Source: Clostridiales bacterium (lineage in GTDB: Bacteria > Bacillota > Clostridia > Saccharofermentanales > Saccharofermentanaceae). Taken from it: a stretch of 64,000 nt of DNA. Both the position numbers and the translations under genes were made by a program. The stretch lies in assembly GCA_017561715.1 (NCBI GenBank), contig JAFZBN010000011.1, positions 18,294-82,293 on the forward strand, written 5' to 3'. The notes beneath the pieces were generated by a model. The model did no database searches. It was not told the DNA's origin and worked only from the letters and a program-made list of their open reading frames with translations. Shown one piece after another: positions 1 through 64,000 of the stretch (position 1 is the stretch's first letter; each line of letters starts with the position of its first letter).

Positions 1-214
1 CGCCCTTAAAGTCTCTGTCGAGGCCGCCGATCAGGTAAAGCAGTGTGGATTTACCGGATCCGCTGGCACCCATCAGTGAAACGAACTCGCCTCTTCTGAC
101 TTCAAGCTCCGCGCCGTCTAAGACCTGCGTGATGACGCCGCCCTTCTTACCAAATGTCTTTCTTACGTTATCTACCTTGATCATGATCTCGTTGTTGTCA
201 TATGCTGTGTTCAT
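1..214 (-). CDS. ABC transporter ATP-binding protein, N-terminal fragment (rest lies beyond the window start)
   Basis: Truncated, so absent from the ORF track. Reverse translation from the ATG at 214 gives [66 protein letters not shown], with Walker [10 protein letters not shown]. It lies directly downstream of the FtsX-type permease. Confidence 0.85.
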
Positions 215-306
215 TTTGTACCTCTTTTCTATGCGGTCGATGCCGTCTTTATGTGTTTTCAGGTTGTATGCTTTATGTCGTATGAAAGTGCTTTTCGCAT
301 CGAGAA

Positions 307-2829
307 TTACTCATACTTGAGCTGCTCAGCGATCTTCATCTTACGGATGTGTTTGATCGGCATCAGGACTGTCGATACGAACAGAACGAAGAGTCCGAAG
401 ATGAAAGCCATTGTCGGGAGGAGATCGATCGAAAGACCGAAGTTCATCTCGATCATCTCAAGTGCCTTCTGGAAAAGACCTGCGACAACTGCCGCGAACG
501 GGATCGCAACTACCAGCGCGACGATACTTGAGATCAGGCTCTCTGTGAAGAATGCCTTCTTCAGCTTTCCTCTGCTCATCGCGGTGGAAACTAAGACCGC
601 ACATTCTCTTCTTCTTCCGGAGAAGCCGATGGTCTGGTTGCTGACGACGGCGACGAATGTCAGGATCACGCCCATGCCGATCAGCATATAAAGGAGTGTG
701 GACATTCCGGCGTTTTGGGCTTTCACTTCTTCCATATAATCATCCATCGTCAGAACGGAGTTGATCATGCAGCCCGAGCGCTCTTTGATCGTATCGACAA
801 CGCCCTTCGGATCTTCGCAGCGGAGATATGCGCTTGTCGGATGGTCTTCGAAGATCGCGTTATAGTTATCCAGGCTGACAACATATACAGCGGCACCTGC
901 GGCGAATTTGATCGAATCACAGTATCCTGCGAGCTTCATTGTTTTATTCAGAGCTTTTTCTCCGTTCGCGCCCATGATCATCGGGATCTCGTCGCCAACG
1001 CTGTAGCCGAGTTTCTTGGCGATGGACTTATCCATGTAGATCTCATCGTCACCGATCGTTTCCGGAAGGTCCTTGATCGCGTTGAAAAGCTTGAAATCGC
1101 CTTCTGTACCGACCAGGATCGCGGTGTGATAAAGATCTCTCATTTCCTTGCTGTTCGCGGTTTCAGCCGCCTTAAGGTCATCGTCACCGATAATGAACTT
1201 GGTGCCCCAGTTATAATTCATGAATTCAACTTCAGTGACTCCTTCGATGTCATTAAAGTATTCGAATGCTTTACCTTCTTCGGAAAGGCCTGTGACTACG
1301 ACATCTGCGTCAGCTTCCGGGCGGCTACAGAAATTCACGTACGAAGTGGACAGTACAAAGAGTACGAGTCCCATGGCAACTGCCATAACAAAGAGTCTGG
1401 AGATACCTACCGAAGCCTTCTTTGTTCTTGCCTGTACGCAGGCAAAAGCAGCTACCGGGCAGTCTTTTTTAATGAAGTGCTTTTCGAGGATCTTGCTGAT
1501 CCTTCTGAGGATAAAGGGATATCCGAGGAACAGCGCGGCGACAAGAAGCACGATGGTAAGAAATACAATGGCAAGACCTTCCATTGTCTTTGTCAGGACC
1601 ATTACGAGTCCTGCGATCCCGAGTACCGCGAACAGGATCGAAGTTGCGAGCGTCTTCTTTGTATATTTGTAGTCAGTATCCTTGTTGTCAAAGATCAGGT
1701 CGCGGATCGATGTTCTTGTAGCCTTAAGGAGTTCCTTGATCGGGCAGAGGCACTCGATAACGACTGCGCCGATGATGACTCCGATCCAGGCGATGACGGA
1801 AACATTTCCGAGATTCATTTCTAGTTCGATATCCGAACCGGAGTTAAGTGAAAATACGTTATTGAAGATCGGGTCTCTGGTAAGAACATAAAGTGTAGAG
1901 CCCAAAACACCACCGATCAGGCCGTAAAGCGCATTTTCGAAAAGAACGATCAGCGCGGTGGCATTCGGGGAAACACCCAGGCTTCGAAGGGTTCCGACCG
2001 TACCCATTCTCTCGACCATGATGCGCTCGGAAAGAGAGATCGTTACGAAGATAACGAGCATCAGGCAGATGAGGAAAAGGATCGCGAAGACGCTTGTGAC
2101 GGAATTTACATTCTGCTGCACCATCTCACCGTTGATGAGATCTTCTGTCTCGAGTCCCTGTGTGTTTTCTTCCATAGCCGTGCAGAATTTTCCGACATCG
2201 CCTCTGTCGTGTACACGAACATACGCGCCTACGAATTTGAAGTCTTCTCCGAAGAGTTCGCTAAAGCCTTCCAGCGGCATGACTACGTTATACTTTTCGG
2301 AAAGCATTCCCTTATAAGTAAGGATGGACTTTACCGTAAACGCATGTGCCTTTTCTTCTTCATCGAAAAACTCGATCGTGTCCCCTGTCGAAAGATCAAG
2401 CTCTTCCGCGAGAGTTTTCGGGATCGCGACTTCATCTTCTGCGAGATCGACATCCGCCACGACGAGATCCATCTCGTTAATAGCAGCGATATCCGCGGAA
2501 TAGATCAGGATGCTCTTTTCATTGAAGTAAGCGTATTTATCGTTTCCGGGAACATTGAATGTCGTTCTGTTTCCGGTAAACATTGTCTTGTCATGCGCCG
2601 GAAGGCCTTCGAAATCAGATTCTGCCAGACCGTTATTCGCGGATACGATCACGTTACTGTCACCGAACATGGAAAGGAACGCGGATTCCAGGACGTTTCT
2701 TACCGAGTTGCTCATATCGAATGTCATCATGCCGGCGAAGGAACAGATCAGGATGCAAAGTACCAGCATGATCGTTCGAAACGGCTTGGAAAACATATTC
2801 TTCAGTGTGTGTTTAAATATTACTCCCAT
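307..2829 (-). CDS. ABC transporter permease, MacB/FtsX-like, two FtsX modules (840 aa)
   Basis: Long ORF starting [31 protein letters not shown]. Two hydrophobic 4-TM blocks are separated by large soluble loops, and the C-terminus is typical of FtsX permeases. RBS AAAGGTGAG lies upstream. It is paired with the ATPase at 1..214. Confidence 0.85.
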
Positions 2830-3039
2830 TTTCTCACCTTTATTCTTCTTTTCTCTTTTGTCCCGGGGGCGATGACCTCACCGCCCCCTTTCTCTTAGCG
2901 GAAACTTTGATGTGTTTTTTCTCCTTTTTTAGACAAAGCTACCGCCAGCGCTGCTAAAATCGGCTTTTTCAGCGCACTTCATGTTTCTTTTTTTGTCTTT
3001 GGTTTTACTTAAAGCGGTCCCCTTTTTTCGGACCTTTAC

Positions 3040-3945
3040 TTATTTGTTGATGATATCGATCGAACCTGCTGACATATCCGCTGTGAGTACGATATCGTAG
3101 CCGTCTTTCATGGTGAACTCATCACCGCGCTTCTCACCGTTGATCGTTGCGGATCCGGCAGAGAGGTCGAAATCATAACCGATCTTCTGGCCTTCAACGA
3201 ACTCGATGTCAACGGAGCCCGCGGACATGTCGATATCAAAACTTGCTGTCAGAGTGAGTCCTTTTGCATCGAAATCTCCTGCGGACATATCCAGTTCGCC
3301 GCCGCCGATGGTGCAGTACAGAAGATCAACATCACCTGCGGAAAGATCGAATTCACACTTACCGAATTCGCACTTCTCGGCTTCAAAATCACCTGCGGAC
3401 ATATCTACTTCGAGCGCACCGTTTACGTGCTTGATCTTCGCGTCACCGGCAGATAGATCAAGTTTCAGAAGATCACAGTCAAAGCCTTCTTCGATGAGCA
3501 CGTCACCTGCGGAACTGTCGAGATCCACGGTTCCGAAGTCAGCTCCCTTCGGGTAGTAAACATATACATAGTAATCTTCAGAATCCCAGCTAAAGAAGCC
3601 TAAGTTGATATCGAACTTCTTCTTAGCTGTAGAGACCTTAAGTGTTCCGTCTTTCGACTCACAGGTGACTTCAATCGCACGGATCTTATATTCTACCGCG
3701 TATTCATCACTTTCGATAAACTTAATATCGGATGCAGGTACATCTACGATGATGTCCTTAAAATCGTCAACGACAGTCTTCGGCATTTCCTGTACTTTTC
3801 CTTCGGAATCAATCTTGAAACCGTGATCGTAATACATGTGGACCTGCTTACCTCTGTTGATGATCGCTCCTGTTAATGTCAGTGCAAGTCCGGATACAAG
3901 CGAAACACTTGCTACAATTAATGCTGCTTTTGTAAATGCTTTCAT
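3040..3945 (-). CDS. DUF4097-family protein (putative adhesin-like beta-helix), membrane anchored
   Basis: N-terminal hydrophobic anchor. Eight copies of the xSAG[DS] motif (DLSAGD, DMSAGD, DMSAGS) spaced about 20 aa apart. It is the third gene of the common PadR-DUF1700-DUF4097 cassette. Confidence 0.8.
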   Translation of the reverse strand: MKAFTKAALIVASVSLVSGLALTLTGAIINRGKQVHMYYDHGFKIDSEGKVQEMPKTVVDDFKDIIVDVPASDIKFIESDEYAVEYKIRAIEVTCESKDGTLKVSTAKKKFDINLGFFSWDSEDYYVYVYYPKGADFGTVDLDSSAGDVLIEEGFDCDLLKLDLSAGDAKIKHVNGALEVDMSAGDFEAEKCEFGKCEFDLSAGDVDLLYCTIGGGELDMSAGDFDAKGLTLTASFDIDMSAGSVDIEFVEGQKIGYDFDLSAGSATINGEKRGDEFTMKDGYDIVLTADMSAGSIDIINK

Positions 3946-3967
3946 TTTACTATTCTCCTTATCCCCA

Positions 3968-4753
3968 TTAAGCGCCAGCCTGAGCTGCTTTATTCTTTCT
4001 GTTTCTCTTGTGGACGATACGTCCGAGTCCCTTAGCCAGGCCGTGAGCCGTAATTCTGATCAGTGCGATGGAACCGATGATAAAGAAGATGCCAAGACCG
4101 AATACTGTCAGACCGGAACCCAAGACGCACATACCTGCGATCGGATTAATAAACAAAGCGATCAGTCCGAATACGAGAGTTCCAATCGCTGCCGCAAACA
4201 TTGCGATACCTGCGATCAGGAAGGAAATCAAAACTACGAACGCTACGAATACGAGTACGCTGACTACGATCAGAAGCGCGAAGATCACAGGAGAAAGCGG
4301 AAGCGCGAAGATCGCCGCGAGAACGATCAGAAGCGTCTTCAGTGCAGAAGGCTGATCATTCTTCTTCTCTTCTTTCTGAGCCTGGGGCTGAACCGGCGGA
4401 AGTGTTTCTGCCTGTGCTCCGTACGCGGCTCCTGCCGTGGCTGTAGCGCCTGCTGCTGCATTGGGGTCAAACCCTGATGCTGTCGGAGCCGGTACAACGG
4501 CCATTGCGTTCTGAGAGGAGTAATCTTCTTTTGTCGCTGCCATCGTCTCTTCGTACTTTCTGTCAACTACGTCAACGAGGATCTTCTTTGCAAGGATCTT
4601 CGGCTCACCTAATTCCTCGATCACTTTTGCTTCATTCTCGATGCCTGCTTCGTCGAAGTACTCCTCATAGAACTCGACGGCTTCGTCTCTGTCATATTGC
4701 GGCAGGATCTTCAGTCCTTTGCGAAGTTCCTGCAAATACGTTTCCTTATTCAT
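3968..4753 (-). CDS. DUF1700-family membrane protein
   Basis: N-terminus MNKETYLQELRKGLKILPQYDRDEAVEFYEEYFDEAG is the DUF1700 signature. The C-terminal half is polytopic and hydrophobic. Its start overlaps the padR stop as ATGA at 4750..4753. Confidence 0.75.
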   Translation of the reverse strand: MNKETYLQELRKGLKILPQYDRDEAVEFYEEYFDEAGIENEAKVIEELGEPKILAKKILVDVVDRKYEETMAATKEDYSSQNAMAVVPAPTASGFDPNAAAGATATAGAAYGAQAETLPPVQPQAQKEEKKNDQPSALKTLLIVLAAIFALPLSPVIFALLIVVSVLVFVAFVVLISFLIAGIAMFAAAIGTLVFGLIALFINPIAGMCVLGSGLTVFGLGIFFIIGSIALIRITAHGLAKGLGRIVHKRNRKNKAAQAGA

Positions 4754-5064
4754 TTTGTATCCCCTCCAAGTAATGAATCTACTGAATCTTTATATTTGTT
4801 CCACTCTTCTAAGTAGTACTTGTAAAGTTCCCTACCTCGATCTGTGATTCTGTAATATCGTCGGTTACGACCCTGATACGGTTCGTCGTAAGTCTCAAGT
4901 GCGAAATCTTTCTGTAGTCTGCGTAAGACCGGATACAGTGTCGACTCTGAAATATCCAGTACCGTCTTGACCTGCTGCGTAAGTGTATACCCGTACGCGT
5001 CACCTTTAGTCAGGACTGCCAGTACGCAAGCATCCAATAAAGTTGAACCCAATTGGAAAACCAT
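4750..5064 (-). CDS. PadR family transcriptional regulator
   Basis: 104-aa winged-helix protein with GDAYGYTLTQQVK...STLYPVLRRLQKDFALETY...GRNRRYYRITDRGRE, a textbook PadR core. Confidence 0.9.
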   Translation of the reverse strand: MVFQLGSTLLDACVLAVLTKGDAYGYTLTQQVKTVLDISESTLYPVLRRLQKDFALETYDEPYQGRNRRYYRITDRGRELYKYYLEEWNKYKDSVDSLLGGDTK

Positions 5065-5100
5065 ATACTATTTCTCCTTTCATATTGTATCGTTGGCTAT

Positions 5101-5129
5101 ATTATACGGCGTATAGTATTGTGTGTCAA
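5101..5129 (-). promoter_or_regulatory. Consensus sigma-A-type promoter of the padR operon (TTGACA, 17 nt, TATAAT)
   Basis: The minus strand reads TTGACAcacaatactatacgccgTATAAT. The -35 box is at 5124..5129 and the -10 box at 5101..5106, about 40 nt upstream of the padR ATG at 5064. Confidence 0.7.
5103..5115. promoter_or_regulatory. Perfect 13-bp palindrome TATACGgCGTATA inside the promoter spacer; candidate PadR operator
   Basis: Six-bp arms TATACG/CGTATA around one central base. It overlaps the -10 box and the spacer of the padR promoter. Assignment to PadR is inference. Confidence 0.45.
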
Positions 5130-5376
5130 CATATATTCGCACAGTTTTTTCAAATTTCGGTCAAATGGCTGCGGTTACTGGCTTTCGGCGTATTACATTA
5201 AGTGTCCGGCATGGTTTACGAGGCTGCTTTTGAAGTCTTTCCCGTCTTCTCCGCTCCGTTTTTCAACACCTTAAGTCTATACTTCTGCGCAGAAATATAC
5301 TTGAATTGTCCCTTATATATTCCTTAATTGTTTCTTAAATGCAGGGTGCTGATCTTGTTCCTGACGTCTTACTTCA

Positions 5377-5587
5377 TTTCCCGATTTTTTCCCGTTTGTC
5401 TTGCTTTTCGAGAACGATACAGGTATTTTTCAATTCAAATCGGTTGTCGACGCTTATTTTCTCGATTCTTTCCCGATATTATTGTTCAGCGAGAAAAAAA
5501 CAGGAAAACATCCACCATTACTGTCTACCGTCTCTCTTTTTCCCGATTTATTCTCGAAATCTCTCGTTATCAGGAAAATATCGGGAA
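5377..5587. repeat. Iterated motif TTTCCCGAT (three direct copies, one inverted, one variant) in a 637-bp non-coding region
   Basis: TTTCCCGAT occurs at 5377..5385, 5469..5477 and 5539..5547. The variant TTTCCCGTT is at 5388..5396 and the inverted ATCGGGAA at 5580..5587. A 7-bp-stem hairpin ATCAGGA/TCCTGAT lies at 5569..5599. Confidence 0.55.
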
Positions 5588-5701
5588 TAGAATCCTGATA
5601 GTTCACAGTATGTTTACCTAACTACTCATATAACCATATGCGAGTTTTTATCAGCACTTATATAATCCTCTTAACACACAGAAAATCACTCGGAGGCAAA
5701 T

Positions 5702-6454
5702 ATGAACACTTCTATCTCAAAGTACTTTTTGGCCATAAAGATCAATGCCTTTGAGCAATTCCTTCAAACGTCCCCTATCGTAAGAATCCATCACAAGCAT
5801 TATCACAACGAATTGTGCTCAGCCTATTCATTTACAGAGAGAAAAACCGGACAACGCCATCAATATCTGTCCACTTCGCAGAAAGGCCGCCAGTTAGAAC
5901 TCCTATACGGCCATCGAGAACTGATCAAATCAAAGCTTGCCCATTATCGCACTCTTTGGAACTCCAACTTCGTTCAACCGTGCCCTGAACTCAATCTCGA
6001 GAAAATCAAGAAGTCACGATTTTCCTTCATCGCCAAAGAAATGTTTGACAACCTTATCCCAAACTCAAACCCACGCCCTATCGAAAGACCAAATCCCTAT
6101 AACGGAACCATCTTCCGTTCTAAATCTGAAAGAGAGATTGCGGAACTATTGGACGAGATTGGAATTGACTATAAATACGAACCACTAATGCGTTTCAATG
6201 ATATTGATATGTACCCCGACTTTGTCTGCTACATTCCCGAAATCGGCGTCGGCTTTATCATTGAGCACTTCGGAATGATCGACAATGTCAATTATATCGA
6301 AACATCAATCAGAAAGTTTCGCACTTATACTTCACTCGGCTTGATTCCGGGAATTGACATCCTGTTTACCTACGAGAAAAACAACGCTCCGCCAACAGCA
6401 GCATACTTTCGCAACAGCATCAATTGCATTCTGGATAATATCTGCGCCCCTTGA
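5702..6454 (+). CDS. Hypothetical protein with a C-terminal restriction-endonuclease-like (Vsr/DUF559/TnsA-N-like) region; paralog of 56371..57129
   Basis: RBS GGAGG lies 5 nt upstream of the ATG. The C-terminal half, FRSKSEREIAELLDEIGIDYKYEP...YPDFVCYIPEIGVGFIIEHFG, follows the S-x-E ... (Y/h)xDF ... hhIExxG pattern of that nuclease fold. It aligns clearly with the second copy (FRSKSEVMIAQIINDLGLEYKYE...YADFAVY...FFFIEHFG). Confidence 0.55.
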   Translation: MNTSISKYFLAIKINAFEQFLQTSPIVRIHHKHYHNELCSAYSFTERKTGQRHQYLSTSQKGRQLELLYGHRELIKSKLAHYRTLWNSNFVQPCPELNLEKIKKSRFSFIAKEMFDNLIPNSNPRPIERPNPYNGTIFRSKSEREIAELLDEIGIDYKYEPLMRFNDIDMYPDFVCYIPEIGVGFIIEHFGMIDNVNYIETSIRKFRTYTSLGLIPGIDILFTYEKNNAPPTAAYFRNSINCILDNICAP

Positions 6455-6633
6455 TTTTTCACTCTAAAAACATAACTATCTTTTCTTATACTATCAGTAT
6501 CATACTTATATTCTTCTTCCTTATTGTCGAAAAGCACCTAATCTGCTACAATTTCCAAACGCACGACAATTCTGATCCGATAAATCAATGCGGATCACTA
6601 AATGATATAAGGACATAAAAAGAGGCAGAACTC

Positions 6634-8010
6634 GTGACACTGAAAGAAGATAAAAATCAATATAAGAAGCTTCTCATGATCGCCATCCCGATGATGATCC
6701 AGAACGGCATCTCTAATTTCGTCAACCTTCTGGACAATCTCATGATCGGTGATCTGGGTACAAACGCGATCTCCGGCGTGGCTATCGCCAACCAGCTGAT
6801 CTTCGTGTTCTATCTTCTCATCTTCGGCGCGACCGCCGGTGTGGGTATCTTTACTGCGCAGTATCACGGCAAGGGCGATACCGAGGGCATCCGCTACTCG
6901 TTCCGCTTTAAGATCATCCTCAATACGATCCTTTCGGCACTGAGCATCATCGCGTTTGTGATCGCCGCTCCTTTCCTGGTCGAACTGTTCCTCCACGGAG
7001 ACGGCGATCCGGCAGATGCTGCCGAGATCCTGGACATCGGCGTTGACTACATCCACGTCATGCTCGCTTCGCTTATCCCGATCGGACTGACACAGGCATA
7101 TGCCGGCACTCTGAAAGACCTCGGCAAGACCAAGGTTCCGATGGTCGCCTCCCTTTGCGCGATCGTCGTAAACCTCATCGGTAACTCGCTCTTGATCTAC
7201 GGAATGCTCGGGCTTCCTGCTCTCGGCACTGTCGGTGCCGCGATCGCGACCGTCATCTCCCGTTTTGTGGAGCTCGCGATCCTGGTGATCTATACAGCTA
7301 CACACGCAGACAAGTTCCCGTTCATCCGCGGCGCGTTTTCCAGCTTTAAAGTTCCTCGCGAACTTGCCCGTAAGTTTATCGTAAAAGCACTTCCGCTCAT
7401 GGGTAACGAGACTCTCTGGGCACTCGGCATGACCGTTATCAACCAGTGCTATTCCTATAGAAGCCTCGACGCGGTCGCCGCGATCAACATCGAATCCACC
7501 ATCTGGAACTTGATGGGCGTTTCGTTCATCGCGATGGGTGAAGCCGTCGGTATCGTTATGGGTCACATCCTCGGAAGCGGAGATCTTTCCGACGCGAAGA
7601 AAACGGCATATAAGATGCGTCGTTTCACCGTGCTCTGCGGTCTGGTGTTCGGTATCGTCATGGTTGGTATCGCTCCCTTCTTCCCGCTTCTATACGATAC
7701 GAGCAGTTATATCCGCCACCTGGCGACGGGCTTCATCATGATCGCCGGCGCGACGATGCCACTGTGTGCTTACTCGCACGCTTCCTACTTTATCTTACGA
7801 GCAGGCGGAAACGCGTTTGTCACCATGATCTTCGACGCTGTCTACACATGGGTGGTCGTCGTTTTGACCGCCTACGTTCTGAGCCGTTACACGACACTTA
7901 GCATCACCTGGATGGTCGCTATCGTCAGGTCGCTGGAATTCTTCAAAGCGACGATCGGCTTCTTCATGGTACGAAGCGGAATGTGGGTACGAAACATCGT
8001 CAACAACTGA
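6634..8010 (+). CDS. MATE family efflux transporter
   Basis: 458 aa and about 12 TM segments. The N-terminal YKKLLMIAIPMMIQNGISNFVNLLDNLMIGDLG is the typical MATE signature. GTG start with RBS AAAGAGG 8 nt upstream. Confidence 0.9.
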   Translation: MTLKEDKNQYKKLLMIAIPMMIQNGISNFVNLLDNLMIGDLGTNAISGVAIANQLIFVFYLLIFGATAGVGIFTAQYHGKGDTEGIRYSFRFKIILNTILSALSIIAFVIAAPFLVELFLHGDGDPADAAEILDIGVDYIHVMLASLIPIGLTQAYAGTLKDLGKTKVPMVASLCAIVVNLIGNSLLIYGMLGLPALGTVGAAIATVISRFVELAILVIYTATHADKFPFIRGAFSSFKVPRELARKFIVKALPLMGNETLWALGMTVINQCYSYRSLDAVAAINIESTIWNLMGVSFIAMGEAVGIVMGHILGSGDLSDAKKTAYKMRRFTVLCGLVFGIVMVGIAPFFPLLYDTSSYIRHLATGFIMIAGATMPLCAYSHASYFILRAGGNAFVTMIFDAVYTWVVVVLTAYVLSRYTTLSITWMVAIVRSLEFFKATIGFFMVRSGMWVRNIVNN

Positions 8011-8016
8011 CAAACA

Positions 8017-8060
8017 TAAAAGCCGAAGCACGGAAACCGTACTTCGGCTTTTTCTTTTTT
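8017..8060. terminator. Bidirectional intrinsic terminator between the convergent MATE and rsfS genes
   Basis: Stem AGCCGAAG (8021..8028) pairs with CTTCGGCT (8042..8049). It is flanked by an A-run upstream and TTTTTCTTTTTT downstream. Confidence 0.75.
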
Positions 8061-8080
8061 CATTGAACGCCTGTAAACAA

Positions 8081-8419
8081 TTACTCGGCAGGCTTCTTCA
8101 TCTCCCAGAGCTTTTCGAGGCTGTAGTTCTGACGTTCTTCCGGATGGAATACATGTACGACGACATCCTTATAGTCCAGAAGGATCCATCTTGCGGATTC
8201 ACGTCCTTCGATGTGGTCCGGTGTTACGTCATAGTCACGCTTGAGCATATACTCGACTTCGTCGGCAAGTGCCTTGATATGTGTCGAGGAAGTACCCGAG
8301 CAGATAACGAAATAGTCAGCCAGAACTGTCTTTTCGGAAACCGGGATCAACTCGATGTCTACGCCTTTTTTGTTCTCCAGAATCTCAACGATCTTATCAG
8401 CTAATTCTTTGATCTCCAT
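8081..8419 (-). CDS. rsfS: Ribosome silencing factor RsfS (iojap family)
   Basis: 112 aa with ...LADYFVICSGTSSTHIKALADEV...EGRESARWILLDYKDVVVHVFHPEERQNYSLEKLW. RBS GGAGGG upstream. Conserved position downstream of nadD/yqeK. Confidence 0.92.
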   Translation of the reverse strand: MEIKELADKIVEILENKKGVDIELIPVSEKTVLADYFVICSGTSSTHIKALADEVEYMLKRDYDVTPDHIEGRESARWILLDYKDVVVHVFHPEERQNYSLEKLWEMKKPAE

Positions 8420-8488
8420 CTACACCCTCCAAGGTTATTGATCTAATATCATTATACACATTAATTCTTGTTTGCAAGAACCACTTTC

Positions 8489-9709
8489 TTACTTACCGCG
8501 ATGCTCCAGAAGATACTTTAAAGACTTTTTCGTATCCTCATGGATCTCCTGACCTTTTTCCGCGAAACTCTCTCTGATCGCGCAGTAGCACTCGATCAGG
8601 GCACCGTCGAGATCGGTCTCCGCAAGTCTTCTGATCTCCGAAAGATCATCGAAATGACGCGACGGCTCGATCTTATCCGCCAGATAAACGATCTTGTCCG
8701 TGATCGTCATCACTTCTCTTCCGATCGTATGGAACTGGATCGCGTCAAGGACCTCCTGATCTTCAACACCATAGTGTTCCTTTGCATAGACGGCACCGGC
8801 CGGCGAATGCAGGATCTGCTTTCCCGGGATATATCCGTGAATGATCTTTGCGGAAAGCTCGATCTGCTGCTTCTCGGGAAGTTCCTTGGCACAGTCGTGA
8901 AGAAGTCCCGCGAGCGCACACTTATCCGGATCCGCGCCGAATCGCATCGCATAACGAGTCGATACGACGCAAACGTTCATGCTGTGAAGAAGCCTCTTTC
9001 CGCTCATCTCATGGAAAAGCGTAAAGCAGTGCTGCATCAAGGTCTTATACATATCATCGGAAACATTCATCAAAGGAGAATCTTCCGAATAAAGATCGTG
9101 GTCTTCTATGAATTCTTTGACTACATCGCACACATCGCCGAAATCCCCGTCACGACGGATCTTGCTGGACGCGACCTCGATCCCGTCGATCTTAAAGAAC
9201 TTGACCTTCTTTCCGAATACTTCTTCAAGATGCGCCGCCTGATTTCTGGCCTGGCCCTCGTCGATACCGGGACGCAGCGCGCAAAGGAGCGTCGCGTACT
9301 CTAAGATCTCATCCGGATGATACCAGGATTCATACTCGAAAAGGATATCCGAACCGCACATCAGGAACAGCTCGTCCTTATCGGAAACGACCTTCTGCTC
9401 GCGAAGATTCTTGAGCGTATCCACCGTGTAGCTGGGCTTTCCGAAGACCTGCTCGATATCACAGACTTCGCATTTCGGCTCGTCCTTAAGGGCGGCCTTG
9501 ACCATATAGTAACGATAAGGAGAAAGCGTGACTTTGCGCGATGGCTTAAAGCAAGGCATACCTGTCGGGATGACGATCACGCGGTCGACCTTCTTACTTG
9601 CGATCGCGCCGCGGATCATAGACAGATGTCCGTTATGGAACGGGTCGAATGCCCCGCCGTAAATACCTATCTTCAAACCGTTTTCTCCTCTCTTTTCCGG
9701 TTTAATCAT
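8489..9709 (-). CDS. nadD: Nicotinate-nucleotide adenylyltransferase (NadD) fused to a YqeK-type HD phosphohydrolase
   Basis: The N-terminal GIYGGAFDPFHNGHL is the NadD (H/T)xGH motif. The C-terminal half, HSMNVCVVSTRYAMRFGADPDKCALAGLLHDCAKE, is the YqeK HD domain. The likely true start is the TTG at 9676 (LKIGIYGG), preceded by GAGAGGAG; the track start at 9709 lacks a good RBS. Confidence 0.85.
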   Translation of the reverse strand: MIKPEKRGENGLKIGIYGGAFDPFHNGHLSMIRGAIASKKVDRVIVIPTGMPCFKPSRKVTLSPYRYYMVKAALKDEPKCEVCDIEQVFGKPSYTVDTLKNLREQKVVSDKDELFLMCGSDILFEYESWYHPDEILEYATLLCALRPGIDEGQARNQAAHLEEVFGKKVKFFKIDGIEVASSKIRRDGDFGDVCDVVKEFIEDHDLYSEDSPLMNVSDDMYKTLMQHCFTLFHEMSGKRLLHSMNVCVVSTRYAMRFGADPDKCALAGLLHDCAKELPEKQQIELSAKIIHGYIPGKQILHSPAGAVYAKEHYGVEDQEVLDAIQFHTIGREVMTITDKIVYLADKIEPSRHFDDLSEIRRLAETDLDGALIECYCAIRESFAEKGQEIHEDTKKSLKYLLEHRGK

Positions 9710-9734
9710 TCCTATCGAAAAGCACTATTCTCGA

Positions 9735-10988
9735 TCAGCCGAGTGTTCTTCCGATATCAGTTCTGTAGTGAGCTTTCTCAAAGGAGATCTTCTTGACGCC
9801 TTCGTAAGCGGAATCGATCGCTTCATCCATCGTCGCGCCGTCCGCGTAAACAACGAGAACACGTCCGCCCGCGGTCACGAGCTTTCCGTCCTTAAGAGCG
9901 GTACCTGCCTGGAATACGATGTGTCCGCACTCCTTGATACCTGTGATCTCATAGCCCTTGTCGTACTTTTCCGGATATCCGCCACTGGCCATTACGACAA
10001 CGCAGGAGCAGCCCGGCTTCCACTTAAGGTCGACCTGATCGAGCGTTCCGTCGATACAAGCGTCAACGAGCTCCATGAGGTCATTTTCCATTCGCGGCAG
10101 GATCGCCTGACATTCCGGATCACCGAAGCGAGCGTTGTACTCAACAACCTTCGCGCCTTCCTTTGTGAGCATAAGACCGAAGTAGATAACGCCCTTGAAC
10201 GGACGGCCTTCTGCGGCAAGAGCCTTTATGGTAGGTTCTACGATCGTATCGTAGATCTTCTTCTCATCTTCCGCTGTCAGATCAGCACCCGGTGTAACGG
10301 CACCCATACCGCCTGTGTTGAGGCCTTCGTCGTGGTCATAAGCACGCTTATGGTCACGGGATGTGATCATCGGGATAACTGTCTTACCATCGGCAAACGC
10401 AAGAAGCGTCATTTCCGGACCGACCATGCACTCCTCGATAACGACTGTGCTTCCGGATTTACCGAAAACACCTTCACTCATCATGGAGATGACTGCCTTC
10501 TTGGCTTCATCAAGTGTCTGTGCGATGATAACGCCCTTACCCAGAGCAAGTCCGTCCGCCTTGATAACGATCGGCATTTCCTGCGTCTCAAGATAAGCGA
10601 GTGCTTCATCCTGATTCGTAAATGTCTGATACTTCGCGGTCGGGATATTGTATTTCTTCATCAGTTCTTTGGAGAAAGCCTTGGACGCTTCGATGATCGC
10701 CGCGTTCTTATACGGACCGAAAGCACGAAGTCCTGCCTTTTCCATCTCATCGACCATACCCAGAGCGAGCGGGTCATCCGGTGCTACGAAAACAAGATCG
10801 AACTGTTCTTTCTTCGCGAATTCCACCATCGCGGGAACATCTGTTGCCTTGATCGGCACACATGTCGCGATCTCGGCGATACCGCCATTACCCGGTGCAC
10901 AATAAAGCTCCGTAACTCTCGGGCTCTGCTTAAGTTTCCAGCAAATTGCGTGTTCACGGCCACCGCCGCCTACTACTAATACCTTCAT
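9735..10988 (-). CDS. purD: Phosphoribosylamine--glycine ligase
   Basis: MKVLVVGGGGREHAICWKL... is the canonical PurD N-terminus, and an ATP-grasp core follows. The start is moved to the ATG at 10988, which has GGAGG 7 nt upstream; the track start at 11021 adds 11 unsupported residues. Confidence 0.93.
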   Translation of the reverse strand: MKVLVVGGGGREHAICWKLKQSPRVTELYCAPGNGGIAEIATCVPIKATDVPAMVEFAKKEQFDLVFVAPDDPLALGMVDEMEKAGLRAFGPYKNAAIIEASKAFSKELMKKYNIPTAKYQTFTNQDEALAYLETQEMPIVIKADGLALGKGVIIAQTLDEAKKAVISMMSEGVFGKSGSTVVIEECMVGPEMTLLAFADGKTVIPMITSRDHKRAYDHDEGLNTGGMGAVTPGADLTAEDEKKIYDTIVEPTIKALAAEGRPFKGVIYFGLMLTKEGAKVVEYNARFGDPECQAILPRMENDLMELVDACIDGTLDQVDLKWKPGCSCVVVMASGGYPEKYDKGYEITGIKECGHIVFQAGTALKDGKLVTAGGRVLVVYADGATMDEAIDSAYEGVKKISFEKAHYRTDIGRTLG

Positions 10989-11159
10989 GAATTGACCTCC
11001 GGGTATCAAAGACTTTTCCATCGGCGAGCAACATAATCACTTTCTCGCACGACAAATAATTATACCAAAACGGAGAGGAAAACGATATACTCTTACTCTA
11101 CGGCAAAGTATCCTCGCAATCACCCATACACGTAGTTCCTTTCAATGGCACCCTTGAAC

Positions 11160-11498
11160 TTAAATAAATAATGCCAACAAGCACACAATGAGAAGAGCTA
11201 CAGGAAGCACCGTCGATGAAATGATAATGCCTGCGATTCCAAAGTCTTTTCCCTTAAGAGTGCATTTCTTGGTCTCCTTGACTCCGAAATTGGACAAAAA
11301 CAGAGCAACTACCAAGCCCACGGAAAGCAATGTATAAACAAGAAATTCATTTTCTTCTTCTTTTTTCAGAAAGCCGAGGTACCTTCTGAAATTTCCGACA
11401 TCAGATATATAGAAAAAAAAGACTGCCGAACACAAAACCGCAAGAATAAATCCGATATAACACTTCCAGCTCTTTTCAAGTTTATTGTTCTCTGCCAT
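11160..11498 (-). CDS. Small integral membrane protein, unknown function
   Basis: About 112 aa with three hydrophobic segments. The ATG at 11498 has GGAGG 8 nt upstream; the track ORF begins at a TTG at 11513. It sits inside the pur operon between purH and purD. Confidence 0.5.
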   Translation of the reverse strand: MAENNKLEKSWKCYIGFILAVLCSAVFFFYISDVGNFRRYLGFLKKEEENEFLVYTLLSVGLVVALFLSNFGVKETKKCTLKGKDFGIAGIIISSTVLPVALLIVCLLALFI

Positions 11499-11616
11499 AT
11501 CCGATACCTCCAAACCAACACCCTAACCTGCCCCAATTATACAACAAAACACCCTGAACGAAAGAAAGGTGTCCTTCTCCCATTCAGGGTGTTCGATTCA
11601 TTTGTCTTACAGTGCT

Positions 11617-11790
11617 TTAAGGTTTTTCTGATTCAACAGAATCCTCTGTTGCCTCTTCTAACTGCTGTACTTCAGTTTTCTGAGCGGTGCTCTCATTATA
11701 ATCTTGTGGCGGGCCGTAATGACATGCCGTCAGATTAAGTGCTGCAATGAAGACAGCGCTGCCGACAAGTATCACCTTTGATTTTTTCAC
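11617..11790 (-). CDS. Small lipoprotein (57 aa), below the ORF-track size cut-off
   Basis: Hand translation gives (GTG)MKKSKVILVGSAVFIAALNLTACHYGPPQDYNESTAQKTEVQQLEEATEDSVESEKP*. It has a signal peptide plus lipobox L-T-A-C, and GGAGG 9 nt upstream of the GTG. Confidence 0.5.
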   Translation of the reverse strand: MKKSKVILVGSAVFIAALNLTACHYGPPQDYNESTAQKTEVQQLEEATEDSVESEKP

Positions 11791-11814
11791 GTCCCCTTAC
11801 CTCCGTATAGAAAC

Positions 11815-13359
11815 TTAATGTCTGAAGTGACGAACTCCTGTGAAGAGCATCGAGATGCCGTACTTATCGCAAGCGTCGATGGACTCCTGGTCACGGATGG
11901 ATCCGCCCGGCTGAACGATCGCCGTGATGCCGTACTCGTGAGCTGTCTCTACGCAGTCAGAGAACGGGAAGAAAGCGTCGGAACCGAGGATCGCGCCCTT
12001 GGCCTTCTCACCTGCGAAATCCAGAGCGATCTTAGCAGCACCTACACGGTTTGTCTGGCCGGGGCCGACACCGAGTGTCTGCTTGTTCTTAACAACAACG
12101 ATACCGTTAGACTTAACGTGCTTAACGACCTTCATGGCAAAGAGCATGTCGTCCTTGAGAGCCGGATCGATCTCTGTCTTTGTAACTGTCTTGAGTTCTG
12201 CCTCGTCGTAGATTCCACGGTCGTGATCCTGAACGAGGAGACCGCCGTTAACGCGCTTGTAGTTGTACTCACCCTCCGGGATCGGAGCAGCGATATCCGG
12301 CAGAACGAGAACTCTAAGGTTCTTCTTTGCGCAGAGGATATCGAGAGCTTCCTGTGTGTAGGACGGAGCAACGATGACTTCGAGGAAGATCTTCGCCATC
12401 TCTTCCGCTGTCTTACCGTCGATCTCGCGGTTGGCAGCTACGATACCGCCGAAGATGGATACGGAGTCAGCCTCGTAAGCCTTGACCCATGCATCGTAGA
12501 TATTGTCAGCGGAACCGACGCCGCACGGATTTGCGTGCTTAACGGCAACAACTGTCGGCTCGTCGAATTCCTTGAGGCAGTTGATGGTAGCGTCTGTGTC
12601 GGAAATGTTGTTGTAGGAAAGTTCCTTACCGTTGAGCTGCTTGGCTTCTGCGAGGGAACCCTTGACCGGCAGAGCGTTCTGGAAGAATGTCGCCTTCTGG
12701 TGCGGGTTCTCACCGTAACGCATCTCAGCTACCTTATCAAACGTAACTGTGTACTGCTTCGGCAGAGTCTTATCTTCGGATACGGAAAGGAAGTAGTTAG
12801 CGATCAGAGCATCGTAAGCAGCTGTGTGCTCGAATACCTTCTTAGCGAGCTTGAAACGTGTCTCGTAAGTTGTATCGCCTGTAGCTCTCATCTCGGAAAG
12901 GACCTGCTCGTAATCTTCAGGATCTGTGATTACGGTTACGTCCTTGTGGTTCTTAGCAGCTGCACGAAGCATGGACGGACCACCGATATCGATGTTCTCG
13001 ACGCACTCTTCAAAAGCAACGCCCGGCTTCTGGATAGTCGCCTTGAAAGGATAGAGGTTAACAACGATCATGTCGATCAGACCGATGCCGAGCTCTTCTA
13101 CTCTCTTCATGTGCTCCGGGTTACCGCGCATAGCGAGGATACCACCGTGGAGGAGCGGGTGCAGTGTCTTAACACGTCCGTCGAGGCACTCCGGGAAACC
13201 TGTGACTTCGGAAACTTCCTTACACGGGATGCCCTCCTTCTCGAGAAGCTTTGCAGTACCGCCTGTAGAGAGGATCTCTACGTTCAGTTCTACGAGTTTT
13301 CTGGCAAAATCGGCAATGCCTGTTTTGTCGGATACACTGATAATCGCTCTTTTAATCAT
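11815..13359 (-). CDS. purH: Bifunctional AICAR formyltransferase / IMP cyclohydrolase
   Basis: 514 aa. MIKRAIISVSDKTGI...LSTGGTAK... is the MGS-like IMPCH domain, followed by the AICARFT domain. Confidence 0.95.
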   Translation of the reverse strand: MIKRAIISVSDKTGIADFARKLVELNVEILSTGGTAKLLEKEGIPCKEVSEVTGFPECLDGRVKTLHPLLHGGILAMRGNPEHMKRVEELGIGLIDMIVVNLYPFKATIQKPGVAFEECVENIDIGGPSMLRAAAKNHKDVTVITDPEDYEQVLSEMRATGDTTYETRFKLAKKVFEHTAAYDALIANYFLSVSEDKTLPKQYTVTFDKVAEMRYGENPHQKATFFQNALPVKGSLAEAKQLNGKELSYNNISDTDATINCLKEFDEPTVVAVKHANPCGVGSADNIYDAWVKAYEADSVSIFGGIVAANREIDGKTAEEMAKIFLEVIVAPSYTQEALDILCAKKNLRVLVLPDIAAPIPEGEYNYKRVNGGLLVQDHDRGIYDEAELKTVTKTEIDPALKDDMLFAMKVVKHVKSNGIVVVKNKQTLGVGPGQTNRVGAAKIALDFAGEKAKGAILGSDAFFPFSDCVETAHEYGITAIVQPGGSIRDQESIDACDKYGISMLFTGVRHFRH

Positions 13360-13380
13360 AAAAACATCCTTTCCGAACCA

Positions 13381-13998
13381 TTACTTTTTGGTTCTAACCA
13401 AATTATTAACTACTTCGATCTTACCGTCGGCGATGAGCTGGATCGCTTTCGGGAGGATAACCTGTTCACATTCCACCATGATGCGCTTCTGAAGTGTTTC
13501 CGGTGTGTCGTCTTCTCTTACGTCGACGGCCTTCTGCAGAATGATCGGGCCTTCGTCGTAATGTTCATTTACGAAATGCACCGTCGCGCCGGACACTTTT
13601 ACGCCCTTTGCCAGAACAGCTTCGTGCGGGCGGATGCCGTACATGCCCTTACCGCAGAACGCCGGGATCAGGGCCGGGTGGATATTGATAATGCGGTTTG
13701 CGTAAGCCGCGACCGTCTTCGGGCCGAGCATGGAGAGGAATCCGGCCAGAACGACCAGGTCCACACCGAGACTGTTGAGTTCGGTAAGTGTGGCATCGTC
13801 GTAATCGTCGCCGAGCACTTTCTTGCTGATGACTTTGCTCGGGATCCCCGCCTTCTTTGCTCTTTCGATGGCAAAAGCACTTTCGTTGCTCGCGATGACT
13901 TCGGAGATCTCGACATTTCGGATCTCTCCGCTTGCGATCTTATCAATGATCGCCTGCAGGTTCGTACCGCCGCCGCTGACAAAAACTGCTATCTTCAT
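13381..13998 (-). CDS. purN: Phosphoribosylglycinamide formyltransferase
   Basis: MKIAVFVSGGGTNLQAIID...NIHPALIP... The start is set at the ATG at 13998, which has AAGGAG upstream. The track ORF is extended 53 codons into the purF 3' end. Confidence 0.9.
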   Translation of the reverse strand: MKIAVFVSGGGTNLQAIIDKIASGEIRNVEISEVIASNESAFAIERAKKAGIPSKVISKKVLGDDYDDATLTELNSLGVDLVVLAGFLSMLGPKTVAAYANRIINIHPALIPAFCGKGMYGIRPHEAVLAKGVKVSGATVHFVNEHYDEGPIILQKAVDVREDDTPETLQKRIMVECEQVILPKAIQLIADGKIEVVNNLVRTKK

Positions 13999-14008
13999 TC
14001 TATGCTCC

Positions 14009-15433
14009 TTAGATCTTGTGCGGAGAATCTTCGCCGCTGTTGCTCGGAACGCCTGCCGGGAAGATACCGTCGAAGCATGCGGAGCAGTGACCGCAAAGCG
14101 CGCCCTCTGTAGAAGCCTTGAGGCCCTCGAGGCTGACATAACCGAGAGAATCGGCACCCAGCATATCGCGGATCTCTTCTACACTCATCTTACGTGCCGG
14201 AAGCATATCTGCCTCAGAAGCGGATACACCGTAGTAGCACGGGAACTTGACCGGCGGAGAAGCGACACGGAGGTGAACCTCCTTCGCGCCTTCCTCACGC
14301 AGGAAGGAGATGATGTGCTTCGTTGTCGTACCACGAACGACGGAGTCGTCGACGATAACGATCTTCTTGCCCTTAACGGCTGTCTTCAGAACGGAGAACT
14401 TAAGGCGTACGGCCATTTCACGAGCGGCCTGTGTGCCCTCGATGAAGGTTCTACCTACGTAACGGTTCTTAAGAAGCGCCTGTCCGTAAGGAATGCCGCT
14501 TTCAAAAGCGTAACCGATCGCGGCCGCGATACCGGAGTCCGGAGCCGCAACAACGAGGTCTGCGTCACAGGGGTTCTCACGAGCCAGAGCGCGTCCTGTC
14601 TGAACACGGGACTCATAAACGGAAGTGCCGTCGATGAAACTGTCCGGTCTTGCCAGATAAACGAACTCAAAGATACAGAGCTTGCCGTTCTTGTGAGCGT
14701 CGCACTCAGGTACTGTATAAATGGAAGAATAACCTTCTTCAGTGATCGTAATGATCTCACCCGGAAGTACGTCACGGATGGTCTCGGCGCCGATGGCGTC
14801 AAACGCGCAGTTCTCGGAAGCCAGAAGATACATATCGTCTTTCTTACCGAGTACCAGCGGACGAAGGCCGAGCGGGTCACGAACACCGATGATACGGTCT
14901 TCGCTCATAAGAAGGATTGCGTAAGCGCCCTTGATCTCGCCCATCATCTTCTGGATCGCGCCCTCGAGAGAATCAGAAGATACGCGGTTTCTTGCAAGAA
15001 GTGAAAGCAGTACTTCGAAGTCTGCTGTCGTCTGGAAGATCGCGCCGATCTCCTTTAAAGAATCACGAAGCTCATCCGCGTTCAGGATCGAACCGTTGAT
15101 GGAGATCGCCAGCTGACCGCTGTGGGACTTGATCTGCATCGGCTGAACGACGTCATATCCGCTCTCGTTCGGAGCCGGAGTTCTGACGTGACCGATGGCC
15201 GCGTGTCCGGTCAGTGTGCCGAGGTGCAGATCGTCAAATACGTCTGCTACCAGGCCGTGTGCCTTGTGGCCGAGGAACTGGCCGTCGTGATTGACTACGA
15301 TACCTGCGGAGGCCTGGCCTCTGTGCTGCAGTGAGAAGATACCGTAGTACGTGAGTTTGGAGATGTCGGGATTGGTCTTCTTCGTATCAAAGATACCGAA
15401 TACGCCGCATTCTTCCTGGATCTTTCTGCTCAT
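14009..15433 (-). CDS. purF: Amidophosphoribosyltransferase
   Basis: MSRKIQEECGVFGIFD contains the N-terminal nucleophile Cys, followed by a PRTase motif (VIVDDSVVRGTT). The start at 15433 is preceded by GGGGGAG overlapping the purE stop. Confidence 0.93.
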   Translation of the reverse strand: MSRKIQEECGVFGIFDTKKTNPDISKLTYYGIFSLQHRGQASAGIVVNHDGQFLGHKAHGLVADVFDDLHLGTLTGHAAIGHVRTPAPNESGYDVVQPMQIKSHSGQLAISINGSILNADELRDSLKEIGAIFQTTADFEVLLSLLARNRVSSDSLEGAIQKMMGEIKGAYAILLMSEDRIIGVRDPLGLRPLVLGKKDDMYLLASENCAFDAIGAETIRDVLPGEIITITEEGYSSIYTVPECDAHKNGKLCIFEFVYLARPDSFIDGTSVYESRVQTGRALARENPCDADLVVAAPDSGIAAAIGYAFESGIPYGQALLKNRYVGRTFIEGTQAAREMAVRLKFSVLKTAVKGKKIVIVDDSVVRGTTTKHIISFLREEGAKEVHLRVASPPVKFPCYYGVSASEADMLPARKMSVEEIRDMLGADSLGYVSLEGLKASTEGALCGHCSACFDGIFPAGVPSNSGEDSPHKI

Positions 15434-15437
15434 ACCT

Positions 15438-15941
15438 TTACTCCCCCAGATTTGCAATTTTTTCCTGAAGGCGTGCGTCTCTCTCCGCTACCGAAGAGGC
15501 AAGGCCCGCCTTATACTCTACTAACTTCTTGCTGAGCGCTTCATCACTTAAAGCCAGCATCTGTGCGGCAAGAATCGCCGCGTTAGAGCCGCCGTCGATG
15601 GCGACTGTCGCAACCGGAATTCCCGTCGGCATCTGAACGACCGCGTAGAGAGCATCTACGCCGTGCAGTGCCCCACCCTTACAGGGAACACCGATGACCG
15701 GTAAAACAGTATGGGCAGCGATCACGCCGGCCAAATGAGCCGCCAGTCCTGCTGCCGCAATAATTACACTATATCCGTCTTCTTTCGCCGAAGCAGCGAT
15801 CTTTGCTGCGAGATCCGGCGTTCTGTGTGCCGAGCACACCTTCGCGTCAAAAGCGATATCGAACTTCTTCAGGAGCTTAAAACAGCCCTCCATAACCGGA
15901 AAATCCGAGTCACTGCCCATAACGACAAGAACTTTTGCCAT
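15438..15941 (-). CDS. purE: 5-(carboxyamino)imidazole ribonucleotide mutase
   Basis: 167 aa with VLVVMGSDSDFPVM...AAGLAAHLAGVIAAHTVLPVIGVP, the canonical PurE core. RBS AGGAGG upstream. Confidence 0.93.
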   Translation of the reverse strand: MAKVLVVMGSDSDFPVMEGCFKLLKKFDIAFDAKVCSAHRTPDLAAKIAASAKEDGYSVIIAAAGLAAHLAGVIAAHTVLPVIGVPCKGGALHGVDALYAVVQMPTGIPVATVAIDGGSNAAILAAQMLALSDEALSKKLVEYKAGLASSVAERDARLQEKIANLGE

Positions 15942-15988
15942 GCTACTATCCTCCTACTAAAAACAGAACAGACCTATTATAAAACAAA

Positions 15989-16037
15989 AAGTGCTTTCAC
16001 GGACATTAGATTTTTTGATTTTTCCGTAAAAGCACTT
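15989..16037 (-). promoter_or_regulatory. Long hairpin in the purE leader/promoter region, followed by a T-run on the minus strand
   Basis: On the minus strand the 14-nt arms AAGTGCTTTTACGG and CCGTGAAAGCACTT (13 Watson-Crick pairs plus one G-T wobble) flank a 21-nt loop, followed by TTTTTGTTTTATAAT. It could be an attenuator, an operator, or the terminator of the upstream capA-like gene. Confidence 0.45.
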
Positions 16038-16103
16038 ACTTTTCTCGAACATATTTGTCGCGGCAGCCGAAAGCCCCTCTGCCGCAGGAAAAAGAGCCGA
16101 TTT

Positions 16104-17210
16104 CTACTCGTTTTCGTCTGACCAGTGGAGCTTCTCCATAACGCGATCATACTCCTCTGTCCCCTTCTCGTAGGGCATCGGGCAGTAGTCGTTGCCCGAG
16201 GAGGACGATCTCATGGAAAACGGGATGCACTCCATGCGGTTTCCTACGACCTTTCCCTCGAATACCGAGAAGGTGCACTGGAAGATCGCCGTATCCGGAT
16301 CGGAAAGCCACGGCTGGCCGCCGAAGCAGAAATTCGATTCACTGTAGATGATGTATTTTCCGTTATAGTACTCGACCGGCTGGAGTCTGTGCGGATGAGA
16401 TCCGACATAGATGTCCGCGCCGTAGTCGATGATGTCGTGGGCAAGTTCGATCGCCGCCGCTTCCGGCTCATACATCCTCTCTACACCGATATGGCAGGAG
16501 ATGATGACGATATCGCAGCCCTTTTCGCGCAGAACGTCGATCGCGTTATAGTAAAGGGATCTTTCATAGGTGAAGTTAAAACCGGCCATACCGATCTTAA
16601 CGCCCTTGACCTCATAAACGTTGTAGTAACTGTTGTCGCTCCAGACGATCCCCGCATCTTCCAAGACCTTTCTTGTCTCCAGATGGCCGTCCTCGGTATA
16701 GTCGAGCATGTGGTTATTGGCCAGGTTACAGCACTCGACGCTTCCGAGTTTCAGGCATTCGACATACTTCGGATCGCCCTTTAAGTAGATCTCACGCTCC
16801 GGACGAAGGTTATTGGAAGAAGTCAAAGGTCCCTCGAGATTACAAAGCGTCATATCATCGGCTTCGAGATAAGGCAGTGCTTTTGAAAAAGGATAAGCGT
16901 AATTGTCGCCGACCAGGGATGTGAAGCAATAGGACTGGCCCATGTGCACGCGCTGCTCACCGAGCGTGGTATCACCGATAAAGCTGATCTTGATCTCCGT
17001 CGGTGTCGGCTCAGGTGTCGGTGTCGGTGTGGGAGTTTCCGTCGGAAGCGGAGTCGGAGTCGGCGTTGCCGGGACCGTGCTCTCGGTCGTAGCGGAATTA
17101 TCGGAAGATACAGGAGAATTGGAGGTGTTTTTGTCCTTGCCCGTGTTTTTACAGGAGCAAAGCAGCGCAATGATCAGAAATATTGCCAAAAAACGGGTCT
17201 TCCTTCTCAA
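16104..17210 (-). CDS. CapA-family (PGA_cap metallophosphatase-like) lipoprotein
   Basis: TTG start with GAGGTGA upstream. Signal peptide ending in the lipobox LLCSC, then a Thr/Pro-rich linker. FIGDTTLG, NLEGPLT and NLANNH motifs match the CapA/PgsA family. Confidence 0.8.
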   Translation of the reverse strand: MRRKTRFLAIFLIIALLCSCKNTGKDKNTSNSPVSSDNSATTESTVPATPTPTPLPTETPTPTPTPEPTPTEIKISFIGDTTLGEQRVHMGQSYCFTSLVGDNYAYPFSKALPYLEADDMTLCNLEGPLTSSNNLRPEREIYLKGDPKYVECLKLGSVECCNLANNHMLDYTEDGHLETRKVLEDAGIVWSDNSYYNVYEVKGVKIGMAGFNFTYERSLYYNAIDVLREKGCDIVIISCHIGVERMYEPEAAAIELAHDIIDYGADIYVGSHPHRLQPVEYYNGKYIIYSESNFCFGGQPWLSDPDTAIFQCTFSVFEGKVVGNRMECIPFSMRSSSSGNDYCPMPYEKGTEEYDRVMEKLHWSDENE

Positions 17211-17450
17211 AATCGTTCACCTCATACGAAATCCGTAATAAGTTTACCAAACCTCAAAAAAAGAAGAAACACTTTTTTGCTTCAAATTGTTCGATTATCT
17301 AAATAAGTTTTTATATATGTGTGTCGCCGTTCACAAAATTGATACAATTTTTTTTGCAGTTATTAGCAAATAGTACTAGCATTCGCGCGAAAATAAGTGC
17401 ATAATCAGTATAGAAACTACAAGTAATCTTAAAAGAAAGGGGCGATCCGG

Positions 17451-17792
17451 ATGGCAAAGATTGATAGATTAACAGAAAAGATCGAGAAACTCGGTAAGAA
17501 GCAGAATCTGGGTGCGCTGTTAAAGATGATAGATGACCCGGAGGACGAGGTTCGTGTAGCGGTCGCAAAAGCAATGGGACAGATCAGCACATATGAATCA
17601 GGAATGCAGTTGATTCCTCTTTTCCGTGATACGTCCCCGATCGTAAGAGCTGCTGCTGCAGAGTCTGCCGGTTTGATCAATGCCAAGCATTGTGAAGAAT
17701 ACCTTAAGAAACTGGCATTCGCTGATTCCGATCCGAGCGTACGAGCAGTCGCAAGAGAAGCTTACGACAAGATGAAGACTCGTGTAGTTTGA
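17451..17792 (+). CDS. HEAT-repeat protein (PBS-lyase HEAT-like)
   Basis: 113 aa with three repeats of D-x-(D/S)-P-x-VR-x-A-(A/V)-A: DDPEDEVRVAVAKAMG, DTSPIVRAAAAESAG and DSDPSVRAVAREA. Confidence 0.7.
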   Translation: MAKIDRLTEKIEKLGKKQNLGALLKMIDDPEDEVRVAVAKAMGQISTYESGMQLIPLFRDTSPIVRAAAAESAGLINAKHCEEYLKKLAFADSDPSVRAVAREAYDKMKTRVV

Positions 17793-17872
17793 TTAATCGA
17801 TTAGTAAAAAGCGTGGGGATCGCTGCAGAATAGCAACGATCCCTATTTTTTTGTTTTGAAAGGAGATCTCTC

Positions 17873-18070
17873 ATGAAGATTGAACTGAACCCCGATGAGA
17901 AAGTCGTCGCCGCAGTCAAGGAAGGTTTGAAGCAAAAGGGCGGCTACTGCCCTTGCCGGCTGGAAAAGACAGAAGATACCAAGTGCATGTGCAAAGAATT
18001 CAGAGACCAGATCGCCGATCCGGACTTCGAAGGATTTTGCCACTGCATGTTATACTATAAAAGAAAATAA
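17873..18070 (+). CDS. Short ferredoxin-thioredoxin reductase catalytic-subunit-like protein (65 aa)
   Basis: The Cys pattern CPC-x9-CMC-x15-CHC resembles the FTR catalytic chain Fe-S/disulfide motif. RBS AAAGGAG upstream. It lies 17 nt upstream of trxA. Confidence 0.6.
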   Translation: MKIELNPDEKVVAAVKEGLKQKGGYCPCRLEKTEDTKCMCKEFRDQIADPDFEGFCHCMLYYKRK

Positions 18071-18087
18071 GGAAAAGGAGATCCAAC

Positions 18088-18402
18088 ATGGCTGAGATCA
18101 CATTGACCAAAGATAATTTCGAGCAGGAAGTTCTGAAGGCTTCCCTCCCCGTCGTCGTCGATTTCTGGGCAACCTGGTGCGGACCGTGCCAGATGCTTGG
18201 TCCCGTTCTCGAAGAAGTTGCCAATGAAAACGAAGGCAAGTTCATCGTCGGTAAAGTAAACGTGGACGATCAGGTCGAGCTTGCGATGCAGTATAAGGTC
18301 GCCAGCATCCCGACGCTTCTCGTTTTCGAAAACGGCGAAGTTACGAAAAAGACAATGGGCTTCATGCCGAAAGACAGGCTCCTGGACTTCATCAATAACT
18401 GA
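18088..18402 (+). CDS. trxA: Thioredoxin
   Basis: 104 aa with the WCGPC active site (DFWATWCGPCQMLGP). Confidence 0.92.
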   Translation: MAEITLTKDNFEQEVLKASLPVVVDFWATWCGPCQMLGPVLEEVANENEGKFIVGKVNVDDQVELAMQYKVASIPTLLVFENGEVTKKTMGFMPKDRLLDFINN

Positions 18403-18425
18403 AAGTAATAAAGGAGTTATCTTGC

Positions 18426-19115
18426 ATGTCTGAAAATACGAGCCCGGCTAAGCCTTCCTCTGAGAAGAAAAATGCCGGTCCTAAAAAAGTGCCCATGAAA
18501 AAGAACGCACCGCTGATCTTAACGATCATCGAGTGCGTCCTCTTTGGTGTACTTTCCACGATCAATATCTTTGCGGTACATGCGCTTTCCGAGCTGGATC
18601 CGTACTATAAACTTTACTACTTCATCTCTATTCTCGGATTTCTCGCGATGGCGCTGATGATCGTCGCCTACTTTAAAAAGTGGCTCGGCATCCAGCTTCT
18701 TTCCGTCATCGGTGTTCTCATCTGGACCACGTACGCTGCGGCCACGATCTTAAGCTGCGTCATGACGACCAAGGTCATCAAGATGGAAAAGCCTTTCCGC
18801 GAATCGGAAATGTATGTGGTATTTAACGGAACGCTTTATCAGTGGGAGGGCGAGACCGTCATCTACAATCTTCCGACCGACTGGGAAGACTACGACCTTC
18901 GTGCAACGATCGAATCCAGAGATGACAGTAAGATCCCGACCGAGGAACTGCACAGCAAAGGCATCCCGGAAGGTTCCATGATCTTCTACCAGGACGGTTA
19001 TAAGTACATTCTTGTGGAAGTTTGCACGGGATCTCTTTTCGAATTCATCGATCCGAACGATCCGCCGACGGAACCGATCTCCACGAAGACACAGTCCGCA
19101 GGTTTCGGAATCTGA
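18426..19115 (+). CDS. Membrane protein, unknown function
   Basis: 229 aa. Lys-rich N-terminus, four hydrophobic segments, then a soluble C-terminal domain. RBS AAGGAG upstream. Confidence 0.6.
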   Translation: MSENTSPAKPSSEKKNAGPKKVPMKKNAPLILTIIECVLFGVLSTINIFAVHALSELDPYYKLYYFISILGFLAMALMIVAYFKKWLGIQLLSVIGVLIWTTYAAATILSCVMTTKVIKMEKPFRESEMYVVFNGTLYQWEGETVIYNLPTDWEDYDLRATIESRDDSKIPTEELHSKGIPEGSMIFYQDGYKYILVEVCTGSLFEFIDPNDPPTEPISTKTQSAGFGI

Positions 19116-20252
19116 TCAGGATTCGACAAAACCATCCATCATCCAGACTTCAAGATCCGGCTCGCCATCTGTATGGCAGTCGGATGTTCTTTTTGACATG
19201 TATCTGACGGCGGCAAAGAAATCAGACGGATCATAATCAGCCATAACACCGCCGCAGTTCTTGCCGTTTCCGTCTCCCTTATGGATGAAAGCAAGCTTGA
19301 TCGCGGTCTCACCGTCAGCCGGGGTTCCGTCCGCGTTGTAGCTATACTGCGCCGGAAGGGACATGATCCTCTCCTTCATCTTCTCACGGCTCTCAAGATC
19401 CTCGAGGAAGTAGACATACGGGTCGATCGCCTCATTACGGATGAGATTTACTTTGATCATGTTGTACGGGAGAACGGAATAATGCTCCGCTTCGTATTCC
19501 GCCAGACGGACAGTGTACTCGTCGTTATCGTAGTATTCGGTCGTCTTACTGACCTTCATGCCGCCGAAAGATTCCGGGATCTTGTAATCCGCCTCGGTTC
19601 CGAAATACGCAAATGCCATCATCGTGTTGTCGAACATGGCCTTGTAGTAGAAGCCGGAAGCGTTCTTGTCTTTAAACGTGACATAGCTCTTAAGCGCCGC
19701 CTGTCCGTAGTTTTCCGGAAGGACAAATGTCTTATCGGACATGCCCTCACCGACGAGAGTAACGTATTGGCCGAGTTTTACCGTCTTTACCGAAGATTTA
19801 AAAGCATCGTCATCGATCGTTTCGACACGCGCGCCGAAGATCGTGTCCGGAATGGTGACTTCCTCGGAGCTTTTCGAGCAGGACTCGATCACAACGTGCG
19901 CCGGAGTATATTCCTGCTTGAGGTAAAGTGTATAGGAATAGCCGTGGAACGGGTCAAACTTGACGTGCCAGGCTTTCTTGGAAAAGTCATAGCTCGCGAT
20001 CAAGGTGAAGAACAAGATCGCGATAAGAGCGATCGAACCGACGATGATGCCCGCGACCTTCAGATGGTGCTCGACCATGCGTCTATAGGCGCTCTTCTTC
20101 TTTTTCTTCTTTTTTCCGCTTGTGGATTTTGAAGGTGTCTGCGTTTTTTTCGGCTCTGGCTTTTTTTCAGAAGGAGCCTCTTCCTTCACGGTTTCAGCAA
20201 CGTTCTCTTCTTTATTTTCCTGATCTAAGATCTTCTTTTCTTCGTCTGCCAC
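19116..20252 (-). CDS. Membrane-anchored hypothetical protein with a Lys/Glu-rich N-terminal tail
   Basis: 378 aa. Charged N-terminus (GKKKKKKKS), a single TM segment (VAGIIVGSIALIAILFFTLIA), then a large extracytoplasmic domain. No family recognised with confidence. Confidence 0.6.
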   Translation of the reverse strand: MADEEKKILDQENKEENVAETVKEEAPSEKKPEPKKTQTPSKSTSGKKKKKKKSAYRRMVEHHLKVAGIIVGSIALIAILFFTLIASYDFSKKAWHVKFDPFHGYSYTLYLKQEYTPAHVVIESCSKSSEEVTIPDTIFGARVETIDDDAFKSSVKTVKLGQYVTLVGEGMSDKTFVLPENYGQAALKSYVTFKDKNASGFYYKAMFDNTMMAFAYFGTEADYKIPESFGGMKVSKTTEYYDNDEYTVRLAEYEAEHYSVLPYNMIKVNLIRNEAIDPYVYFLEDLESREKMKERIMSLPAQYSYNADGTPADGETAIKLAFIHKGDGNGKNCGGVMADYDPSDFFAAVRYMSKRTSDCHTDGEPDLEVWMMDGFVES

Positions 20253-20311
20253 TTTTTCTATCTTCCTTTAACCAATTTACCTTATAGACTCGGCACGCGC
20301 CGCTTTCCTAT

Positions 20312-20887
20312 TTATACTACAAAATCGATCTTCTTTCCATCTACCGCCGCATCAACGAGTTCGTCATTTATATATGTAAGTTTAAGGGAGAATACATCTT
20401 CCCTTTCCTTAAGCAGCCGGAAAAAGATCTTGTCGCCCGGCCAGATCGGGAGTTCTTCGACCTTATCCTCGGCGATCCACACCAGTTCGCCTTCACTGCA
20501 GTCGGGAAGCTTTCCGTCCTTTTCTTCGGCAAAAGCACCTGTCCCGGGGACATTTCCCTCGTATCCGTCGCAGGTATAAAGGAACGTGATCTCGTCGATC
20601 TCGTCGATCACAAACGTGATGATCCCGCGAAGACGGAAAGATGTCATGGTGATTCCCGTCTCCTCTTTCACTTCACGGAGCACACATTCTTCCGGCGATT
20701 CTCCGTGTTCGAGATGTCCGCCGACACCGATGTACTTATCTTTATTGATGTCATTCTCTTTTTTCGTACGGTGCATCATCAAGATCCCTTGAGGTCCGTA
20801 AATATAACAGAGAGTAGTCTCGTAGCGGTTCATTTTCCTTGTATTCCTTCTCCCGTCGGGGTTTTCGGGTTTTTCTTCCGTTTTCAA
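20312..20887 (-). CDS. NUDIX hydrolase (MutT-like)
   Basis: Nudix box GVGGHLEHGESPEECVLREVKEETGI. The track start at 20887 is a TTG. The ATG at 20833 (MNRYETTLCYIYG) is an equally plausible start. Confidence 0.8.
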   Translation of the reverse strand: MKTEEKPENPDGRRNTRKMNRYETTLCYIYGPQGILMMHRTKKENDINKDKYIGVGGHLEHGESPEECVLREVKEETGITMTSFRLRGIITFVIDEIDEITFLYTCDGYEGNVPGTGAFAEEKDGKLPDCSEGELVWIAEDKVEELPIWPGDKIFFRLLKEREDVFSLKLTYINDELVDAAVDGKKIDFVV

Positions 20888-21063
20888 ATGAAAATCACTT
20901 TTTCAAATGAAAATCAAATGATCAAAAACCTTGTGTTCTTGCCGAGCGTTTATAGGATAACACATTTTTTTCTTGTATAAATAACGAACGACGCGACAAG
21001 TCCTTTTCCCAAGGTTAAATGGTATACTCTCTTTCGGAAAAACACAAAAAGGAGAAAGAACTT

Positions 21064-21837
21064 ATGAAGAATTATTTTGATCTCAAAGGACAAGTCGCAA
21101 TCGTTACCGGGTGCTCCACCGGACTGGGTGTTCAGATGGCAAAGGCACTGGCTAACCAGGGATGTAAGATCGTCGCAGTCGCTCGTCGTCAGGAAATGAT
21201 CGATGCTGTTGCTGAGCAGCTTAACAAGGATTACGGTGTTGAGACAATGGCAGTACGCTGCGATATCACAGACACAGATGCTGTAAACTCCATGGTTGAC
21301 TCCGTTCTCGAAAAGTTCGGCCGCGTAGACATCCTCATCAACAACGCAGGTACAGGCGCTGTTGCTCCGGCAGAAGACATCACAGACGAACAGTTTGATA
21401 ACGAAATGAGCATCGACCTCTTCGGTTCTTTCCGCGTGGCTCGTGCCGTAGCTAAGAAGCACATGATCGACGCAAAGTACGGTCGTATCATCAACATCGC
21501 TTCCATGTACGGTCTTGTTGGTAACAAGATCTGCGGTTCTGCTCCGTACCACGCTGCTAAGGGCGGTGTTGTTAACATGACACGCGCACTGGCTTCCGAA
21601 TGGGGCAAATATGGCATCACAGTTAACTCTATCTGCCCGGGTTACTTCTACACAGACCTTACCCGTGACACATTAAACAGCGATTTCTTCCAGCAGAACG
21701 CAAAGACGATGATCCCGGAAGAGCGCTATGGTGAAGAAGGCGAGCTCGATACAGCTGCTCTGTTCCTTGCTTCCAAAGAGTCTGCTTATGTTACCGGCGT
21801 AAACCTTCCGGTTGACGGCGGTTACACAGCAATGTGA
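21064..21837 (+). CDS. SDR family oxidoreductase
   Basis: MKNYFDLKGQVAIVTGCSTGLG (TGxxxGxG), NNAG, and Y-x3-K (YHAAKGG). The start at 21064 has AAGGAG upstream. Confidence 0.88.
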   Translation: MKNYFDLKGQVAIVTGCSTGLGVQMAKALANQGCKIVAVARRQEMIDAVAEQLNKDYGVETMAVRCDITDTDAVNSMVDSVLEKFGRVDILINNAGTGAVAPAEDITDEQFDNEMSIDLFGSFRVARAVAKKHMIDAKYGRIINIASMYGLVGNKICGSAPYHAAKGGVVNMTRALASEWGKYGITVNSICPGYFYTDLTRDTLNSDFFQQNAKTMIPEERYGEEGELDTAALFLASKESAYVTGVNLPVDGGYTAM

Positions 21838-21873
21838 TTCAACTTAACCATCTCGTCCTGATAATATATCCCT

Positions 21874-21946
21874 AAAAAACCCTATCACGTGATATGGATC
21901 TTAAAGCTACCCCCTACACTTCAAGATCCGCGTGATAGGGTTTTTC
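21874..21946 (+). terminator. Long-stem intrinsic terminator downstream of the SDR gene
   Basis: Outer stem ACCCTATCACG (21879..21889) pairs with CGTGATAGGGT (21931..21941). Inner stem GGATCTT pairs with AAGATCC. A TTTTT tract follows. Confidence 0.7.
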
Positions 21947-22029
21947 CTTTGAAAAAAACGCTCATCCGAGGTACTATGGAAGTATAAGAAATCACTGATT
22001 TCGTGCATATGTCAGAGAGGAGTGAGTTT

Positions 22030-23643
22030 ATGAATTTCCTTCTTGTCGCGATCAATGCAAAATACATACATTCCAATCCCGCCGTGCACTCCCTTCGTGC
22101 CGTGGCCGACCGCGTTTATTTCGGCGCGACGTCGCTTTATGAAACGACGATCAATAACCCGATCCACAATACACTTTCCGACATCTGTGACCAAAGACCG
22201 GATGCCATCGGGATCTCCACATATATCTGGAATATCGACGCCGTGAAAAAACTTCTTTCCGATCTTCCGAAAGTCCTTCCGGATACGGATATCTGGCTTG
22301 GGGGACCTGAAGTATCCTATCACTATGAAAAGATCTTCGAAGAATACCCTTGTGTCCGCGGCATCTTCGTCGGCGAGGGGGAAACGGCATTTACAAGAGT
22401 CGTCGGAGAATACTGCCGCTCGATGAGTTTCATTTCCGAAGAAGGCGACGATACGATCAACATCAGTAAACCCGTTCTCGGAAAACCCGACTTCACCAAT
22501 ATCCCGAACGTCGCACTGCGCGAGCGTCCGAGCGTCATCAAGCAGGAATTGATGGACATGGATTCCCTTCCCTTCATCTACGAGGAGGGCATGCGTGATT
22601 TTGACAACCGCATCGTCTACTATGAATCCTCAAGAGGATGTCCTTTCCGCTGCAGCTACTGCCTCTCCTCTGTCGAAAAGACCGTCCGCTACAGAAGCCT
22701 GCCGTTTGTATTCCGCGAGATCCAGTTCTTCCTTGACGAAGAGATCCCGCAGGTCAAGTTCATCGACAGGACCTTTAACAGCGACAAAGACAGAACGAAA
22801 GCCATCTGGAACTATATCCTCGAGCACGATAACGGAAAGACCAATTTCCATTTTGAGATCGCCGCCGAGCTGATGGATAAAGAAGAGATCGATATCTTAA
22901 GAAAGATGAGACCGGGGCAGATCAAACTGGAGATCGGCGTTCAGACGACAAACCAGGATACGCTGCTTGCCGTCAACCGTCCTTCGAAGATCCATAAGAT
23001 CGAAAAGGTTGCACAGGAGCTTTCGAAAACAGGAACGATCCACATCCATCTCGACCTGATCGCAGGTCTTCCCTACGAAGGCTACCGAAGTTTCCGAAAT
23101 TCCTTTAACGATGTCTACGCGCTTGCTCCGACGCAGCTGCAGCTGGGCTTTCTTAAGGTCCTGAAAGGCTCCCCGATCGAAAAGGACTGCGAGAAATTCT
23201 CCATCGTCCGATCCGACGATGCCCCGTATGAAGTGCTTTCCACAAGGTGGCTGAGATTCGACGAGCTTTGCAATCTGAAGCACATCGAGGAAATGGTCGA
23301 ACTTTTCTATAACAGTCATCAGTTCGACCAGACACTGCCTGCGGTCGAAAAAGCCTTCGAGACGCCGTTTGATATGTATGCCGCGCTCGCGGATTTCTAT
23401 AAGCAGAAAAACTACTTCACGATCACGCCGGCAAGATCTCGCCGTTACGAGATCCTTCTGCAGTTCGTCGAAGAAAGAACGACGCTTTACGAAGAAGAGA
23501 TCCGAGAGCTCCTGACGCTCGACTACTATCTTCGCGAAGAACCCAAGAGCCGTCCGGACTTCGTCAAAGTCCCGCCGGAAAAGGGCCGCATCGACACGAC
23601 GCAGAGAGATCCGATCACGGGGAACTTCTATCTTCTTAAGTAA
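22030..23643 (+). CDS. B12-binding-domain radical SAM protein with a DUF4080-type C-terminus
   Basis: MNFLLVAINAKYIHSNPAVHSL is the B12-binding-like N-terminus. The radical SAM cluster motif is SSRGCPFRCSYC. The start at 22030 has GAGAGGAG upstream. Confidence 0.85.
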   Translation: MNFLLVAINAKYIHSNPAVHSLRAVADRVYFGATSLYETTINNPIHNTLSDICDQRPDAIGISTYIWNIDAVKKLLSDLPKVLPDTDIWLGGPEVSYHYEKIFEEYPCVRGIFVGEGETAFTRVVGEYCRSMSFISEEGDDTINISKPVLGKPDFTNIPNVALRERPSVIKQELMDMDSLPFIYEEGMRDFDNRIVYYESSRGCPFRCSYCLSSVEKTVRYRSLPFVFREIQFFLDEEIPQVKFIDRTFNSDKDRTKAIWNYILEHDNGKTNFHFEIAAELMDKEEIDILRKMRPGQIKLEIGVQTTNQDTLLAVNRPSKIHKIEKVAQELSKTGTIHIHLDLIAGLPYEGYRSFRNSFNDVYALAPTQLQLGFLKVLKGSPIEKDCEKFSIVRSDDAPYEVLSTRWLRFDELCNLKHIEEMVELFYNSHQFDQTLPAVEKAFETPFDMYAALADFYKQKNYFTITPARSRRYEILLQFVEERTTLYEEEIRELLTLDYYLREEPKSRPDFVKVPPEKGRIDTTQRDPITGNFYLLK

Positions 23644-23695
23644 TGTTTTTATCGAAGACGAGTTCTTTCGTCGAATAGTGCTTTTCGAGAAGAAT

Positions 23696-23728
23696 AAAAA
23701 GGACTGCCCAAACGGACAGTCCTTTTCG
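23696..23728. terminator. Bidirectional terminator between the convergent radical-SAM and putP genes
   Basis: AAAAAGGACTGCCCAAACGGACAGTCCTTTT. The stem is GGACTG/CAGTCC plus CC/GG, flanked by A- and T-runs. Confidence 0.7.
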
Positions 23729-23749
23729 TTTGCTTGGTAAAAGATACGA

Positions 23750-25303
23750 TCAGGCGTTCTCTTTGCACTCCGCTTTAACAGCGTCGAAGGTCTCGACGAT
23801 CTTTTCTTCCGGAGCCTTGGTGATCAGGCTGAAAACTACGATGAAGATGCTGGCGATGATGAATGCCGGCAGAAGTTCGTAGATGTTCAGGATCGTGTCG
23901 GAGAATACGTCACGGATGACGAACTTCCAGACGAAGATCGTTGTACCGCCGGAGATCATACCGGCGATCGCGCCCCACTTGTTCGTTCTCTTCCAGAACA
24001 GACCGAAAAGAACCAGCGGTCCGAATACGGCGCCGAAGCCTGCCCATGCGAAGGATACGATACGGAATACGGAGCTGCTCGGGTCGAGTGCCAGGAATAC
24101 CGCGATCACGGAGATCACGATAACGCAGATACGAGCGAGCCACATGCCGGCTTTCTCGGACAGTTTCTTTCCGAATGTCTCCTGAACGAGGTTCTGGGAG
24201 ATGGAAGAAGCCGCGGCGAGGAGCTGGGAGTCAGCGGTGGACATTGTGGAAGCAAGGATACCCGCGAGGATGACACCACCGACGAAAGCCGGGATGTAAC
24301 CGTGAGATGCGATCCACTTCGCAACGTCAACGATGATGGTCTCTGCAGCGGATGCGTTCTCATAGGAAGGAGCGATACCATTCTGCACGAGAGAATAACC
24401 TACGATACCGATAAGTACGGCGATCGCCATGGAGAAGACGACCCATACGGAAGCCACACGGCGGGAGAGCTTAAGCTTCTTCTTATCTTCGATCGCCATG
24501 AAGCGAAGGAGAATGTGCGGCATACCAAAGTAACCGAGACCCCAAGCAAGCGTCGAGGCAACAGGAAGCGCCCCGTAACTGCCGGTCGTTCCGTCGGCTA
24601 CGTTAAAGCCCTTGAATACGTCCATGTAACCGTCAAGGTTCTTTACATTGGAGAATACATTTCCGAAACCGTTGGTAACTGCCTCACCTACACCGAGAAC
24701 GACCAGGAGTGCGACCGTCATGATGATGGACTGGATAAAGTCCGTGGTGGACGCGGCGAGGAATCCGCCGAGTGTGCAGTAAAGAACGATTACGCATGCA
24801 CTGATGATCATGGCCGATTCATAGGACACATCAAACAGTGAGGAGAAAAGCTTACCGCAGGCGGCAAAACCGGAAGCGGTATATGGGATGAAGAACACAA
24901 CGATGAACAAAGCCGCGATCAAGGTGATGATGTGCTTGTCATCGCCGAAGCGCTTACTGAAAAAGTCAGGAAGCGTAACTGCCTCGACCTTGCTCGTATA
25001 GACGCGGAGCCTCTTGGCGACAAACAGCCAGTTGAGATAGGTTCCGACGGCAAGTCCGAGCGCCGTCCAGAAGGCTTCCGGAATACCTGTCATGAGAGCA
25101 ACCGCCGGAAGACCCATCAGGAGCCAGGAGCTCATGTCGGAAGCCTCCGCGCTCATCGCGGTGACGATCGGGCCGAGCTTTCTGCCGCCAAGGTAGAAGT
25201 CGTCCGTGTTCTTGTTTTTCTTGCTGAAAAGAGCGCCGATAACGATCATCATAATGAGATAGAGACCGATGGCGATCATAATAACAATATTTGTTGTTGA
25301 CAT
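23750..25303 (-). CDS. putP: Sodium/solute symporter family, PutP-like sodium:proline symporter
   Basis: 517 aa, about 13 TM segments. N-terminal FSKKNKNTDDFYLGGRKLGPIVTAMSAEASDMSSWLLMGLP is the typical SSF/PutP signature. Confidence 0.8.
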   Translation of the reverse strand: MSTTNIVIMIAIGLYLIMMIVIGALFSKKNKNTDDFYLGGRKLGPIVTAMSAEASDMSSWLLMGLPAVALMTGIPEAFWTALGLAVGTYLNWLFVAKRLRVYTSKVEAVTLPDFFSKRFGDDKHIITLIAALFIVVFFIPYTASGFAACGKLFSSLFDVSYESAMIISACVIVLYCTLGGFLAASTTDFIQSIIMTVALLVVLGVGEAVTNGFGNVFSNVKNLDGYMDVFKGFNVADGTTGSYGALPVASTLAWGLGYFGMPHILLRFMAIEDKKKLKLSRRVASVWVVFSMAIAVLIGIVGYSLVQNGIAPSYENASAAETIIVDVAKWIASHGYIPAFVGGVILAGILASTMSTADSQLLAAASSISQNLVQETFGKKLSEKAGMWLARICVIVISVIAVFLALDPSSSVFRIVSFAWAGFGAVFGPLVLFGLFWKRTNKWGAIAGMISGGTTIFVWKFVIRDVFSDTILNIYELLPAFIIASIFIVVFSLITKAPEEKIVETFDAVKAECKENA

Positions 25304-25424
25304 ATGATTTACCCCCCTCTACTTAACAACAGTTTTATAGTATCAAAGACGGGGGCGGAATTCCAGCGGTTCTGCGCACATGCAGGGACGTTTTTCACGT
25401 TTTTTCACTTCGCGAAAAGCACCG

Positions 25425-27689
25425 TTACTCGACCTGAAGTTCGACGATCTTACCATCCTTCCACTCGAGGACTTTCAAAGTCTTACCTCCGCGCAGGCAA
25501 AGTCCCTCGACGCGGCCGTGCTTTTTCCACGCTTCGGGAAGCGCGGGAAGATAGCGGATCTCTTCTTCGTGGCTCTGCACCAGCATCTCGGCGATTCCTG
25601 CTGTCGCGCCGAAGTTTCCGTCGATCTGAAACGGCGGGTGATCGTCAAAAAGATTCGGAAGCGTCTGCTTATGGATCAGCGTCATCAGGTTCTCAAAGGC
25701 CTTCTCCCCTTCGCCGAGGCGCGCGTACATGTTGATGATCCACGCGCGGCTCCAGCCCGAGTGACCGCCGCCGAAAGATAGTCTTCTTTCGATCGTTTTC
25801 TTTGCCGCCTCGAAAAGCTCCGGTGTCTTGTCCTTACTGATCTGCGTTCCGGGATAGAGCGCAAAGAGCTGGGAGATGTGCCTGTGACCGGGCTCATCTT
25901 CTTCGTAGTCCTCATTCCATTCCATGATCTGCCCATGCTTTCCGATCGTGATCGGAGCGATGCGGGAAAGGACTTCTTCCGCCCGAGGAGTAATCGGATC
26001 GAAGGTCGGAACCACATCTGAGTCGACAGCGGAATCCTCATTCATCACAGCAACAGAGGATGCCTGCCCAAGTGCTTTTTCCGCGGAAATACAGGCATTC
26101 AGAAGTTCTCTGATGATCTGGTTATCCATCGACGCGCCCTTACAGATCACGCCTTTTTCACCGTTTGGAAGGATGTAGGTATTTTCCGGAGAAAGCGTCG
26201 GGCAGGTCACCAGGTATTTGCCGTCATCGATCAGATAGTCCATGACGAACTCGGCGGCCTCTTTCATGAGCGGATAGTTGTCTTTCAGAAACGAAATATC
26301 CTTTGTGAAAAGATACTGCTCCCAGACGTGAAGCGCGAGCCAGGCGCCGCCCATGACCCAGTAGGTCGAGCTGATGCAGATATCCTGCGGCGCGGTATCG
26401 CCCCAGATATCCGTGTTATGGTGCGCGACGAAACCCTTGCAGCCGTACATCTTCTCTGCCGTGACCCTGCCGTTTTCGCGAATGCGGTAAAGGAGCGAGA
26501 TCAAAGGCTCCTGGCATTCGGCAAGGTTCGTGAGCATCGCCGGCCAGTAGTTCATCTCGGTATTGATATTGATCGTAAAGCGGCTTCCCCACATCGGAGT
26601 AAAGTCCTGATTCCAGATCCCCTGTAGGTTCAGCGGCAGAGAACCGGGGCGAGAGCCTGCGATCATCAGGTATCGGCCGAACTGGAAGAACCGCTCGACC
26701 TCTTCCTGTCCGTCGATCTGAAGTTTTACCCGATCGTAAAGAGACTTGTGATCGGAAAGATGCTCGGAATAAAGGCTCTCCCACAAAGCCGAAGGATCTG
26801 TCTGATACGAAGCGACATCCTCCAAGCGTTTCAGGACCGACATAGCCGGATCTTCTTCACGGAAAGAGGTATCCGCGCAAAGTATAAGGAGCGCTTCGTC
26901 CGCGTGTAAGATGCGGGTCGTATTGCCGATCACTTCGACGGTACCGCCTTTGGAAATGACCTTCACGCCGCAGGCCATCTTCACTCCGCCCGCGCCTCCG
27001 GCTGTCGCTTCCATCAGCTGGACGTTTCCCGGCTTTGCCGTGATGCTGTCACAGAATCCTGTATATGCCTGTCGTCTTAATGTCTGTTTCTGATACGGGA
27101 TCTCTTCCCAGGGCTTTCCCGGGTTTCTTCCGAGCTGCGCGTGAAAGCTCAGCGCACCGGGCGTATCCGCCGTAAGATGGATGAGCATCGCGTTTTGCGG
27201 GAAGCTCGCGATCACTTGTCGGGTATATTTCACATCGGCGGGTTCGCCATGATCCGAAGCACTGCCCGCAGACGAACCTCGTATCACAAAGCTCGTCGTG
27301 ACCGTCGCGGTCTGAAGATCGAGTTCACGACTGTAATCGGAATATTCCGTTTCCTTCCCGTCGAATTCGATATAGAGATTTCCCAAAGGCTCGTAGTGAC
27401 GGGATTCCTCCGGAATACCCGAAAGCGCGAAGGTACAGAGTTCCTGTGCTTCAGCGATTTTTCCTTCGAGGATGAGTTTTCTGATCTTCGGAAGGTTTTC
27501 CAATGCAGACGGATTGTTTCGGTCCTGAGGGCCGCCGTACCAGACACTGTCTTCATTGAGCTGGATGCGTTCGGTAAAAGGAAGTCCGAACACCATGCCG
27601 CCGAGTCTTCCGTTTCCGATCGGAAGCGCCTCTTCCCATTCTTTTGCCGGGGAAGAAAAAGAAATCACGCGAGAAGTGCTTTTCGACAT
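25425..27689 (-). CDS. Glycoside hydrolase family 95 (alpha-L-fucosidase-like)
   Basis: 754 aa. The N-terminal [19 protein letters not shown]...[11 protein letters not shown] is the GH95 N-terminal signature. RBS GGAGG upstream. Confidence 0.85.
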
Positions 27690-27769
27690 GTACGACCTCC
27701 AAAGAAAAACCTGCTACCATCTTACTACTTTTCGCGCGCGGGCGCACACGCACGTATTATATTATTTAT

Positions 27770-27799
27770 TTGTTATACCCACTCAAACTATGCTATAAT
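27770..27799 (+). promoter_or_regulatory. Candidate promoter of the YidC-like/TagF-like operon (TTGTTA, 18 nt, TGcTATAAT)
   Basis: -35 box TTGTTA at 27770..27775. Extended -10 TGCTATAAT, with TATAAT at 27794..27799, lies 64 nt upstream of the ATG at 27864. Confidence 0.5.
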
Positions 27800-27863
27800 C
27801 ATGTCTGTTCGTTTTGCCGTATGTCGGCAGAACGTTTTATCATGTGAGGAGAAAGTCTTTTAT

Positions 27864-30650
27864 ATGTCTTTTGGATCAATACTATATCAGCTTTTCCTGT
27901 CGCCGCTGACCCTTATTTTCGAAGCGGTGTACAGTATTGCATTTCATTTTTTAAGGAGTTCGGGAGCCGCGATCATTCCGTTGAGCCTGGTCGTCAACCT
28001 CCTGCTTCTCCCCTTTTATAACCGCGCAGATGCGATCCAGGAAGAAGAAAGAAAGCGTCAGGAAAAAATGGCGCCGTTTGTCGAGCACATCAAGAAAACA
28101 TTTAAGGGTGACGAGCGTTTCATGATGCTGCAGACCTTCTACCGAGAGAATAATTACAAGCCGATCTATTCCGTTCGAAGCTCGATCGCTCTTGTTCTCG
28201 AGGTCCCTTTCTTTATCGCCGCTTACAACTTCCTGTCTAAGCTTCCGGACCTTCAGGGCGCGAAATACCTTTGTTTCAACGATCTTTCGAAGCCGGATGC
28301 ACTGATCACCATCGGCGGCGTTGCCATCAATGTCCTTCCGGTCCTCATGACGCTTATCAATGTCATTTCCAGTGAGATCTACACCAAGGGATTGAAGTTC
28401 AAAGATAAGATCACCCTTCACGGTATGGCCCTGATCTTCCTGGTGCTCCTTTACAATTCTCCGTCCGGTCTTGTTTTGTACTGGACATTAAACAATGTAT
28501 TCTCACTTCTGAAAAATGTCGTTAACGGCAGCAAGAACAAGCGCCGCACCGCAGGCATCCTCTTTGCCGCCGCAGGCCTTGCCGTTATTGTTTACGGATT
28601 CTTCTTCTATCACGGGATCCGGTCCTACCGTCTCGGCGTAATTGCTTTCGGCGTTCTTCTTCTGATCCCGATGGTGGTGGCCCTGATCCCTGCCCCCAAG
28701 GCAAACGCACTTACCTCCGAAACCGCGGAGAAAAAACCGGACCATCGTCTGTTCTTCGGCGCGGGTCTTTTCCTGACGCTTCTCATCGGCGGCCTTATTC
28801 CGTCCGCGGTCATTAAGTCTTCGGTCACCGAATTCGTTCTGACCTCTAACGTGCATTCTCCGAACCGCTACGTCATCTACTCGCTCCTTACCGCGGCAGG
28901 TTTCTTCCTCGTATGGAGCGGTCTTTTCTACTATCTTGCCAAGCCGAAGGCAAAACGCATCTTTACGGGCGTTCTTTGGTTCTGCGCGATCACCGGTACC
29001 GCAAACTACATGGTATTCGGTCAGAACAGTAACTCGCTGACGACAGACCTCCGCTTCGACGTCGCCCTCGATCTCGCGACGAATAAGCAGGTCCTCGATC
29101 TTCTCATGATCGCCGTTCTCGGCGTGATCCTGTTCGTGATCTTCAAGAAAAAGGACTCCATCATCCGCTTCATCTCCCCGATCCTTCTGATCGCGGTCGG
29201 CGCGATGACGGCCTTCAATATGTATTCCATTCAGGACGCGATGCCGAACATCCGCCGTGTTATTGCCGACAGCGCGAACGCTGAGCGTCCGGTCATGACT
29301 TTTAGTAAAGACGGAGAAAATGTTGTCGTCTTCATGATCGACCGTGCGGTCGCCTCTTATGTGCCGTATCTGTTCCAGGAAAACCCGACGCTCGAACAGC
29401 AGTTTTCCGGTTTTACCTGGTATCCGAACACGCTTTCCTTCGGTACGAGAACTCTTGTCGGCGCACCGGCGCTTTTCGGCGGGTATGAGTACATGCCGTC
29501 GGAATCCAATAAAAGAGACGACGTCTCCCTGAAGGACAAGCACAACGAATCCCTGAAGATCATGCCGATCCTCTTCTCTGAAGCTGGATACGACGTCACC
29601 GTCATGGACCCGCCGTACGCAGGATACAGCCTGATCCCGGACCTTTCGATCTATGACGATCACCCGGAGATCAAGACGTACAACACCGAGTTCGGTCAAT
29701 TCCGCGAAGCATCGGATATCGCCGATAACATGCAGACGATCTGGAAGAGAAACTTCTTCTGCTACAGCCTCATGAAGGTCTTCCCGCTCGTTGCCCAGCC
29801 TGCCGTTTACTCGACCGGTATCTACTTCCGACCGGGTACATCCAGTACGGCTTTGATCCAGGGCGGCGCGATCGACCGTTACGACGTTCCGGATGCACTT
29901 TACGACACGTTCATGAACTCCTATGAAGTACTGTGCGCGCTTCCGTCCATCACAAAGAGTGAAGAAAACGGCAAGAACACTTTCTTCATGATGCAGAACA
30001 GTGCGACACATAACATCATCCCGCTTCAGGAGCCGGACTATACGCCGGTAAGAGTCGTTGAGAACGGCGAGTACGACAGAACACACACCGACCGTTTCAC
30101 CTATAACGGCGTCACGATGCACATGGATACGACCTATCAGATGGCACACTACGAAAGTGACATGGCCGTTTTCATGCAGATCGGTAACTGGATGGATGAG
30201 CTTCGTGCGCAGGGTGTTTACGATAACACCAGGATCATCATCGTATCTGACCACGCTTGGGGCCTCGGAAGTTTCGACGATCTTCTCTTCGGCGACGGCG
30301 ACCCGGATACGCTTTACAACTCCGAAGACGCCATGGGATATAACCCGGTGCTTTTCTATAAGGACTTTAACTCCACGGGTGATTTCAACGTAGACTACAC
30401 CTTCATGACGAATGCCGACACGCCGACACTTGCCATGCAGGGACTGATCGATAATCCGCTCAATCCGTATACAGGAAATCCGATCTTCCAGCCGGAAGCC
30501 AAGGACGGCATCATGTACGTTCTCTACACGGACAACTGGTCTGCGGAATCCAATACAGGAAATACTTTCACCAACTCGATCTGGTATACCGTCTCCAACA
30601 AGGACGTGCTGGACAAGAATAACTGGAAGAAAGAGGAGAATGAACCATGA
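27864..30650 (+). CDS. Fusion protein: YidC/Oxa1-like membrane domain, polytopic linker, and an extracytoplasmic sulfatase/LtaS-like (alkaline-phosphatase superfamily) domain (928 aa)
   Basis: Residues 1 to about 220 (AAIIPLSLVVNLLLLPFYNRADAIQEEERKRQEKMAPFVEHIKKTF...NNYKPIYSVRSSIALVLEVPFFIAAYNFL...SGLVLYWTLNNVFSLLKN) follow the YidC 60-kDa insertase pattern. About six more TM segments follow. Then NVVVFMIDRAVASYVPYLF...FGTRTLVGAPALFGGYEY...RIIIVSDHAWGL resembles LtaS/EptA-type sulfatase domains. The 241 upstream codons of the track ORF are antisense to GH95 and were discarded. Confidence 0.65.
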   Translation: MSFGSILYQLFLSPLTLIFEAVYSIAFHFLRSSGAAIIPLSLVVNLLLLPFYNRADAIQEEERKRQEKMAPFVEHIKKTFKGDERFMMLQTFYRENNYKPIYSVRSSIALVLEVPFFIAAYNFLSKLPDLQGAKYLCFNDLSKPDALITIGGVAINVLPVLMTLINVISSEIYTKGLKFKDKITLHGMALIFLVLLYNSPSGLVLYWTLNNVFSLLKNVVNGSKNKRRTAGILFAAAGLAVIVYGFFFYHGIRSYRLGVIAFGVLLLIPMVVALIPAPKANALTSETAEKKPDHRLFFGAGLFLTLLIGGLIPSAVIKSSVTEFVLTSNVHSPNRYVIYSLLTAAGFFLVWSGLFYYLAKPKAKRIFTGVLWFCAITGTANYMVFGQNSNSLTTDLRFDVALDLATNKQVLDLLMIAVLGVILFVIFKKKDSIIRFISPILLIAVGAMTAFNMYSIQDAMPNIRRVIADSANAERPVMTFSKDGENVVVFMIDRAVASYVPYLFQENPTLEQQFSGFTWYPNTLSFGTRTLVGAPALFGGYEYMPSESNKRDDVSLKDKHNESLKIMPILFSEAGYDVTVMDPPYAGYSLIPDLSIYDDHPEIKTYNTEFGQFREASDIADNMQTIWKRNFFCYSLMKVFPLVAQPAVYSTGIYFRPGTSSTALIQGGAIDRYDVPDALYDTFMNSYEVLCALPSITKSEENGKNTFFMMQNSATHNIIPLQEPDYTPVRVVENGEYDRTHTDRFTYNGVTMHMDTTYQMAHYESDMAVFMQIGNWMDELRAQGVYDNTRIIIVSDHAWGLGSFDDLLFGDGDPDTLYNSEDAMGYNPVLFYKDFNSTGDFNVDYTFMTNADTPTLAMQGLIDNPLNPYTGNPIFQPEAKDGIMYVLYTDNWSAESNTGNTFTNSIWYTVSNKDVLDKNNWKKEENEP

Positions 30651-32005
30651 CTTACTTTAGACTTTACATTGACCCGGGCACGGGTTCCATGCTCTTTGCC
30701 ATCCTCATCGGTCTTTTGGGCGTCGCGAGATTTGCTTTTAAAGGTCTGTGGGTAAAGATCCGCTTTCTCTTCAGCGGCGGTAAAGCCAAGGATAATTCCG
30801 ATCAATCTATCCCGCTCGCCGTTTTTTCCGACGACAAGCGTTACTGGTCGGTCTTTGAGCCGATCTTAAAAGAACTCGACAATCGCGGCGTTGACTGCGT
30901 GTACATGACCGCTTCCGAAGACGATCCGGGATTAAAAGCCGAGATGGAACACGTCAAGGCCGAGTGCATCGGTCCGGGCAACAAGGCTTTCGCCAAGCTC
31001 AACTTCCTTAAGGCCAACATGCTCCTTTCGACGACTCCGGGCGTTGACGTTTACCAGTGGAAGCGCAGCAAGGATGTTAAGTATTACATCCACATCCCAC
31101 ACTCTCCTGCCGAGATGACGACTTACAGAATGTTCGGTATCGACTACTATGACGCGATCCTCTGCTCCGGTCAGTTCCAGATCGACGATACCCGCGATCT
31201 CGAAAAGACCCGTAATCTTAAGGAAAAAGAACTTGTCCTGACAGGATCTCCGTTCATGGATGAAAAAGCCGCAAAATTTGCGGCCAGAAAGGCCGAAGCC
31301 GAGGCTTCTTCCGAAAAGGACACTTCGACACGTACCGTGCTCCTCGCTCCTTCCTGGGGCCCGAGCGCGATCCTTTCCCGTTTCGGCGCAGATTTCATCC
31401 GCGATCTTTTAAAGACCGGATATCACATCATCGTCAGACCTCACCCGCAGTCCTTTACTTCGGAAAAAGATCTGATGGACAAACTTATGGCGGAATTCCC
31501 GGACAGCGAACAGCTCGAGTGGAACAGAGATACGGATAACTTCGACGCATTGAACCGTTCGGACATCCTGATCTCCGACTTCTCCGGTGTTATCTTCGAC
31601 TTCTCTCTTGTATTCGATAAGCCCGTTATCTGCGCGGATACGAAGTTCGATGATTCTCCGTATGACGCATGGTGGCTCAAGAGACTTCCGTGGGGCTTAA
31701 GCGTTATCCCGCGTCTCGGTGCCAAGCTCACCGAAGAAAACAGATCCGACTTAAAGAAGATGATCGATGACTGCCTCGAGGATGAATCCTTTACGGAGAG
31801 CCGTCACCAGGTCAGAGACGAAGCATGGGCATTCCAGGGCGAAGGCACCAAGCGTGTCTGCGACTATCTCGTAAATAAGTACGAGGAACTCAATAAGAAA
31901 GAACCTGAGGAAGAAGAAACGGATAAGAAGGAATCCGGAAAGAAGAAAAAGGATAAAAAGTCTTCAGACAAAAAGGAATCCGAAAAAGAAGAGTCAGAAA
32001 AATAA
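30647..32005 (+). CDS. CDP-glycerol glycerophosphotransferase family protein (TagB/TagF-like) with an N-terminal TM segment and a Lys/Glu-rich tail
   Basis: VLLAPSWGPS (compare YAPTWR), IVRPHPQS and DILISDFSGVIFDFSLVFDKPVI are Glyphos_transf signatures. Its ATG overlaps the upstream stop as ATGA at 30647..30650. Confidence 0.8.
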   Translation: MTYFRLYIDPGTGSMLFAILIGLLGVARFAFKGLWVKIRFLFSGGKAKDNSDQSIPLAVFSDDKRYWSVFEPILKELDNRGVDCVYMTASEDDPGLKAEMEHVKAECIGPGNKAFAKLNFLKANMLLSTTPGVDVYQWKRSKDVKYYIHIPHSPAEMTTYRMFGIDYYDAILCSGQFQIDDTRDLEKTRNLKEKELVLTGSPFMDEKAAKFAARKAEAEASSEKDTSTRTVLLAPSWGPSAILSRFGADFIRDLLKTGYHIIVRPHPQSFTSEKDLMDKLMAEFPDSEQLEWNRDTDNFDALNRSDILISDFSGVIFDFSLVFDKPVICADTKFDDSPYDAWWLKRLPWGLSVIPRLGAKLTEENRSDLKKMIDDCLEDESFTESRHQVRDEAWAFQGEGTKRVCDYLVNKYEELNKKEPEEEETDKKESGKKKKDKKSSDKKESEKEESEK

Positions 32006-32021
32006 GTTCAGCAGTCAAAAG

Positions 32022-32060
32022 AAAAGGGCGGAAAGTAAATCACTTCCCGCCCTTTTTGTT
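32022..32060. terminator. Bidirectional terminator between the convergent TagF-like and phosphonopyruvate decarboxylase genes
   Basis: Stem GGGCGGAAAGT (32026..32036) pairs with ACTTCCCGCCC (32042..32052) with one mismatch. It is flanked by an A-rich tract upstream (GAAAA) and followed by TTTTTGTTTT. Confidence 0.7.
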
Positions 32061-32076
32061 TTCTTCATTTCTTCTC

Positions 32077-33198
32077 TTACAGATTCGCGATATATTCCAT
32101 GAAGTTCTGCTTGTTCTCAAGCGCCGTTGTCGTCGGACGTCCGAGATCTTCACGTGCGCCGATGGAGCACATGACTTCGATCAGGCAGAGCTCATTTAAT
32201 CCCTTCGCCAGTGACAGTTCACGATCGAGTTCCTCAAAATCGGAAACGCGTACCGCATACGGATATCCGCATGCTTTGGCAACACCAACCAGATCGACAT
32301 CACCCATAACTGTCGGCATTCCGCCTACGGTCTCGTGCGCGCCGTTATTGATCACGATATGAACGAGGTTCTTCGGCTGGTTCGATCCGAGAAGCGCCAT
32401 GGAACCCATGTGCATCAGAACGGCGCCGTCACCGTCTACGCACCAGATCTTCTGGTTCGGTTTGTTGATCGCAACACCCAGCGCGATCGAGGAACTGTGG
32501 CCCATGGAACCGACGGTCAGGAAGTCGTACTTATGACTTTGTCCGTTTGCCACACGCGTCTCGAAAAGCTCACGGGAAGCTTTACCTGTCGTAGAGATGA
32601 TCGGGTCTTCTTCACTGACGGCCACGATGTGCTTGATGATCTCTTCTCTGACCATCTTGTTGTCATTTTCGTAAACGACCTTCTCGTCATAGGACAGCGC
32701 GCCTTTTCTGATAACAAAGGCAACGTCCTTTCCTTTTGCGAGGATCTCTCTGAACTCAGCCATCTTCGCTTCGACTTCTTCGTCGGTCGTCTCTTTTCCG
32801 ATCGCGAAGTTCGCGATATCCATATCGTCTAAAAGCTTGACGGTAACTTCACCCTGATAGATGTGCTGCGGCTCGTCGTGGATACCGGGCTCGCCTCTCC
32901 ATCCGATGATGAATACGGTCGGGATAGCGTATACCTTATCGTTCAAAAGACTTGCGACCGGGTTGATGATGTTGCCCTCGCCGCTATTCTGCATGTATAC
33001 GACCGGCACTTTTCCCGTCGCGAGGTGATATCCTGCCGCCAGAGCCGTGCTGTTACCTTCGTTTGCGGCGATCACATGGTGATGCTCGTCAATGCCGTAT
33101 GTATGCATCAGATAATTGCAAAGTGCTTTCAGCTGGGAATCCGGAACACCGGTATAAAAATCGGAACCGATGATCTCTATGAGTTTTTCTACTTTCAT
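32077..33198 (-). CDS. aepY: Phosphonopyruvate decarboxylase (TPP-dependent)
   Basis: MKVEKLIEIIGSDFYTGVPDSQLKALCNYL is the characteristic Ppd N-terminus. The TPP motif is GDGAVLMHMGSMA...NNGAHETVGG. It is adjacent to the PEP mutase gene. Confidence 0.88.
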   Translation of the reverse strand: MKVEKLIEIIGSDFYTGVPDSQLKALCNYLMHTYGIDEHHHVIAANEGNSTALAAGYHLATGKVPVVYMQNSGEGNIINPVASLLNDKVYAIPTVFIIGWRGEPGIHDEPQHIYQGEVTVKLLDDMDIANFAIGKETTDEEVEAKMAEFREILAKGKDVAFVIRKGALSYDEKVVYENDNKMVREEIIKHIVAVSEEDPIISTTGKASRELFETRVANGQSHKYDFLTVGSMGHSSSIALGVAINKPNQKIWCVDGDGAVLMHMGSMALLGSNQPKNLVHIVINNGAHETVGGMPTVMGDVDLVGVAKACGYPYAVRVSDFEELDRELSLAKGLNELCLIEVMCSIGAREDLGRPTTTALENKQNFMEYIANL

Positions 33199-33210
33199 GG
33201 TCTTCTCCTT

Positions 33211-34506
33211 TTAGATCTCGTCGATCAGTGTAATGATATTCTTGATGGACATCAATCGGTCATCGACTTCTTTTGCTCTGTGATACTTCAGGATATCCTC
33301 CGCGGTCTGCTGCATCGCCGGGAACGCGGATCTCGTGAGCTGGTTGGCGTAGATAACGATGTTGACGCCGTGCTGAGAGAGTTCTTCTTCCGTAATGACG
33401 TTGAAGGATGTCGGAACGACAACGATCGGCGTCTTCGAATCAACGGCACGGAACTTGTCGCAGAACTCTAAGATCTCTGCCGGATCTTTCTTTCTGCTGT
33501 GGATCATGATACCGTCGGCGCCTGCCTTAACGAAGGCAAAAGCACGCTCGAGCGCGTCTTCCATACCTCTTTCAAGGATAAGGCTCTCGATACGGGCGAT
33601 GATCATGAAGTCATCTGTCAGCTGCGCCTTCTTGCCTGCGGAGATCTTCTCGGAGAATTCCTCGATCGTCGCCTGTGTCTGCTTTACTTCAGTACCGAAG
33701 AGAGAGTTCTTCTTAAGGCCTGTCTTATCCTCAATGATGACCGCGGAAACGCCCATTCTCTCAAGGGAACGGACCGTGTATACGAAGTGCTCGGTAAGTC
33801 CGCCCGTATCACCGTCGAAGATGATCGGCTTCGTGGTTACTTCCGTGATATCCTCGATCGTTCTGAAACGGGAGGTCATATCTACGAGCTCAATGTCCGG
33901 CTTACCCTTAGCGGTACTGTCGCAAAGCGAGCTGATCCACATCGCGTCGAACTGGTCGAGCTTACCTTCGTGCTCGACGACGGTCTTTTCAACGATAAGA
34001 CCGGTAAGACCACTATGTGCTTCCATCGCCTTTACGATCGGCGTCATCTCGATCAGCTGGCGAAGTCTCTTTCTTCTGTACTCCGGCATCGCGAGCTTCT
34101 CACGAAGCTGCAGGTCGATCTTTCTGACCTTCTCGTTAAATGTATAAGGAACGTCGACGAGCTGTCCGCCGTATTCGGAAAGGAGTTCTTCCACGTGCGC
34201 TCTGATAGTGCTCTCCGGGCCTTCCTTCCAGTTATCGCCGTGAACGACATAATCCGGATGGATAAGCGCGATGACGTCATCGTACTGCATCTCTTCCTGA
34301 AGAACGACCTGGTCGACGCCGGGGATCGTTCGATAGAGGCGCATGCGCTCGTCCTGCGAGATCGTCGGAAACTTGTTATAGCGGATCAGGACCTTGTCGG
34401 AAAGGCATCCGATGATGACTTTTCCGAGTTTTTTCGCTTCGTTGATGATGTTCAGATGTCCGTCATGGATCACGTCTGTGCAAAAGCAAGTGTAAACTGT
34501 TTTCAT
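33211..34506 (-). CDS. aepX: Phosphoenolpyruvate mutase with an N-terminal TagD-like cytidylyltransferase domain
   Basis: Residues 1 to about 130 have an HxGH motif (FCTDVIHDGHLNIINEAKKLG ... YVVHGDNW) aligning to the glycerol-3-phosphate cytidylyltransferase fold. The rest (RLRQLIE...AMEAHSGLTGLIVE...FDAMWISSLCDSTAKGKPDIE...IIFDGDTGG) is the PEP mutase/isocitrate-lyase-like core. Confidence 0.88.
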   Translation of the reverse strand: MKTVYTCFCTDVIHDGHLNIINEAKKLGKVIIGCLSDKVLIRYNKFPTISQDERMRLYRTIPGVDQVVLQEEMQYDDVIALIHPDYVVHGDNWKEGPESTIRAHVEELLSEYGGQLVDVPYTFNEKVRKIDLQLREKLAMPEYRRKRLRQLIEMTPIVKAMEAHSGLTGLIVEKTVVEHEGKLDQFDAMWISSLCDSTAKGKPDIELVDMTSRFRTIEDITEVTTKPIIFDGDTGGLTEHFVYTVRSLERMGVSAVIIEDKTGLKKNSLFGTEVKQTQATIEEFSEKISAGKKAQLTDDFMIIARIESLILERGMEDALERAFAFVKAGADGIMIHSRKKDPAEILEFCDKFRAVDSKTPIVVVPTSFNVITEEELSQHGVNIVIYANQLTRSAFPAMQQTAEDILKYHRAKEVDDRLMSIKNIITLIDEI

Positions 34507-34551
34507 GATGATTCTCCTTACTTGTTATCTAAAAGCACTGTTCGTGCGGCA

Positions 34552-35682
34552 TTACTTGTACTGTACCGGGACCTTTACGCCGGTCGTTTCCAGAGCTTCA
34601 CGGAATACCTTGAAGAAAGCTTCGATATCCGGCTCATCGATCGCGCCGAGCGCGCAGAGACGGAAAGTATTCGTGGTCGAGATCTTACCGGGATAAATGG
34701 TAAAGCCTCTGTCGTAGCAATAGTCGTGTACTTTCTCGAAGCTGAAGTTCGGATCGTCCGGATAGATCGCGGAAGATACAAGACCCGCTCTCCACTCCGG
34801 CTTAATGACCTGACGGAAGCCGAGCTCATCAAGACCCTTGTTGATGGCATTAAAGACTCTGGTGTGGCGGGCCCACTTCGCTTCTTCGCCTTCTGCCCAG
34901 TACTCCTTAAGCGCCTGAAGTGTCGCGTAGATCGTCTGTACCGGCGGAGTGAAGTGCATCTCACCTGTCTTTTCGAAGCACTCATACTGAAGATACAGAT
35001 TGCAGTAGTAACTTCTCTTCGGATAGGAAGCAGACTTTTCGATGATCGCTCTGTTACCGATGACGAAGGAAAGACCGGTCATCGCCATAAGTCCTTTCTG
35101 CGCGGAAGCCATGCAGAAATCGATGTTGTCCTTTTCGATATCGATCGGACGCATCGCGTAGGTGCTCGTGGTATCAACTGTAAATACCGCGTCGTACTTA
35201 TGTACAAGTGCGCCGATCTCACGGATCGGATTTAAGATGCCCGTACCGGTCTCGTTATGTGTCGTGTGAACGAGCGCGATCTCCGGGTTATTCTTCAGAG
35301 TCTCTTCAACCGCCGCAAGATCCGGACGCTGATCGACCGGGAACTTCAGCTCGATATAAGGAATACCATAACCCTCACAGATCTCAACGGCACGGGAAGA
35401 ATATGCGCCGTTATTGATGACTAAGACCTTCTTCCCATCAGGAAGGAGCGAGTTGATGCATACGTCGATGTTGATCGTTCCGGATCCGCAGAAAAGAACG
35501 GACGTGTATTTCTGAAGATCGCCGTGTACGACTTTGACGAGGTCTTCACGAAGGCCCTTCATGAGTCCCGCGAACTCTTTCTCTCTCGGGCAGATATCCG
35601 GTACGACCTGCGCGTACTTCACGGTATCCGTCGTTGTCGACGGGCCCGGATTTAAAAGGATGTTTCTTTTTACTGGTTCCAT
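34552..35682 (-). CDS. aepZ: 2-aminoethylphosphonate--pyruvate transaminase (class V aminotransferase)
   Basis: NILLNPGPSTTTDTVKYAQVVPDICPREKEF plus the PLP region (SAQKGLMAMTGLSF). It sits between the cytidylyltransferase and PEP mutase genes. Confidence 0.85.
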   Translation of the reverse strand: MEPVKRNILLNPGPSTTTDTVKYAQVVPDICPREKEFAGLMKGLREDLVKVVHGDLQKYTSVLFCGSGTINIDVCINSLLPDGKKVLVINNGAYSSRAVEICEGYGIPYIELKFPVDQRPDLAAVEETLKNNPEIALVHTTHNETGTGILNPIREIGALVHKYDAVFTVDTTSTYAMRPIDIEKDNIDFCMASAQKGLMAMTGLSFVIGNRAIIEKSASYPKRSYYCNLYLQYECFEKTGEMHFTPPVQTIYATLQALKEYWAEGEEAKWARHTRVFNAINKGLDELGFRQVIKPEWRAGLVSSAIYPDDPNFSFEKVHDYCYDRGFTIYPGKISTTNTFRLCALGAIDEPDIEAFFKVFREALETTGVKVPVQYK

Positions 35683-35697
35683 TTTCTTTCTCCTTCT

Positions 35698-36588
35698 TTA
35701 TACATCGTAAGCCGGGTCGATCTCCTTGAGTTCGCGGAAAGTATCGATCTCTACGATATCTTCCTCCTTGCAGGCACGTACCTCGACTTTGTAATTCTTT
35801 TTCTTATAAACGAGCGGGACCTGTTCCCAGTAGCGTTCTTTTCCGCCCGGGCCGGTATAGACCGCAGGAACGTCTTCAACGAGCTTCTTTCCGTCTTCCT
35901 CATTCCAGTAGGAGATACCTACCATCTGCCAGCAGTTCTCACCGCCGACCTTCTCCTCGAGGATCACGCCGTCTTTGACTTCGAAACACCAGTCATCCGT
36001 ACGATCTTTCGGGATCGCGAGGAAATCGGAAGTATAGTGGTACTTCGTGATGATCTTCGGATTGGAAAGCAGAAGGTCTGCCTCAAATACATAAGAATTT
36101 GAAAGCAGGTTTCTCGCAAGCATCGCGGAACTGATGTTATTGGCTTCGTTAAACATCGGATTATCCAGGAAATGGAGCATCGGATACTTATAAAGAAGCT
36201 GATCGAACTGCTCACCGAGATAGCCTCTTACGATATAGATCTCTTCGATGCCGGCATCCAGGCAGGCGTCCAAAAGCGTGTCGATGATGCGCTTGCCGTG
36301 AACACGTACCAGGGGCTTCGGGGTATTTAACGTGATCGGTACCATTCTCGATCCGAAACCCGCCGCGATGAACACTGCGCGTTTCGCGCGATAAGGCTCT
36401 AATGCCTCAAGGCCTTTCGCCGTGATCCTGCCGGATTCGACCAGTCCGTCGGTGTCGAGTTCTCTATAGACTTTATTGATCGTACCCAGAGAATACTCGG
36501 TGATTTTTTCCAGGTCGCGCTGGGAAAGTGCCTCTTCTGAAGAAGCAAGAGCGACCAGGATATCAAAATGTTTTCTTTGCAGACTCAT
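35698..36588 (-). CDS. Winged-helix domain fused to a LicC-family nucleotidyltransferase (candidate phosphonate/phosphocholine cytidylyltransferase)
   Basis: The N-terminal 70 aa are MarR-like (FDILVALASSEEALSQRDLEKITEYSLGTINKVYRELDTDGLVE). AVFIAAGFGSRMVPITLNTPKPLVRVHGKRIIDTLL then matches the LicC/NTP-transferase G-x-G-(S/T)-R motif. It is the first gene of the AEP cluster. Confidence 0.75.
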   Translation of the reverse strand: MSLQRKHFDILVALASSEEALSQRDLEKITEYSLGTINKVYRELDTDGLVESGRITAKGLEALEPYRAKRAVFIAAGFGSRMVPITLNTPKPLVRVHGKRIIDTLLDACLDAGIEEIYIVRGYLGEQFDQLLYKYPMLHFLDNPMFNEANNISSAMLARNLLSNSYVFEADLLLSNPKIITKYHYTSDFLAIPKDRTDDWCFEVKDGVILEEKVGGENCWQMVGISYWNEEDGKKLVEDVPAVYTGPGGKERYWEQVPLVYKKKNYKVEVRACKEEDIVEIDTFRELKEIDPAYDV

Positions 36589-36712
36589 AATCGTTCACCT
36601 GTTCATTTTTAGTTTCAGATTCGAAAGAATTGAACAACTTCAATTATACTCCTCTTGTCAGATAACACAATACTTTCTTCTTTGGATTTTACTATTCTGG
36701 CGCAGCGGGAAA

Positions 36713-36824
36713 GTCTCTGCAAATGTCCCTGTAGAAGCGCCTTTCAGGGACTTTTACAGGGATTTTTCCGAAAGTCTATAAAAAAGTCCCTGTAGGGCTG
36801 GTCTACAGGGACTCATACAGGGAC
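36713..36824. repeat. Cluster of GTCCCTGTA / TACAGGGAC hairpin repeats related to the 57.2-kb tandem array
   Basis: GTCCCTGTAG occurs at 36725 and 36786. (T)ACAGGGA(C) occurs at 36745, 36755, 36803 and 36816. GTCTCTGC is at 36713. Hairpin 1 is GTCCCTG-13 nt-CAGGGAC and hairpin 2 is GTCCCTGTAG-7 nt-CTACAGGGAC. Confidence 0.7.
36780..36812 (-). terminator. Intrinsic terminator of the lipoprotein gene 36848..37939
   Basis: A 10-bp stem (36786..36795 pairing with 36803..36812) with a 7-nt loop. On the minus strand it is followed by TTTTTT (plus-strand A-run 36780..36785). Confidence 0.7.
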
Positions 36825-36847
36825 GCATCCCCGTTTTACTGTTCAGT

Positions 36848-37939
36848 TTACGACTTAGGCTCGCCCTCATCGTCCTTCTTCTGATATGCCAGAGGATCCG
36901 GAAGACCCGTCGAAGAATACGGCGTCGGCATCCATTGTTCCTGAGGCTGCGAAGGCGGCGCAAACGTTGGCTGCGTCGGCGGCGTGAACGCCGGCGGCAC
37001 AGGATCGGAAGATTCCTGCGGCAAAGATGGCTGCGGCAAAGCCGCCTGATCTAACTGTGGCTGTACCGGATCAAAGGACTGCTGCGGCTGAGGATATTGT
37101 TTCGGCTTCGGAGCATGAGCAGGAACCGTGATCGGAGCCGCAAATGATTCCTTCTTTTTCTTCTTGACGATGAAAACGATAAGTACAACAGCCCCGATAA
37201 CAAGAGCCACGCAGATCACGCTCACGACGATCAGGAGCACTACATTCATCGAAGAATCTTTGGAGCTGCTCTTCTTTGACTTCTTAGAAGCGACCGCTTC
37301 ATCCTCGTCTTCGTCATCGTCAACAACTAACGAGTCTGGAAGTCTGAATTCACAATGGATCGGTTCTTGTATCTTAGAAAGATCCCACTCCATGAGAGAT
37401 CCTTTGGACTTTGACGCATTCTGCGAGATGGGCTTCATCGGAAGCTCCAGGGTAAACTTCATGTAGCCGCCGTAAGTGGCCAGATCCCCCATGGAAGCTC
37501 CGCCGTCGGATACCATCTGGTTGACGGATTCGGTATCCCAGTCAAGTGTGTACACACCGTCATCACAAGTAAACGTAAATGATTCGAACCCTTCGCCTAA
37601 AGCCCTGACCTCGGCCTCAACCTGATCGATCGGGATAGCGCCCTTAGCAGCGATAAATCCGTTATAAGAACTCGAATCACTGCTTCCGTCGCCGGTATAG
37701 TCTCTCGTAGACCAGCCCTTGCTCTCAAAATTCTTCTTTTCAGCTTCCCATCCGTCGTACCCGTTACCATCTGAAAAATCGGACAAAGCATAAAGATATG
37801 TCAGATTTACCGTGCCGTCCGAATTGACCGTGCACCCGACCGAATAGCGGACACATCCTGCAAGTGCAAGGAGCATGGCAAGTACCAGAAATACCGCCAC
37901 ACACTTTTTGATTGAAAGCAGAGTATCTTTTCTCCCCAT
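36848..37939 (-). CDS. Lipoprotein with an additional C-terminal TM segment and a Pro/Gln-rich cytoplasmic tail (LppM/DUF3153-like architecture, tentative)
   Basis: Signal peptide with lipobox LAGC, an ectodomain of about 200 aa, a TM segment (VVLLIVVSVICVALVIGAVVLIVFIV), a KKKKK stop-transfer, then a 110-aa P/Q-rich tail. Paralogous to 38046..39050. RBS AGGAGG upstream. Confidence 0.65.
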   Translation of the reverse strand: MGRKDTLLSIKKCVAVFLVLAMLLALAGCVRYSVGCTVNSDGTVNLTYLYALSDFSDGNGYDGWEAEKKNFESKGWSTRDYTGDGSSDSSSYNGFIAAKGAIPIDQVEAEVRALGEGFESFTFTCDDGVYTLDWDTESVNQMVSDGGASMGDLATYGGYMKFTLELPMKPISQNASKSKGSLMEWDLSKIQEPIHCEFRLPDSLVVDDDEDEDEAVASKKSKKSSSKDSSMNVVLLIVVSVICVALVIGAVVLIVFIVKKKKKESFAAPITVPAHAPKPKQYPQPQQSFDPVQPQLDQAALPQPSLPQESSDPVPPAFTPPTQPTFAPPSQPQEQWMPTPYSSTGLPDPLAYQKKDDEGEPKS

Positions 37940-38045
37940 ATGACCCCTCCTTTACTTTGCTGCCGTTCCTCTTTCCTTATTGTTTGAAAAAAGGGGCCGC
38001 CTCATCGGCAGCCCCCCCTTGTTAATCCTTTTTCAATCCGAAAGA

Positions 38046-39050
38046 TCAAACTGTCGGATCAGCCGGTGTGTTGTCGACCGGAGCTGCAGGAGCTTCAGGA
38101 GCTGCCGGAGCAACAGGAGCCTGCGGAACTTCCGGAACTGCCGGAGCCGGTGCAACAGGAGCAACCGGAGCCTGCGGTACGACCGGAGCCTGAGGAGCAA
38201 CCGGAGCCTGCGGGAATGCCGGAGCCTGCGGAGCTACAGGAGCCTGAGGAGCTGCCGGAGCCTGCGGGAATGCCGGTGCCTGCGGGAAACCTGTCGGCTG
38301 AGCAAATCCCTGATCAACCGGAGCCTGCGGGAATGTCGGAGCAACCGGAGCCGGTGCCGGAGCATTCTTCTTCTTCTTGCTGATGAGAACGATAGCTACA
38401 ACAACTGCTGCAACTACGAGAATACCAACGATGATACCGATGATAAGACCCCACGGAATGCTGCTGGACTTGGAAAGATCAAATTCGCAGTAGATGGACT
38501 CGTCGAGATCCATAAGATCCCACTCGAGTGTGTTGCCCTTCTTGCTTGTAGCGTTGTCATCGATCGCCTTGCCCGGGAGTTCGAGAACGAACTTCATGTA
38601 GCCGTCATACTGATCAAGAGTATCGGTAGAGATACCGGAACCGGAAGCCTCAGATGACGTATCGGAAGCATCCCATTCGAGTGTGTAAACACCGTCATCC
38701 TCTTCAAGAGAGAAATCAGAAACTTCGAAACCTTCTGACAATACATCTTCGAGTTCATCAAGAGGGATATCAAGAACAGTAGCTGTAAAACCTACAAAAC
38801 CATCCTCGTCATACTCATCGATCTCATAATCATAATCCAGATCCTCGAACGCTTCTTCGATCTTTTCCTGAGAATCATCCATGCCTGTAGCATAGTCTTC
38901 CATGATCGCATACACGAATGTGATATCCGCAGTACCGTCAGAGCTGATCTTCGCTGTCATGCTGTAACGCATGCATCCTGTGAAGCAGACGATGATAGCG
39001 AAAACGAGCATAAGCGCAGAGAACTTCTTAAACTTTGTTCTTTTTTCCAT
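38046..39050 (-). CDS. Lipoprotein paralog with a C-terminal TM segment and a (A/V/F)PQAP(A/V) repeat tail
   Basis: Start at the ATG at 39050 (MEKRTKFKKFSALMLVFAIIVCFTGC, lipobox FTGC) with GGAGG upstream. It has the same ectodomain, TM segment and KKKK layout as 36848..37939, and shares motifs such as GCxRYS, SSDGT, YGGYMKF and LEWDL. Confidence 0.65.
   Translation of the reverse strand: MEKRTKFKKFSALMLVFAIIVCFTGCMRYSMTAKISSDGTADITFVYAIMEDYATGMDDSQEKIEEAFEDLDYDYEIDEYDEDGFVGFTATVLDIPLDELEDVLSEGFEVSDFSLEEDDGVYTLEWDASDTSSEASGSGISTDTLDQYDGYMKFVLELPGKAIDDNATSKKGNTLEWDLMDLDESIYCEFDLSKSSSIPWGLIIGIIVGILVVAAVVVAIVLISKKKKNAPAPAPVAPTFPQAPVDQGFAQPTGFPQAPAFPQAPAAPQAPVAPQAPAFPQAPVAPQAPVVPQAPVAPVAPAPAVPEVPQAPVAPAAPEAPAAPVDNTPADPTV
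38148..38291 (-). repeat. Coding 18-nt (hexapeptide) tandem repeat, about eight copies
   Basis: The protein tail reads GFPQAP AFPQAP AAPQAP VAPQAP AFPQAP VAPQAP VVPQAP VAPVAP. The DNA shows reiterated GGAGCCTGCGG/GGAGCAACCGGAGC units. Confidence 0.7.
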
Positions 39051-39203
39051 ATTGCCCTCCAATTGCGCATAGCGCATTTATTAATTGTAAATACATTATG
39101 ATTTTATAATGAAAGTACGAAAATATCAACAACCCTACTCTTCGGAGTTAGCATTTGTTTTTCCGTATTTTTCGAAGGATACGGCGTTTTAATTCGGAAT
39201 ATG

Positions 39204-39230
39204 AAAAAGAGCCCGTTCAAACGGACTCTT
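39204..39230 (-). terminator. Terminator downstream of tRNA-Pro
   Basis: Stem GAGCCCG (39209..39215) pairs with CGGACTC (39222..39228) with one mismatch. On the minus strand it is followed by a T-run (plus-strand A-run 39204..39208). Confidence 0.55.
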
Positions 39231-39233
39231 TTC

Positions 39234-39309
39234 TGGTCGAGGTGACAGGGTTCGAACCTGCGACCCCATGCTCCCAAAGCACGTACGCTACCAACTGCGC
39301 TACACCTCG
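39234..39309 (-). tRNA. tRNA-Pro (anticodon UGG), CCA encoded
   Basis: Minus-strand fold by hand: acceptor CGAGGTG/CACCTCG; D arm GCGC-AGTTGGTA-GCGT; anticodon stem CGTGC/GCATG with loop TTTGGGA (UGG, G37); variable loop GGGTC; T arm GCAGG-TTCGAAC-CCTGT; discriminator A; CCA. Total 76 nt. Confidence 0.9.
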
Positions 39310-39327
39310 AAAAATGCACACTCGACA

Positions 39328-39355
39328 ATTATATCATGCTTCAAATGAAAAGCAA
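39328..39355 (-). promoter_or_regulatory. Candidate promoter of tRNA-Pro (TTGCTT, 16 nt, TGaTATAAT)
   Basis: On the minus strand the -35 box TTGCTT is at 39350..39355 and the extended -10 TGATATAAT has its hexamer at 39328..39333. It lies about 19 nt upstream of the mature tRNA 5' end. Confidence 0.6.
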
Positions 39356-39370
39356 GTAGTGATGCGCCTT

Positions 39371-40894
39371 TTACGAAAAGAACCTTATCTTCTTCTCTGT
39401 CATCTCATCTACTTTGGCGATGTACTGGATCGGATCCTTGATGCACGGGCATCGCTCGACACGAACGTGCAGCGCGTCGTCGGATCCGAAGAAGACTCGC
39501 TTGCTCATGCCGCCCGCGCCAAAGGACAGTACGGATCTCTGGTCGCTCATCATGGCGACGTTATATACGCACTCTGTGCCGTCTTTACTGTAACCGACAT
39601 TCTCATGCCCGCCCAGCGTGTCCTTCTGCTTATACATATAGTAAGGATTATATCCGGAAGAAAGAAGATTCTCCGACGCAAACGAAAGCATCTTCTCGAT
39701 TCTCTCGAGTTCCTCTTTTTCCTGCTTGACGATCTCTTCTCGAGAAAGCGACGCGCGGCGCTTCTTCGAAAGAGAATGCACGGTGATGTTTTCCGGGCTA
39801 AGCTTGATGATCCTCGTAAGCGAATCGCAGAACTCTTCAGTTGTCTCACCCGGAAGCCCCGCGATCAGGTCGGTGTTGATGATCGAAAAGCCCATTTTCC
39901 TTGCCATTTCAAATGCTGCTTCAAAGTCCTCTGCCGTGTGTTTTCTTCCGACGCGCGCAAGTGTTCTGTCACAGAGCGTCTGCGGATTGATGCAGATCCT
40001 CTTTACCCCTGCGTCAAGAAGCACCTGCAGCTTCTTTTCCGTGATGGTGTCCGGACGTCCCGCCTCGACACAGATCTCCTTAAGGGCGCTAAATTCCTTA
40101 TGCGAGAAAACGCCCTTGATGAACTTCTCGAAAAGCGCCTCCGACAGAACTGTCGGTGTTCCGCCTCCGATATAGAGCGTCTCGATCTTTCCTTCGATTC
40201 TCGGCAGTACCATATCCATCTCGGAAAGAACCGCATCGACGTACTGCGGCAGAAGCGCCGTTTTCCGGGGCGCTTCCTGCGCGACAAAAGAACAATACGC
40301 GCAGCGGCTCGGGCAGAACGGGATCCCGATATAGACATGAAGTGAATCCTTATCGGTTCCGGAAAGCACGAGGTCTTCCCTGTCGCGGGTAAGAAATGCC
40401 AGATGCGCCTTATCTTTTCGAACGTCGTAGATATTCGTCATTTCCTCTTCAGAAGTCAGTTCTCTTGCAACCTGTGTCGGACGAATACCAGTCAGAGATC
40501 CCCACGGAAAAGCTCTTCCCGACAATCGCGAAAGCAGGAAATACAGTTGTCTTTTTACCTCACGGTTTGGAGGAAGAAACATGTCTTCCTTATCGATAAA
40601 GATGCGCCAGGGGTCTTCTCCCGGCGCTCCCTTTTCCGTATAAGTCTCGACCCGGTCCTCCGAGATGCTGCTGACCAGAATGAGGTCCGAAGAAGACGGA
40701 TCGATTGAAGAAGCCATCGCGCCGGCATCACAGACAACGCAAATTTCTTCCTGACGCGGGATCTCTCCCGTAAAAAGACGCAGGATATCGCTGATCGGAT
40801 AGAAGAACTCATGGCCGACGCATCTGACGATGATCTTCGGGCTCTTTTCTTCCTCACCCGAGTGCTTTTCGATTGTTACTTCCTTATTTTTCAT
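39371..40894 (-). CDS. hemZ: HemN/HemZ-family radical SAM protein (oxygen-independent coproporphyrinogen dehydrogenase-like)
   Basis: 507 aa. The radical SAM motif is IGIPFCPSRCAYCSF. The N-terminal extension of about 190 aa and the overall length are typical of the HemZ subgroup. The function in a likely heme-free anaerobe is uncertain. Confidence 0.7.
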   Translation of the reverse strand: MKNKEVTIEKHSGEEEKSPKIIVRCVGHEFFYPISDILRLFTGEIPRQEEICVVCDAGAMASSIDPSSSDLILVSSISEDRVETYTEKGAPGEDPWRIFIDKEDMFLPPNREVKRQLYFLLSRLSGRAFPWGSLTGIRPTQVARELTSEEEMTNIYDVRKDKAHLAFLTRDREDLVLSGTDKDSLHVYIGIPFCPSRCAYCSFVAQEAPRKTALLPQYVDAVLSEMDMVLPRIEGKIETLYIGGGTPTVLSEALFEKFIKGVFSHKEFSALKEICVEAGRPDTITEKKLQVLLDAGVKRICINPQTLCDRTLARVGRKHTAEDFEAAFEMARKMGFSIINTDLIAGLPGETTEEFCDSLTRIIKLSPENITVHSLSKKRRASLSREEIVKQEKEELERIEKMLSFASENLLSSGYNPYYMYKQKDTLGGHENVGYSKDGTECVYNVAMMSDQRSVLSFGAGGMSKRVFFGSDDALHVRVERCPCIKDPIQYIAKVDEMTEKKIRFFS

Positions 40895-42036
40895 CAGCTT
40901 CTGCCCTTCACATAGGTGAAATAGTAATCGGCCACAGTGGAGGTCGGCATGTTATAGCTCTTCACGCCGTCCTTCTGCTGATTGGCCTTAAGATAAGCAT
41001 CGTTCGTGGCATCGGAGATCTCCTCGACGATCTTCGGCGGTTCGATCGAATCCCAGTATGCGTGGATCGCATCGGTGTCAACGAAATATCCTTCGAGCAG
41101 ATACTGGGTCTGCATAAATTCCACATATCCCTCACGGTCATTTCCAAACGCGGTCCACAGATCGTCCCAGATCAGATCGAATGCCTCTCGGAATCCGGCA
41201 TATCGAAGCTGCGGGCAGTCGCTGTTCAGGCAGACCAGAAGCGCCGCCAGGTTCGCGTCGTTTTCGACCGCGTAACCGTGCAGGTGACTTAGCTCATGAC
41301 ATGCGTTATAAAACTGGCTGACGAGCGGAATATCCGTATTTACATTTGCCTCGGCAAAGAAAGGAAAATACATGCCGACAATATCCGTATAAGACCAGTA
41401 GTGCGAAAGCGATACAAACTTCGGGCGCGCCGAGTTTCCCTTGATCATGGGGAAATCCTTCGCGGATTCTTCGTAGAGGTCTTCTACATCGTTCAGAAAA
41501 GCTACCGTTCCGCCGGGATATGTGGCCACTCCGTTTTCATCTTCCTCGCATGCGGCCCTCGATTCGTTAAGACCGTTGACGACCCAGATGAATACCTCTT
41601 TCAGTTCTTCGACCGTATACTTTCTTTGACCGAAACCGAGTTCATCGTCAAGCGAATATCTCGTGTAGTTTAAGCCGTGAAGCAGCATGAACCAAAGATA
41701 AATACCGAACATCGCCCATGCCAGAACTCTTCCTACGTTGAAAAAGTACTTCTTGCCGCGCTTTTCCTTAACGGCTCTTACTATACGGATCACAAGCCAC
41801 GCGATCAGGATCGGTGAGGAAAGAACAAGCGTCACGACAAAGACTTCCGTCAAAGAGATCGGAAACAGATTCGATATCTTGGCGGGAAGAAACGAAAAGA
41901 CGAGGAACGGTCCTTTTGCATAGGCTTCGCCGACCGAAGGAAACTTGGTAAGGAGCATCTGGAGCACATAAAGAAATACGATCAGGACGACCGGAAGAAT
42001 AATGCCGAAGATCCACCGTTTCCACGAGGGCTTCAT
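40894..42036 (-). CDS. DUF3810-family membrane protein with an HExxH-like motif
   Basis: Start at the ATG at 42036 (MKPSWKRWIFGIILPVVLIVF), overlapping the upstream stop as ATGA. N-terminal TM segments are followed by ACHELSHLHGY, a metallopeptidase-like HExxH. Confidence 0.7.
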   Translation of the reverse strand: MKPSWKRWIFGIILPVVLIVFLYVLQMLLTKFPSVGEAYAKGPFLVFSFLPAKISNLFPISLTEVFVVTLVLSSPILIAWLVIRIVRAVKEKRGKKYFFNVGRVLAWAMFGIYLWFMLLHGLNYTRYSLDDELGFGQRKYTVEELKEVFIWVVNGLNESRAACEEDENGVATYPGGTVAFLNDVEDLYEESAKDFPMIKGNSARPKFVSLSHYWSYTDIVGMYFPFFAEANVNTDIPLVSQFYNACHELSHLHGYAVENDANLAALLVCLNSDCPQLRYAGFREAFDLIWDDLWTAFGNDREGYVEFMQTQYLLEGYFVDTDAIHAYWDSIEPPKIVEEISDATNDAYLKANQQKDGVKSYNMPTSTVADYYFTYVKGRS

Positions 42037-42845
42037 TTGAGTACCCCCACATACCTGAGAAGGTAAAGGATACCCAGCACGATCGGCTGATGCAGGATAT
42101 AGACCAGAAGCGAATTTCTGCCGATCCATTCAAAAGGCCCGGAGACCGCGTGAACGGCTTTCGGCGCGTTCGGGAAAAGTGTCTCCTTGTTCTTATAGAT
42201 GTGACGTCCGATCAAGACACCTAAGAAGAATACGCCGACCCAAGGGATCAGACCGATCTCATCGCCGACATTCCACGCGGCGTCCGGATGCGGCTCGATT
42301 CCGAGGATCGAGACCCATCCCTGACTGAATTTGTAGTGATAGTAATGAAGACCGTTAAGAAGCCAGAAAAAGACCATGACGATCAAAAACAAAACAGCGT
42401 CACCATTTCGACTCGTTCTTTCACCTGTCTTCTTCTGCTCGACATGGTCAAAGACCGCAAACAGGAATGTCGATACGCAAAGAAGATGCAGGACATTGAA
42501 ATAGATCGAGCATCCGAGATCGAGGAAGTGGTCGGCCGTGATCGTGACGACAGTAAAGCCGAGAGATACGATCAGAAGCTTCAGCGCGCGCTTGAAATTG
42601 TTTCTCGAGAACTGGCAGCAGATGCCGGAGATCATGACAAATACAAAGATGAAAAACGGGTGCAGGAACGCCCAGAACCAGTCGCATTCCGCGCCGATAA
42701 AGGAAAAGACATCGTATTTGAATACAAATCTCAGATCGTACGCGAAATGATGAAGGATCATCATGAAGATCGCGAAGCCGCGAAGAAGATCCAGTTCAAA
42801 TGCGCGTTTATTCGCCTTTGCGCCGATTTCCTTTTCCCGAGTCAT
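42033..42845 (-). CDS. DUF1624 / heparan-alpha-glucosaminide N-acetyltransferase-like membrane acyltransferase
   Basis: The N-terminal FELDLLRGFAIFMMILHH is the DUF1624 signature. About 8 TM segments. Confidence 0.75.
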   Translation of the reverse strand: MTREKEIGAKANKRAFELDLLRGFAIFMMILHHFAYDLRFVFKYDVFSFIGAECDWFWAFLHPFFIFVFVMISGICCQFSRNNFKRALKLLIVSLGFTVVTITADHFLDLGCSIYFNVLHLLCVSTFLFAVFDHVEQKKTGERTSRNGDAVLFLIVMVFFWLLNGLHYYHYKFSQGWVSILGIEPHPDAAWNVGDEIGLIPWVGVFFLGVLIGRHIYKNKETLFPNAPKAVHAVSGPFEWIGRNSLLVYILHQPIVLGILYLLRYVGVLK

Positions 42846-42854
42846 AGATCAGCC

Positions 42855-43673
42855 TTAGACTTCTTCTGCAATTGCCGCGCCGATCGCCGTCGCGAATTCG
42901 GACATCTGGGGCACGATGAAGTTGAGATTATAAAGTTCGGAGAATGCCTTATAGATCGTCGCGCACATCGGTGCTTTTGTCGCCTGACCGGTAAATACGA
43001 CATCCTTAAGACCGGCGTTCCTTGCGGAAAGCACCGCCATGGTACCGATCGACTGGAATACGACATTGAAAAGACCGTATGCGATATCTGCCTTACTTGC
43101 GTCGTCCTGCATCTTACCGAAGTTCGAAGCGGTCGTATCCATCGTAAGACCCGGGATCGCGGCATGAGAGATATCGCCGATCGTCAGGTCGACGTGGTTG
43201 AGGTTACCGCCCTGCGCCAGTTCCGCGATCATGTCGAAATCACGCATGTTCAGCGCGCAGTTGGAAAGACCGACCAATGTACCTCCGCCGACACCGGAAC
43301 CGATGATATGACGGACTTCCTTTTTCGAAGCTTCGACAAAAGCCGTACCTGTTCCCATACTGACAACAACGGCATGGTCAAGTCCGGAAAGGAAAAGACC
43401 GCCTTGTCCCGTCGCGAAGAATTCCTGGATACGTACTGTCGGGATGCCCAGGAGGTTTCCTGTCGGGAAAGACGCTCCGACTCCCGTGATCTTCAGTTTT
43501 TCAATATCGGAGATCTTCAGCTCATAAGAGTCCATGAGCTTTCCGAGCGCGCCGAAAGCAGAAGTGACCGGATCGTCTGCCTTGACGATCTTATTGCCGA
43601 TGATCTTGTCACCGTCCATGCCTACTACTTTCGTGGTACTTCCGCCTACATCCAGTCCGACGATGATGCCCAT
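42855..43673 (-). CDS. coaW: Type II pantothenate kinase
   Basis: 272 aa. GLDVGGSTTKVV is the ASKHA phosphate-1 motif. ITGVGA, VSMGTGTA, GSGVGGGTLVGL and DLTIGDI...TTASNFGK align with the staphylococcal type II PanK pattern. RBS AAGGAG upstream. Confidence 0.75.
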   Translation of the reverse strand: MGIIVGLDVGGSTTKVVGMDGDKIIGNKIVKADDPVTSAFGALGKLMDSYELKISDIEKLKITGVGASFPTGNLLGIPTVRIQEFFATGQGGLFLSGLDHAVVVSMGTGTAFVEASKKEVRHIIGSGVGGGTLVGLSNCALNMRDFDMIAELAQGGNLNHVDLTIGDISHAAIPGLTMDTTASNFGKMQDDASKADIAYGLFNVVFQSIGTMAVLSARNAGLKDVVFTGQATKAPMCATIYKAFSELYNLNFIVPQMSEFATAIGAAIAEEV

Positions 43674-43688
43674 ACTGATTCTCCTTCT

Positions 43689-44702
43689 TTATCTTGTCGT
43701 GATCTCTGCCGCGTATTTGTCACCTAAGTGATATACCGGCCGTGATCCGTCTTCGCCGCCGTCCTTTGTGATTGGAAGGCGGTAGACCTTGTTATCTGAC
43801 GTGATGACGTCGACATATGTCTTGTCATCTGTTCTGCACCAGTAGAAAGTGGAGCCGCCCGTGATCGTTGTGGCCTCACCTTTCAGGTTCGTGCACGAAA
43901 TATCCATATTCGTGTTATAAAGGTACGAAGTCCTCTCAACGTTTCTGTCCGAAAAGAAATACTCTGTCTGCGCCTTGAGGAAATCCGTTTCACTCGTGAT
44001 GTCGTAAGTTCTATATAACTTATGCTCACCGTAAACACAATCGTAGATCGAGAACTGCACGGCGCCCGCGTTGGAAACGGCGGAGATCGCGCCTCTTACG
44101 ACAGAAGCCTGGATCCTCGTTCCGTCATAGCGGACGACCAGCGTCTGGTATTCATCCCAGTTGTCACGCATCATCTCGAAGCATACTTCCGAATAAGGAT
44201 CGTTCTTATCCAGATCGAGCGTATACCCGCGGAACATGCCCTTGCAGGCCTTTGCTCCGTATTGTTCCATATACGAAAAGCACTTTTCGGGAACGACATA
44301 GTCCATAAGGTTTCCGCCGTCGTTGACAAGAACATAGAGTGATTCACTGTGGTCATCCAGCTCGATGCTCATAGATTCAAGTGCTCCGTCACCGTCAAAG
44401 TCGAGATCGCACTCGGCACGGTATGCCGTGTAGTAAAGCCCGTCATCCGTCATCGCGGATTCCTCTCTCATACCCAGCATACCCGGTGTCTCATGGAACA
44501 GCTGCATCTTATCTTCTTCGAGATCACCGACGGCAGATGCCGCGTCCGAATTACTCTTCTGCGTAACTTGCGCAGTCGTCGCGTCCGTATCCGGAGCCAC
44601 TTTGGCTTCGAACGGATTTACGAACACCAGGATCAGAACGATCGCTAAGACCGCGACGATATCGATGATCACAAAGCCGATTATGAATTTACTGTTTCGC
44701 AT
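43689..44702 (-). CDS. Membrane-anchored hypothetical protein
   Basis: 337 aa. N-terminal TM segment (FIIGFVIIDIVAVLAIVLILVFV), then a soluble domain. No family recognised. Confidence 0.6.
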   Translation of the reverse strand: MRNSKFIIGFVIIDIVAVLAIVLILVFVNPFEAKVAPDTDATTAQVTQKSNSDAASAVGDLEEDKMQLFHETPGMLGMREESAMTDDGLYYTAYRAECDLDFDGDGALESMSIELDDHSESLYVLVNDGGNLMDYVVPEKCFSYMEQYGAKACKGMFRGYTLDLDKNDPYSEVCFEMMRDNWDEYQTLVVRYDGTRIQASVVRGAISAVSNAGAVQFSIYDCVYGEHKLYRTYDITSETDFLKAQTEYFFSDRNVERTSYLYNTNMDISCTNLKGEATTITGGSTFYWCRTDDKTYVDVITSDNKVYRLPITKDGGEDGSRPVYHLGDKYAAEITTR

Positions 44703-44717
44703 GTACGTGCTTACCTG

Positions 44718-46007
44718 TTACTTCTTCGGTACCAGCTTGTCCTTACCGCCCATGTACATACGAAGCGGCTCCGGAATGCTTACCGTTCCGTCGGCATTGA
44801 GATTGTTCTCGAGGAACGCGATCAGCATACGCGGCGGAGCAACTACGGTATTGTTCAGAGTGTGAGCCAGATAGTTGCCCTTCTCTTTGTTTCTGATACG
44901 GATGCCCAGACGTCTTGCCTGCGCGTCACCTAAGTTACTGCAGGAACCGACTTCGAAATACTTCTTCTGACGCGGAGACCAAGCCTCAACATCACAGGAT
45001 TTTACCTTCAGGTCAGCGAGGTCACCGGAGCAGCATTCGAGTGTTCTTACCGGGATATCGAGGCTTCTGAAGAAGTCTACGGAATTCTTCCAGAGCTTGT
45101 TGTACCAGTCCATGCTGTCTTCCGGCTTGCAGACGACGATCATCTCCTGCTTTTCGAACTGATGGATACGGTAAACGCCTCTCTCCTCGATGCCGTGAGC
45201 ACCGACTTCCTTACGGAAGCACGGAGAATAGGATGTCAGGGTCTGCGGGAGGCTCTCCTCGTCGAGGATCGTGTCGATGAACTTACCGATCATGGAATGC
45301 TCGGATGTACCGATCAGGTAGAGATCTTCGCCCTCGATCTTATACATCATGTTCTCCATCTCGGCAAAGCTCATAACGCCCGTTACAACGGAAGAACGGA
45401 TCATGAACGGCGGAACGTAGTATGTGAAACCACGGTCGATCATGAAATCTCTTGCGTAGGAAAGGATCGCGGAGTGAAGTCTCGCGATATCGCCCTTTAA
45501 GTAATAGAAACCGTTACCGCTGGTCTTTCTCGCGGCATCCAGATCGATACCGTCGAATGTCTCCATGATGTCCACATGGTACGGAACTTCGAAATCCGGA
45601 ACGACCGGCTCGCCGAATTTCTCGTTTTCGACATTCTCGCTGTCATCTTTTCCGATCGGAACGGAATCGTCGATGATGTTCGGGATCACGAGCATGATCT
45701 TTCTGACCTTCTCGGTGAGCTCCTGCTCCTTGACGTCAAGAGCGGCCATCTCGTCAGCCATGGCAGCGACCTGCTTTTTAGCTTCCTCGGCCTCATCCTT
45801 CTTGCCCTGGCCCATCAGAGCACCGATCTGCTTACTGATCGTGTTTCTCTGGGAACGAAGATACTCAACTCTCGTCTTCGCCTCACGAAGCTCCTTATCA
45901 TAAGCGATGACCTCATCTACCAGCGGGAGTTTGTCATCCTGAAACTTTTTCTTGATGTTTTCCTTAACGATGTCCGGATTTGCGCGGACAAATTTGATAT
46001 CCAGCAT
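44718..46007 (-). CDS. serS: Serine--tRNA ligase
   Basis: 429 aa. MLDIKFVRANPDIVKENIKKK... forms the coiled-coil arm, followed by class II motifs (FRKEVGAHG, GSCSN...RRLGIR). RBS GGAGG upstream. Confidence 0.95.
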   Translation of the reverse strand: MLDIKFVRANPDIVKENIKKKFQDDKLPLVDEVIAYDKELREAKTRVEYLRSQRNTISKQIGALMGQGKKDEAEEAKKQVAAMADEMAALDVKEQELTEKVRKIMLVIPNIIDDSVPIGKDDSENVENEKFGEPVVPDFEVPYHVDIMETFDGIDLDAARKTSGNGFYYLKGDIARLHSAILSYARDFMIDRGFTYYVPPFMIRSSVVTGVMSFAEMENMMYKIEGEDLYLIGTSEHSMIGKFIDTILDEESLPQTLTSYSPCFRKEVGAHGIEERGVYRIHQFEKQEMIVVCKPEDSMDWYNKLWKNSVDFFRSLDIPVRTLECCSGDLADLKVKSCDVEAWSPRQKKYFEVGSCSNLGDAQARRLGIRIRNKEKGNYLAHTLNNTVVAPPRMLIAFLENNLNADGTVSIPEPLRMYMGGKDKLVPKK

Positions 46008-46122
46008 TTTCCTGCCTCCATTGAAACATATAACTTTGTAATTTTACCATAAATAGGCAAACTCTTCTATATTCTTATAGAAAAGCACCGGTATAAACAA
46101 AATGTGGATTTCGGGGGCGTTT

Positions 46123-47493
46123 TTACGCGCGCTCGACCATGTCCATCATGGTCAGATCCGTGGAAATGACGACATTCGGATCGTTATTCAGTTCCTCAAA
46201 ACGCGTCTTAAGACGGTCAGATGCGATCACGCCGCCGCTTTCGGCTTTTGCGGAAGGCAGCATGACGATATACTGGGCGCCGCTGAACTTCGTGAAAACA
46301 TCGCCTTTTCGAAGCGTATCCTGGATCGCCGTGAAAAGTACATCCATGGCGGGCTCCAGAGAATGCGCGTCCAGCATGTTCCCGTCCGGATCAAGGAGCG
46401 TGACGAGCATGACGCAGAAGCTCTGCTCGGATCTGGCCAGCATTCTTTCGATAAAACGGAAGATCGCGAGGAACGGCTCATAATCCTGCCAGTAAGCGCC
46501 GCGGATCGTGCCCGGCTCTTTGAGCTGCTGCATGAGCGTCCGGATATTCATCTCGATCGCCTCGGGGCGGTCAAGCTTTGCCTGCTTCGACGGAAGTGTC
46601 GAGCTGTAGAAACGGAAGTTGTTCTTTCCTTCCTTCTTAACGACGTACAGAGCTCGGTCAGCCTTATCATAGAGGGTATCCATGTTGTTGCCGTTCTGAG
46701 GCGCGAGCGCGATACCGATAGACATGGTGGCAATACCGTTCGTCACGACGCGAAGCTCCTCATTTACTGCCATCTGGAATACCTTGAGGCGCTGGGAAAG
46801 CACATCGTTCTCCGGCGGATTTTCCATGAAGATAACAAACTCGTCGCCGCCGAGACGTCCGACGATATCATCCGGGAAATACTCCATCATCATGTGCGCG
46901 AGGCGGTTTAAGACCTGGTCACCGACGATGTGTCCGAGCTTATCATTAACGCTCTTAAAGTGGTCGACGTCGAGGATCATGTACGCGGCACTGGTGCCTT
47001 TGGCAAGGATCACTTCGATCGTCTGTGTCAGATATGAACGGTTCCAAAGGCCGGTCATCGGGTCCTTGGAGGCAATGCTCTCGAAGCGCTGCGCGCGCTT
47101 TTCGGCCAGACGACGGAACTCTTCAAGTTCGAGTGTTCTGGCGATACGGGAACGCATGACCTGCGGAATAAACGGCTTCGCGATAAAGTCGGCGGCACCG
47201 AGTTTCAGGCACTCTACCTCCGTTTCCGCGTCGGTCCTTGCCGTTAAGAAAATGACGGGAACGTCTTTGTAATCATGGTTGGCGCGGATCTGGCGGAGCG
47301 TCTCCAGTCCGTCCATCTCCGGCATGTTGATATCCAGAAGGATCAGGTCCGGGATCTTTTTTTCCAGGAAACGAAGGGCCATCTGTCCCGACGGAACGAG
47401 ACTGACCTGATAGAATTCGTCCAGGGCCTGTTTTGCCAATGTTAGATTCGCTTTGCTGTCATCAACGACCAGGATCGTTTTTACCTTATCCAC
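46123..47493 (-). CDS. Response regulator: REC, GGDEF diguanylate cyclase, and a degenerate GGDEF-like domain
   Basis: GTG start. REC domain: ILVVDDSKANL...DLILLDINMPEMDG...K. GGDEF domain: DPMTGLWNRSYL...RLGGDEFVIF. In the C-terminal region of about 170 aa the equivalent motif reads FSGAQYIVML. Confidence 0.85.
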   Translation of the reverse strand: MDKVKTILVVDDSKANLTLAKQALDEFYQVSLVPSGQMALRFLEKKIPDLILLDINMPEMDGLETLRQIRANHDYKDVPVIFLTARTDAETEVECLKLGAADFIAKPFIPQVMRSRIARTLELEEFRRLAEKRAQRFESIASKDPMTGLWNRSYLTQTIEVILAKGTSAAYMILDVDHFKSVNDKLGHIVGDQVLNRLAHMMMEYFPDDIVGRLGGDEFVIFMENPPENDVLSQRLKVFQMAVNEELRVVTNGIATMSIGIALAPQNGNNMDTLYDKADRALYVVKKEGKNNFRFYSSTLPSKQAKLDRPEAIEMNIRTLMQQLKEPGTIRGAYWQDYEPFLAIFRFIERMLARSEQSFCVMLVTLLDPDGNMLDAHSLEPAMDVLFTAIQDTLRKGDVFTKFSGAQYIVMLPSAKAESGGVIASDRLKTRFEELNNDPNVVISTDLTMMDMVERA

Positions 47494-47495
47494 CC

Positions 47496-50222
47496 TTAGT
47501 TTTCTCCCATTAGATTCTTCAAATTCTCGATCGCCTCATCGTACTGGAAATCGTTGAGGCAGTTACGTGTTCTCTTCAAAACGAGCTCGCAGTCCGAACC
47601 GACATCATAAGTAAGAAGCCAGTCGATCTTCGCAAGCGCCATATCCGTATCGAAATCCTCGACGCTCGTCTTGATCTCGCCGATAGTCTCCATGAGCATG
47701 TCGTTTCCGATCGGAGACTTCGGGCTTCCTTCGCCCGCCGTCTCTTCCTGAGAATCGAGGACGCCTCTTGCGCGAAGCTCGAGTCCGATATCGTCCAGAA
47801 GTGACTGGTACATCGACAGAAGATCATTGTGGTTCGCATCGATATAATCGAAGCGTCCTTCGTAGTTCGCAAATTCATGTTCTTTCGCGAAATCGGAAAG
47901 CTCCATGGCACCGATCGATGCGCAGACGCTCTTCAAGGCATGCGCCTCGATACCGAAGCCCGCGTAATCCTTCGTTTCCGCCTGATCACGAAGACGTTCG
48001 ATCTTAACGAGGCCATCCTCGTAAACGACCTTGAGGAGGCTGATGTAGTTATCGATATTGTTACCGCAGTTCATCAGGCCGCGGCTGCAGTCAACGCCAC
48101 GAAGCTGTACGGCGCCTTCGCCGAAGTGCGGGGCACTTGCGACGGTATGCTGTTTTCTGATGATCATTTCAGACGGCAGATTGCTCTTTAAGGACTTTTC
48201 AAGCTGTGAAAGCTCGATCGGCTTACTTACATAATCCTGGAAGCCTTCGTTAAAGAACATCTCACGCACACCGCTGACCGCGTTTGCCGTAAGCGCGACG
48301 ACAGGTACTTTCTGAAAATACTCGCCTTCCATCTGACGGATCATGCGCAATGTATCGATACCGTCTAATTCCGGCATCATGTGGTCCATGTAGATGATGT
48401 CGAACTTCTCGCCTTCTCTTAGGATCTCGAGACATTCTTTACCGGAATTCGCGGTCGTGACATGCATCTGATAAGGCTCGAGAAGGCCTTTGACGACCTT
48501 GAGGTTAACGGCGTTATCGTCAACGACGAGGACATTCGCCTCCGGAGCGATGAAGCTCTCCGTGAACTCATCACTGTCGAGAGACTCGATCGGAGTTTCG
48601 GTAAGAACGGAAGCAAATACCGCGGCATATACGGGACGGCGCACAACGAGAACGTCCTTATAACCCGTCGACAGTTCATTCTTATCGAACATCAGGACGA
48701 TCTTCGGCTGGCCGTGATTCTCACAGAATTCACGGATCTGGTGAGAGAACTCATCGAAAAGCGGCTTGGATACGAAGAAATACGAATATGTCGCGTTGGA
48801 TGCGGGATCAAGATCCTTGATCTTCGAAGCAAAACGCGCGGAAACACCGAGGCGCTGAAGGTCAGTTCTTGCCTGATCGCGATAGATCGCCTTCTCGTCA
48901 AAGTAAAGGACATGAGCGGTCTTATCCGCCGGAACGCTCGCGAGCGGTTTCTGCTTGGCGATATACTGATGAAGTTCAAAAGAAAACGTACTCCCCTGTC
49001 CGTACACACTCTCTACGGAGATCGTACCGCCCATCAGTTCCGTCAAACGCTTACAGATCGAAAGACCGAGGCCCGTTCCTTCGACCGCGCGGTTTTGTCT
49101 GGTGTCGACACGCTGGAAGGATCCGAAGAGCTTCTGCTTGTCTTCGGGCTTGATACCCATACCGGTATCGGAAACGTCGAAGTGCAGCAGGCACATATCA
49201 TTTGAGACAGGCTGATAAGCGACCCGCAAAGTGATATGACCTTCGGACGTGAACTTAACGGCGTTATTCAAAAGGTTCAAAAGGATCTGGCGGATACGGA
49301 TCTCGTCGCCGACCAGCTCACTCGGGATCTTCGGGTCGATATTGACCACGAGGTCCAGGTTTTTGTCCTGCATACGGACGGTAATGATGTTGATGATGTC
49401 GTTGATGACCGAAGTCAGCTGATAACGGACATTGATGATCTCCATCTTACCGGATTCGATCTTACTGAAGTCGAGGATATCGTTAACGATCGCCAGGAGC
49501 GCGTTACCTGCGCTCTTGATGTTTCTCGCGTTTTCACGGACGCCCGGGTTGATATCGTCACGAAGGATCATCTCGGTCATACCGACGATCGCGTTCATCG
49601 GGGTTCTGATCTCATGGGACATGTTCGCGAGGAAATCCGCCTTCGTCTGCGAAGCGGCAACCGCTTCTTTCTTCTTGATCTCAACGATCTGAAGAAGATC
49701 CTCGGTACTCTGCGTCTTTTGCGTAAGAGTTCTTTTCGAGCGGTTAATGAACGAAACGAGCGCCATGAGGAATACCTGCGCGATGATGAGGATGATGATC
49801 CTTACCATCAGTTCCTCGAGCGTTCTGTAGCCCAGGAGCATATCATAGTCATAGACGATCCAGAACGAATAGTAAAGTGCCGTGAATACCAGGCAGTAAA
49901 GGTTCGGCGCGAAGTCAAAGTACAAAGAGACGACACAGGCCACGGTGATAAAACCGTCCTGGATCGTTCCCGGGTTCTGATAGTAAATACCGTAAAGCAC
50001 TACCATCGACAGGAAGAACGACGTCATCATATACATCTGGAACTTGTAGCTGTCCCTGGAGATCTTCGTGAGAAGATAGGCGACGATCGGCGTAATGATG
50101 CAGTAAATATTGAAGAACTGCGGATAGACCGATACCTGCGAAGACATGAACATGAAGAAGATACATGTGACCACGTAGATGAGAAGCAGGATCCTATGGG
50201 CATCTCTTTTTTCCAGAAGCAT
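47496..50222 (-). CDS. Hybrid sensor histidine kinase (multi-TM sensor, HisKA, HATPase, REC, HPt)
   Basis: The start at the ATG at 50222 (MLLEKRD) has GAAGGAG upstream. H-box SHEIRTPMNAI, G-box GTGLGLSICKRL, receiver VLVVDDNAVNL...DIIYMDHMMPELDG, and HPt HALKSVCASIGA. Confidence 0.85.
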   Translation of the reverse strand: MLLEKRDAHRILLLIYVVTCIFFMFMSSQVSVYPQFFNIYCIITPIVAYLLTKISRDSYKFQMYMMTSFFLSMVVLYGIYYQNPGTIQDGFITVACVVSLYFDFAPNLYCLVFTALYYSFWIVYDYDMLLGYRTLEELMVRIIILIIAQVFLMALVSFINRSKRTLTQKTQSTEDLLQIVEIKKKEAVAASQTKADFLANMSHEIRTPMNAIVGMTEMILRDDINPGVRENARNIKSAGNALLAIVNDILDFSKIESGKMEIINVRYQLTSVINDIINIITVRMQDKNLDLVVNIDPKIPSELVGDEIRIRQILLNLLNNAVKFTSEGHITLRVAYQPVSNDMCLLHFDVSDTGMGIKPEDKQKLFGSFQRVDTRQNRAVEGTGLGLSICKRLTELMGGTISVESVYGQGSTFSFELHQYIAKQKPLASVPADKTAHVLYFDEKAIYRDQARTDLQRLGVSARFASKIKDLDPASNATYSYFFVSKPLFDEFSHQIREFCENHGQPKIVLMFDKNELSTGYKDVLVVRRPVYAAVFASVLTETPIESLDSDEFTESFIAPEANVLVVDDNAVNLKVVKGLLEPYQMHVTTANSGKECLEILREGEKFDIIYMDHMMPELDGIDTLRMIRQMEGEYFQKVPVVALTANAVSGVREMFFNEGFQDYVSKPIELSQLEKSLKSNLPSEMIIRKQHTVASAPHFGEGAVQLRGVDCSRGLMNCGNNIDNYISLLKVVYEDGLVKIERLRDQAETKDYAGFGIEAHALKSVCASIGAMELSDFAKEHEFANYEGRFDYIDANHNDLLSMYQSLLDDIGLELRARGVLDSQEETAGEGSPKSPIGNDMLMETIGEIKTSVEDFDTDMALAKIDWLLTYDVGSDCELVLKRTRNCLNDFQYDEAIENLKNLMGEN

Positions 50223-50224
50223 AG

Positions 50225-51175
50225 TTACTCTCCTTCTCTGCACTGTTCTTTCAGGGCGACGCCCGAAGGAACGACGAATTTTAATGTAGTCGGCAGTACA
50301 CGGATCGAAAGCGCGCTCTCGTGCTTGTCCAATTCAAAGGACTCACCGTCTGCCGTGAACATCATGTTCTTGTTGCCCGCCAGTTTGATCGAGATCTCGG
50401 AAGGATCGATGACGCGGACGGATTTTCCGAGTTTGGAAAGTTCTCCTCTCCTGTATGCGCCGATCCCCGGCAGCAAAGAAAAGAACGAAAGCGAATCTGT
50501 AAGGAGCAGTTTGACCTTGCCGCTTACCGGGCTGGCATTTTGCACAGGCGAATAGGAACCGCCGTAGCAGATCCCGTTAAACGCGGTGATCGATGACTTT
50601 CTTCCCATGATCTCCTGCCCGTCGACCATGATCGAATACTGGCTGCTGACATTGAAGACCGAATTGCGGATGATCGAAAGAAGATACGGGATCTTGGTAC
50701 CGACGATGGAAAAACGCGAAAGGCTGTTGACGTCCGAAGCGACCTTGGCTTCAAAACCAACGGAGCAGAAGTTCAACGCTTTTCCCAGACCGAAATCCAT
50801 AACGTCAAGATACATCGGAGTTCCCGCGATCAAAGTATCCATATTGGAAAAAGCTTCCACTTCACCTTCGAATACCTTCAAGAAATCGTTCGTCATGCCG
50901 CACGGAAAAAAGGCGACCTCGACCATGGAAAAGTTCGAGATGCCGCTGACCGCCCTGCAGAGCGAACCGGAACCGCCGCAGATGATCAGGCGGATCGTCT
51001 CATCTTCAAAGATGTGGCAGAGTCTTTGCACCAGAACGGTCTCATGACCGACATACTCGGTATCGAAAACCAGAGCGCCCAGCTCCGGATGGGAAGCGAT
51101 ATATGAACGCACGCGAACAGAGAGGTTCTCCTTCTCTTTTCCCGCGCGCGGATTGATGATAAAAATGTGTTTCAT
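50225..51175 (-). CDS. Diacylglycerol/lipid kinase family protein (YegS/BmrU-like) with a degenerate nucleotide motif
   Basis: MKHIFIINPRAGKEK and the overall DAGK_cat layout. The usual GGDGT reads CGGSGS. Its stop lies 2 nt before the kinase start. Confidence 0.7.
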   Translation of the reverse strand: MKHIFIINPRAGKEKENLSVRVRSYIASHPELGALVFDTEYVGHETVLVQRLCHIFEDETIRLIICGGSGSLCRAVSGISNFSMVEVAFFPCGMTNDFLKVFEGEVEAFSNMDTLIAGTPMYLDVMDFGLGKALNFCSVGFEAKVASDVNSLSRFSIVGTKIPYLLSIIRNSVFNVSSQYSIMVDGQEIMGRKSSITAFNGICYGGSYSPVQNASPVSGKVKLLLTDSLSFFSLLPGIGAYRRGELSKLGKSVRVIDPSEISIKLAGNKNMMFTADGESFELDKHESALSIRVLPTTLKFVVPSGVALKEQCREGE

Positions 51176-51276
51176 GTAACCATACCCGCCATGATCCTAA
51201 GGATCACGCTTCGTTTCCCCGTCTCCAAAACTAGGAATAGGATACCACAATTTAGTATATAAATAAAGTTTGAAAA

Positions 51277-52287
51277 CTACTTTTCGGCTTTATTCTTTGC
51301 AGACTTTTTATTCTCTTCGACAGCCTCGCCTATTTCCGCGATTTCTTCGATTTCTTCCGGTTTCCGATCAAGATCGGAAGTCTTTTTCGAGAACGGCAGG
51401 ACTCTGGTAATGTTATCAAAAACCGTCTTTCCGTGCTCACCCACATTGAGGTAGACATTTCGAAGTACGTGGCGCTCCGGAGCCGTAAGTGTCTTGATAA
51501 GCGCGCTGCCCTTTGAAGCGATGGCGGCTTTGGTTTCCGCAGGAGTACGGACGATCGGGATCATGTTGCCGTACAGTGCTTTTTCCTCGGCACGATGACG
51601 GCGGGCAAGTTCCTTTTCTTCCTGTCTGTGCTTATCGTAAAGCTCACGCCACGCGGGATAGTTCTGGCTCTTGGTAAGCACGGTATCCACACGGCCGTAA
51701 ATGCTTCCGCCGATCTTATCGGAGATCACCTTCATCTCACCGGAAACACTCGTCAGCGGGCCGAGACGGCGCTTGACGCCGAAGATCGCAGTAACGGTCA
51801 CGATGATGTCGCAGACCATGATCGTCGTGGCGATCACAAGAAGCACGATCTGAAGATTGTCGTGGGTGTTTCCCAGGATCCAAAGGACCGTCGGGTGCAA
51901 AACGAAGATACCGAGCGAGCACGCGATACCCCAGTAAAGAGAGAACTTCGGACAGATAAAACCCATGAAGTTATATTTCTCATCGCGGTAGTCCCACCAG
52001 CGGAGTTTGAATATGCGGTAAAGAATGAAACCTGCCCAGAACTCGACGAACGTACAGATGATCATCGAGCCGAAGAACAAAAGGAAGAAATTGTTGGAAA
52101 GCCTTTCCAGAAGGAGAATAACTCCGTAAAAACCGATGCCGTAAACAGGACAAAGAGGTCCGTTCAAAAAGCCTCTGTTGATGAACCTTCCTTCATCCAG
52201 TCCGTAATAGACGACTTCGACGACCCAGCCGATGAACGCATAGATAAAAAACATGCAGTACGCGTCTACAAACGGATAAAAATGCAT
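51277..52287 (-). CDS. Putative ABC-transporter type IV (CmpB/DUF1113-like) membrane protein with a charged C-terminal extension
   Basis: The N-terminal FIYAFIGWVVEVVYYGLDEGRFINRGFLNGPLCPVYGIGF matches the family signature. Six TM segments, then a soluble tail of about 150 aa. Confidence 0.6.
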   Translation of the reverse strand: MHFYPFVDAYCMFFIYAFIGWVVEVVYYGLDEGRFINRGFLNGPLCPVYGIGFYGVILLLERLSNNFFLLFFGSMIICTFVEFWAGFILYRIFKLRWWDYRDEKYNFMGFICPKFSLYWGIACSLGIFVLHPTVLWILGNTHDNLQIVLLVIATTIMVCDIIVTVTAIFGVKRRLGPLTSVSGEMKVISDKIGGSIYGRVDTVLTKSQNYPAWRELYDKHRQEEKELARRHRAEEKALYGNMIPIVRTPAETKAAIASKGSALIKTLTAPERHVLRNVYLNVGEHGKTVFDNITRVLPFSKKTSDLDRKPEEIEEIAEIGEAVEENKKSAKNKAEK

Positions 52288-52382
52288 CAGAAAAACCTTC
52301 CTTTCTTACTGAATGATTATAGCATTTGTTTCTTCGCATTTGCTATAATAATCGTAACTTTCGCTTGAAAAGGAGAATCACT

Positions 52383-53867
52383 ATGGCAAATCCTTATCTT
52401 CCCATGTGGGAACACATTCCGGACGGCGAACCCCGTATCTTCGGAGACCGTATCTACATCTACGGCTCGCACGATAACGCAGACACCGATGAGTTCTGCG
52501 ACTTCTGTCTGAAAGTATGGTCGGCACCTGTAAATGATCCGACAAACTGGACATCTCACGGCATCGCTTTTGCCACACGTGATTTCCCGGGCCACCCTTC
52601 CGATACCGACTGGACAGACGGACGTCTCTTTGCTCCTGATGTAGTCGAAAAAGACGGAAAATATTATCTCTATGCTTACATCCAAGAAGCGCTCGGATGC
52701 GTCGCCGTTTCCGATAAGCCGGAAGGTCCGTTCAAGCTCATTTCCCGCTATAAGCACAATATCGAAAATCACCCGGACGGAGGTATCTTCATTGATCCGG
52801 GCACGCTCGTTGACGATGACGGACGTGTATATGTCTACTGCGGTTTCCTTCGCTCCTACATGTTTGAGGTAAATCCGGACAATATGTACGAAGTGATCGA
52901 TGGATCCTTCAAGATGGATATCATCCCGAACACCGCTCCGTTTAACTTCTTCGAGGCTTGTTCTCCCCGCAAGATCAACGGCAAATACTACATGATCTAC
53001 TCTTCCGCCGAGCCGACAAGCCAGCTGGTCTACGCGGTATCCGATTCCCCGACGGGTCCTTTCGAATACAAGGGCACTCTCGTTGATTCCGGATGCGACT
53101 ACCCGGGTGGAAACGATCACGGTTCCGTAGGAAAAGTCGGTGACCAGTGGTACATCTTCTATCACAAGATGACGAACGGTTCCATCATGAGCCGTGTCGG
53201 CTGCGTCGATAAACTCACATTAAACGAAGACGGAACGTTTACTCAGGCCGAGATGACTTCTCAGGGATTCGAGGATATCCTCAATCCTTACCGCGCGACA
53301 AATCCGCAGATGGCATGCGTTCTCACCAACGGCGCGACGATCACTGAGAGAACTCCGTTTGACCAGTGCGTCACAAAGATCTCCGACGGCTCTGTTATCG
53401 GCTTTAAGTATTTCGATTTCGGAAACCATTCCGGTTCTGAAATGAAGTGCGTCATCAAACTCGATAACTGCTACATGAGCGGCAAGATCCATATCTTCGC
53501 CGACGGTGTTCCGATGGATGCCGTGAAAAAGTACGCCCGTCCGATCTTCCCGGATGAGCCGGATGCCGAGGCAAAGAAAGCCGCACGCGAAGATGCATCC
53601 TCCAAGGTATACGGCTTCAGCGGAAAGCTTCTCGATGAGTTCTCCACTCCTGAATACACAGGTAAGTTCGGTCTTTCCCGTGAAGGTCGTGAGATCGGAT
53701 GCGCCGAGTTCTCTTCAAATGCGAGCATCGTGACCGCGACCGTCGAAGGTCTTTCCGGCAAGCACGCGATCTACTTCCTCGTTGAAGGACGCTACAAGGG
53801 CTGGGGCGGACACTATATGGACGGAAGAAATCTTTTCGACTTCTACGGATTCGTATTCCAGGTATAA
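52383..53867 (+). CDS. Glycoside hydrolase family 43 with a C-terminal beta-sandwich (CBM-like) domain
   Basis: MANPYLPMWEHIPDGEPRIFGDRIYIYGSHD and the later FEACSPRKINGKYYMIYS are GH43-type five-bladed propeller motifs. The start at 52383 has AAGGAG 8 nt upstream. Confidence 0.85.
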   Translation: MANPYLPMWEHIPDGEPRIFGDRIYIYGSHDNADTDEFCDFCLKVWSAPVNDPTNWTSHGIAFATRDFPGHPSDTDWTDGRLFAPDVVEKDGKYYLYAYIQEALGCVAVSDKPEGPFKLISRYKHNIENHPDGGIFIDPGTLVDDDGRVYVYCGFLRSYMFEVNPDNMYEVIDGSFKMDIIPNTAPFNFFEACSPRKINGKYYMIYSSAEPTSQLVYAVSDSPTGPFEYKGTLVDSGCDYPGGNDHGSVGKVGDQWYIFYHKMTNGSIMSRVGCVDKLTLNEDGTFTQAEMTSQGFEDILNPYRATNPQMACVLTNGATITERTPFDQCVTKISDGSVIGFKYFDFGNHSGSEMKCVIKLDNCYMSGKIHIFADGVPMDAVKKYARPIFPDEPDAEAKKAAREDASSKVYGFSGKLLDEFSTPEYTGKFGLSREGREIGCAEFSSNASIVTATVEGLSGKHAIYFLVEGRYKGWGGHYMDGRNLFDFYGFVFQV

Positions 53868-53949
53868 AGCGAAAAAGAAAGCCGAGGAGCGGTGCTTTTC
53901 GCGAGGTATGAAGCTGCTCCTTGAAGCAAGGAATTGAAGGTGTTTTTGT

Positions 53950-55560
53950 ATGAGTGAAATCTATGTTGTCGGACACAAGAATCCCGACACCGATACCGTC
54001 GTATCCGCGATGGCATATGCCGCGCTGAAGCACGCGCTCGGCGAGCAGGACTATACCGCCGCCCGTCTCGACCATTTAAGCGATGAGACGAAGCGCATGC
54101 TCGCAAGATTCGGTTTTGAGACGCCGATCCGGATCCGCGACGTAAGAACCCAGGTCCGCGATCTGGACTTCGATACACCGCCGGCATTAAATGCTCAGGT
54201 CACATTGGATAAGGCATGGAGAACGATGTCCGAGGACAAGATCTCCGTCATTCCCGTCATCAACGAAGACGGAACTCTTTACGGCACACTTTCTTCCGGC
54301 GACATCGCCTCCTACAACATGGAGACGATCAACAACCCGCATATCGACAACCTTCCGCTCTTTAACCTCTTAAGCGTTCTGGAAGCGCGGATCGTTAACG
54401 AATGCGACACCACCACGGATTCCATTTCCGGCGAGATCTGCATCGCGCTTCCGCAGAACAACGAGAACCTCCTGTTCTCTTCCAAAGACAGTATCGTCTT
54501 CTGCGGCAATCAGCCGGATATGGTCAAACGCGCTCTGGATATTGGCGTCAACTGTCTGATCCTCTGCCAGACCGACGTAGATCCGTCCTGGTTCTCCGAA
54601 AAGACAAGCACGTGCGTGATCTCCACGCCGCTTGACGCCAGCAAGGCAGCCAAGCTCATCTATCAGGCGCTCCCGATCTCCCGTGCGTGCTACACCGGCG
54701 AGATCCAGTGCTTTCACCTCGATAACTACATCGATGACGTTAAGGAAGTCGTCTTAAAGAGCCGTTTCAGAAGTTACCCGGTACTCGACGAGAACGACAA
54801 GGTCATCGGTACTCTCGCGAGATTCCATCTCCTTCGTCCGAGAAGGAAGAAGGTCGTACTTGTCGACCACAACGAGCTCGCGCAGTCCGTTCCGGGCCTC
54901 GAGCAGGCAGAGATCTTAGGGATCATCGACCACCACAGACTCGCGGATATCCAGACCACGCAGCCGATCGCCATGCGAAATGAACCTGTCGGCAGCACGA
55001 ATACGATCATCACGGAGCTTTACCAGGAGAACGGTGTCATGCCGTCCCCGAAGATGGCCGGCCTGATGTGCGCCGCGATCCTTTCCGATACGGTCATGTT
55101 CAAGTCTCCAACATGTACACAGAGAGATATCGCGATGGCAGAGCGTCTCGCGCGTATCGCCGGTGTAAGTATCGACGAGCTCGGTCACGACCTGTTCAAC
55201 GCATCTTTCGACACCAAGACCGTCGAAGATCTTATGAAGTCCGACTTCAAGGAATTCCACATCGCCGAGCATACTCTCGGTGTCGCGCAGATCGTCTGCA
55301 TCGATTCTTTCAAGATGCTCGACCGCAAGGACGAGTTCATCGCTCACATGAATACGCTTCGTACTGAGCGCGGCTATGACTTCGTAATCCTGATGCTCAC
55401 GGATGTCCTTCAGGAAGGTACCGAACTTCTTTACGTCGGCGACGATGACACCATCCGCTTCGCCTTTAACGTCGAACCGAAGGACAATCACGTATTCCTG
55501 CCGGGCGTCATGTCGAGAAAGAAACAGATCATCCCGATGCTTACCGCATTGTGGGGTTAA
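53950..55560 (+). CDS. ppaC: Family II (DHH) inorganic pyrophosphatase with a CBS/DRTGG insertion
   Basis: MSEIYVVGHKNPDTDTVVSAMAYA (DHH motifs I-II), an internal CBS pair plus a DRTGG-like region, DHH (IIDHHR), and the C-terminal DHHA2 domain. Confidence 0.88.
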   Translation: MSEIYVVGHKNPDTDTVVSAMAYAALKHALGEQDYTAARLDHLSDETKRMLARFGFETPIRIRDVRTQVRDLDFDTPPALNAQVTLDKAWRTMSEDKISVIPVINEDGTLYGTLSSGDIASYNMETINNPHIDNLPLFNLLSVLEARIVNECDTTTDSISGEICIALPQNNENLLFSSKDSIVFCGNQPDMVKRALDIGVNCLILCQTDVDPSWFSEKTSTCVISTPLDASKAAKLIYQALPISRACYTGEIQCFHLDNYIDDVKEVVLKSRFRSYPVLDENDKVIGTLARFHLLRPRRKKVVLVDHNELAQSVPGLEQAEILGIIDHHRLADIQTTQPIAMRNEPVGSTNTIITELYQENGVMPSPKMAGLMCAAILSDTVMFKSPTCTQRDIAMAERLARIAGVSIDELGHDLFNASFDTKTVEDLMKSDFKEFHIAEHTLGVAQIVCIDSFKMLDRKDEFIAHMNTLRTERGYDFVILMLTDVLQEGTELLYVGDDDTIRFAFNVEPKDNHVFLPGVMSRKKQIIPMLTALWG

Positions 55561-55603
55561 AACAAAAAAAACAGAAGCCAAATCAAAGACAGGAGGGGTT
55601 GCC

Positions 55604-56248
55604 ATGTCTGAGATCAAAGAGAATCAAAAGCGTATCTCTATCGCCGGAAAACAGATCTATGTGTTGTCGTGGGTTTCTTTCGCCACTTCTCTTCTTTGGA
55701 TCTGTCGTTCAATCTTTTTCTTGGCGTTATCACTATCTTCTGCTCAAAAATGCATAACCGTCTTGTCAGTTATTCTGTTCGCTTTCAACTTTGCTTTTGC
55801 GTGCGGTCTGTTTTCTCTTGCCCGACAGTCAAAAGCTTTCATCTTGTCAGGGATCTTTCTGATCCTTGCTTCGGCAGCGGATCTGCTGACATGGTCATGC
55901 ATTAACAGCACCGTCATACTCATCGTATTCTACCCGATCTACATTCTTTTTATACCCATATTCCTGACACTTCTTTGCAAAGGCATGATGACGATCGTCG
56001 AGCATACCAACGGGGACACCTATTACAAGTGGATACCCTACAGAAGCGCTTTCATCTTTCTTTATGCCGCAAGAATACTGTGCGTAGTTGCCATTTTAGT
56101 TCCGGGCATGGGCGCGTTTTATGAATTCATCATAATTTGCTTTTCCGTACTGACACTCATCACTTACGCGACCTCGTTCTGGCGGTTTTTCCTTTTACGC
56201 AAAACGTCGCAAGAATTGGAAGAATACAGTAAGCTCACCATCGAGTAA
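55604..56248 (+). CDS. Polytopic membrane protein, unknown function
   Basis: The start at the ATG at 55604 has AGGAGGGG upstream. The track ORF is extended upstream into ppaC. About six hydrophobic segments. Confidence 0.55.
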   Translation: MSEIKENQKRISIAGKQIYVLSWVSFATSLLWICRSIFFLALSLSSAQKCITVLSVILFAFNFAFACGLFSLARQSKAFILSGIFLILASAADLLTWSCINSTVILIVFYPIYILFIPIFLTLLCKGMMTIVEHTNGDTYYKWIPYRSAFIFLYAARILCVVAILVPGMGAFYEFIIICFSVLTLITYATSFWRFFLLRKTSQELEEYSKLTIE

Positions 56249-56370
56249 GTAATTCGAGTTAAATAATGACAATCCTCGCGCTTTTGTCAGCAGTTGTCTG
56301 AAAACCGGCCATCTTTTAACTTCCTTTCTGGCGTACAATCAGAGCCATCCCACAAATAGAGGTACGGAAC

Positions 56371-57129
56371 ATGATTGCCGCTGAATTCTACAAGATCGCA
56401 TTACTGACAAGAAAACTGAATCTTTCGTATATCCACGCATCACCTACCGAAGCCACCTTAAAGATCGGAACAAAATGCATTAATGGCAAGAATGTACAAG
56501 TGCTCCGGATATATTCTGATAGCGACAAAAAACACAAGAAAGAGTTTCGTCTAGATTCGTCAAATGCAGATGAATGGAAAGATCTTCTGATCGAACAACA
56601 AAGGCGCGCAAATATCGAGACAAATCTGAAGTTCCGAAGCGAACTGGAAAACAGAAGTTTGAAACTGGATCTTCTTAGGAAAGTCGAGCAGCGTTTTTCA
56701 AAAGCTGCATTTGATCGCCTTATTGAGCGCAACGATCCCTCGATCAAGAAGGGACACATGTATGATGGGCATTGTTTTCGATCCAAATCTGAAGTCATGA
56801 TCGCGCAGATCATAAATGACTTAGGATTGGAATACAAATATGAGGTTGAAATCGCCATCGGCTCAAAAACTTACTATGCCGACTTCGCCGTCTACTGCCA
56901 CGAGACCGGCCGATTCTTTTTTATCGAACACTTTGGTCTAATGGGCGATGATGAGTACAGAACTCATACATTCCAAAAAATTACAGTATATTCCCGAAGC
57001 GGCCTGATCGAAGGTCTGGATATTCTCTACACTTTTGAGAACTCAGATGGTTCTTTCTACACTGACGTTTACAAGGGTAAGATTCTTAGCGTTATCATCT
57101 CACAAGTGATAACTATGACAAATCAGTGA
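56371..57129 (+). CDS. Hypothetical protein with a C-terminal restriction-endonuclease-like region; paralog of 5702..6454
   Basis: FRSKSEVMIAQIINDLGLEYKYEVEIAIGSKTYYADFAVYCHETGRFFFIEHFGLMGDDEY...GLDILYTFE aligns along its length with the C-terminal half of the 5702..6454 product. Confidence 0.55.
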   Translation: MIAAEFYKIALLTRKLNLSYIHASPTEATLKIGTKCINGKNVQVLRIYSDSDKKHKKEFRLDSSNADEWKDLLIEQQRRANIETNLKFRSELENRSLKLDLLRKVEQRFSKAAFDRLIERNDPSIKKGHMYDGHCFRSKSEVMIAQIINDLGLEYKYEVEIAIGSKTYYADFAVYCHETGRFFFIEHFGLMGDDEYRTHTFQKITVYSRSGLIEGLDILYTFENSDGSFYTDVYKGKILSVIISQVITMTNQ

Positions 57130-57200
57130 GCAATGTATTTCTTTGAGCCCTTTCTTTGGCATCCCGTCACGGTCGGAAACTTTTTCCTTCTTTTACAAAA

Positions 57201-57435
57201 GTCTCTGTAACTGTCTCTAAAACTGCTTCTACAGAGACTGTTTCAGAGGATTTCGACGTTTTCCTCTGTTTTTGTCTCTAAAACTGCCTCTACAGAGACT
57301 ATTTCAGAGGATTTCGACGTTTTCCTCTGTTTTTGTCTCTGTAACCGCCTCTACAGAGACTGTTTCAGAGGATTTCGACATTTTCCTCTGTTTTTGTCTC
57401 TAAAACTGCTTCTACAGAGACTGTTTCAGAGGATT
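57201..57435. repeat. 61-bp tandem repeat, about 3.7 copies, two hairpins per unit
   Basis: Units start at 57213, 57274, 57335 and 57396 (the last is partial), plus a 12-nt partial unit at 57201. The unit is GTCTCTAAAACTGCTTCTACAGAGACTGTTTCAGAGGATTTCGACGTTTTCCTCTGTTTTT. Hairpin A is GTCTCT...AGAGAC and hairpin B is CAGAGGA-11 nt-TCCTCTG followed by T5. There are only a few substitutions between units. Confidence 0.9.
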
Positions 57436-57451
57436 CTTGCGCATCTCCCCC

Positions 57452-58564
57452 TCACTCCTCCGTCACTTCGCACTTTCTGACCTTTCTCCAGTTAAGAAGA
57501 ATGATCGTCGTAATGACCACGACTTCGGAGATCAAGGTACCGATCACCGCGGAAGATGTTACGCGGTAGAAGTGCTGTCCCTCTCCCCACATGCACTGGT
57601 TCACGACGAGGATCACGCCGGCATTGACCAGCATACCGAAAACAAAGGCTCCCGCGTTCAGTATCAGGACCTCAGACGCGATCTTTCGGAAGATCTGTCC
57701 GCGCGTAAATCCAAGCGCCTTGTAAATCGCAAACTCGTGCTTTCTCTTATCATATGCCGCCGTAAAGACCGCATTGATCGTCACCAGCAGAACAATCGCG
57801 ACTAAGATAACGATAACGGCGAAAATGAAGTACATGAATCCCATCTCTTCCTCCACTGCACCGACATAAGAACTAGCCGTTTCAAATGTACAAAGCGGAT
57901 ACTTGGCCGATAGCTCCTTTACCGTGCGCTGAATGTCAGCTTCGAGATCTTCATCGCAGACTCCGTCACTTCCAAGGATCAGGATCCTGCTGCCATAGGC
58001 AACTTCCGCGACACCATACACACGCATGCCGTCGCCTTTGAAGGTCTTCGCCAGATGGATCGTTTTCTTAGGACTGACCGGATCTCCGATCGACAGTCCC
58101 TCGTTATTCGCGAGCTGCTCGCTCATAGCGACTTCCATGTTGTTAAGGACAAGATCATCCGGAACCAGGTGTGTCCGTTCCTTAAACAGTTCGAAGTCCT
58201 CGACACATGTGAAATAGAAACCCTGCATCTGACAGTTGAAGAACATGATCGAATCAAAATCGTAATACACCGAGTTTACATAAATGACCTCGTTTAAGTT
58301 CTCGGGAAGCTCTCCCTTGATCTCTGTATACAGTTTTTCGTATTCCTCGATCGATTCACTGTTATTGCCCTTCAGCGAACAAATGATATACCTGTCGGAT
58401 TCGTTCTTCGATACACGAAAAGTCTCTATCGGATTATCGACATACATGCCGCCGATGAAGCACACCGTGATGAAGGACATCATCAACATCAGCACGAGGC
58501 TTCTCGCCATGTTATTCCGGATATATGTCCATGCGGAAAATGGTCTACTGCGCATATCCGTCAA
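57452..58564 (-). CDS. ABC transporter permease, single FtsX module
   Basis: 370 aa. The N-terminal SAWTYIRNNMARSLVLMLMMSF forms TM1, followed by a large loop and three C-terminal TM segments (FtsX layout). The track start TTG at 58564 overlaps the ATPase stop. The ATG at 58555 is the more likely start. Confidence 0.8.
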   Translation of the reverse strand: MTDMRSRPFSAWTYIRNNMARSLVLMLMMSFITVCFIGGMYVDNPIETFRVSKNESDRYIICSLKGNNSESIEEYEKLYTEIKGELPENLNEVIYVNSVYYDFDSIMFFNCQMQGFYFTCVEDFELFKERTHLVPDDLVLNNMEVAMSEQLANNEGLSIGDPVSPKKTIHLAKTFKGDGMRVYGVAEVAYGSRILILGSDGVCDEDLEADIQRTVKELSAKYPLCTFETASSYVGAVEEEMGFMYFIFAVIVILVAIVLLVTINAVFTAAYDKRKHEFAIYKALGFTRGQIFRKIASEVLILNAGAFVFGMLVNAGVILVVNQCMWGEGQHFYRVTSSAVIGTLISEVVVITTIILLNWRKVRKCEVTEE

Positions 58565-59235
58565 GCTCCCTTCGTTGATACTTCAGAGATGGCTCCGTCC
58601 CAGATCTTTACGATCATGTCGGCGTCCTGGATGATACTGGTATCGTGCGTGATGACCAGAACGAGTCTGTCCTTGGAATACTCTTTTAATCTGTCCATAA
58701 CGAGAAACGCATTCTCATGGTCCAGCGATGCCGTCGGCTCATCCGCGAAAAGCACCTTCGGGTCATTCATCATCGCTCTGGCGATGGCGACTCTCTGTCT
58801 TTGGCCTCCGGAAAGTTTCGTCGGCTTATGACGAAGTTCGCTCTTTTTCAGTCCGATCTCAAGAAGAAGTTTTTCCGCCTTTTCCCTGGCCTCGTTGACC
58901 GGGATCGTCGATGCGATCGTCGCGTTATCGAGCGCCGTCATGTAGTTGATGAGATAGTGTCTCTGGAACACGAATCCGAACTCATATCTTCGAAGATGCT
59001 GCTTCTCCGAGTCGCTTATGGACATCAGTGATTTGCCGTTATAAAGAACGTCTCCGGAAGTCAGTTTCTTCAGTGTCGACATCGTATACATCAGCGTGGA
59101 TTTGCCGGAACCCGAAGGTCCGATGATTCCGACCAGGCCTTTATCCGGGAAAGTGATATTCATGCTGCGCATCGCGTACACCTTTTCTTCCTTGTCCATA
59201 TCGTAGATCATGTTGGCGTCTTTTAATTCAAACAT
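58561..59235 (-). CDS. ABC transporter ATP-binding protein
   Basis: Walker A GPSGSGKST, signature LSGGQRQR, Walker B VLFADEPT. RBS AAGGAG upstream. Confidence 0.92.
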   Translation of the reverse strand: MFELKDANMIYDMDKEEKVYAMRSMNITFPDKGLVGIIGPSGSGKSTLMYTMSTLKKLTSGDVLYNGKSLMSISDSEKQHLRRYEFGFVFQRHYLINYMTALDNATIASTIPVNEAREKAEKLLLEIGLKKSELRHKPTKLSGGQRQRVAIARAMMNDPKVLFADEPTASLDHENAFLVMDRLKEYSKDRLVLVITHDTSIIQDADMIVKIWDGAISEVSTKGA

Positions 59236-59288
59236 CTTCTTTGCTCCTTTATTCTTCTCTATCGATCCCTATCGAAAAGCACTTGTCC

Positions 59289-60479
59289 TTATGACTCGAT
59301 CGTGTCGATCGTCTGTATCTTTCTCATTCCGTTGAAGATCGGTATCTGAGAGAAACCGATCAATGCCAGGAACACTACACCTATTCTCGGTAACGCGGCT
59401 GGTCTCCAAACCTTGATGATGATGCCCAATGGATCATATAAGAATGTCTTCAATCCGAAAACGACCAGTGAGCACAAAACCGCTCCCACAACGATCGACA
59501 AAGCGATACATATCAGTATCTCTTTTAATGCCATCACATAGATCTCACCGGTCGAAAAGCCGATAGAATTCAGAAGGCACCACTCGTTATGTCTGTCCAT
59601 GATATGAAGCGCGAGGACCACCGAAACACAGATCAGAAGAAGCGCGCCGGATACTGCGGTCAACAGCGTCTGTACAATGCCCATCGATCCCAGACTATCC
59701 TCGTGATTCACTTTTGCTCTTTCTATCGTTTTGTAGTACCAGACCTCATAGCCCTGCTTTTCGAGAAGTACGCTGCCATTGACCGTACTTCCCTCTTCGA
59801 TCATGACCAGTATATTGATATCGTTTTCTCCCGGCTGCTCGATACCGAATGCCAGATAGTAGTCAGAATCCACGATACCGACGACCTCGTATTTATTTCC
59901 CAGATACTCGAGAAGCTCATTATCGTTACTGTGGTTTTTCTCAAGTTTCTTATCGACCAGGATCTCTCCCGCTTTTTCCGGCATTCTTCCCGAAACAAGC
60001 TTCGCGTCCATATGCGAAAGATAATCTTCGCAGTCCGATGTATTCTCGAAAAGAAAACAGTCCATACTGCTGTTTCCGATCACGGAATTCAGTATCACAT
60101 ACTGCCACGCAAATGGTTTGGCATCGATCACACCGTCTTCTTTGGAGATAGCTTCCGCCGCAGATCTGGCGCGCGCCCAGGCCTCCTCCATATATTCTTC
60201 ATCTGATTCGTAATCCTCACCGTTCATCCCGAGAGTTGATGATACGATCTGAAGGCGTTCATACGGGGCAACATCACCCGCGTAAAACGGCTCGTCCATT
60301 CCTCCGATCACGTAATTAACGACATACATCATCAGAATAAAAACGGAAAGACTGACGATGAGCGCAGTCGTTCTCACTCGGTTATTCCGTATATAAGGCC
60401 ATGGGGAAAGCTTCGATCTTGCTTTGTTCATTTCCTTTTCCGTTTCTCCTTTAATCTCACGCGAAAAGCGCATTTCCAA
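59289..60479 (-). CDS. ABC transporter permease, single FtsX module
   Basis: SPWPYIRNNRVRTTALIVSLSVF is paralogous to the N-terminus of 57452..58564, with three TM segments at the C-terminus. The track start is a TTG. The ATG at 60431 (MNKARSK), preceded by AAAGGAG, is the more likely start. Confidence 0.8.
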   Translation of the reverse strand: MEMRFSREIKGETEKEMNKARSKLSPWPYIRNNRVRTTALIVSLSVFILMMYVVNYVIGGMDEPFYAGDVAPYERLQIVSSTLGMNGEDYESDEEYMEEAWARARSAAEAISKEDGVIDAKPFAWQYVILNSVIGNSSMDCFLFENTSDCEDYLSHMDAKLVSGRMPEKAGEILVDKKLEKNHSNDNELLEYLGNKYEVVGIVDSDYYLAFGIEQPGENDINILVMIEEGSTVNGSVLLEKQGYEVWYYKTIERAKVNHEDSLGSMGIVQTLLTAVSGALLLICVSVVLALHIMDRHNEWCLLNSIGFSTGEIYVMALKEILICIALSIVVGAVLCSLVVFGLKTFLYDPLGIIIKVWRPAALPRIGVVFLALIGFSQIPIFNGMRKIQTIDTIES

Positions 60480-60510
60480 CTACACTCACTTTACTAAACC
60501 TGATTCAGAC

Positions 60511-60554
60511 AAAAAAGTGACTCCGGTCACGTTTTAAAACATGACCGGAGTCAT
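60511..60554 (-). terminator. Intrinsic terminator of the purine permease gene
   Basis: A 12-bp perfect stem, TGACTCCGGTCA (60518..60529) pairing with TGACCGGAGTCA (60542..60553). On the minus strand it is followed by TTTTTT (plus-strand A-run 60511..60516). Confidence 0.8.
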
Positions 60555-60593
60555 ATAGATCTCAGTTAGAAGCAAAGTGCTTTTCGCGAAGGA

Positions 60594-62102
60594 TCAGAAC
60601 GCTACGAAGAACTTCACGAGGAAGAGCAGGGACAGAACGTATGTCAGCCAGGAGACATCCTTTGCCTTACCTGTGGATACCTTGATCGCTGTAAAGCTGA
60701 TCAGGGCAAGACCGATACCGTGTCCGATGGAACCGGAAACAGGCATTGCCAGGAGCATAACGCCGACCGGAACGAGTTGAGCCGTATCGCCGAAGTTTAC
60801 ATCCTTGAGGTTACCGAGCATCAGGATACCTACATAGATGAGCGCCGCGGAAGTAGCAGCCGGCGGGATGATCGCCGCGATCGGAGCGATGAACATGCAA
60901 AGCAGGAACATGATGGCTGTAACGAGAGCCGTAAGACCTGTTCTACCGCCTGCCTCAACACCGGAAGCGGACTCTACGAATGTTGTTACTGTGGAAGTAC
61001 CTGTAACGGAACCGGTAACCGTACCGATAGCGTCGGAAAGGAGAGCTTCCTTCATCTTCGGCATATTGCCGTCCTTGTCGAGCATCTTCGCACGGGAAGC
61101 AGTACCTACGAGAGTACCGATTGTATCGAACATATCGATGATGCAGAAGGTAACGACAAGAGTAATGATCGTGAACCAGCCGATCTCCATAAAGCCCTTG
61201 AAGTCGAGCTTAAAGAGTGTGGTATCTACCATATCCTTGAAAGGAGGAACAAAAGATGCTGTCTTCAGGGATTCAAAAGGATTCGTGTCGAAGAAGACCG
61301 CTTCACCGCCCCAGTAGATCACGGAAGAAATAAGCATACCGTAAAGAACGGCGCCCTTTACTTTTTTGTGGTTGAGAGCAACGATAGCGAAAAGGCCGAT
61401 GAACATTGTCGCGACAACGAGGATCATCATGTTATAGCCGTCGCCGATCGTATCTCTTGCGGAGTCTGCCGTGAGAGCACCGAAGAAGTCACGCATCGCG
61501 AAGAAAGGTCCGCCCTTGTCGGTATAAAGTCCGGCATTCGAGCCGAAGCCGATATTCATGAGCATAAGACCGATCGCAGGTCCGATACCGAGACGAACGC
61601 CCAGCGGGATCGCCTCAACGATCTTTTCACGGACATTCAGGATCGAAAGCGCGATAAAGATAACACCTTCGATAAAAACAATGACCAGCGCACTCTGGAA
61701 AGATCTCAGATACGTCATGCCCGTCATGGACATGATGTTCGATACAACGAGTGCGAAGAAACTGTTCAGGCCCATACCCGGAGCCATAACAAACGGTTTG
61801 TTGGCAAGGAATGCCATGCAGATCGTACCGATCGCGGAAGCAATACAGGTCGCAAGGAATACACCATTCCAAAGATCCTGTCCCTCAGCTCCGAAGCCTG
61901 TCAGAAGATTCGGATTCAGCGCAATGATATACGCCATTGTCATGAACGTCGTAAGACCCGCAACGATCTCCGTACGGACCGTCGTACCGTTCTGTTTCAG
62001 CTTAAACACTCTTTCAAAACCCGACTCGTTGGAAGCAGCTGCTTCTTTTTCTTTGGAATCGGCATTGGAAGTCGTTTTCGCTTCTTCTTTTGTTTTTTCC
62101 AT
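60594..62102 (-). CDS. NCS2 family permease (AzgA-like adenine/guanine/hypoxanthine transporter)
   Basis: 502 aa. FKLKQNGTTVRTEIVAGLTTFMTMAYIIALNPNLL is the AzgA-subfamily N-terminal signature. About 13 TM segments. RBS AGGAGGGG upstream. Confidence 0.88.
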   Translation of the reverse strand: MEKTKEEAKTTSNADSKEKEAAASNESGFERVFKLKQNGTTVRTEIVAGLTTFMTMAYIIALNPNLLTGFGAEGQDLWNGVFLATCIASAIGTICMAFLANKPFVMAPGMGLNSFFALVVSNIMSMTGMTYLRSFQSALVIVFIEGVIFIALSILNVREKIVEAIPLGVRLGIGPAIGLMLMNIGFGSNAGLYTDKGGPFFAMRDFFGALTADSARDTIGDGYNMMILVVATMFIGLFAIVALNHKKVKGAVLYGMLISSVIYWGGEAVFFDTNPFESLKTASFVPPFKDMVDTTLFKLDFKGFMEIGWFTIITLVVTFCIIDMFDTIGTLVGTASRAKMLDKDGNMPKMKEALLSDAIGTVTGSVTGTSTVTTFVESASGVEAGGRTGLTALVTAIMFLLCMFIAPIAAIIPPAATSAALIYVGILMLGNLKDVNFGDTAQLVPVGVMLLAMPVSGSIGHGIGLALISFTAIKVSTGKAKDVSWLTYVLSLLFLVKFFVAF

Positions 62103-62166
62103 AAAGTCCCCTCCTTGTTTTTATCGGTGATATTTTTATGATAACGCTTTTGATAAGATACTGCAC

Positions 62167-62214
62167 GAAAAAATACCGCTCCGAATGGTAAAAAATTCGA
62201 AGCGGTTTTTGTTT
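62167..62214 (-). terminator. Terminator-like hairpin downstream of the carboxyltransferase gene
   Basis: Stem ACCGCTCCGAAT (62175..62186) pairs with ATTCGAAGCGGT (62195..62206) with one G-T pair. There are T-runs on both strands. Confidence 0.65.
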
Positions 62215-62267
62215 ACTTTATTATCTTGACTTTTTCCCCGGCGAAAAGCACCGTGGTCTCATCTTGA

Positions 62268-63659
62268 TCACCAGACGACGTTGATCTCCTTGACCTTGTC
62301 CTCTTCCGGTTCTTTCACGCTGTCTCTCTTCTGGATGAATCCCGGAGCGACCTGCGGGAAAAGCGCACAGGACAGTACGTCTTCTTCGGATCTTGCGAAT
62401 TCGGAAACCTCCGCGCGGAGTGTCTCCATCTCGTTCGCGATGTTATCCGCCGGACGGCATTCGATCACCTTCTCGTCACCGATCGCCATCTTTCTGACTT
62501 CTTCGTTGACCTTTCCCGGAAGACGTCCGTACTCACCGCGAAGCAGCATCTTCGACTCCTTCGGGAACGTCTTATAGCGGCCCATCAGGACATTCATGAC
62601 GGCCTGCGATCCGACGATCTGGGAGGTCGGAGTAACCAGTGGCGGGTATCCGAAATCTTCACGAACGCGCGGCACTTCGGCGAGCACTTCTTCGAAGCGG
62701 CTCTCGGCACCTGCCTGCTTGAGCTGGTTAAGAAGGTTCGAGAGCATTCCGCCCGGAACCTGATAGATCAGTGTATTCGGATCGACACGAAGGACCTTCG
62801 GATCGAGGATGCCTTGATCCTGAAGCTTCTGCGCGACGCCCTTAAAGTGCGAAGCTGCCTTCGAAAGCAACGGAAGGTCGAGGCCTGTGTCACGAGGCGT
62901 GCCCTTAAACGCGGCGACCAGAGATTCCGTTGCCGGCTGGGATGTGCCCGTTGCCAGCGGAGAAAGCGCCGTGTCGATGATGTCTACGCCGGCAAGTGCC
63001 GCAGCATAGTAGACCATCGCGCCGGTACCTGTTGTATCGTGTGTATGCAGGTGGATCGGAACATCTACCGCTTCCTTGAGCTTACTTACGAGAGAATACG
63101 CGGTCGACGGCAGGAGCAGGTTCGCCATGTCCTTGATGCAGATCACATCCGCGCCCATCTCAACGAGATCTTTTGCCTGCTTTACAAAATACTCTTCGTT
63201 ATGCACCGGGCTCGTCGTATAGCTTAACGCCGCCTCGCATGTACCGCCGTATTTTTTTACGGCTCGCATCGGGCTCTCCATGTTTCGAACGTCATTCAGA
63301 GCGTCGAATACACGAACGACATTGATGCCTTTTTCGATCATTCTTCCGCAGAAGGACTCGACAACATCGTCCGCATAGTGACGGTATCCCAGAAGGTTCT
63401 GCGCGCGAAGGAGCATCTGAAGAGGTGTCTTCGGCATCGCCTTCTTAAGCGTTCTAAGTCTCTCCCACGGATCCTCATCGAGGAATCTCATGCAGGAGTC
63501 AAATGTCGCGCCGCCCCAGCACTCCAGGGACCAGTATCCCATGTTGTCAAGGATTTCGCACGCCGGAAGCATATCCTCGATGCGCATTCTCGTCGCGGCC
63601 TGCGACTGGTGCGCGTCACGAAGGATCGTATCCGTGATATATAACTTTTTTTCTGGCAT
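62268..63659 (-). CDS. Oxaloacetate decarboxylase alpha / pyruvate carboxylase subunit B / transcarboxylase 5S-type carboxyltransferase (no biotinyl domain)
   Basis: The start at the ATG at 63659 (MPEKKLYITDTILRDAHQSQAATRMR) opens the HMGL-like TIM barrel. HLHTHDTTGTG is also present. The track ORF is extended 18 codons upstream from a GTG. Confidence 0.88.
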   Translation of the reverse strand: MPEKKLYITDTILRDAHQSQAATRMRIEDMLPACEILDNMGYWSLECWGGATFDSCMRFLDEDPWERLRTLKKAMPKTPLQMLLRAQNLLGYRHYADDVVESFCGRMIEKGINVVRVFDALNDVRNMESPMRAVKKYGGTCEAALSYTTSPVHNEEYFVKQAKDLVEMGADVICIKDMANLLLPSTAYSLVSKLKEAVDVPIHLHTHDTTGTGAMVYYAAALAGVDIIDTALSPLATGTSQPATESLVAAFKGTPRDTGLDLPLLSKAASHFKGVAQKLQDQGILDPKVLRVDPNTLIYQVPGGMLSNLLNQLKQAGAESRFEEVLAEVPRVREDFGYPPLVTPTSQIVGSQAVMNVLMGRYKTFPKESKMLLRGEYGRLPGKVNEEVRKMAIGDEKVIECRPADNIANEMETLRAEVSEFARSEEDVLSCALFPQVAPGFIQKRDSVKEPEEDKVKEINVVW

Positions 63660-63669
63660 TTGAAGCATC

Positions 63670-64000
63670 TTACTCCACCTCGAAAAGCACTTGTCCGGAT
63701 GCGACCGTGTCACCCTTGTTTACATAGAGTGCTTTTACCACACCGGCCTTCGGGCTGTTGATATCGTTTTCCATCTTCATGGCCTCGAGAACAACGACCG
63801 CTTCATCTGCGTTAACAGAATCGCCGACGTTCTTATTGACACGAAGGATCGTGCCCGGCATCGGAGCGTTAACGCTGCCTGCGCCACCAACTGCCGGTGC
63901 CGCGGAAGCCTTTGGAGCCGGAGCAGCGGCCGGAGCGGCCTTAGCAACCGGTGCGGCGACAGGTGCTTTTGCCGAGGAAGCGGACTTTGCTTCGCTCTCG
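63670..64000 (-). CDS. Biotin carboxyl carrier (biotinyl domain) protein, C-terminal part; the gene continues beyond the window end
   Basis: The C-terminal GTILRVNKNVGDSVNADEAVVVLEAMKMENDINSPKAGVVKALYV contains the biotinylation motif EAMKM. The frame stays open upstream through an Ala/Pro-rich linker to position 64000, so the M at 63861 is not the start. Confidence 0.8.
   Translation of the reverse strand, partial: ESEAKSASSAKAPVAAPVAKAAPAAAPAPKASAAPAVGGAGSVNAPMPGTILRVNKNVGDSVNADEAVVVLEAMKMENDINSPKAGVVKALYVNKGDTVASGQVLFEVE

Follow-up and report, generated by a model that had tools for sequence, protein, structure and literature searches.

The question raised by this locus is why one short DNA word should recur so often, and mostly at gene junctions, in a stretch of 64 kb (the whole of it called the window here) from an uncultured rumen Clostridia bacterium. 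The analysis confirmed that this bacterium and its closest relatives carry a hyperabundant, genus-specific DNA word at gene ends. Its core is AAAAGCAC and its form in the present species is CGAAAAGCAC, with an abundance about 40 times the expectation and copies mostly just 3′ of stop codons. Its closest likeness is to the 'self-tags' of DNA uptake, which to date are known in two proteobacterial families only.

Abundance and form of the word

The 15 exact copies of CGAAAAGCAC/GTGCTTTTCG reported in the first-pass annotation were all found (Table 1), against 0.2-0.35 expected in 64 kb. The over-representation held against dinucleotide shuffling, in which 0.22 copies were expected and none of 100 shuffles gave more than 2, and against an order-3 Markov model of the window (0.35 copies). 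When up to one mismatch was allowed, 44 copies were observed versus 5.5 expected, and the specificity was sharp, every one-mismatch variant being present in 0-4 copies. This corresponds to one exact copy per 4-5 kb and one core per 2 kb. Assemblies obtained independently from several samples gave identical sequence.

The core AAAAGCAC[T/C] was invariant, with weak flanks that can be written RGTGCTTTT-SS-MK-ARG-N-A. About 19 nt of motif information was detected, in two blocks (RGTGCTTTT and ARGNA) separated by about one helical turn; the extended consensus RGTGCTTTTCG[AC][GT]A[AG]G proposed earlier is borne out as weak flank information. Only a short core with weak flanks was shared between copies, and no repeat family, structured RNA, promoter or canonical terminator fitted the word.

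Table 1. Exact copies, variants and core copies of the word in the window.
Positions	Strand	Form	Location
288..297	-	exact	intergenic; ~9 nt after FtsX-permease stop (307), ~75 nt before next ABC-ATPase start; sense CGAAAAGCAC
1477..1486	-	exact	within FtsX permease gene, peptide LEKHF; distant from gene end
5401..5410	-	one mismatch, CGAAAAGCAA	long divergent spacer, PadR/250-aa gene
6528..6537	+	exact	intergenic; 74 nt after stop of 250-aa gene, 97 nt before MatE start
9716..9725	+	exact	intergenic; 9 nt after purD stop, upstream of nadD-like gene; sense GTGCTTTTCG
15978..16037	-	core-variant inverted pair, AAGTGCTTTTACGGA ... TCCGTGAAAGCACTT	15-bp hairpin then T run, between PGA_cap gene and purE
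20516..20543	+	core, GGCAAAAGCAC	within 11-aa in-frame insertion of NUDIX gene relative to L002
23678..23687	-	exact	convergent spacer; 34 nt after stop of radical-SAM/B12 gene
25413..25422	+	exact	intergenic; 2 nt after GH95 stop, ~110 nt before SSF symporter start
27676..27685	-	exact	codons 2-5 of GH95 gene (MSKST)
34529..34538	+	one mismatch, CTAAAAGCAC	45-nt spacer, AEP transaminase/PEP mutase genes
40862..40871	-	exact	~23 nt after DUF3810 stop, in indel-rich N-terminal stretch of radical-SAM gene
44274..44289	+	exact, in palindrome CGAAAAGCACTTTTCG	inside 337-aa gene
46079..46088	+	one mismatch, AGAAAAGCAC	upstream of serS
53892..53901	-	exact	intergenic; 24 nt after GH43 stop, 48 nt before DHH phosphoesterase start
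58746..58755	+	exact	ABC ATPase gene, Walker-B stretch KVLFADEP
59273..59282	+	exact	intergenic; 6 nt after stop of 396-aa gene, 37 nt before ABC ATPase start
60462..60471	+	one mismatch, CGAAAAGCGC	just upstream of ribosome-binding site of 396-aa gene
60577..60586	-	exact	intergenic; 7 nt after xanthine/uracil permease stop; sense CGAAAAGCAC
62242..62251	+	exact	intergenic; 16 nt after oxaloacetate decarboxylase alpha stop, upstream of canonical terminator hairpin
63681..63690	+	exact	last codons of biotin carrier gene (GQVLFEVE*), 13 nt before next start
63958..63985	-	core, GGCAAAAGCAC	Ala/Pro-rich linker of biotin carrier gene

Placement and orientation of the copies

With gene calls checked against Pfam, intergenic DNA made up 9.0% of the window but held 9 of the 15 exact copies (binomial P = 1.1e-6). 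Eleven of the 15 lay within 35 nt of a gene boundary versus 1.65 expected, a number reached in none of 20,000 random draws, so the junction concentration noticed earlier was borne out. The boundary was a stop codon in nearly all cases, with the copy typically 2-35 nt 3′ of it. Eight of the intergenic copies were in co-directional spacers and one in a convergent spacer, and none was detected in the five divergent (promoter) spacers of the window. Several copies were inside operons, in spacers of 25-55 nt, and where canonical terminators exist the stop-proximal copies precede them. The four one-mismatch spacer copies of the first-pass annotation were also real, two of them having been listed as cores of 8-9 nt. 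The copy at 9716 follows the purD stop, and its distance to the nadD-like gene had to be corrected from 6 to about 39 nt, as the start of that gene is most likely a TTG near 9676.

Three further details concern individual sites. The copy at 6528 overlaps a promoter-like TTGTCG-17-TACAAT site; that at 23678 is just ahead of a canonical bidirectional terminator hairpin (23696-23727); and that at 60577 has a terminator-like hairpin downstream and, together with the one-mismatch copy at 60462-60471, makes up a long-range inverted pair.

No strand skew was detected, as CGAAAAGCAC was found eight times on the plus strand of the window and seven on the minus strand; over 83 kb of a single replichore the counts were 10:7 for the 10-mer and 22:20 for the 8-mer, without replication skew. 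Both orientations relative to transcription were seen among the exact copies, as noted before, with a ratio of 7:5 near junctions. In co-directional spacers, core copies favoured GTGCTTTT in the sense strand at about 12:4 independent sites (17:4 when orthologues are counted). In coding DNA, six exact copies were found versus 0.76 under synonymous shuffles and 18 cores versus 3.6, for an overall coding enrichment of five- to eightfold that was exceeded by the intergenic enrichment. These coding copies were in both orientations, in frames encoding common peptides (KAL, [SGR]AFA, VLF and EKH). With strands used equally, both orientations present and coding DNA enriched, the signal is one that acts at the DNA level.

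Inverted pairs were rare, about two or three among 42 cores. The palindrome described earlier at 44274-44289 was found there. The hairpin upstream of purE also proved real, with a 15-bp stem of -21 kcal/mol (z -4); its arms are two-mismatch variants, and the relative L002 has not kept the 3′ one. The core copies at 20516-20543 and 63958-63985 were 89% identical over 28 nt.

Distribution and turnover in relatives

The enrichment continued outside the window, where a further 19.4 kb of this genome contained 12 cores and two exact copies. The core was shared only by the nearest relatives (L002, L006, L007 and L086), at about 5-7 cores per 10 kb, whereas about 150 loci from Clostridia further removed had no enrichment, with some 0.5-0.7 cores per 10 kb. 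The preferred 5′ flank differed between species in the manner of 'dialects', being CG in the present species, GC/GG in L086 and TC in L002.

Conservation at orthologous junctions, which the first-pass annotation had named as a check, was found for some sites: two intergenic copies were retained in the window, L006 and L007 despite diverged flanks. At the 53892 junction the core GTGCTTTT was kept with different flanks and spacer length, the segment being deleted in L008, and at the 34529 junction the block CAGTGCTTTT was invariant between diverging flanks.

Other copies were specific to the window. The copy at 40862 was absent from L006, L007 and L008; that at 46079 sits in an insertion of 62-68 nt that these three lack; and that at 44274 changes amino acids (EKCFS vs. 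GTEF in the relatives) and arose without an indel. Three of the four comparable window-specific copies were in lineage-specific insertions, namely the 11-aa NUDIX segment, the segment upstream of serS and the indel-rich N-terminus of the radical-SAM gene, and the window-specific coding copies occupied poorly conserved or inserted protein segments. Likewise, a copy specific to L006, at 12336, is in a spacer of about 62 nt that has 15 nt in the window. Some non-orthologous copies shared 23-28 nt at 88-91% identity, and nine pairs matched at 15 or more of 24 flank positions versus 1.2-2.2 expected from a single position matrix.

Candidate explanations

Our tentative preference is that the word may be an uptake-sequence-like tag, or another self-tag read by a protein, whose copies build up behind stop codons, where DNA is permissive. 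The features of the word reported above are observations, and DNA uptake or recombination as their driver is an inference. The word would be read on double-stranded DNA in a genus-specific way, the core AAAAGCAC[T/C] being extended to CGAAAAGCAC in the present species, and a sequence-specific process acting genome-wide would hold it far above chance. The likeliest such process would be preferential uptake and/or recombination of word-bearing DNA, with the word as a self-recognition tag of the DUS/USS type and a putative DNA receptor as its reader. Copies would persist where they are cheapest: in the gap of a few bases that separates a stop codon from the terminator or the next ribosome-binding site, in variable loops and linkers of proteins, and in lineage-specific insertions. 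The strong junction bias would then need no function at each site, because copies survive where their cost is lowest.

Known uptake sequences are 9-12 nt long, number hundreds to thousands of copies, occupy permissive regions and gene termini, and exist in dialects (PMC1852404, PMC3630211, PMC2346458, bioRxiv 10.1101/2025.10.24.684340). They comprise the DUS of Neisseriaceae (GCCGTCTGAA and its dialects) and the USS of Pasteurellaceae (AAGTGCGGT, ACAAGCGGT). The present word is like them in its length, sharply preferred exact form, weaker flank consensus and equal use of strands, and in being present within genes and denser in the permissive intergenic DNA at their ends. Further likenesses are the restriction to a family or genus, species dialects in the flanks, retention at orthologous positions, and coding copies in frames of common peptides and in poorly conserved parts of proteins; the stretch AAGTGC is common to it and the Haemophilus USS by coincidence. 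Unlike DUS and USS, it is hosted by a Gram-positive-type Clostridia lineage without known uptake specificity, at a density two to four times lower, with a stronger intergenic bias and with several gains by insertion. DUS and USS also very often form inverted pairs inside terminators, where about half of them lie, whereas such pairs are rare here. These differences weigh against an uptake role, as do the sense preference of GTGCTTTT, the absence of competence genes from the 83 kb examined, and the fact that no uptake sequence is known outside Pasteurellaceae and Neisseriaceae, the papers on such sequences consulted here reporting none elsewhere. Moreover, new copies inside insertions and the excess of shared flanks are not predicted by a pure point-mutation drive.

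Among the readings offered by the first-pass annotation, that of an uptake signal fits the features that could be tested: the sharpness of the exact word, both strands and orientations, coding enrichment, a genus-level clade, dialects, a place in permissive DNA at gene ends and retention at orthologous junctions. That of a global regulator was not supported, because exact copies were present in 0 of 5 divergent promoter regions and are anchored to stop codons instead of starts.

A rather unlikely alternative is that the word binds an abundant sequence-specific protein acting at gene ends, which might serve as a transcription roadblock or insulator, mark domain boundaries or organise the nucleoid; each stop-proximal site would then be functional in its own right. 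Two blocks about one helical turn apart, tight placement 2-35 nt after stops and ahead of canonical terminators, a core retained at orthologous junctions while flanks change, and both orientations, as expected of a DNA site, are all consistent with such a protein. It would leave unaccounted for the enrichment of coding copies distant from gene ends, and flanks that differ between species of one genus would be a rapid change for a regulator and its target. Nucleoid proteins have degenerate motifs, and for them word-like sharpness at one site per 2-4 kb would also be unusual; no candidate protein was found. Chi and the FtsK/SpoIIIE-orienting words (KOPS, SRS) are likewise short words that exceed expectation and that a protein machine reads on the DNA, but with a strong leading-strand skew, few-fold enrichment and a location mostly in genes, unlike the present word, which has no skew (10:7, 22:20), 40-fold enrichment and an intergenic bias.

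The gains by insertion and the shared flanks described above could also be read as traces of a miniature inserted element with the word at its heart, or of short templated insertions or gene-conversion patches of about 25-65 nt, spreading into spacers and, in frame, into genes. We consider this unlikely. The inserted segments vary in length and have only the word in common, with neither terminal inverted repeats nor target duplications; the flanks of most copies are unrelated; the 44274 copy needed no indel; and constraint on DNA is lowest in insertions, so that the copies made by any drive would end up there. Small intergenic repeats, among them REP/BIME and the RPEs of Rickettsia, also lie just after stops, in either orientation and inside operons, and RPEs insert in frame into genes, as is occasionally seen for the present word. 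However, REPs and RPEs are imperfect palindromes of 35-150 nt conserved over their full length, whereas this word has about 9-11 nt, weak flanks and no hairpin. A true REP-like palindrome was found in another metagenome-assembled genome (L025), in contrast to the present word.

An RNA-level 3′ UTR or intercistronic element (GUGCUUUUCG in the transcript), serving termination, processing, stability or binding of an RNA-binding protein, is very unlikely. Stop-proximal copies are in the transcribed 3′ region ahead of terminators, the sense preference of GTGCTTTT in co-directional spacers would suit it, good hairpins precede the T run in L006 and L007, and the inverted pair upstream of purE forms a strong hairpin with a U run. 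Nevertheless, the 7:5 orientation near junctions and coding enrichment in both orientations argue against an RNA signal, window sites folded no better than ordinary sequence and had no common structure, no Rfam family matched, and the purE hairpin was not retained in L002; the RNA processing sites suggested earlier are thus weakly supported at best. Like intrinsic terminators, the word has a T run close behind stop codons and in some copies comes after a small hairpin, but there is no consistent stem, and copies occur in both orientations, upstream of true terminator hairpins and inside operons with spacers of 25-55 nt, where termination would be harmful.

More improbable again is that methyltransferase-linked or otherwise biased mismatch repair keeps the word abundant without a role for any single site, as proposed for HIP1 (GCGATCGC), the highly iterated palindromic octamer of cyanobacteria. 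HIP1 is likewise a short, lineage-specific word that is hyperabundant in coding as well as non-coding DNA and has only a putative function, and the abundance of the present word on both strands and its rapidly shifting flanks would agree with such a bias, since methyltransferase specificities change at a similar pace. But HIP1 is a palindrome linked to methyltransferase sites, whereas the present word lacks such symmetry and clusters strongly behind stop codons; the 83 kb examined contained no methyltransferase or Vsr-like gene, and repair bias by itself would leave unexplained the 10-fold stronger post-stop density and the gains by insertion.

Finally, an artefact of chance, codon usage, low complexity or assembly was refuted, even if some coding copies encode common or conserved peptides (e.g. 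Walker B VLFADEP) and one-mismatch words like CGAAAAGCTC are ordinary coding words, by the dinucleotide and synonymous shuffles, the intergenic majority of copies, the identical independent assemblies, and a core whose enrichment extends to four related genomes but is missing from about 150 others.

Abundance and gene context of the word

All 15 copies of the hyperabundant 10-mer CGAAAAGCAC (the word) claimed in the first-pass annotation were found to be exact and correctly placed, with eight on the plus strand and seven on the minus strand. The claimed over-representation also held against a Markov expectation, as an order-3 model predicted 0.35 copies in the window and dinucleotide-preserving shuffles gave a mean of 0.22 with a maximum of 2; a chance origin of the word was excluded. 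When up to one mismatch was allowed, 44 copies were detected in the window compared to 5.5 expected, and each single one-mismatch variant was present 0-4 times compared to 15 for the exact form. When every 8- to 12-mer of the window was compared, the word ranked first among dispersed signals, the remaining over-represented ones being low-complexity coding repeats. Its invariant part, the 8-mer core AAAAGCAC (complement, GTGCTTTT), was present 30 times compared to 3.8 expected, usually with T or C as the next base.

Other public assemblies of the strain, 99.8-100% identical to the window, extend past both of its ends and provided a further 19.4 kb in which the enrichment continued, with 2 exact copies and 12 cores compared to roughly 0.1 and 1.1 expected by scaling the rates of the window model, the exact 10-mer being about half as dense there as in the window. 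A word of 9-12 nt over-represented by orders of magnitude, as are the uptake sequences of Neisseriaceae (DUS) and Pasteurellaceae (USS), was thus present in the window and outside it. The statistics are based on 83 kb of this genome plus about 100 kb from four relatives.

The cumulative GC skew was monotonic across the window, which therefore represents a single replichore. Strand counts were 8:7 for the 10-mer in the window, and 10:7 for the 10-mer and 22:20 for the 8-mer over the 83 kb, so that both strands are used about equally without replication skew, as in DUS and USS. A polar word of the Chi, KOPS or SRS type was rejected on these same counts.

The gene map was rebuilt from ORFs and verified by Pfam and by the gene calls on public contigs. 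The window encodes a pur operon, ABC/FtsX transporters, GH95 and GH43 glycoside hydrolases, a phosphonate and cell-wall polymer cluster, serS, a hybrid kinase, a GGDEF regulator and an oxaloacetate-decarboxylase-type operon, with most genes on the minus strand. The proposed junction bias was borne out, since nine of the 15 exact copies lie in spacers, which account for 9.0% of the window (P = 1.1e-6), and 11 lie at most 35 nt from a gene boundary compared to 1.65 expected, a number that none of 20,000 random draws reached. In coding DNA, six exact copies were found compared to 0.76 when synonymous codons were shuffled within genes (maximum of 4 in 500 shuffles), and 18 cores compared to 3.6 (maximum of 9 in 500). 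Therefore, enrichment above codon expectation in coding DNA is combined with a higher density in spacers and gene termini, as in DUS and USS. The coding cores read as AAAAGCAC on the sense strand in 11 cases and as GTGCTTTT in seven, their frames yielding the common peptides KAL, [S/G/R]AFA, VLF and EKH; three of these cores fall in a single gene, that of the biotin carrier, in the Ala/Pro linker, at VKALY and at the terminal GQVLFEVE.

Eight of the intergenic exact copies occupy co-directional spacers and one a convergent spacer, with none in the five divergent (promoter) spacers. They are anchored to the upstream stop codon, from which they are separated by 2, 6, 7, 9, 9, 16, 24, 34 and 74 nt, the next start being 8 to about 200 nt away. 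Where a canonical terminator hairpin is present, the word sits between the stop codon and the hairpin, and copies are also found in short intra-operon spacers (purD/nadD-like, AEP transaminase/PEP mutase and 396-aa gene/ABC ATPase). The impossible-looking 6-nt gap to the nadD-like start disappears because a better TTG start lies near 9676; the annotation of this gene probably begins 11 codons too early, as the TTG after AGAGGAG gives the usual MKIGIYGG N-terminus.

The word in related genomes

According to its SerS protein, the window belongs with uncultured rumen Clostridia; the closest species representatives in GTDB are MAGs from yak and other ruminants (99, 98 and 95% identity, best segment), followed by Candidatus Aphodoplasma (87%). 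The core AAAAGCAC is present at about 5 copies per 10 kb in the window and at about 5-7 per 10 kb in L002 (pur locus of another species, about 85% nucleotide identity), in the syntenic loci L006 and L007 (75-85% nucleotide identity) and in the metagenome contig L086; the comparison locus L008 has about 2 per 10 kb and about 150 other Clostridia loci about 0.5-0.7. A metagenome scan with the xanthine permease retrieved distant relatives only (at most 84% identity, best segment), with clear enrichment in L086 alone. The core common to the clade is AAAAGCACT and the preferred 5' flank varies by genome, being CG in this one (17 of 42 cores), GC or GG in L086, TC in L002 and a mixture of GA, GG and CC in L006 and L007. 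Thus, as with DUS and USS, the word is common to related species, with dialects, and is missing from distant taxa.

No comparable dispersed word was detected in the other loci, except for a palindrome in L025 and a weaker CGCGAAAA signal. The former, in an Oscillospiraceae MAG, is the classical REP-like palindromic repeat GGTGATTCCCCTAACAGGGGAATCACC, with eight copies in 21 kb. The latter reaches 8-9 copies per 20 kb in L088 (Ga0247608_10003045) and L094 (Ga0310695_10002166), which belong to a different rumen lineage, and thereby exceeds expectation about 15-20 times; it has only CGAAAA in common with the word studied here and may be another hyperabundant word, considered as a possible remote dialect.

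The first-pass annotation had proposed a test of conservation at orthologous junctions, and the core was indeed kept in two of them. The block CAGTGCTTTT, located between the AEP-transaminase and PEP-mutase genes, does not vary among the window, L006 and L007, with flanks and spacer length that differ. In the GH43/DHH spacer of these same three loci, the core lies about 24-45 nt past the stop with all of its surroundings changed, and in L008 the core-bearing segment has been deleted. Relatives also share coding copies in purN and in the PGA_cap, pantothenate kinase and CmpB genes. Regarding the window-specific copies, four could be compared with relatives and three of these sit in lineage-specific insertions, namely 11 aa inserted in frame into a NUDIX protein, 62-68 nt added upstream of serS and, in a radical-SAM gene, the indel-rich N-terminus. 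The copy at 44274 originated in a dense patch of amino-acid-changing substitutions, and a copy specific to L006 is located in an enlarged spacer. The inserted segments have the word in common and nothing else.

Fine structure and candidate functions

The flanks carry weak information, with R at -1, S-S-M behind the T run and then, five to nine bases on, A-R-G-N-A, a profile (approximately RGTGCTTTT-SS-MK-ARG-N-A) that agrees with the extended consensus proposed earlier; beyond about 3 nt from the core it amounts to less than 1 bit per position. Pairs of copies sharing at least 13 of 24 flank positions numbered 25 compared to 2.4 expected, and those sharing at least 15 of 24 numbered nine compared to 1.2-2.2 expected from a single position matrix. 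As this similarity is somewhat above the single-matrix prediction, sub-types or occasional copying must exist. For example, the NUDIX insertion matches the antisense strand of the biotin-carrier linker at 25 of 28 nt.

The hairpin reported upstream of purE was confirmed (15-bp stem, -21 kcal/mol, z -4). It is built of variant copies and its 3' arm has been lost in L002; therefore, it is incidental and local, and does not define the motif. The region around it, ahead of the purE-F-N-H operon, contains a TATAAT box and is 89% conserved with respect to L002 and L003. Inverted pairs amounted to only 2-3 among 42 cores (upstream of purE, in L166 and in the palindrome at 44274), compared to about 1 expected by chance according to a rough estimate of our own, so that the frequent pairs forming terminator hairpins in DUS and USS have no counterpart among these cores. 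In L166, a contig of the same genome, about 6.9 kb to the left of the window, the perfect inverted pair AGTGCTTTTC-N12-GGAAAAGCACT lies about 36 nt into a GH10 gene and could form an 11-bp hairpin.

An exact short word, symmetrical in strand and orientation, enriched in both coding and non-coding DNA and restricted to a genus with dialects, bears the signature of some genome-wide process by which double-stranded DNA is read. These four properties do not fit a regulatory or an RNA element and, by analogy with known systems, the signature is that of DNA uptake sequences. DUS and USS are words of 9-12 nt with hundreds to thousands of copies, placed in permissive regions and towards gene termini, with dialects among related species and with about half of the copies in terminators, mostly as inverted pairs (PMC1852404, PMC3630211, PMC2346458, bioRxiv 10.1101/2025.10.24.684340). 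The word matches them in size, in copy number as judged by its density over 83 kb, in permissive and gene-terminus placement and in dialects, whereas inverted pairs in terminators are rare here, the density is 2-4 times lower and the host belongs to a lineage without established uptake specificity. No report of uptake sequences outside two proteobacterial families, Neisseriaceae and Pasteurellaceae, was found in the literature searched, and the 83 kb of this genome contain no competence gene.

From this match, a putative self-tag for uptake or recombination was ranked first, as a tentative assignment. The word would be a tag read on double-stranded DNA all over the genome and favoured in uptake or recombination, and the junction bias would arise because copies settle at permissive sites, namely the bases that separate a stop codon from a ribosome-binding site or terminator, the linkers of proteins, and insertions of recent origin. 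In its most specific form, this reading would make the word the first sequence serving DNA uptake or self-recognition in a lineage other than Proteobacteria, with a genus of rumen Clostridia tagging its genome with AAAAGCACY, in species-level dialects such as CGAAAAGCAC, and a putative receptor favouring conspecific DNA in transformation, which we regard as doubtful.

A site for a protein acting at gene ends would account for the tight anchoring to stop codons and for the two-block motif; we consider it unlikely. A miniature inserted or templated element agrees with the gains through insertion and with the sub-type similarity of the flanks; this is quite improbable, and the word is all that the inserted segments share. 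Still less probable is an element acting in the 3'UTR at the RNA level, to which the mild sense bias points (GTGCTTTT on the sense strand at about 12 of 16 independent co-directional-spacer sites across the clade, or 17:4 when orthologues are counted); the exact junction-near copies of the window are oriented 7:5, and the four properties do not suit an RNA element. A repair-driven word like the cyanobacterial octamer HIP1 is the least probable of these; HIP1-like words are methylated palindromes that contain a methyltransferase site, and the present word has no palindromic symmetry.

Several other readings were rejected. Long repeats, REPs and MITEs were discarded because the flanks of the copies are unrelated, the repeat search yielding only a few 23-28 nt pairs and no element of over 30 nt conserved along its whole length, whether as an imperfect palindrome or with inverted repeats at its ends. 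Rfam and tRNA scans of the window gave tRNA-Pro as the sole match and, at gathering score, no described RNA family for the word, with neither a purine riboswitch nor any other Rfam element upstream of purE and no T-box at serS. Promoters were rejected, as a single copy overlaps a sigma-70-like site and the promoter scan was otherwise without association, and so was a promoter or operator of a global regulator, with start distances of 8-199 nt compared to stop distances of 2-34 nt for most copies and none of the nine intergenic copies in divergent spacers. Intrinsic terminators were also discarded, since the 68-nt contexts of the window fold at ordinary energies (-10 to -17 kcal/mol), no common stem emerged from the 21 sites folded, copies lie upstream of true hairpins or inside operons and the terminator scan revealed no association; nearby CGAG/CGAAG showed a weak and inconsistent tendency to pair with TTTTCG. 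Among known protein sites, sigma-54 was rejected for want of GG at -24 and the Spo0A box because TGTCGAA appears in only two of 15 copies, while either sequence or position spoke against CIRCE, the LexA/Cheo box, boxA, the ComK box and the NusG pause motif TTNTTT. A complementarity of the word to conserved segments of 16S rRNA was unconvincing.

Hyperabundant exact DNA words are rare, and those that are understood (DUS/USS, Chi and KOPS) each led to the discovery of a protein machine by which the chromosome is read. The present feature is real, literature searches for the 10-mer and 9-mer returned primer-like coincidences and no paper describing the motif, and the functional readings proposed derive from sequence. 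The same population-level signature in an uncultured genus of rumen Clostridia would suggest a further instance of sequence-biased transformation or, failing uptake, a new DNA-reading system at gene ends, directly testable with synthetic oligonucleotides. If the self-tag reading is true, active, kin-biased gene exchange in the rumen is implied. The word and its dialects also provide a cheap marker for binning contigs of the clade and for tracing recombination between species, and one for foreign DNA, as islands and prophages should be without copies.

Other elements of the window

Coordinates of the features described, in the window unless a contig is named
Feature	Position	Contig
Sigma-70-like site overlapped by a copy	6524-6552	
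Probable over-extension of the nadD-like gene	9676-9709	
Conserved region upstream of purE	15942-16103	
Inverted pair upstream of purE	15978-16037	
Terminator hairpin after a copy	23696-23727	
2-Aminoethylphosphonate cluster	32077-35682	
54-nt inverted repeats	36713-36824	
9/18-nt coding repeats	38077-38357	
Palindrome at a window-specific copy	44274	
Gap in ORF-based calls	55561-56370	
Spacer with the tandem array	57130-57451	
Tandem 61-nt units	57203-57435	
Segment missing from L170 and L171	57253-57394	
Terminator hairpin after a copy	after 60577	
Terminator hairpin after a copy	after 62242	
Perfect inverted pair in GH10 gene	19684-19714 (arms at 19684/19707)	L166
214-aa gene, minus strand	17238-17882	L170
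REP-like palindromic repeat	729-16959	L025 (OZ007023.1)

The 2-aminoethylphosphonate cluster encodes a PEP mutase fused to a cytidylyltransferase domain, a phosphonopyruvate decarboxylase and an AEP transaminase, and adjoins LTA-synthase-like and CDP-glycerol glycerophosphotransferase genes; this gene content suggests a phosphonate-decorated wall polymer. The tandem 61-nt units are 91-92% identical, each with a GTCTCT...AGAGAC hairpin, and their copy number varies among assemblies of the same strain, with part of the array missing from the same-strain contigs L170 and L171. The 54-nt inverted repeats, made of GTCCCTGTAG/CTACAGGGAC modules and located in a spacer that precedes an LppM-domain gene, resemble the hairpins of this array. 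Coding repeats of 9/18 nt (GGAGCCTGCGG-like) extend in a long series through an LppM-domain protein and are of a kind that dominates the k-mer statistics of L006-L008. Finally, in the 810-nt gap left by the ORF-based calls, public contigs place a minus-strand gene of 214 aa.
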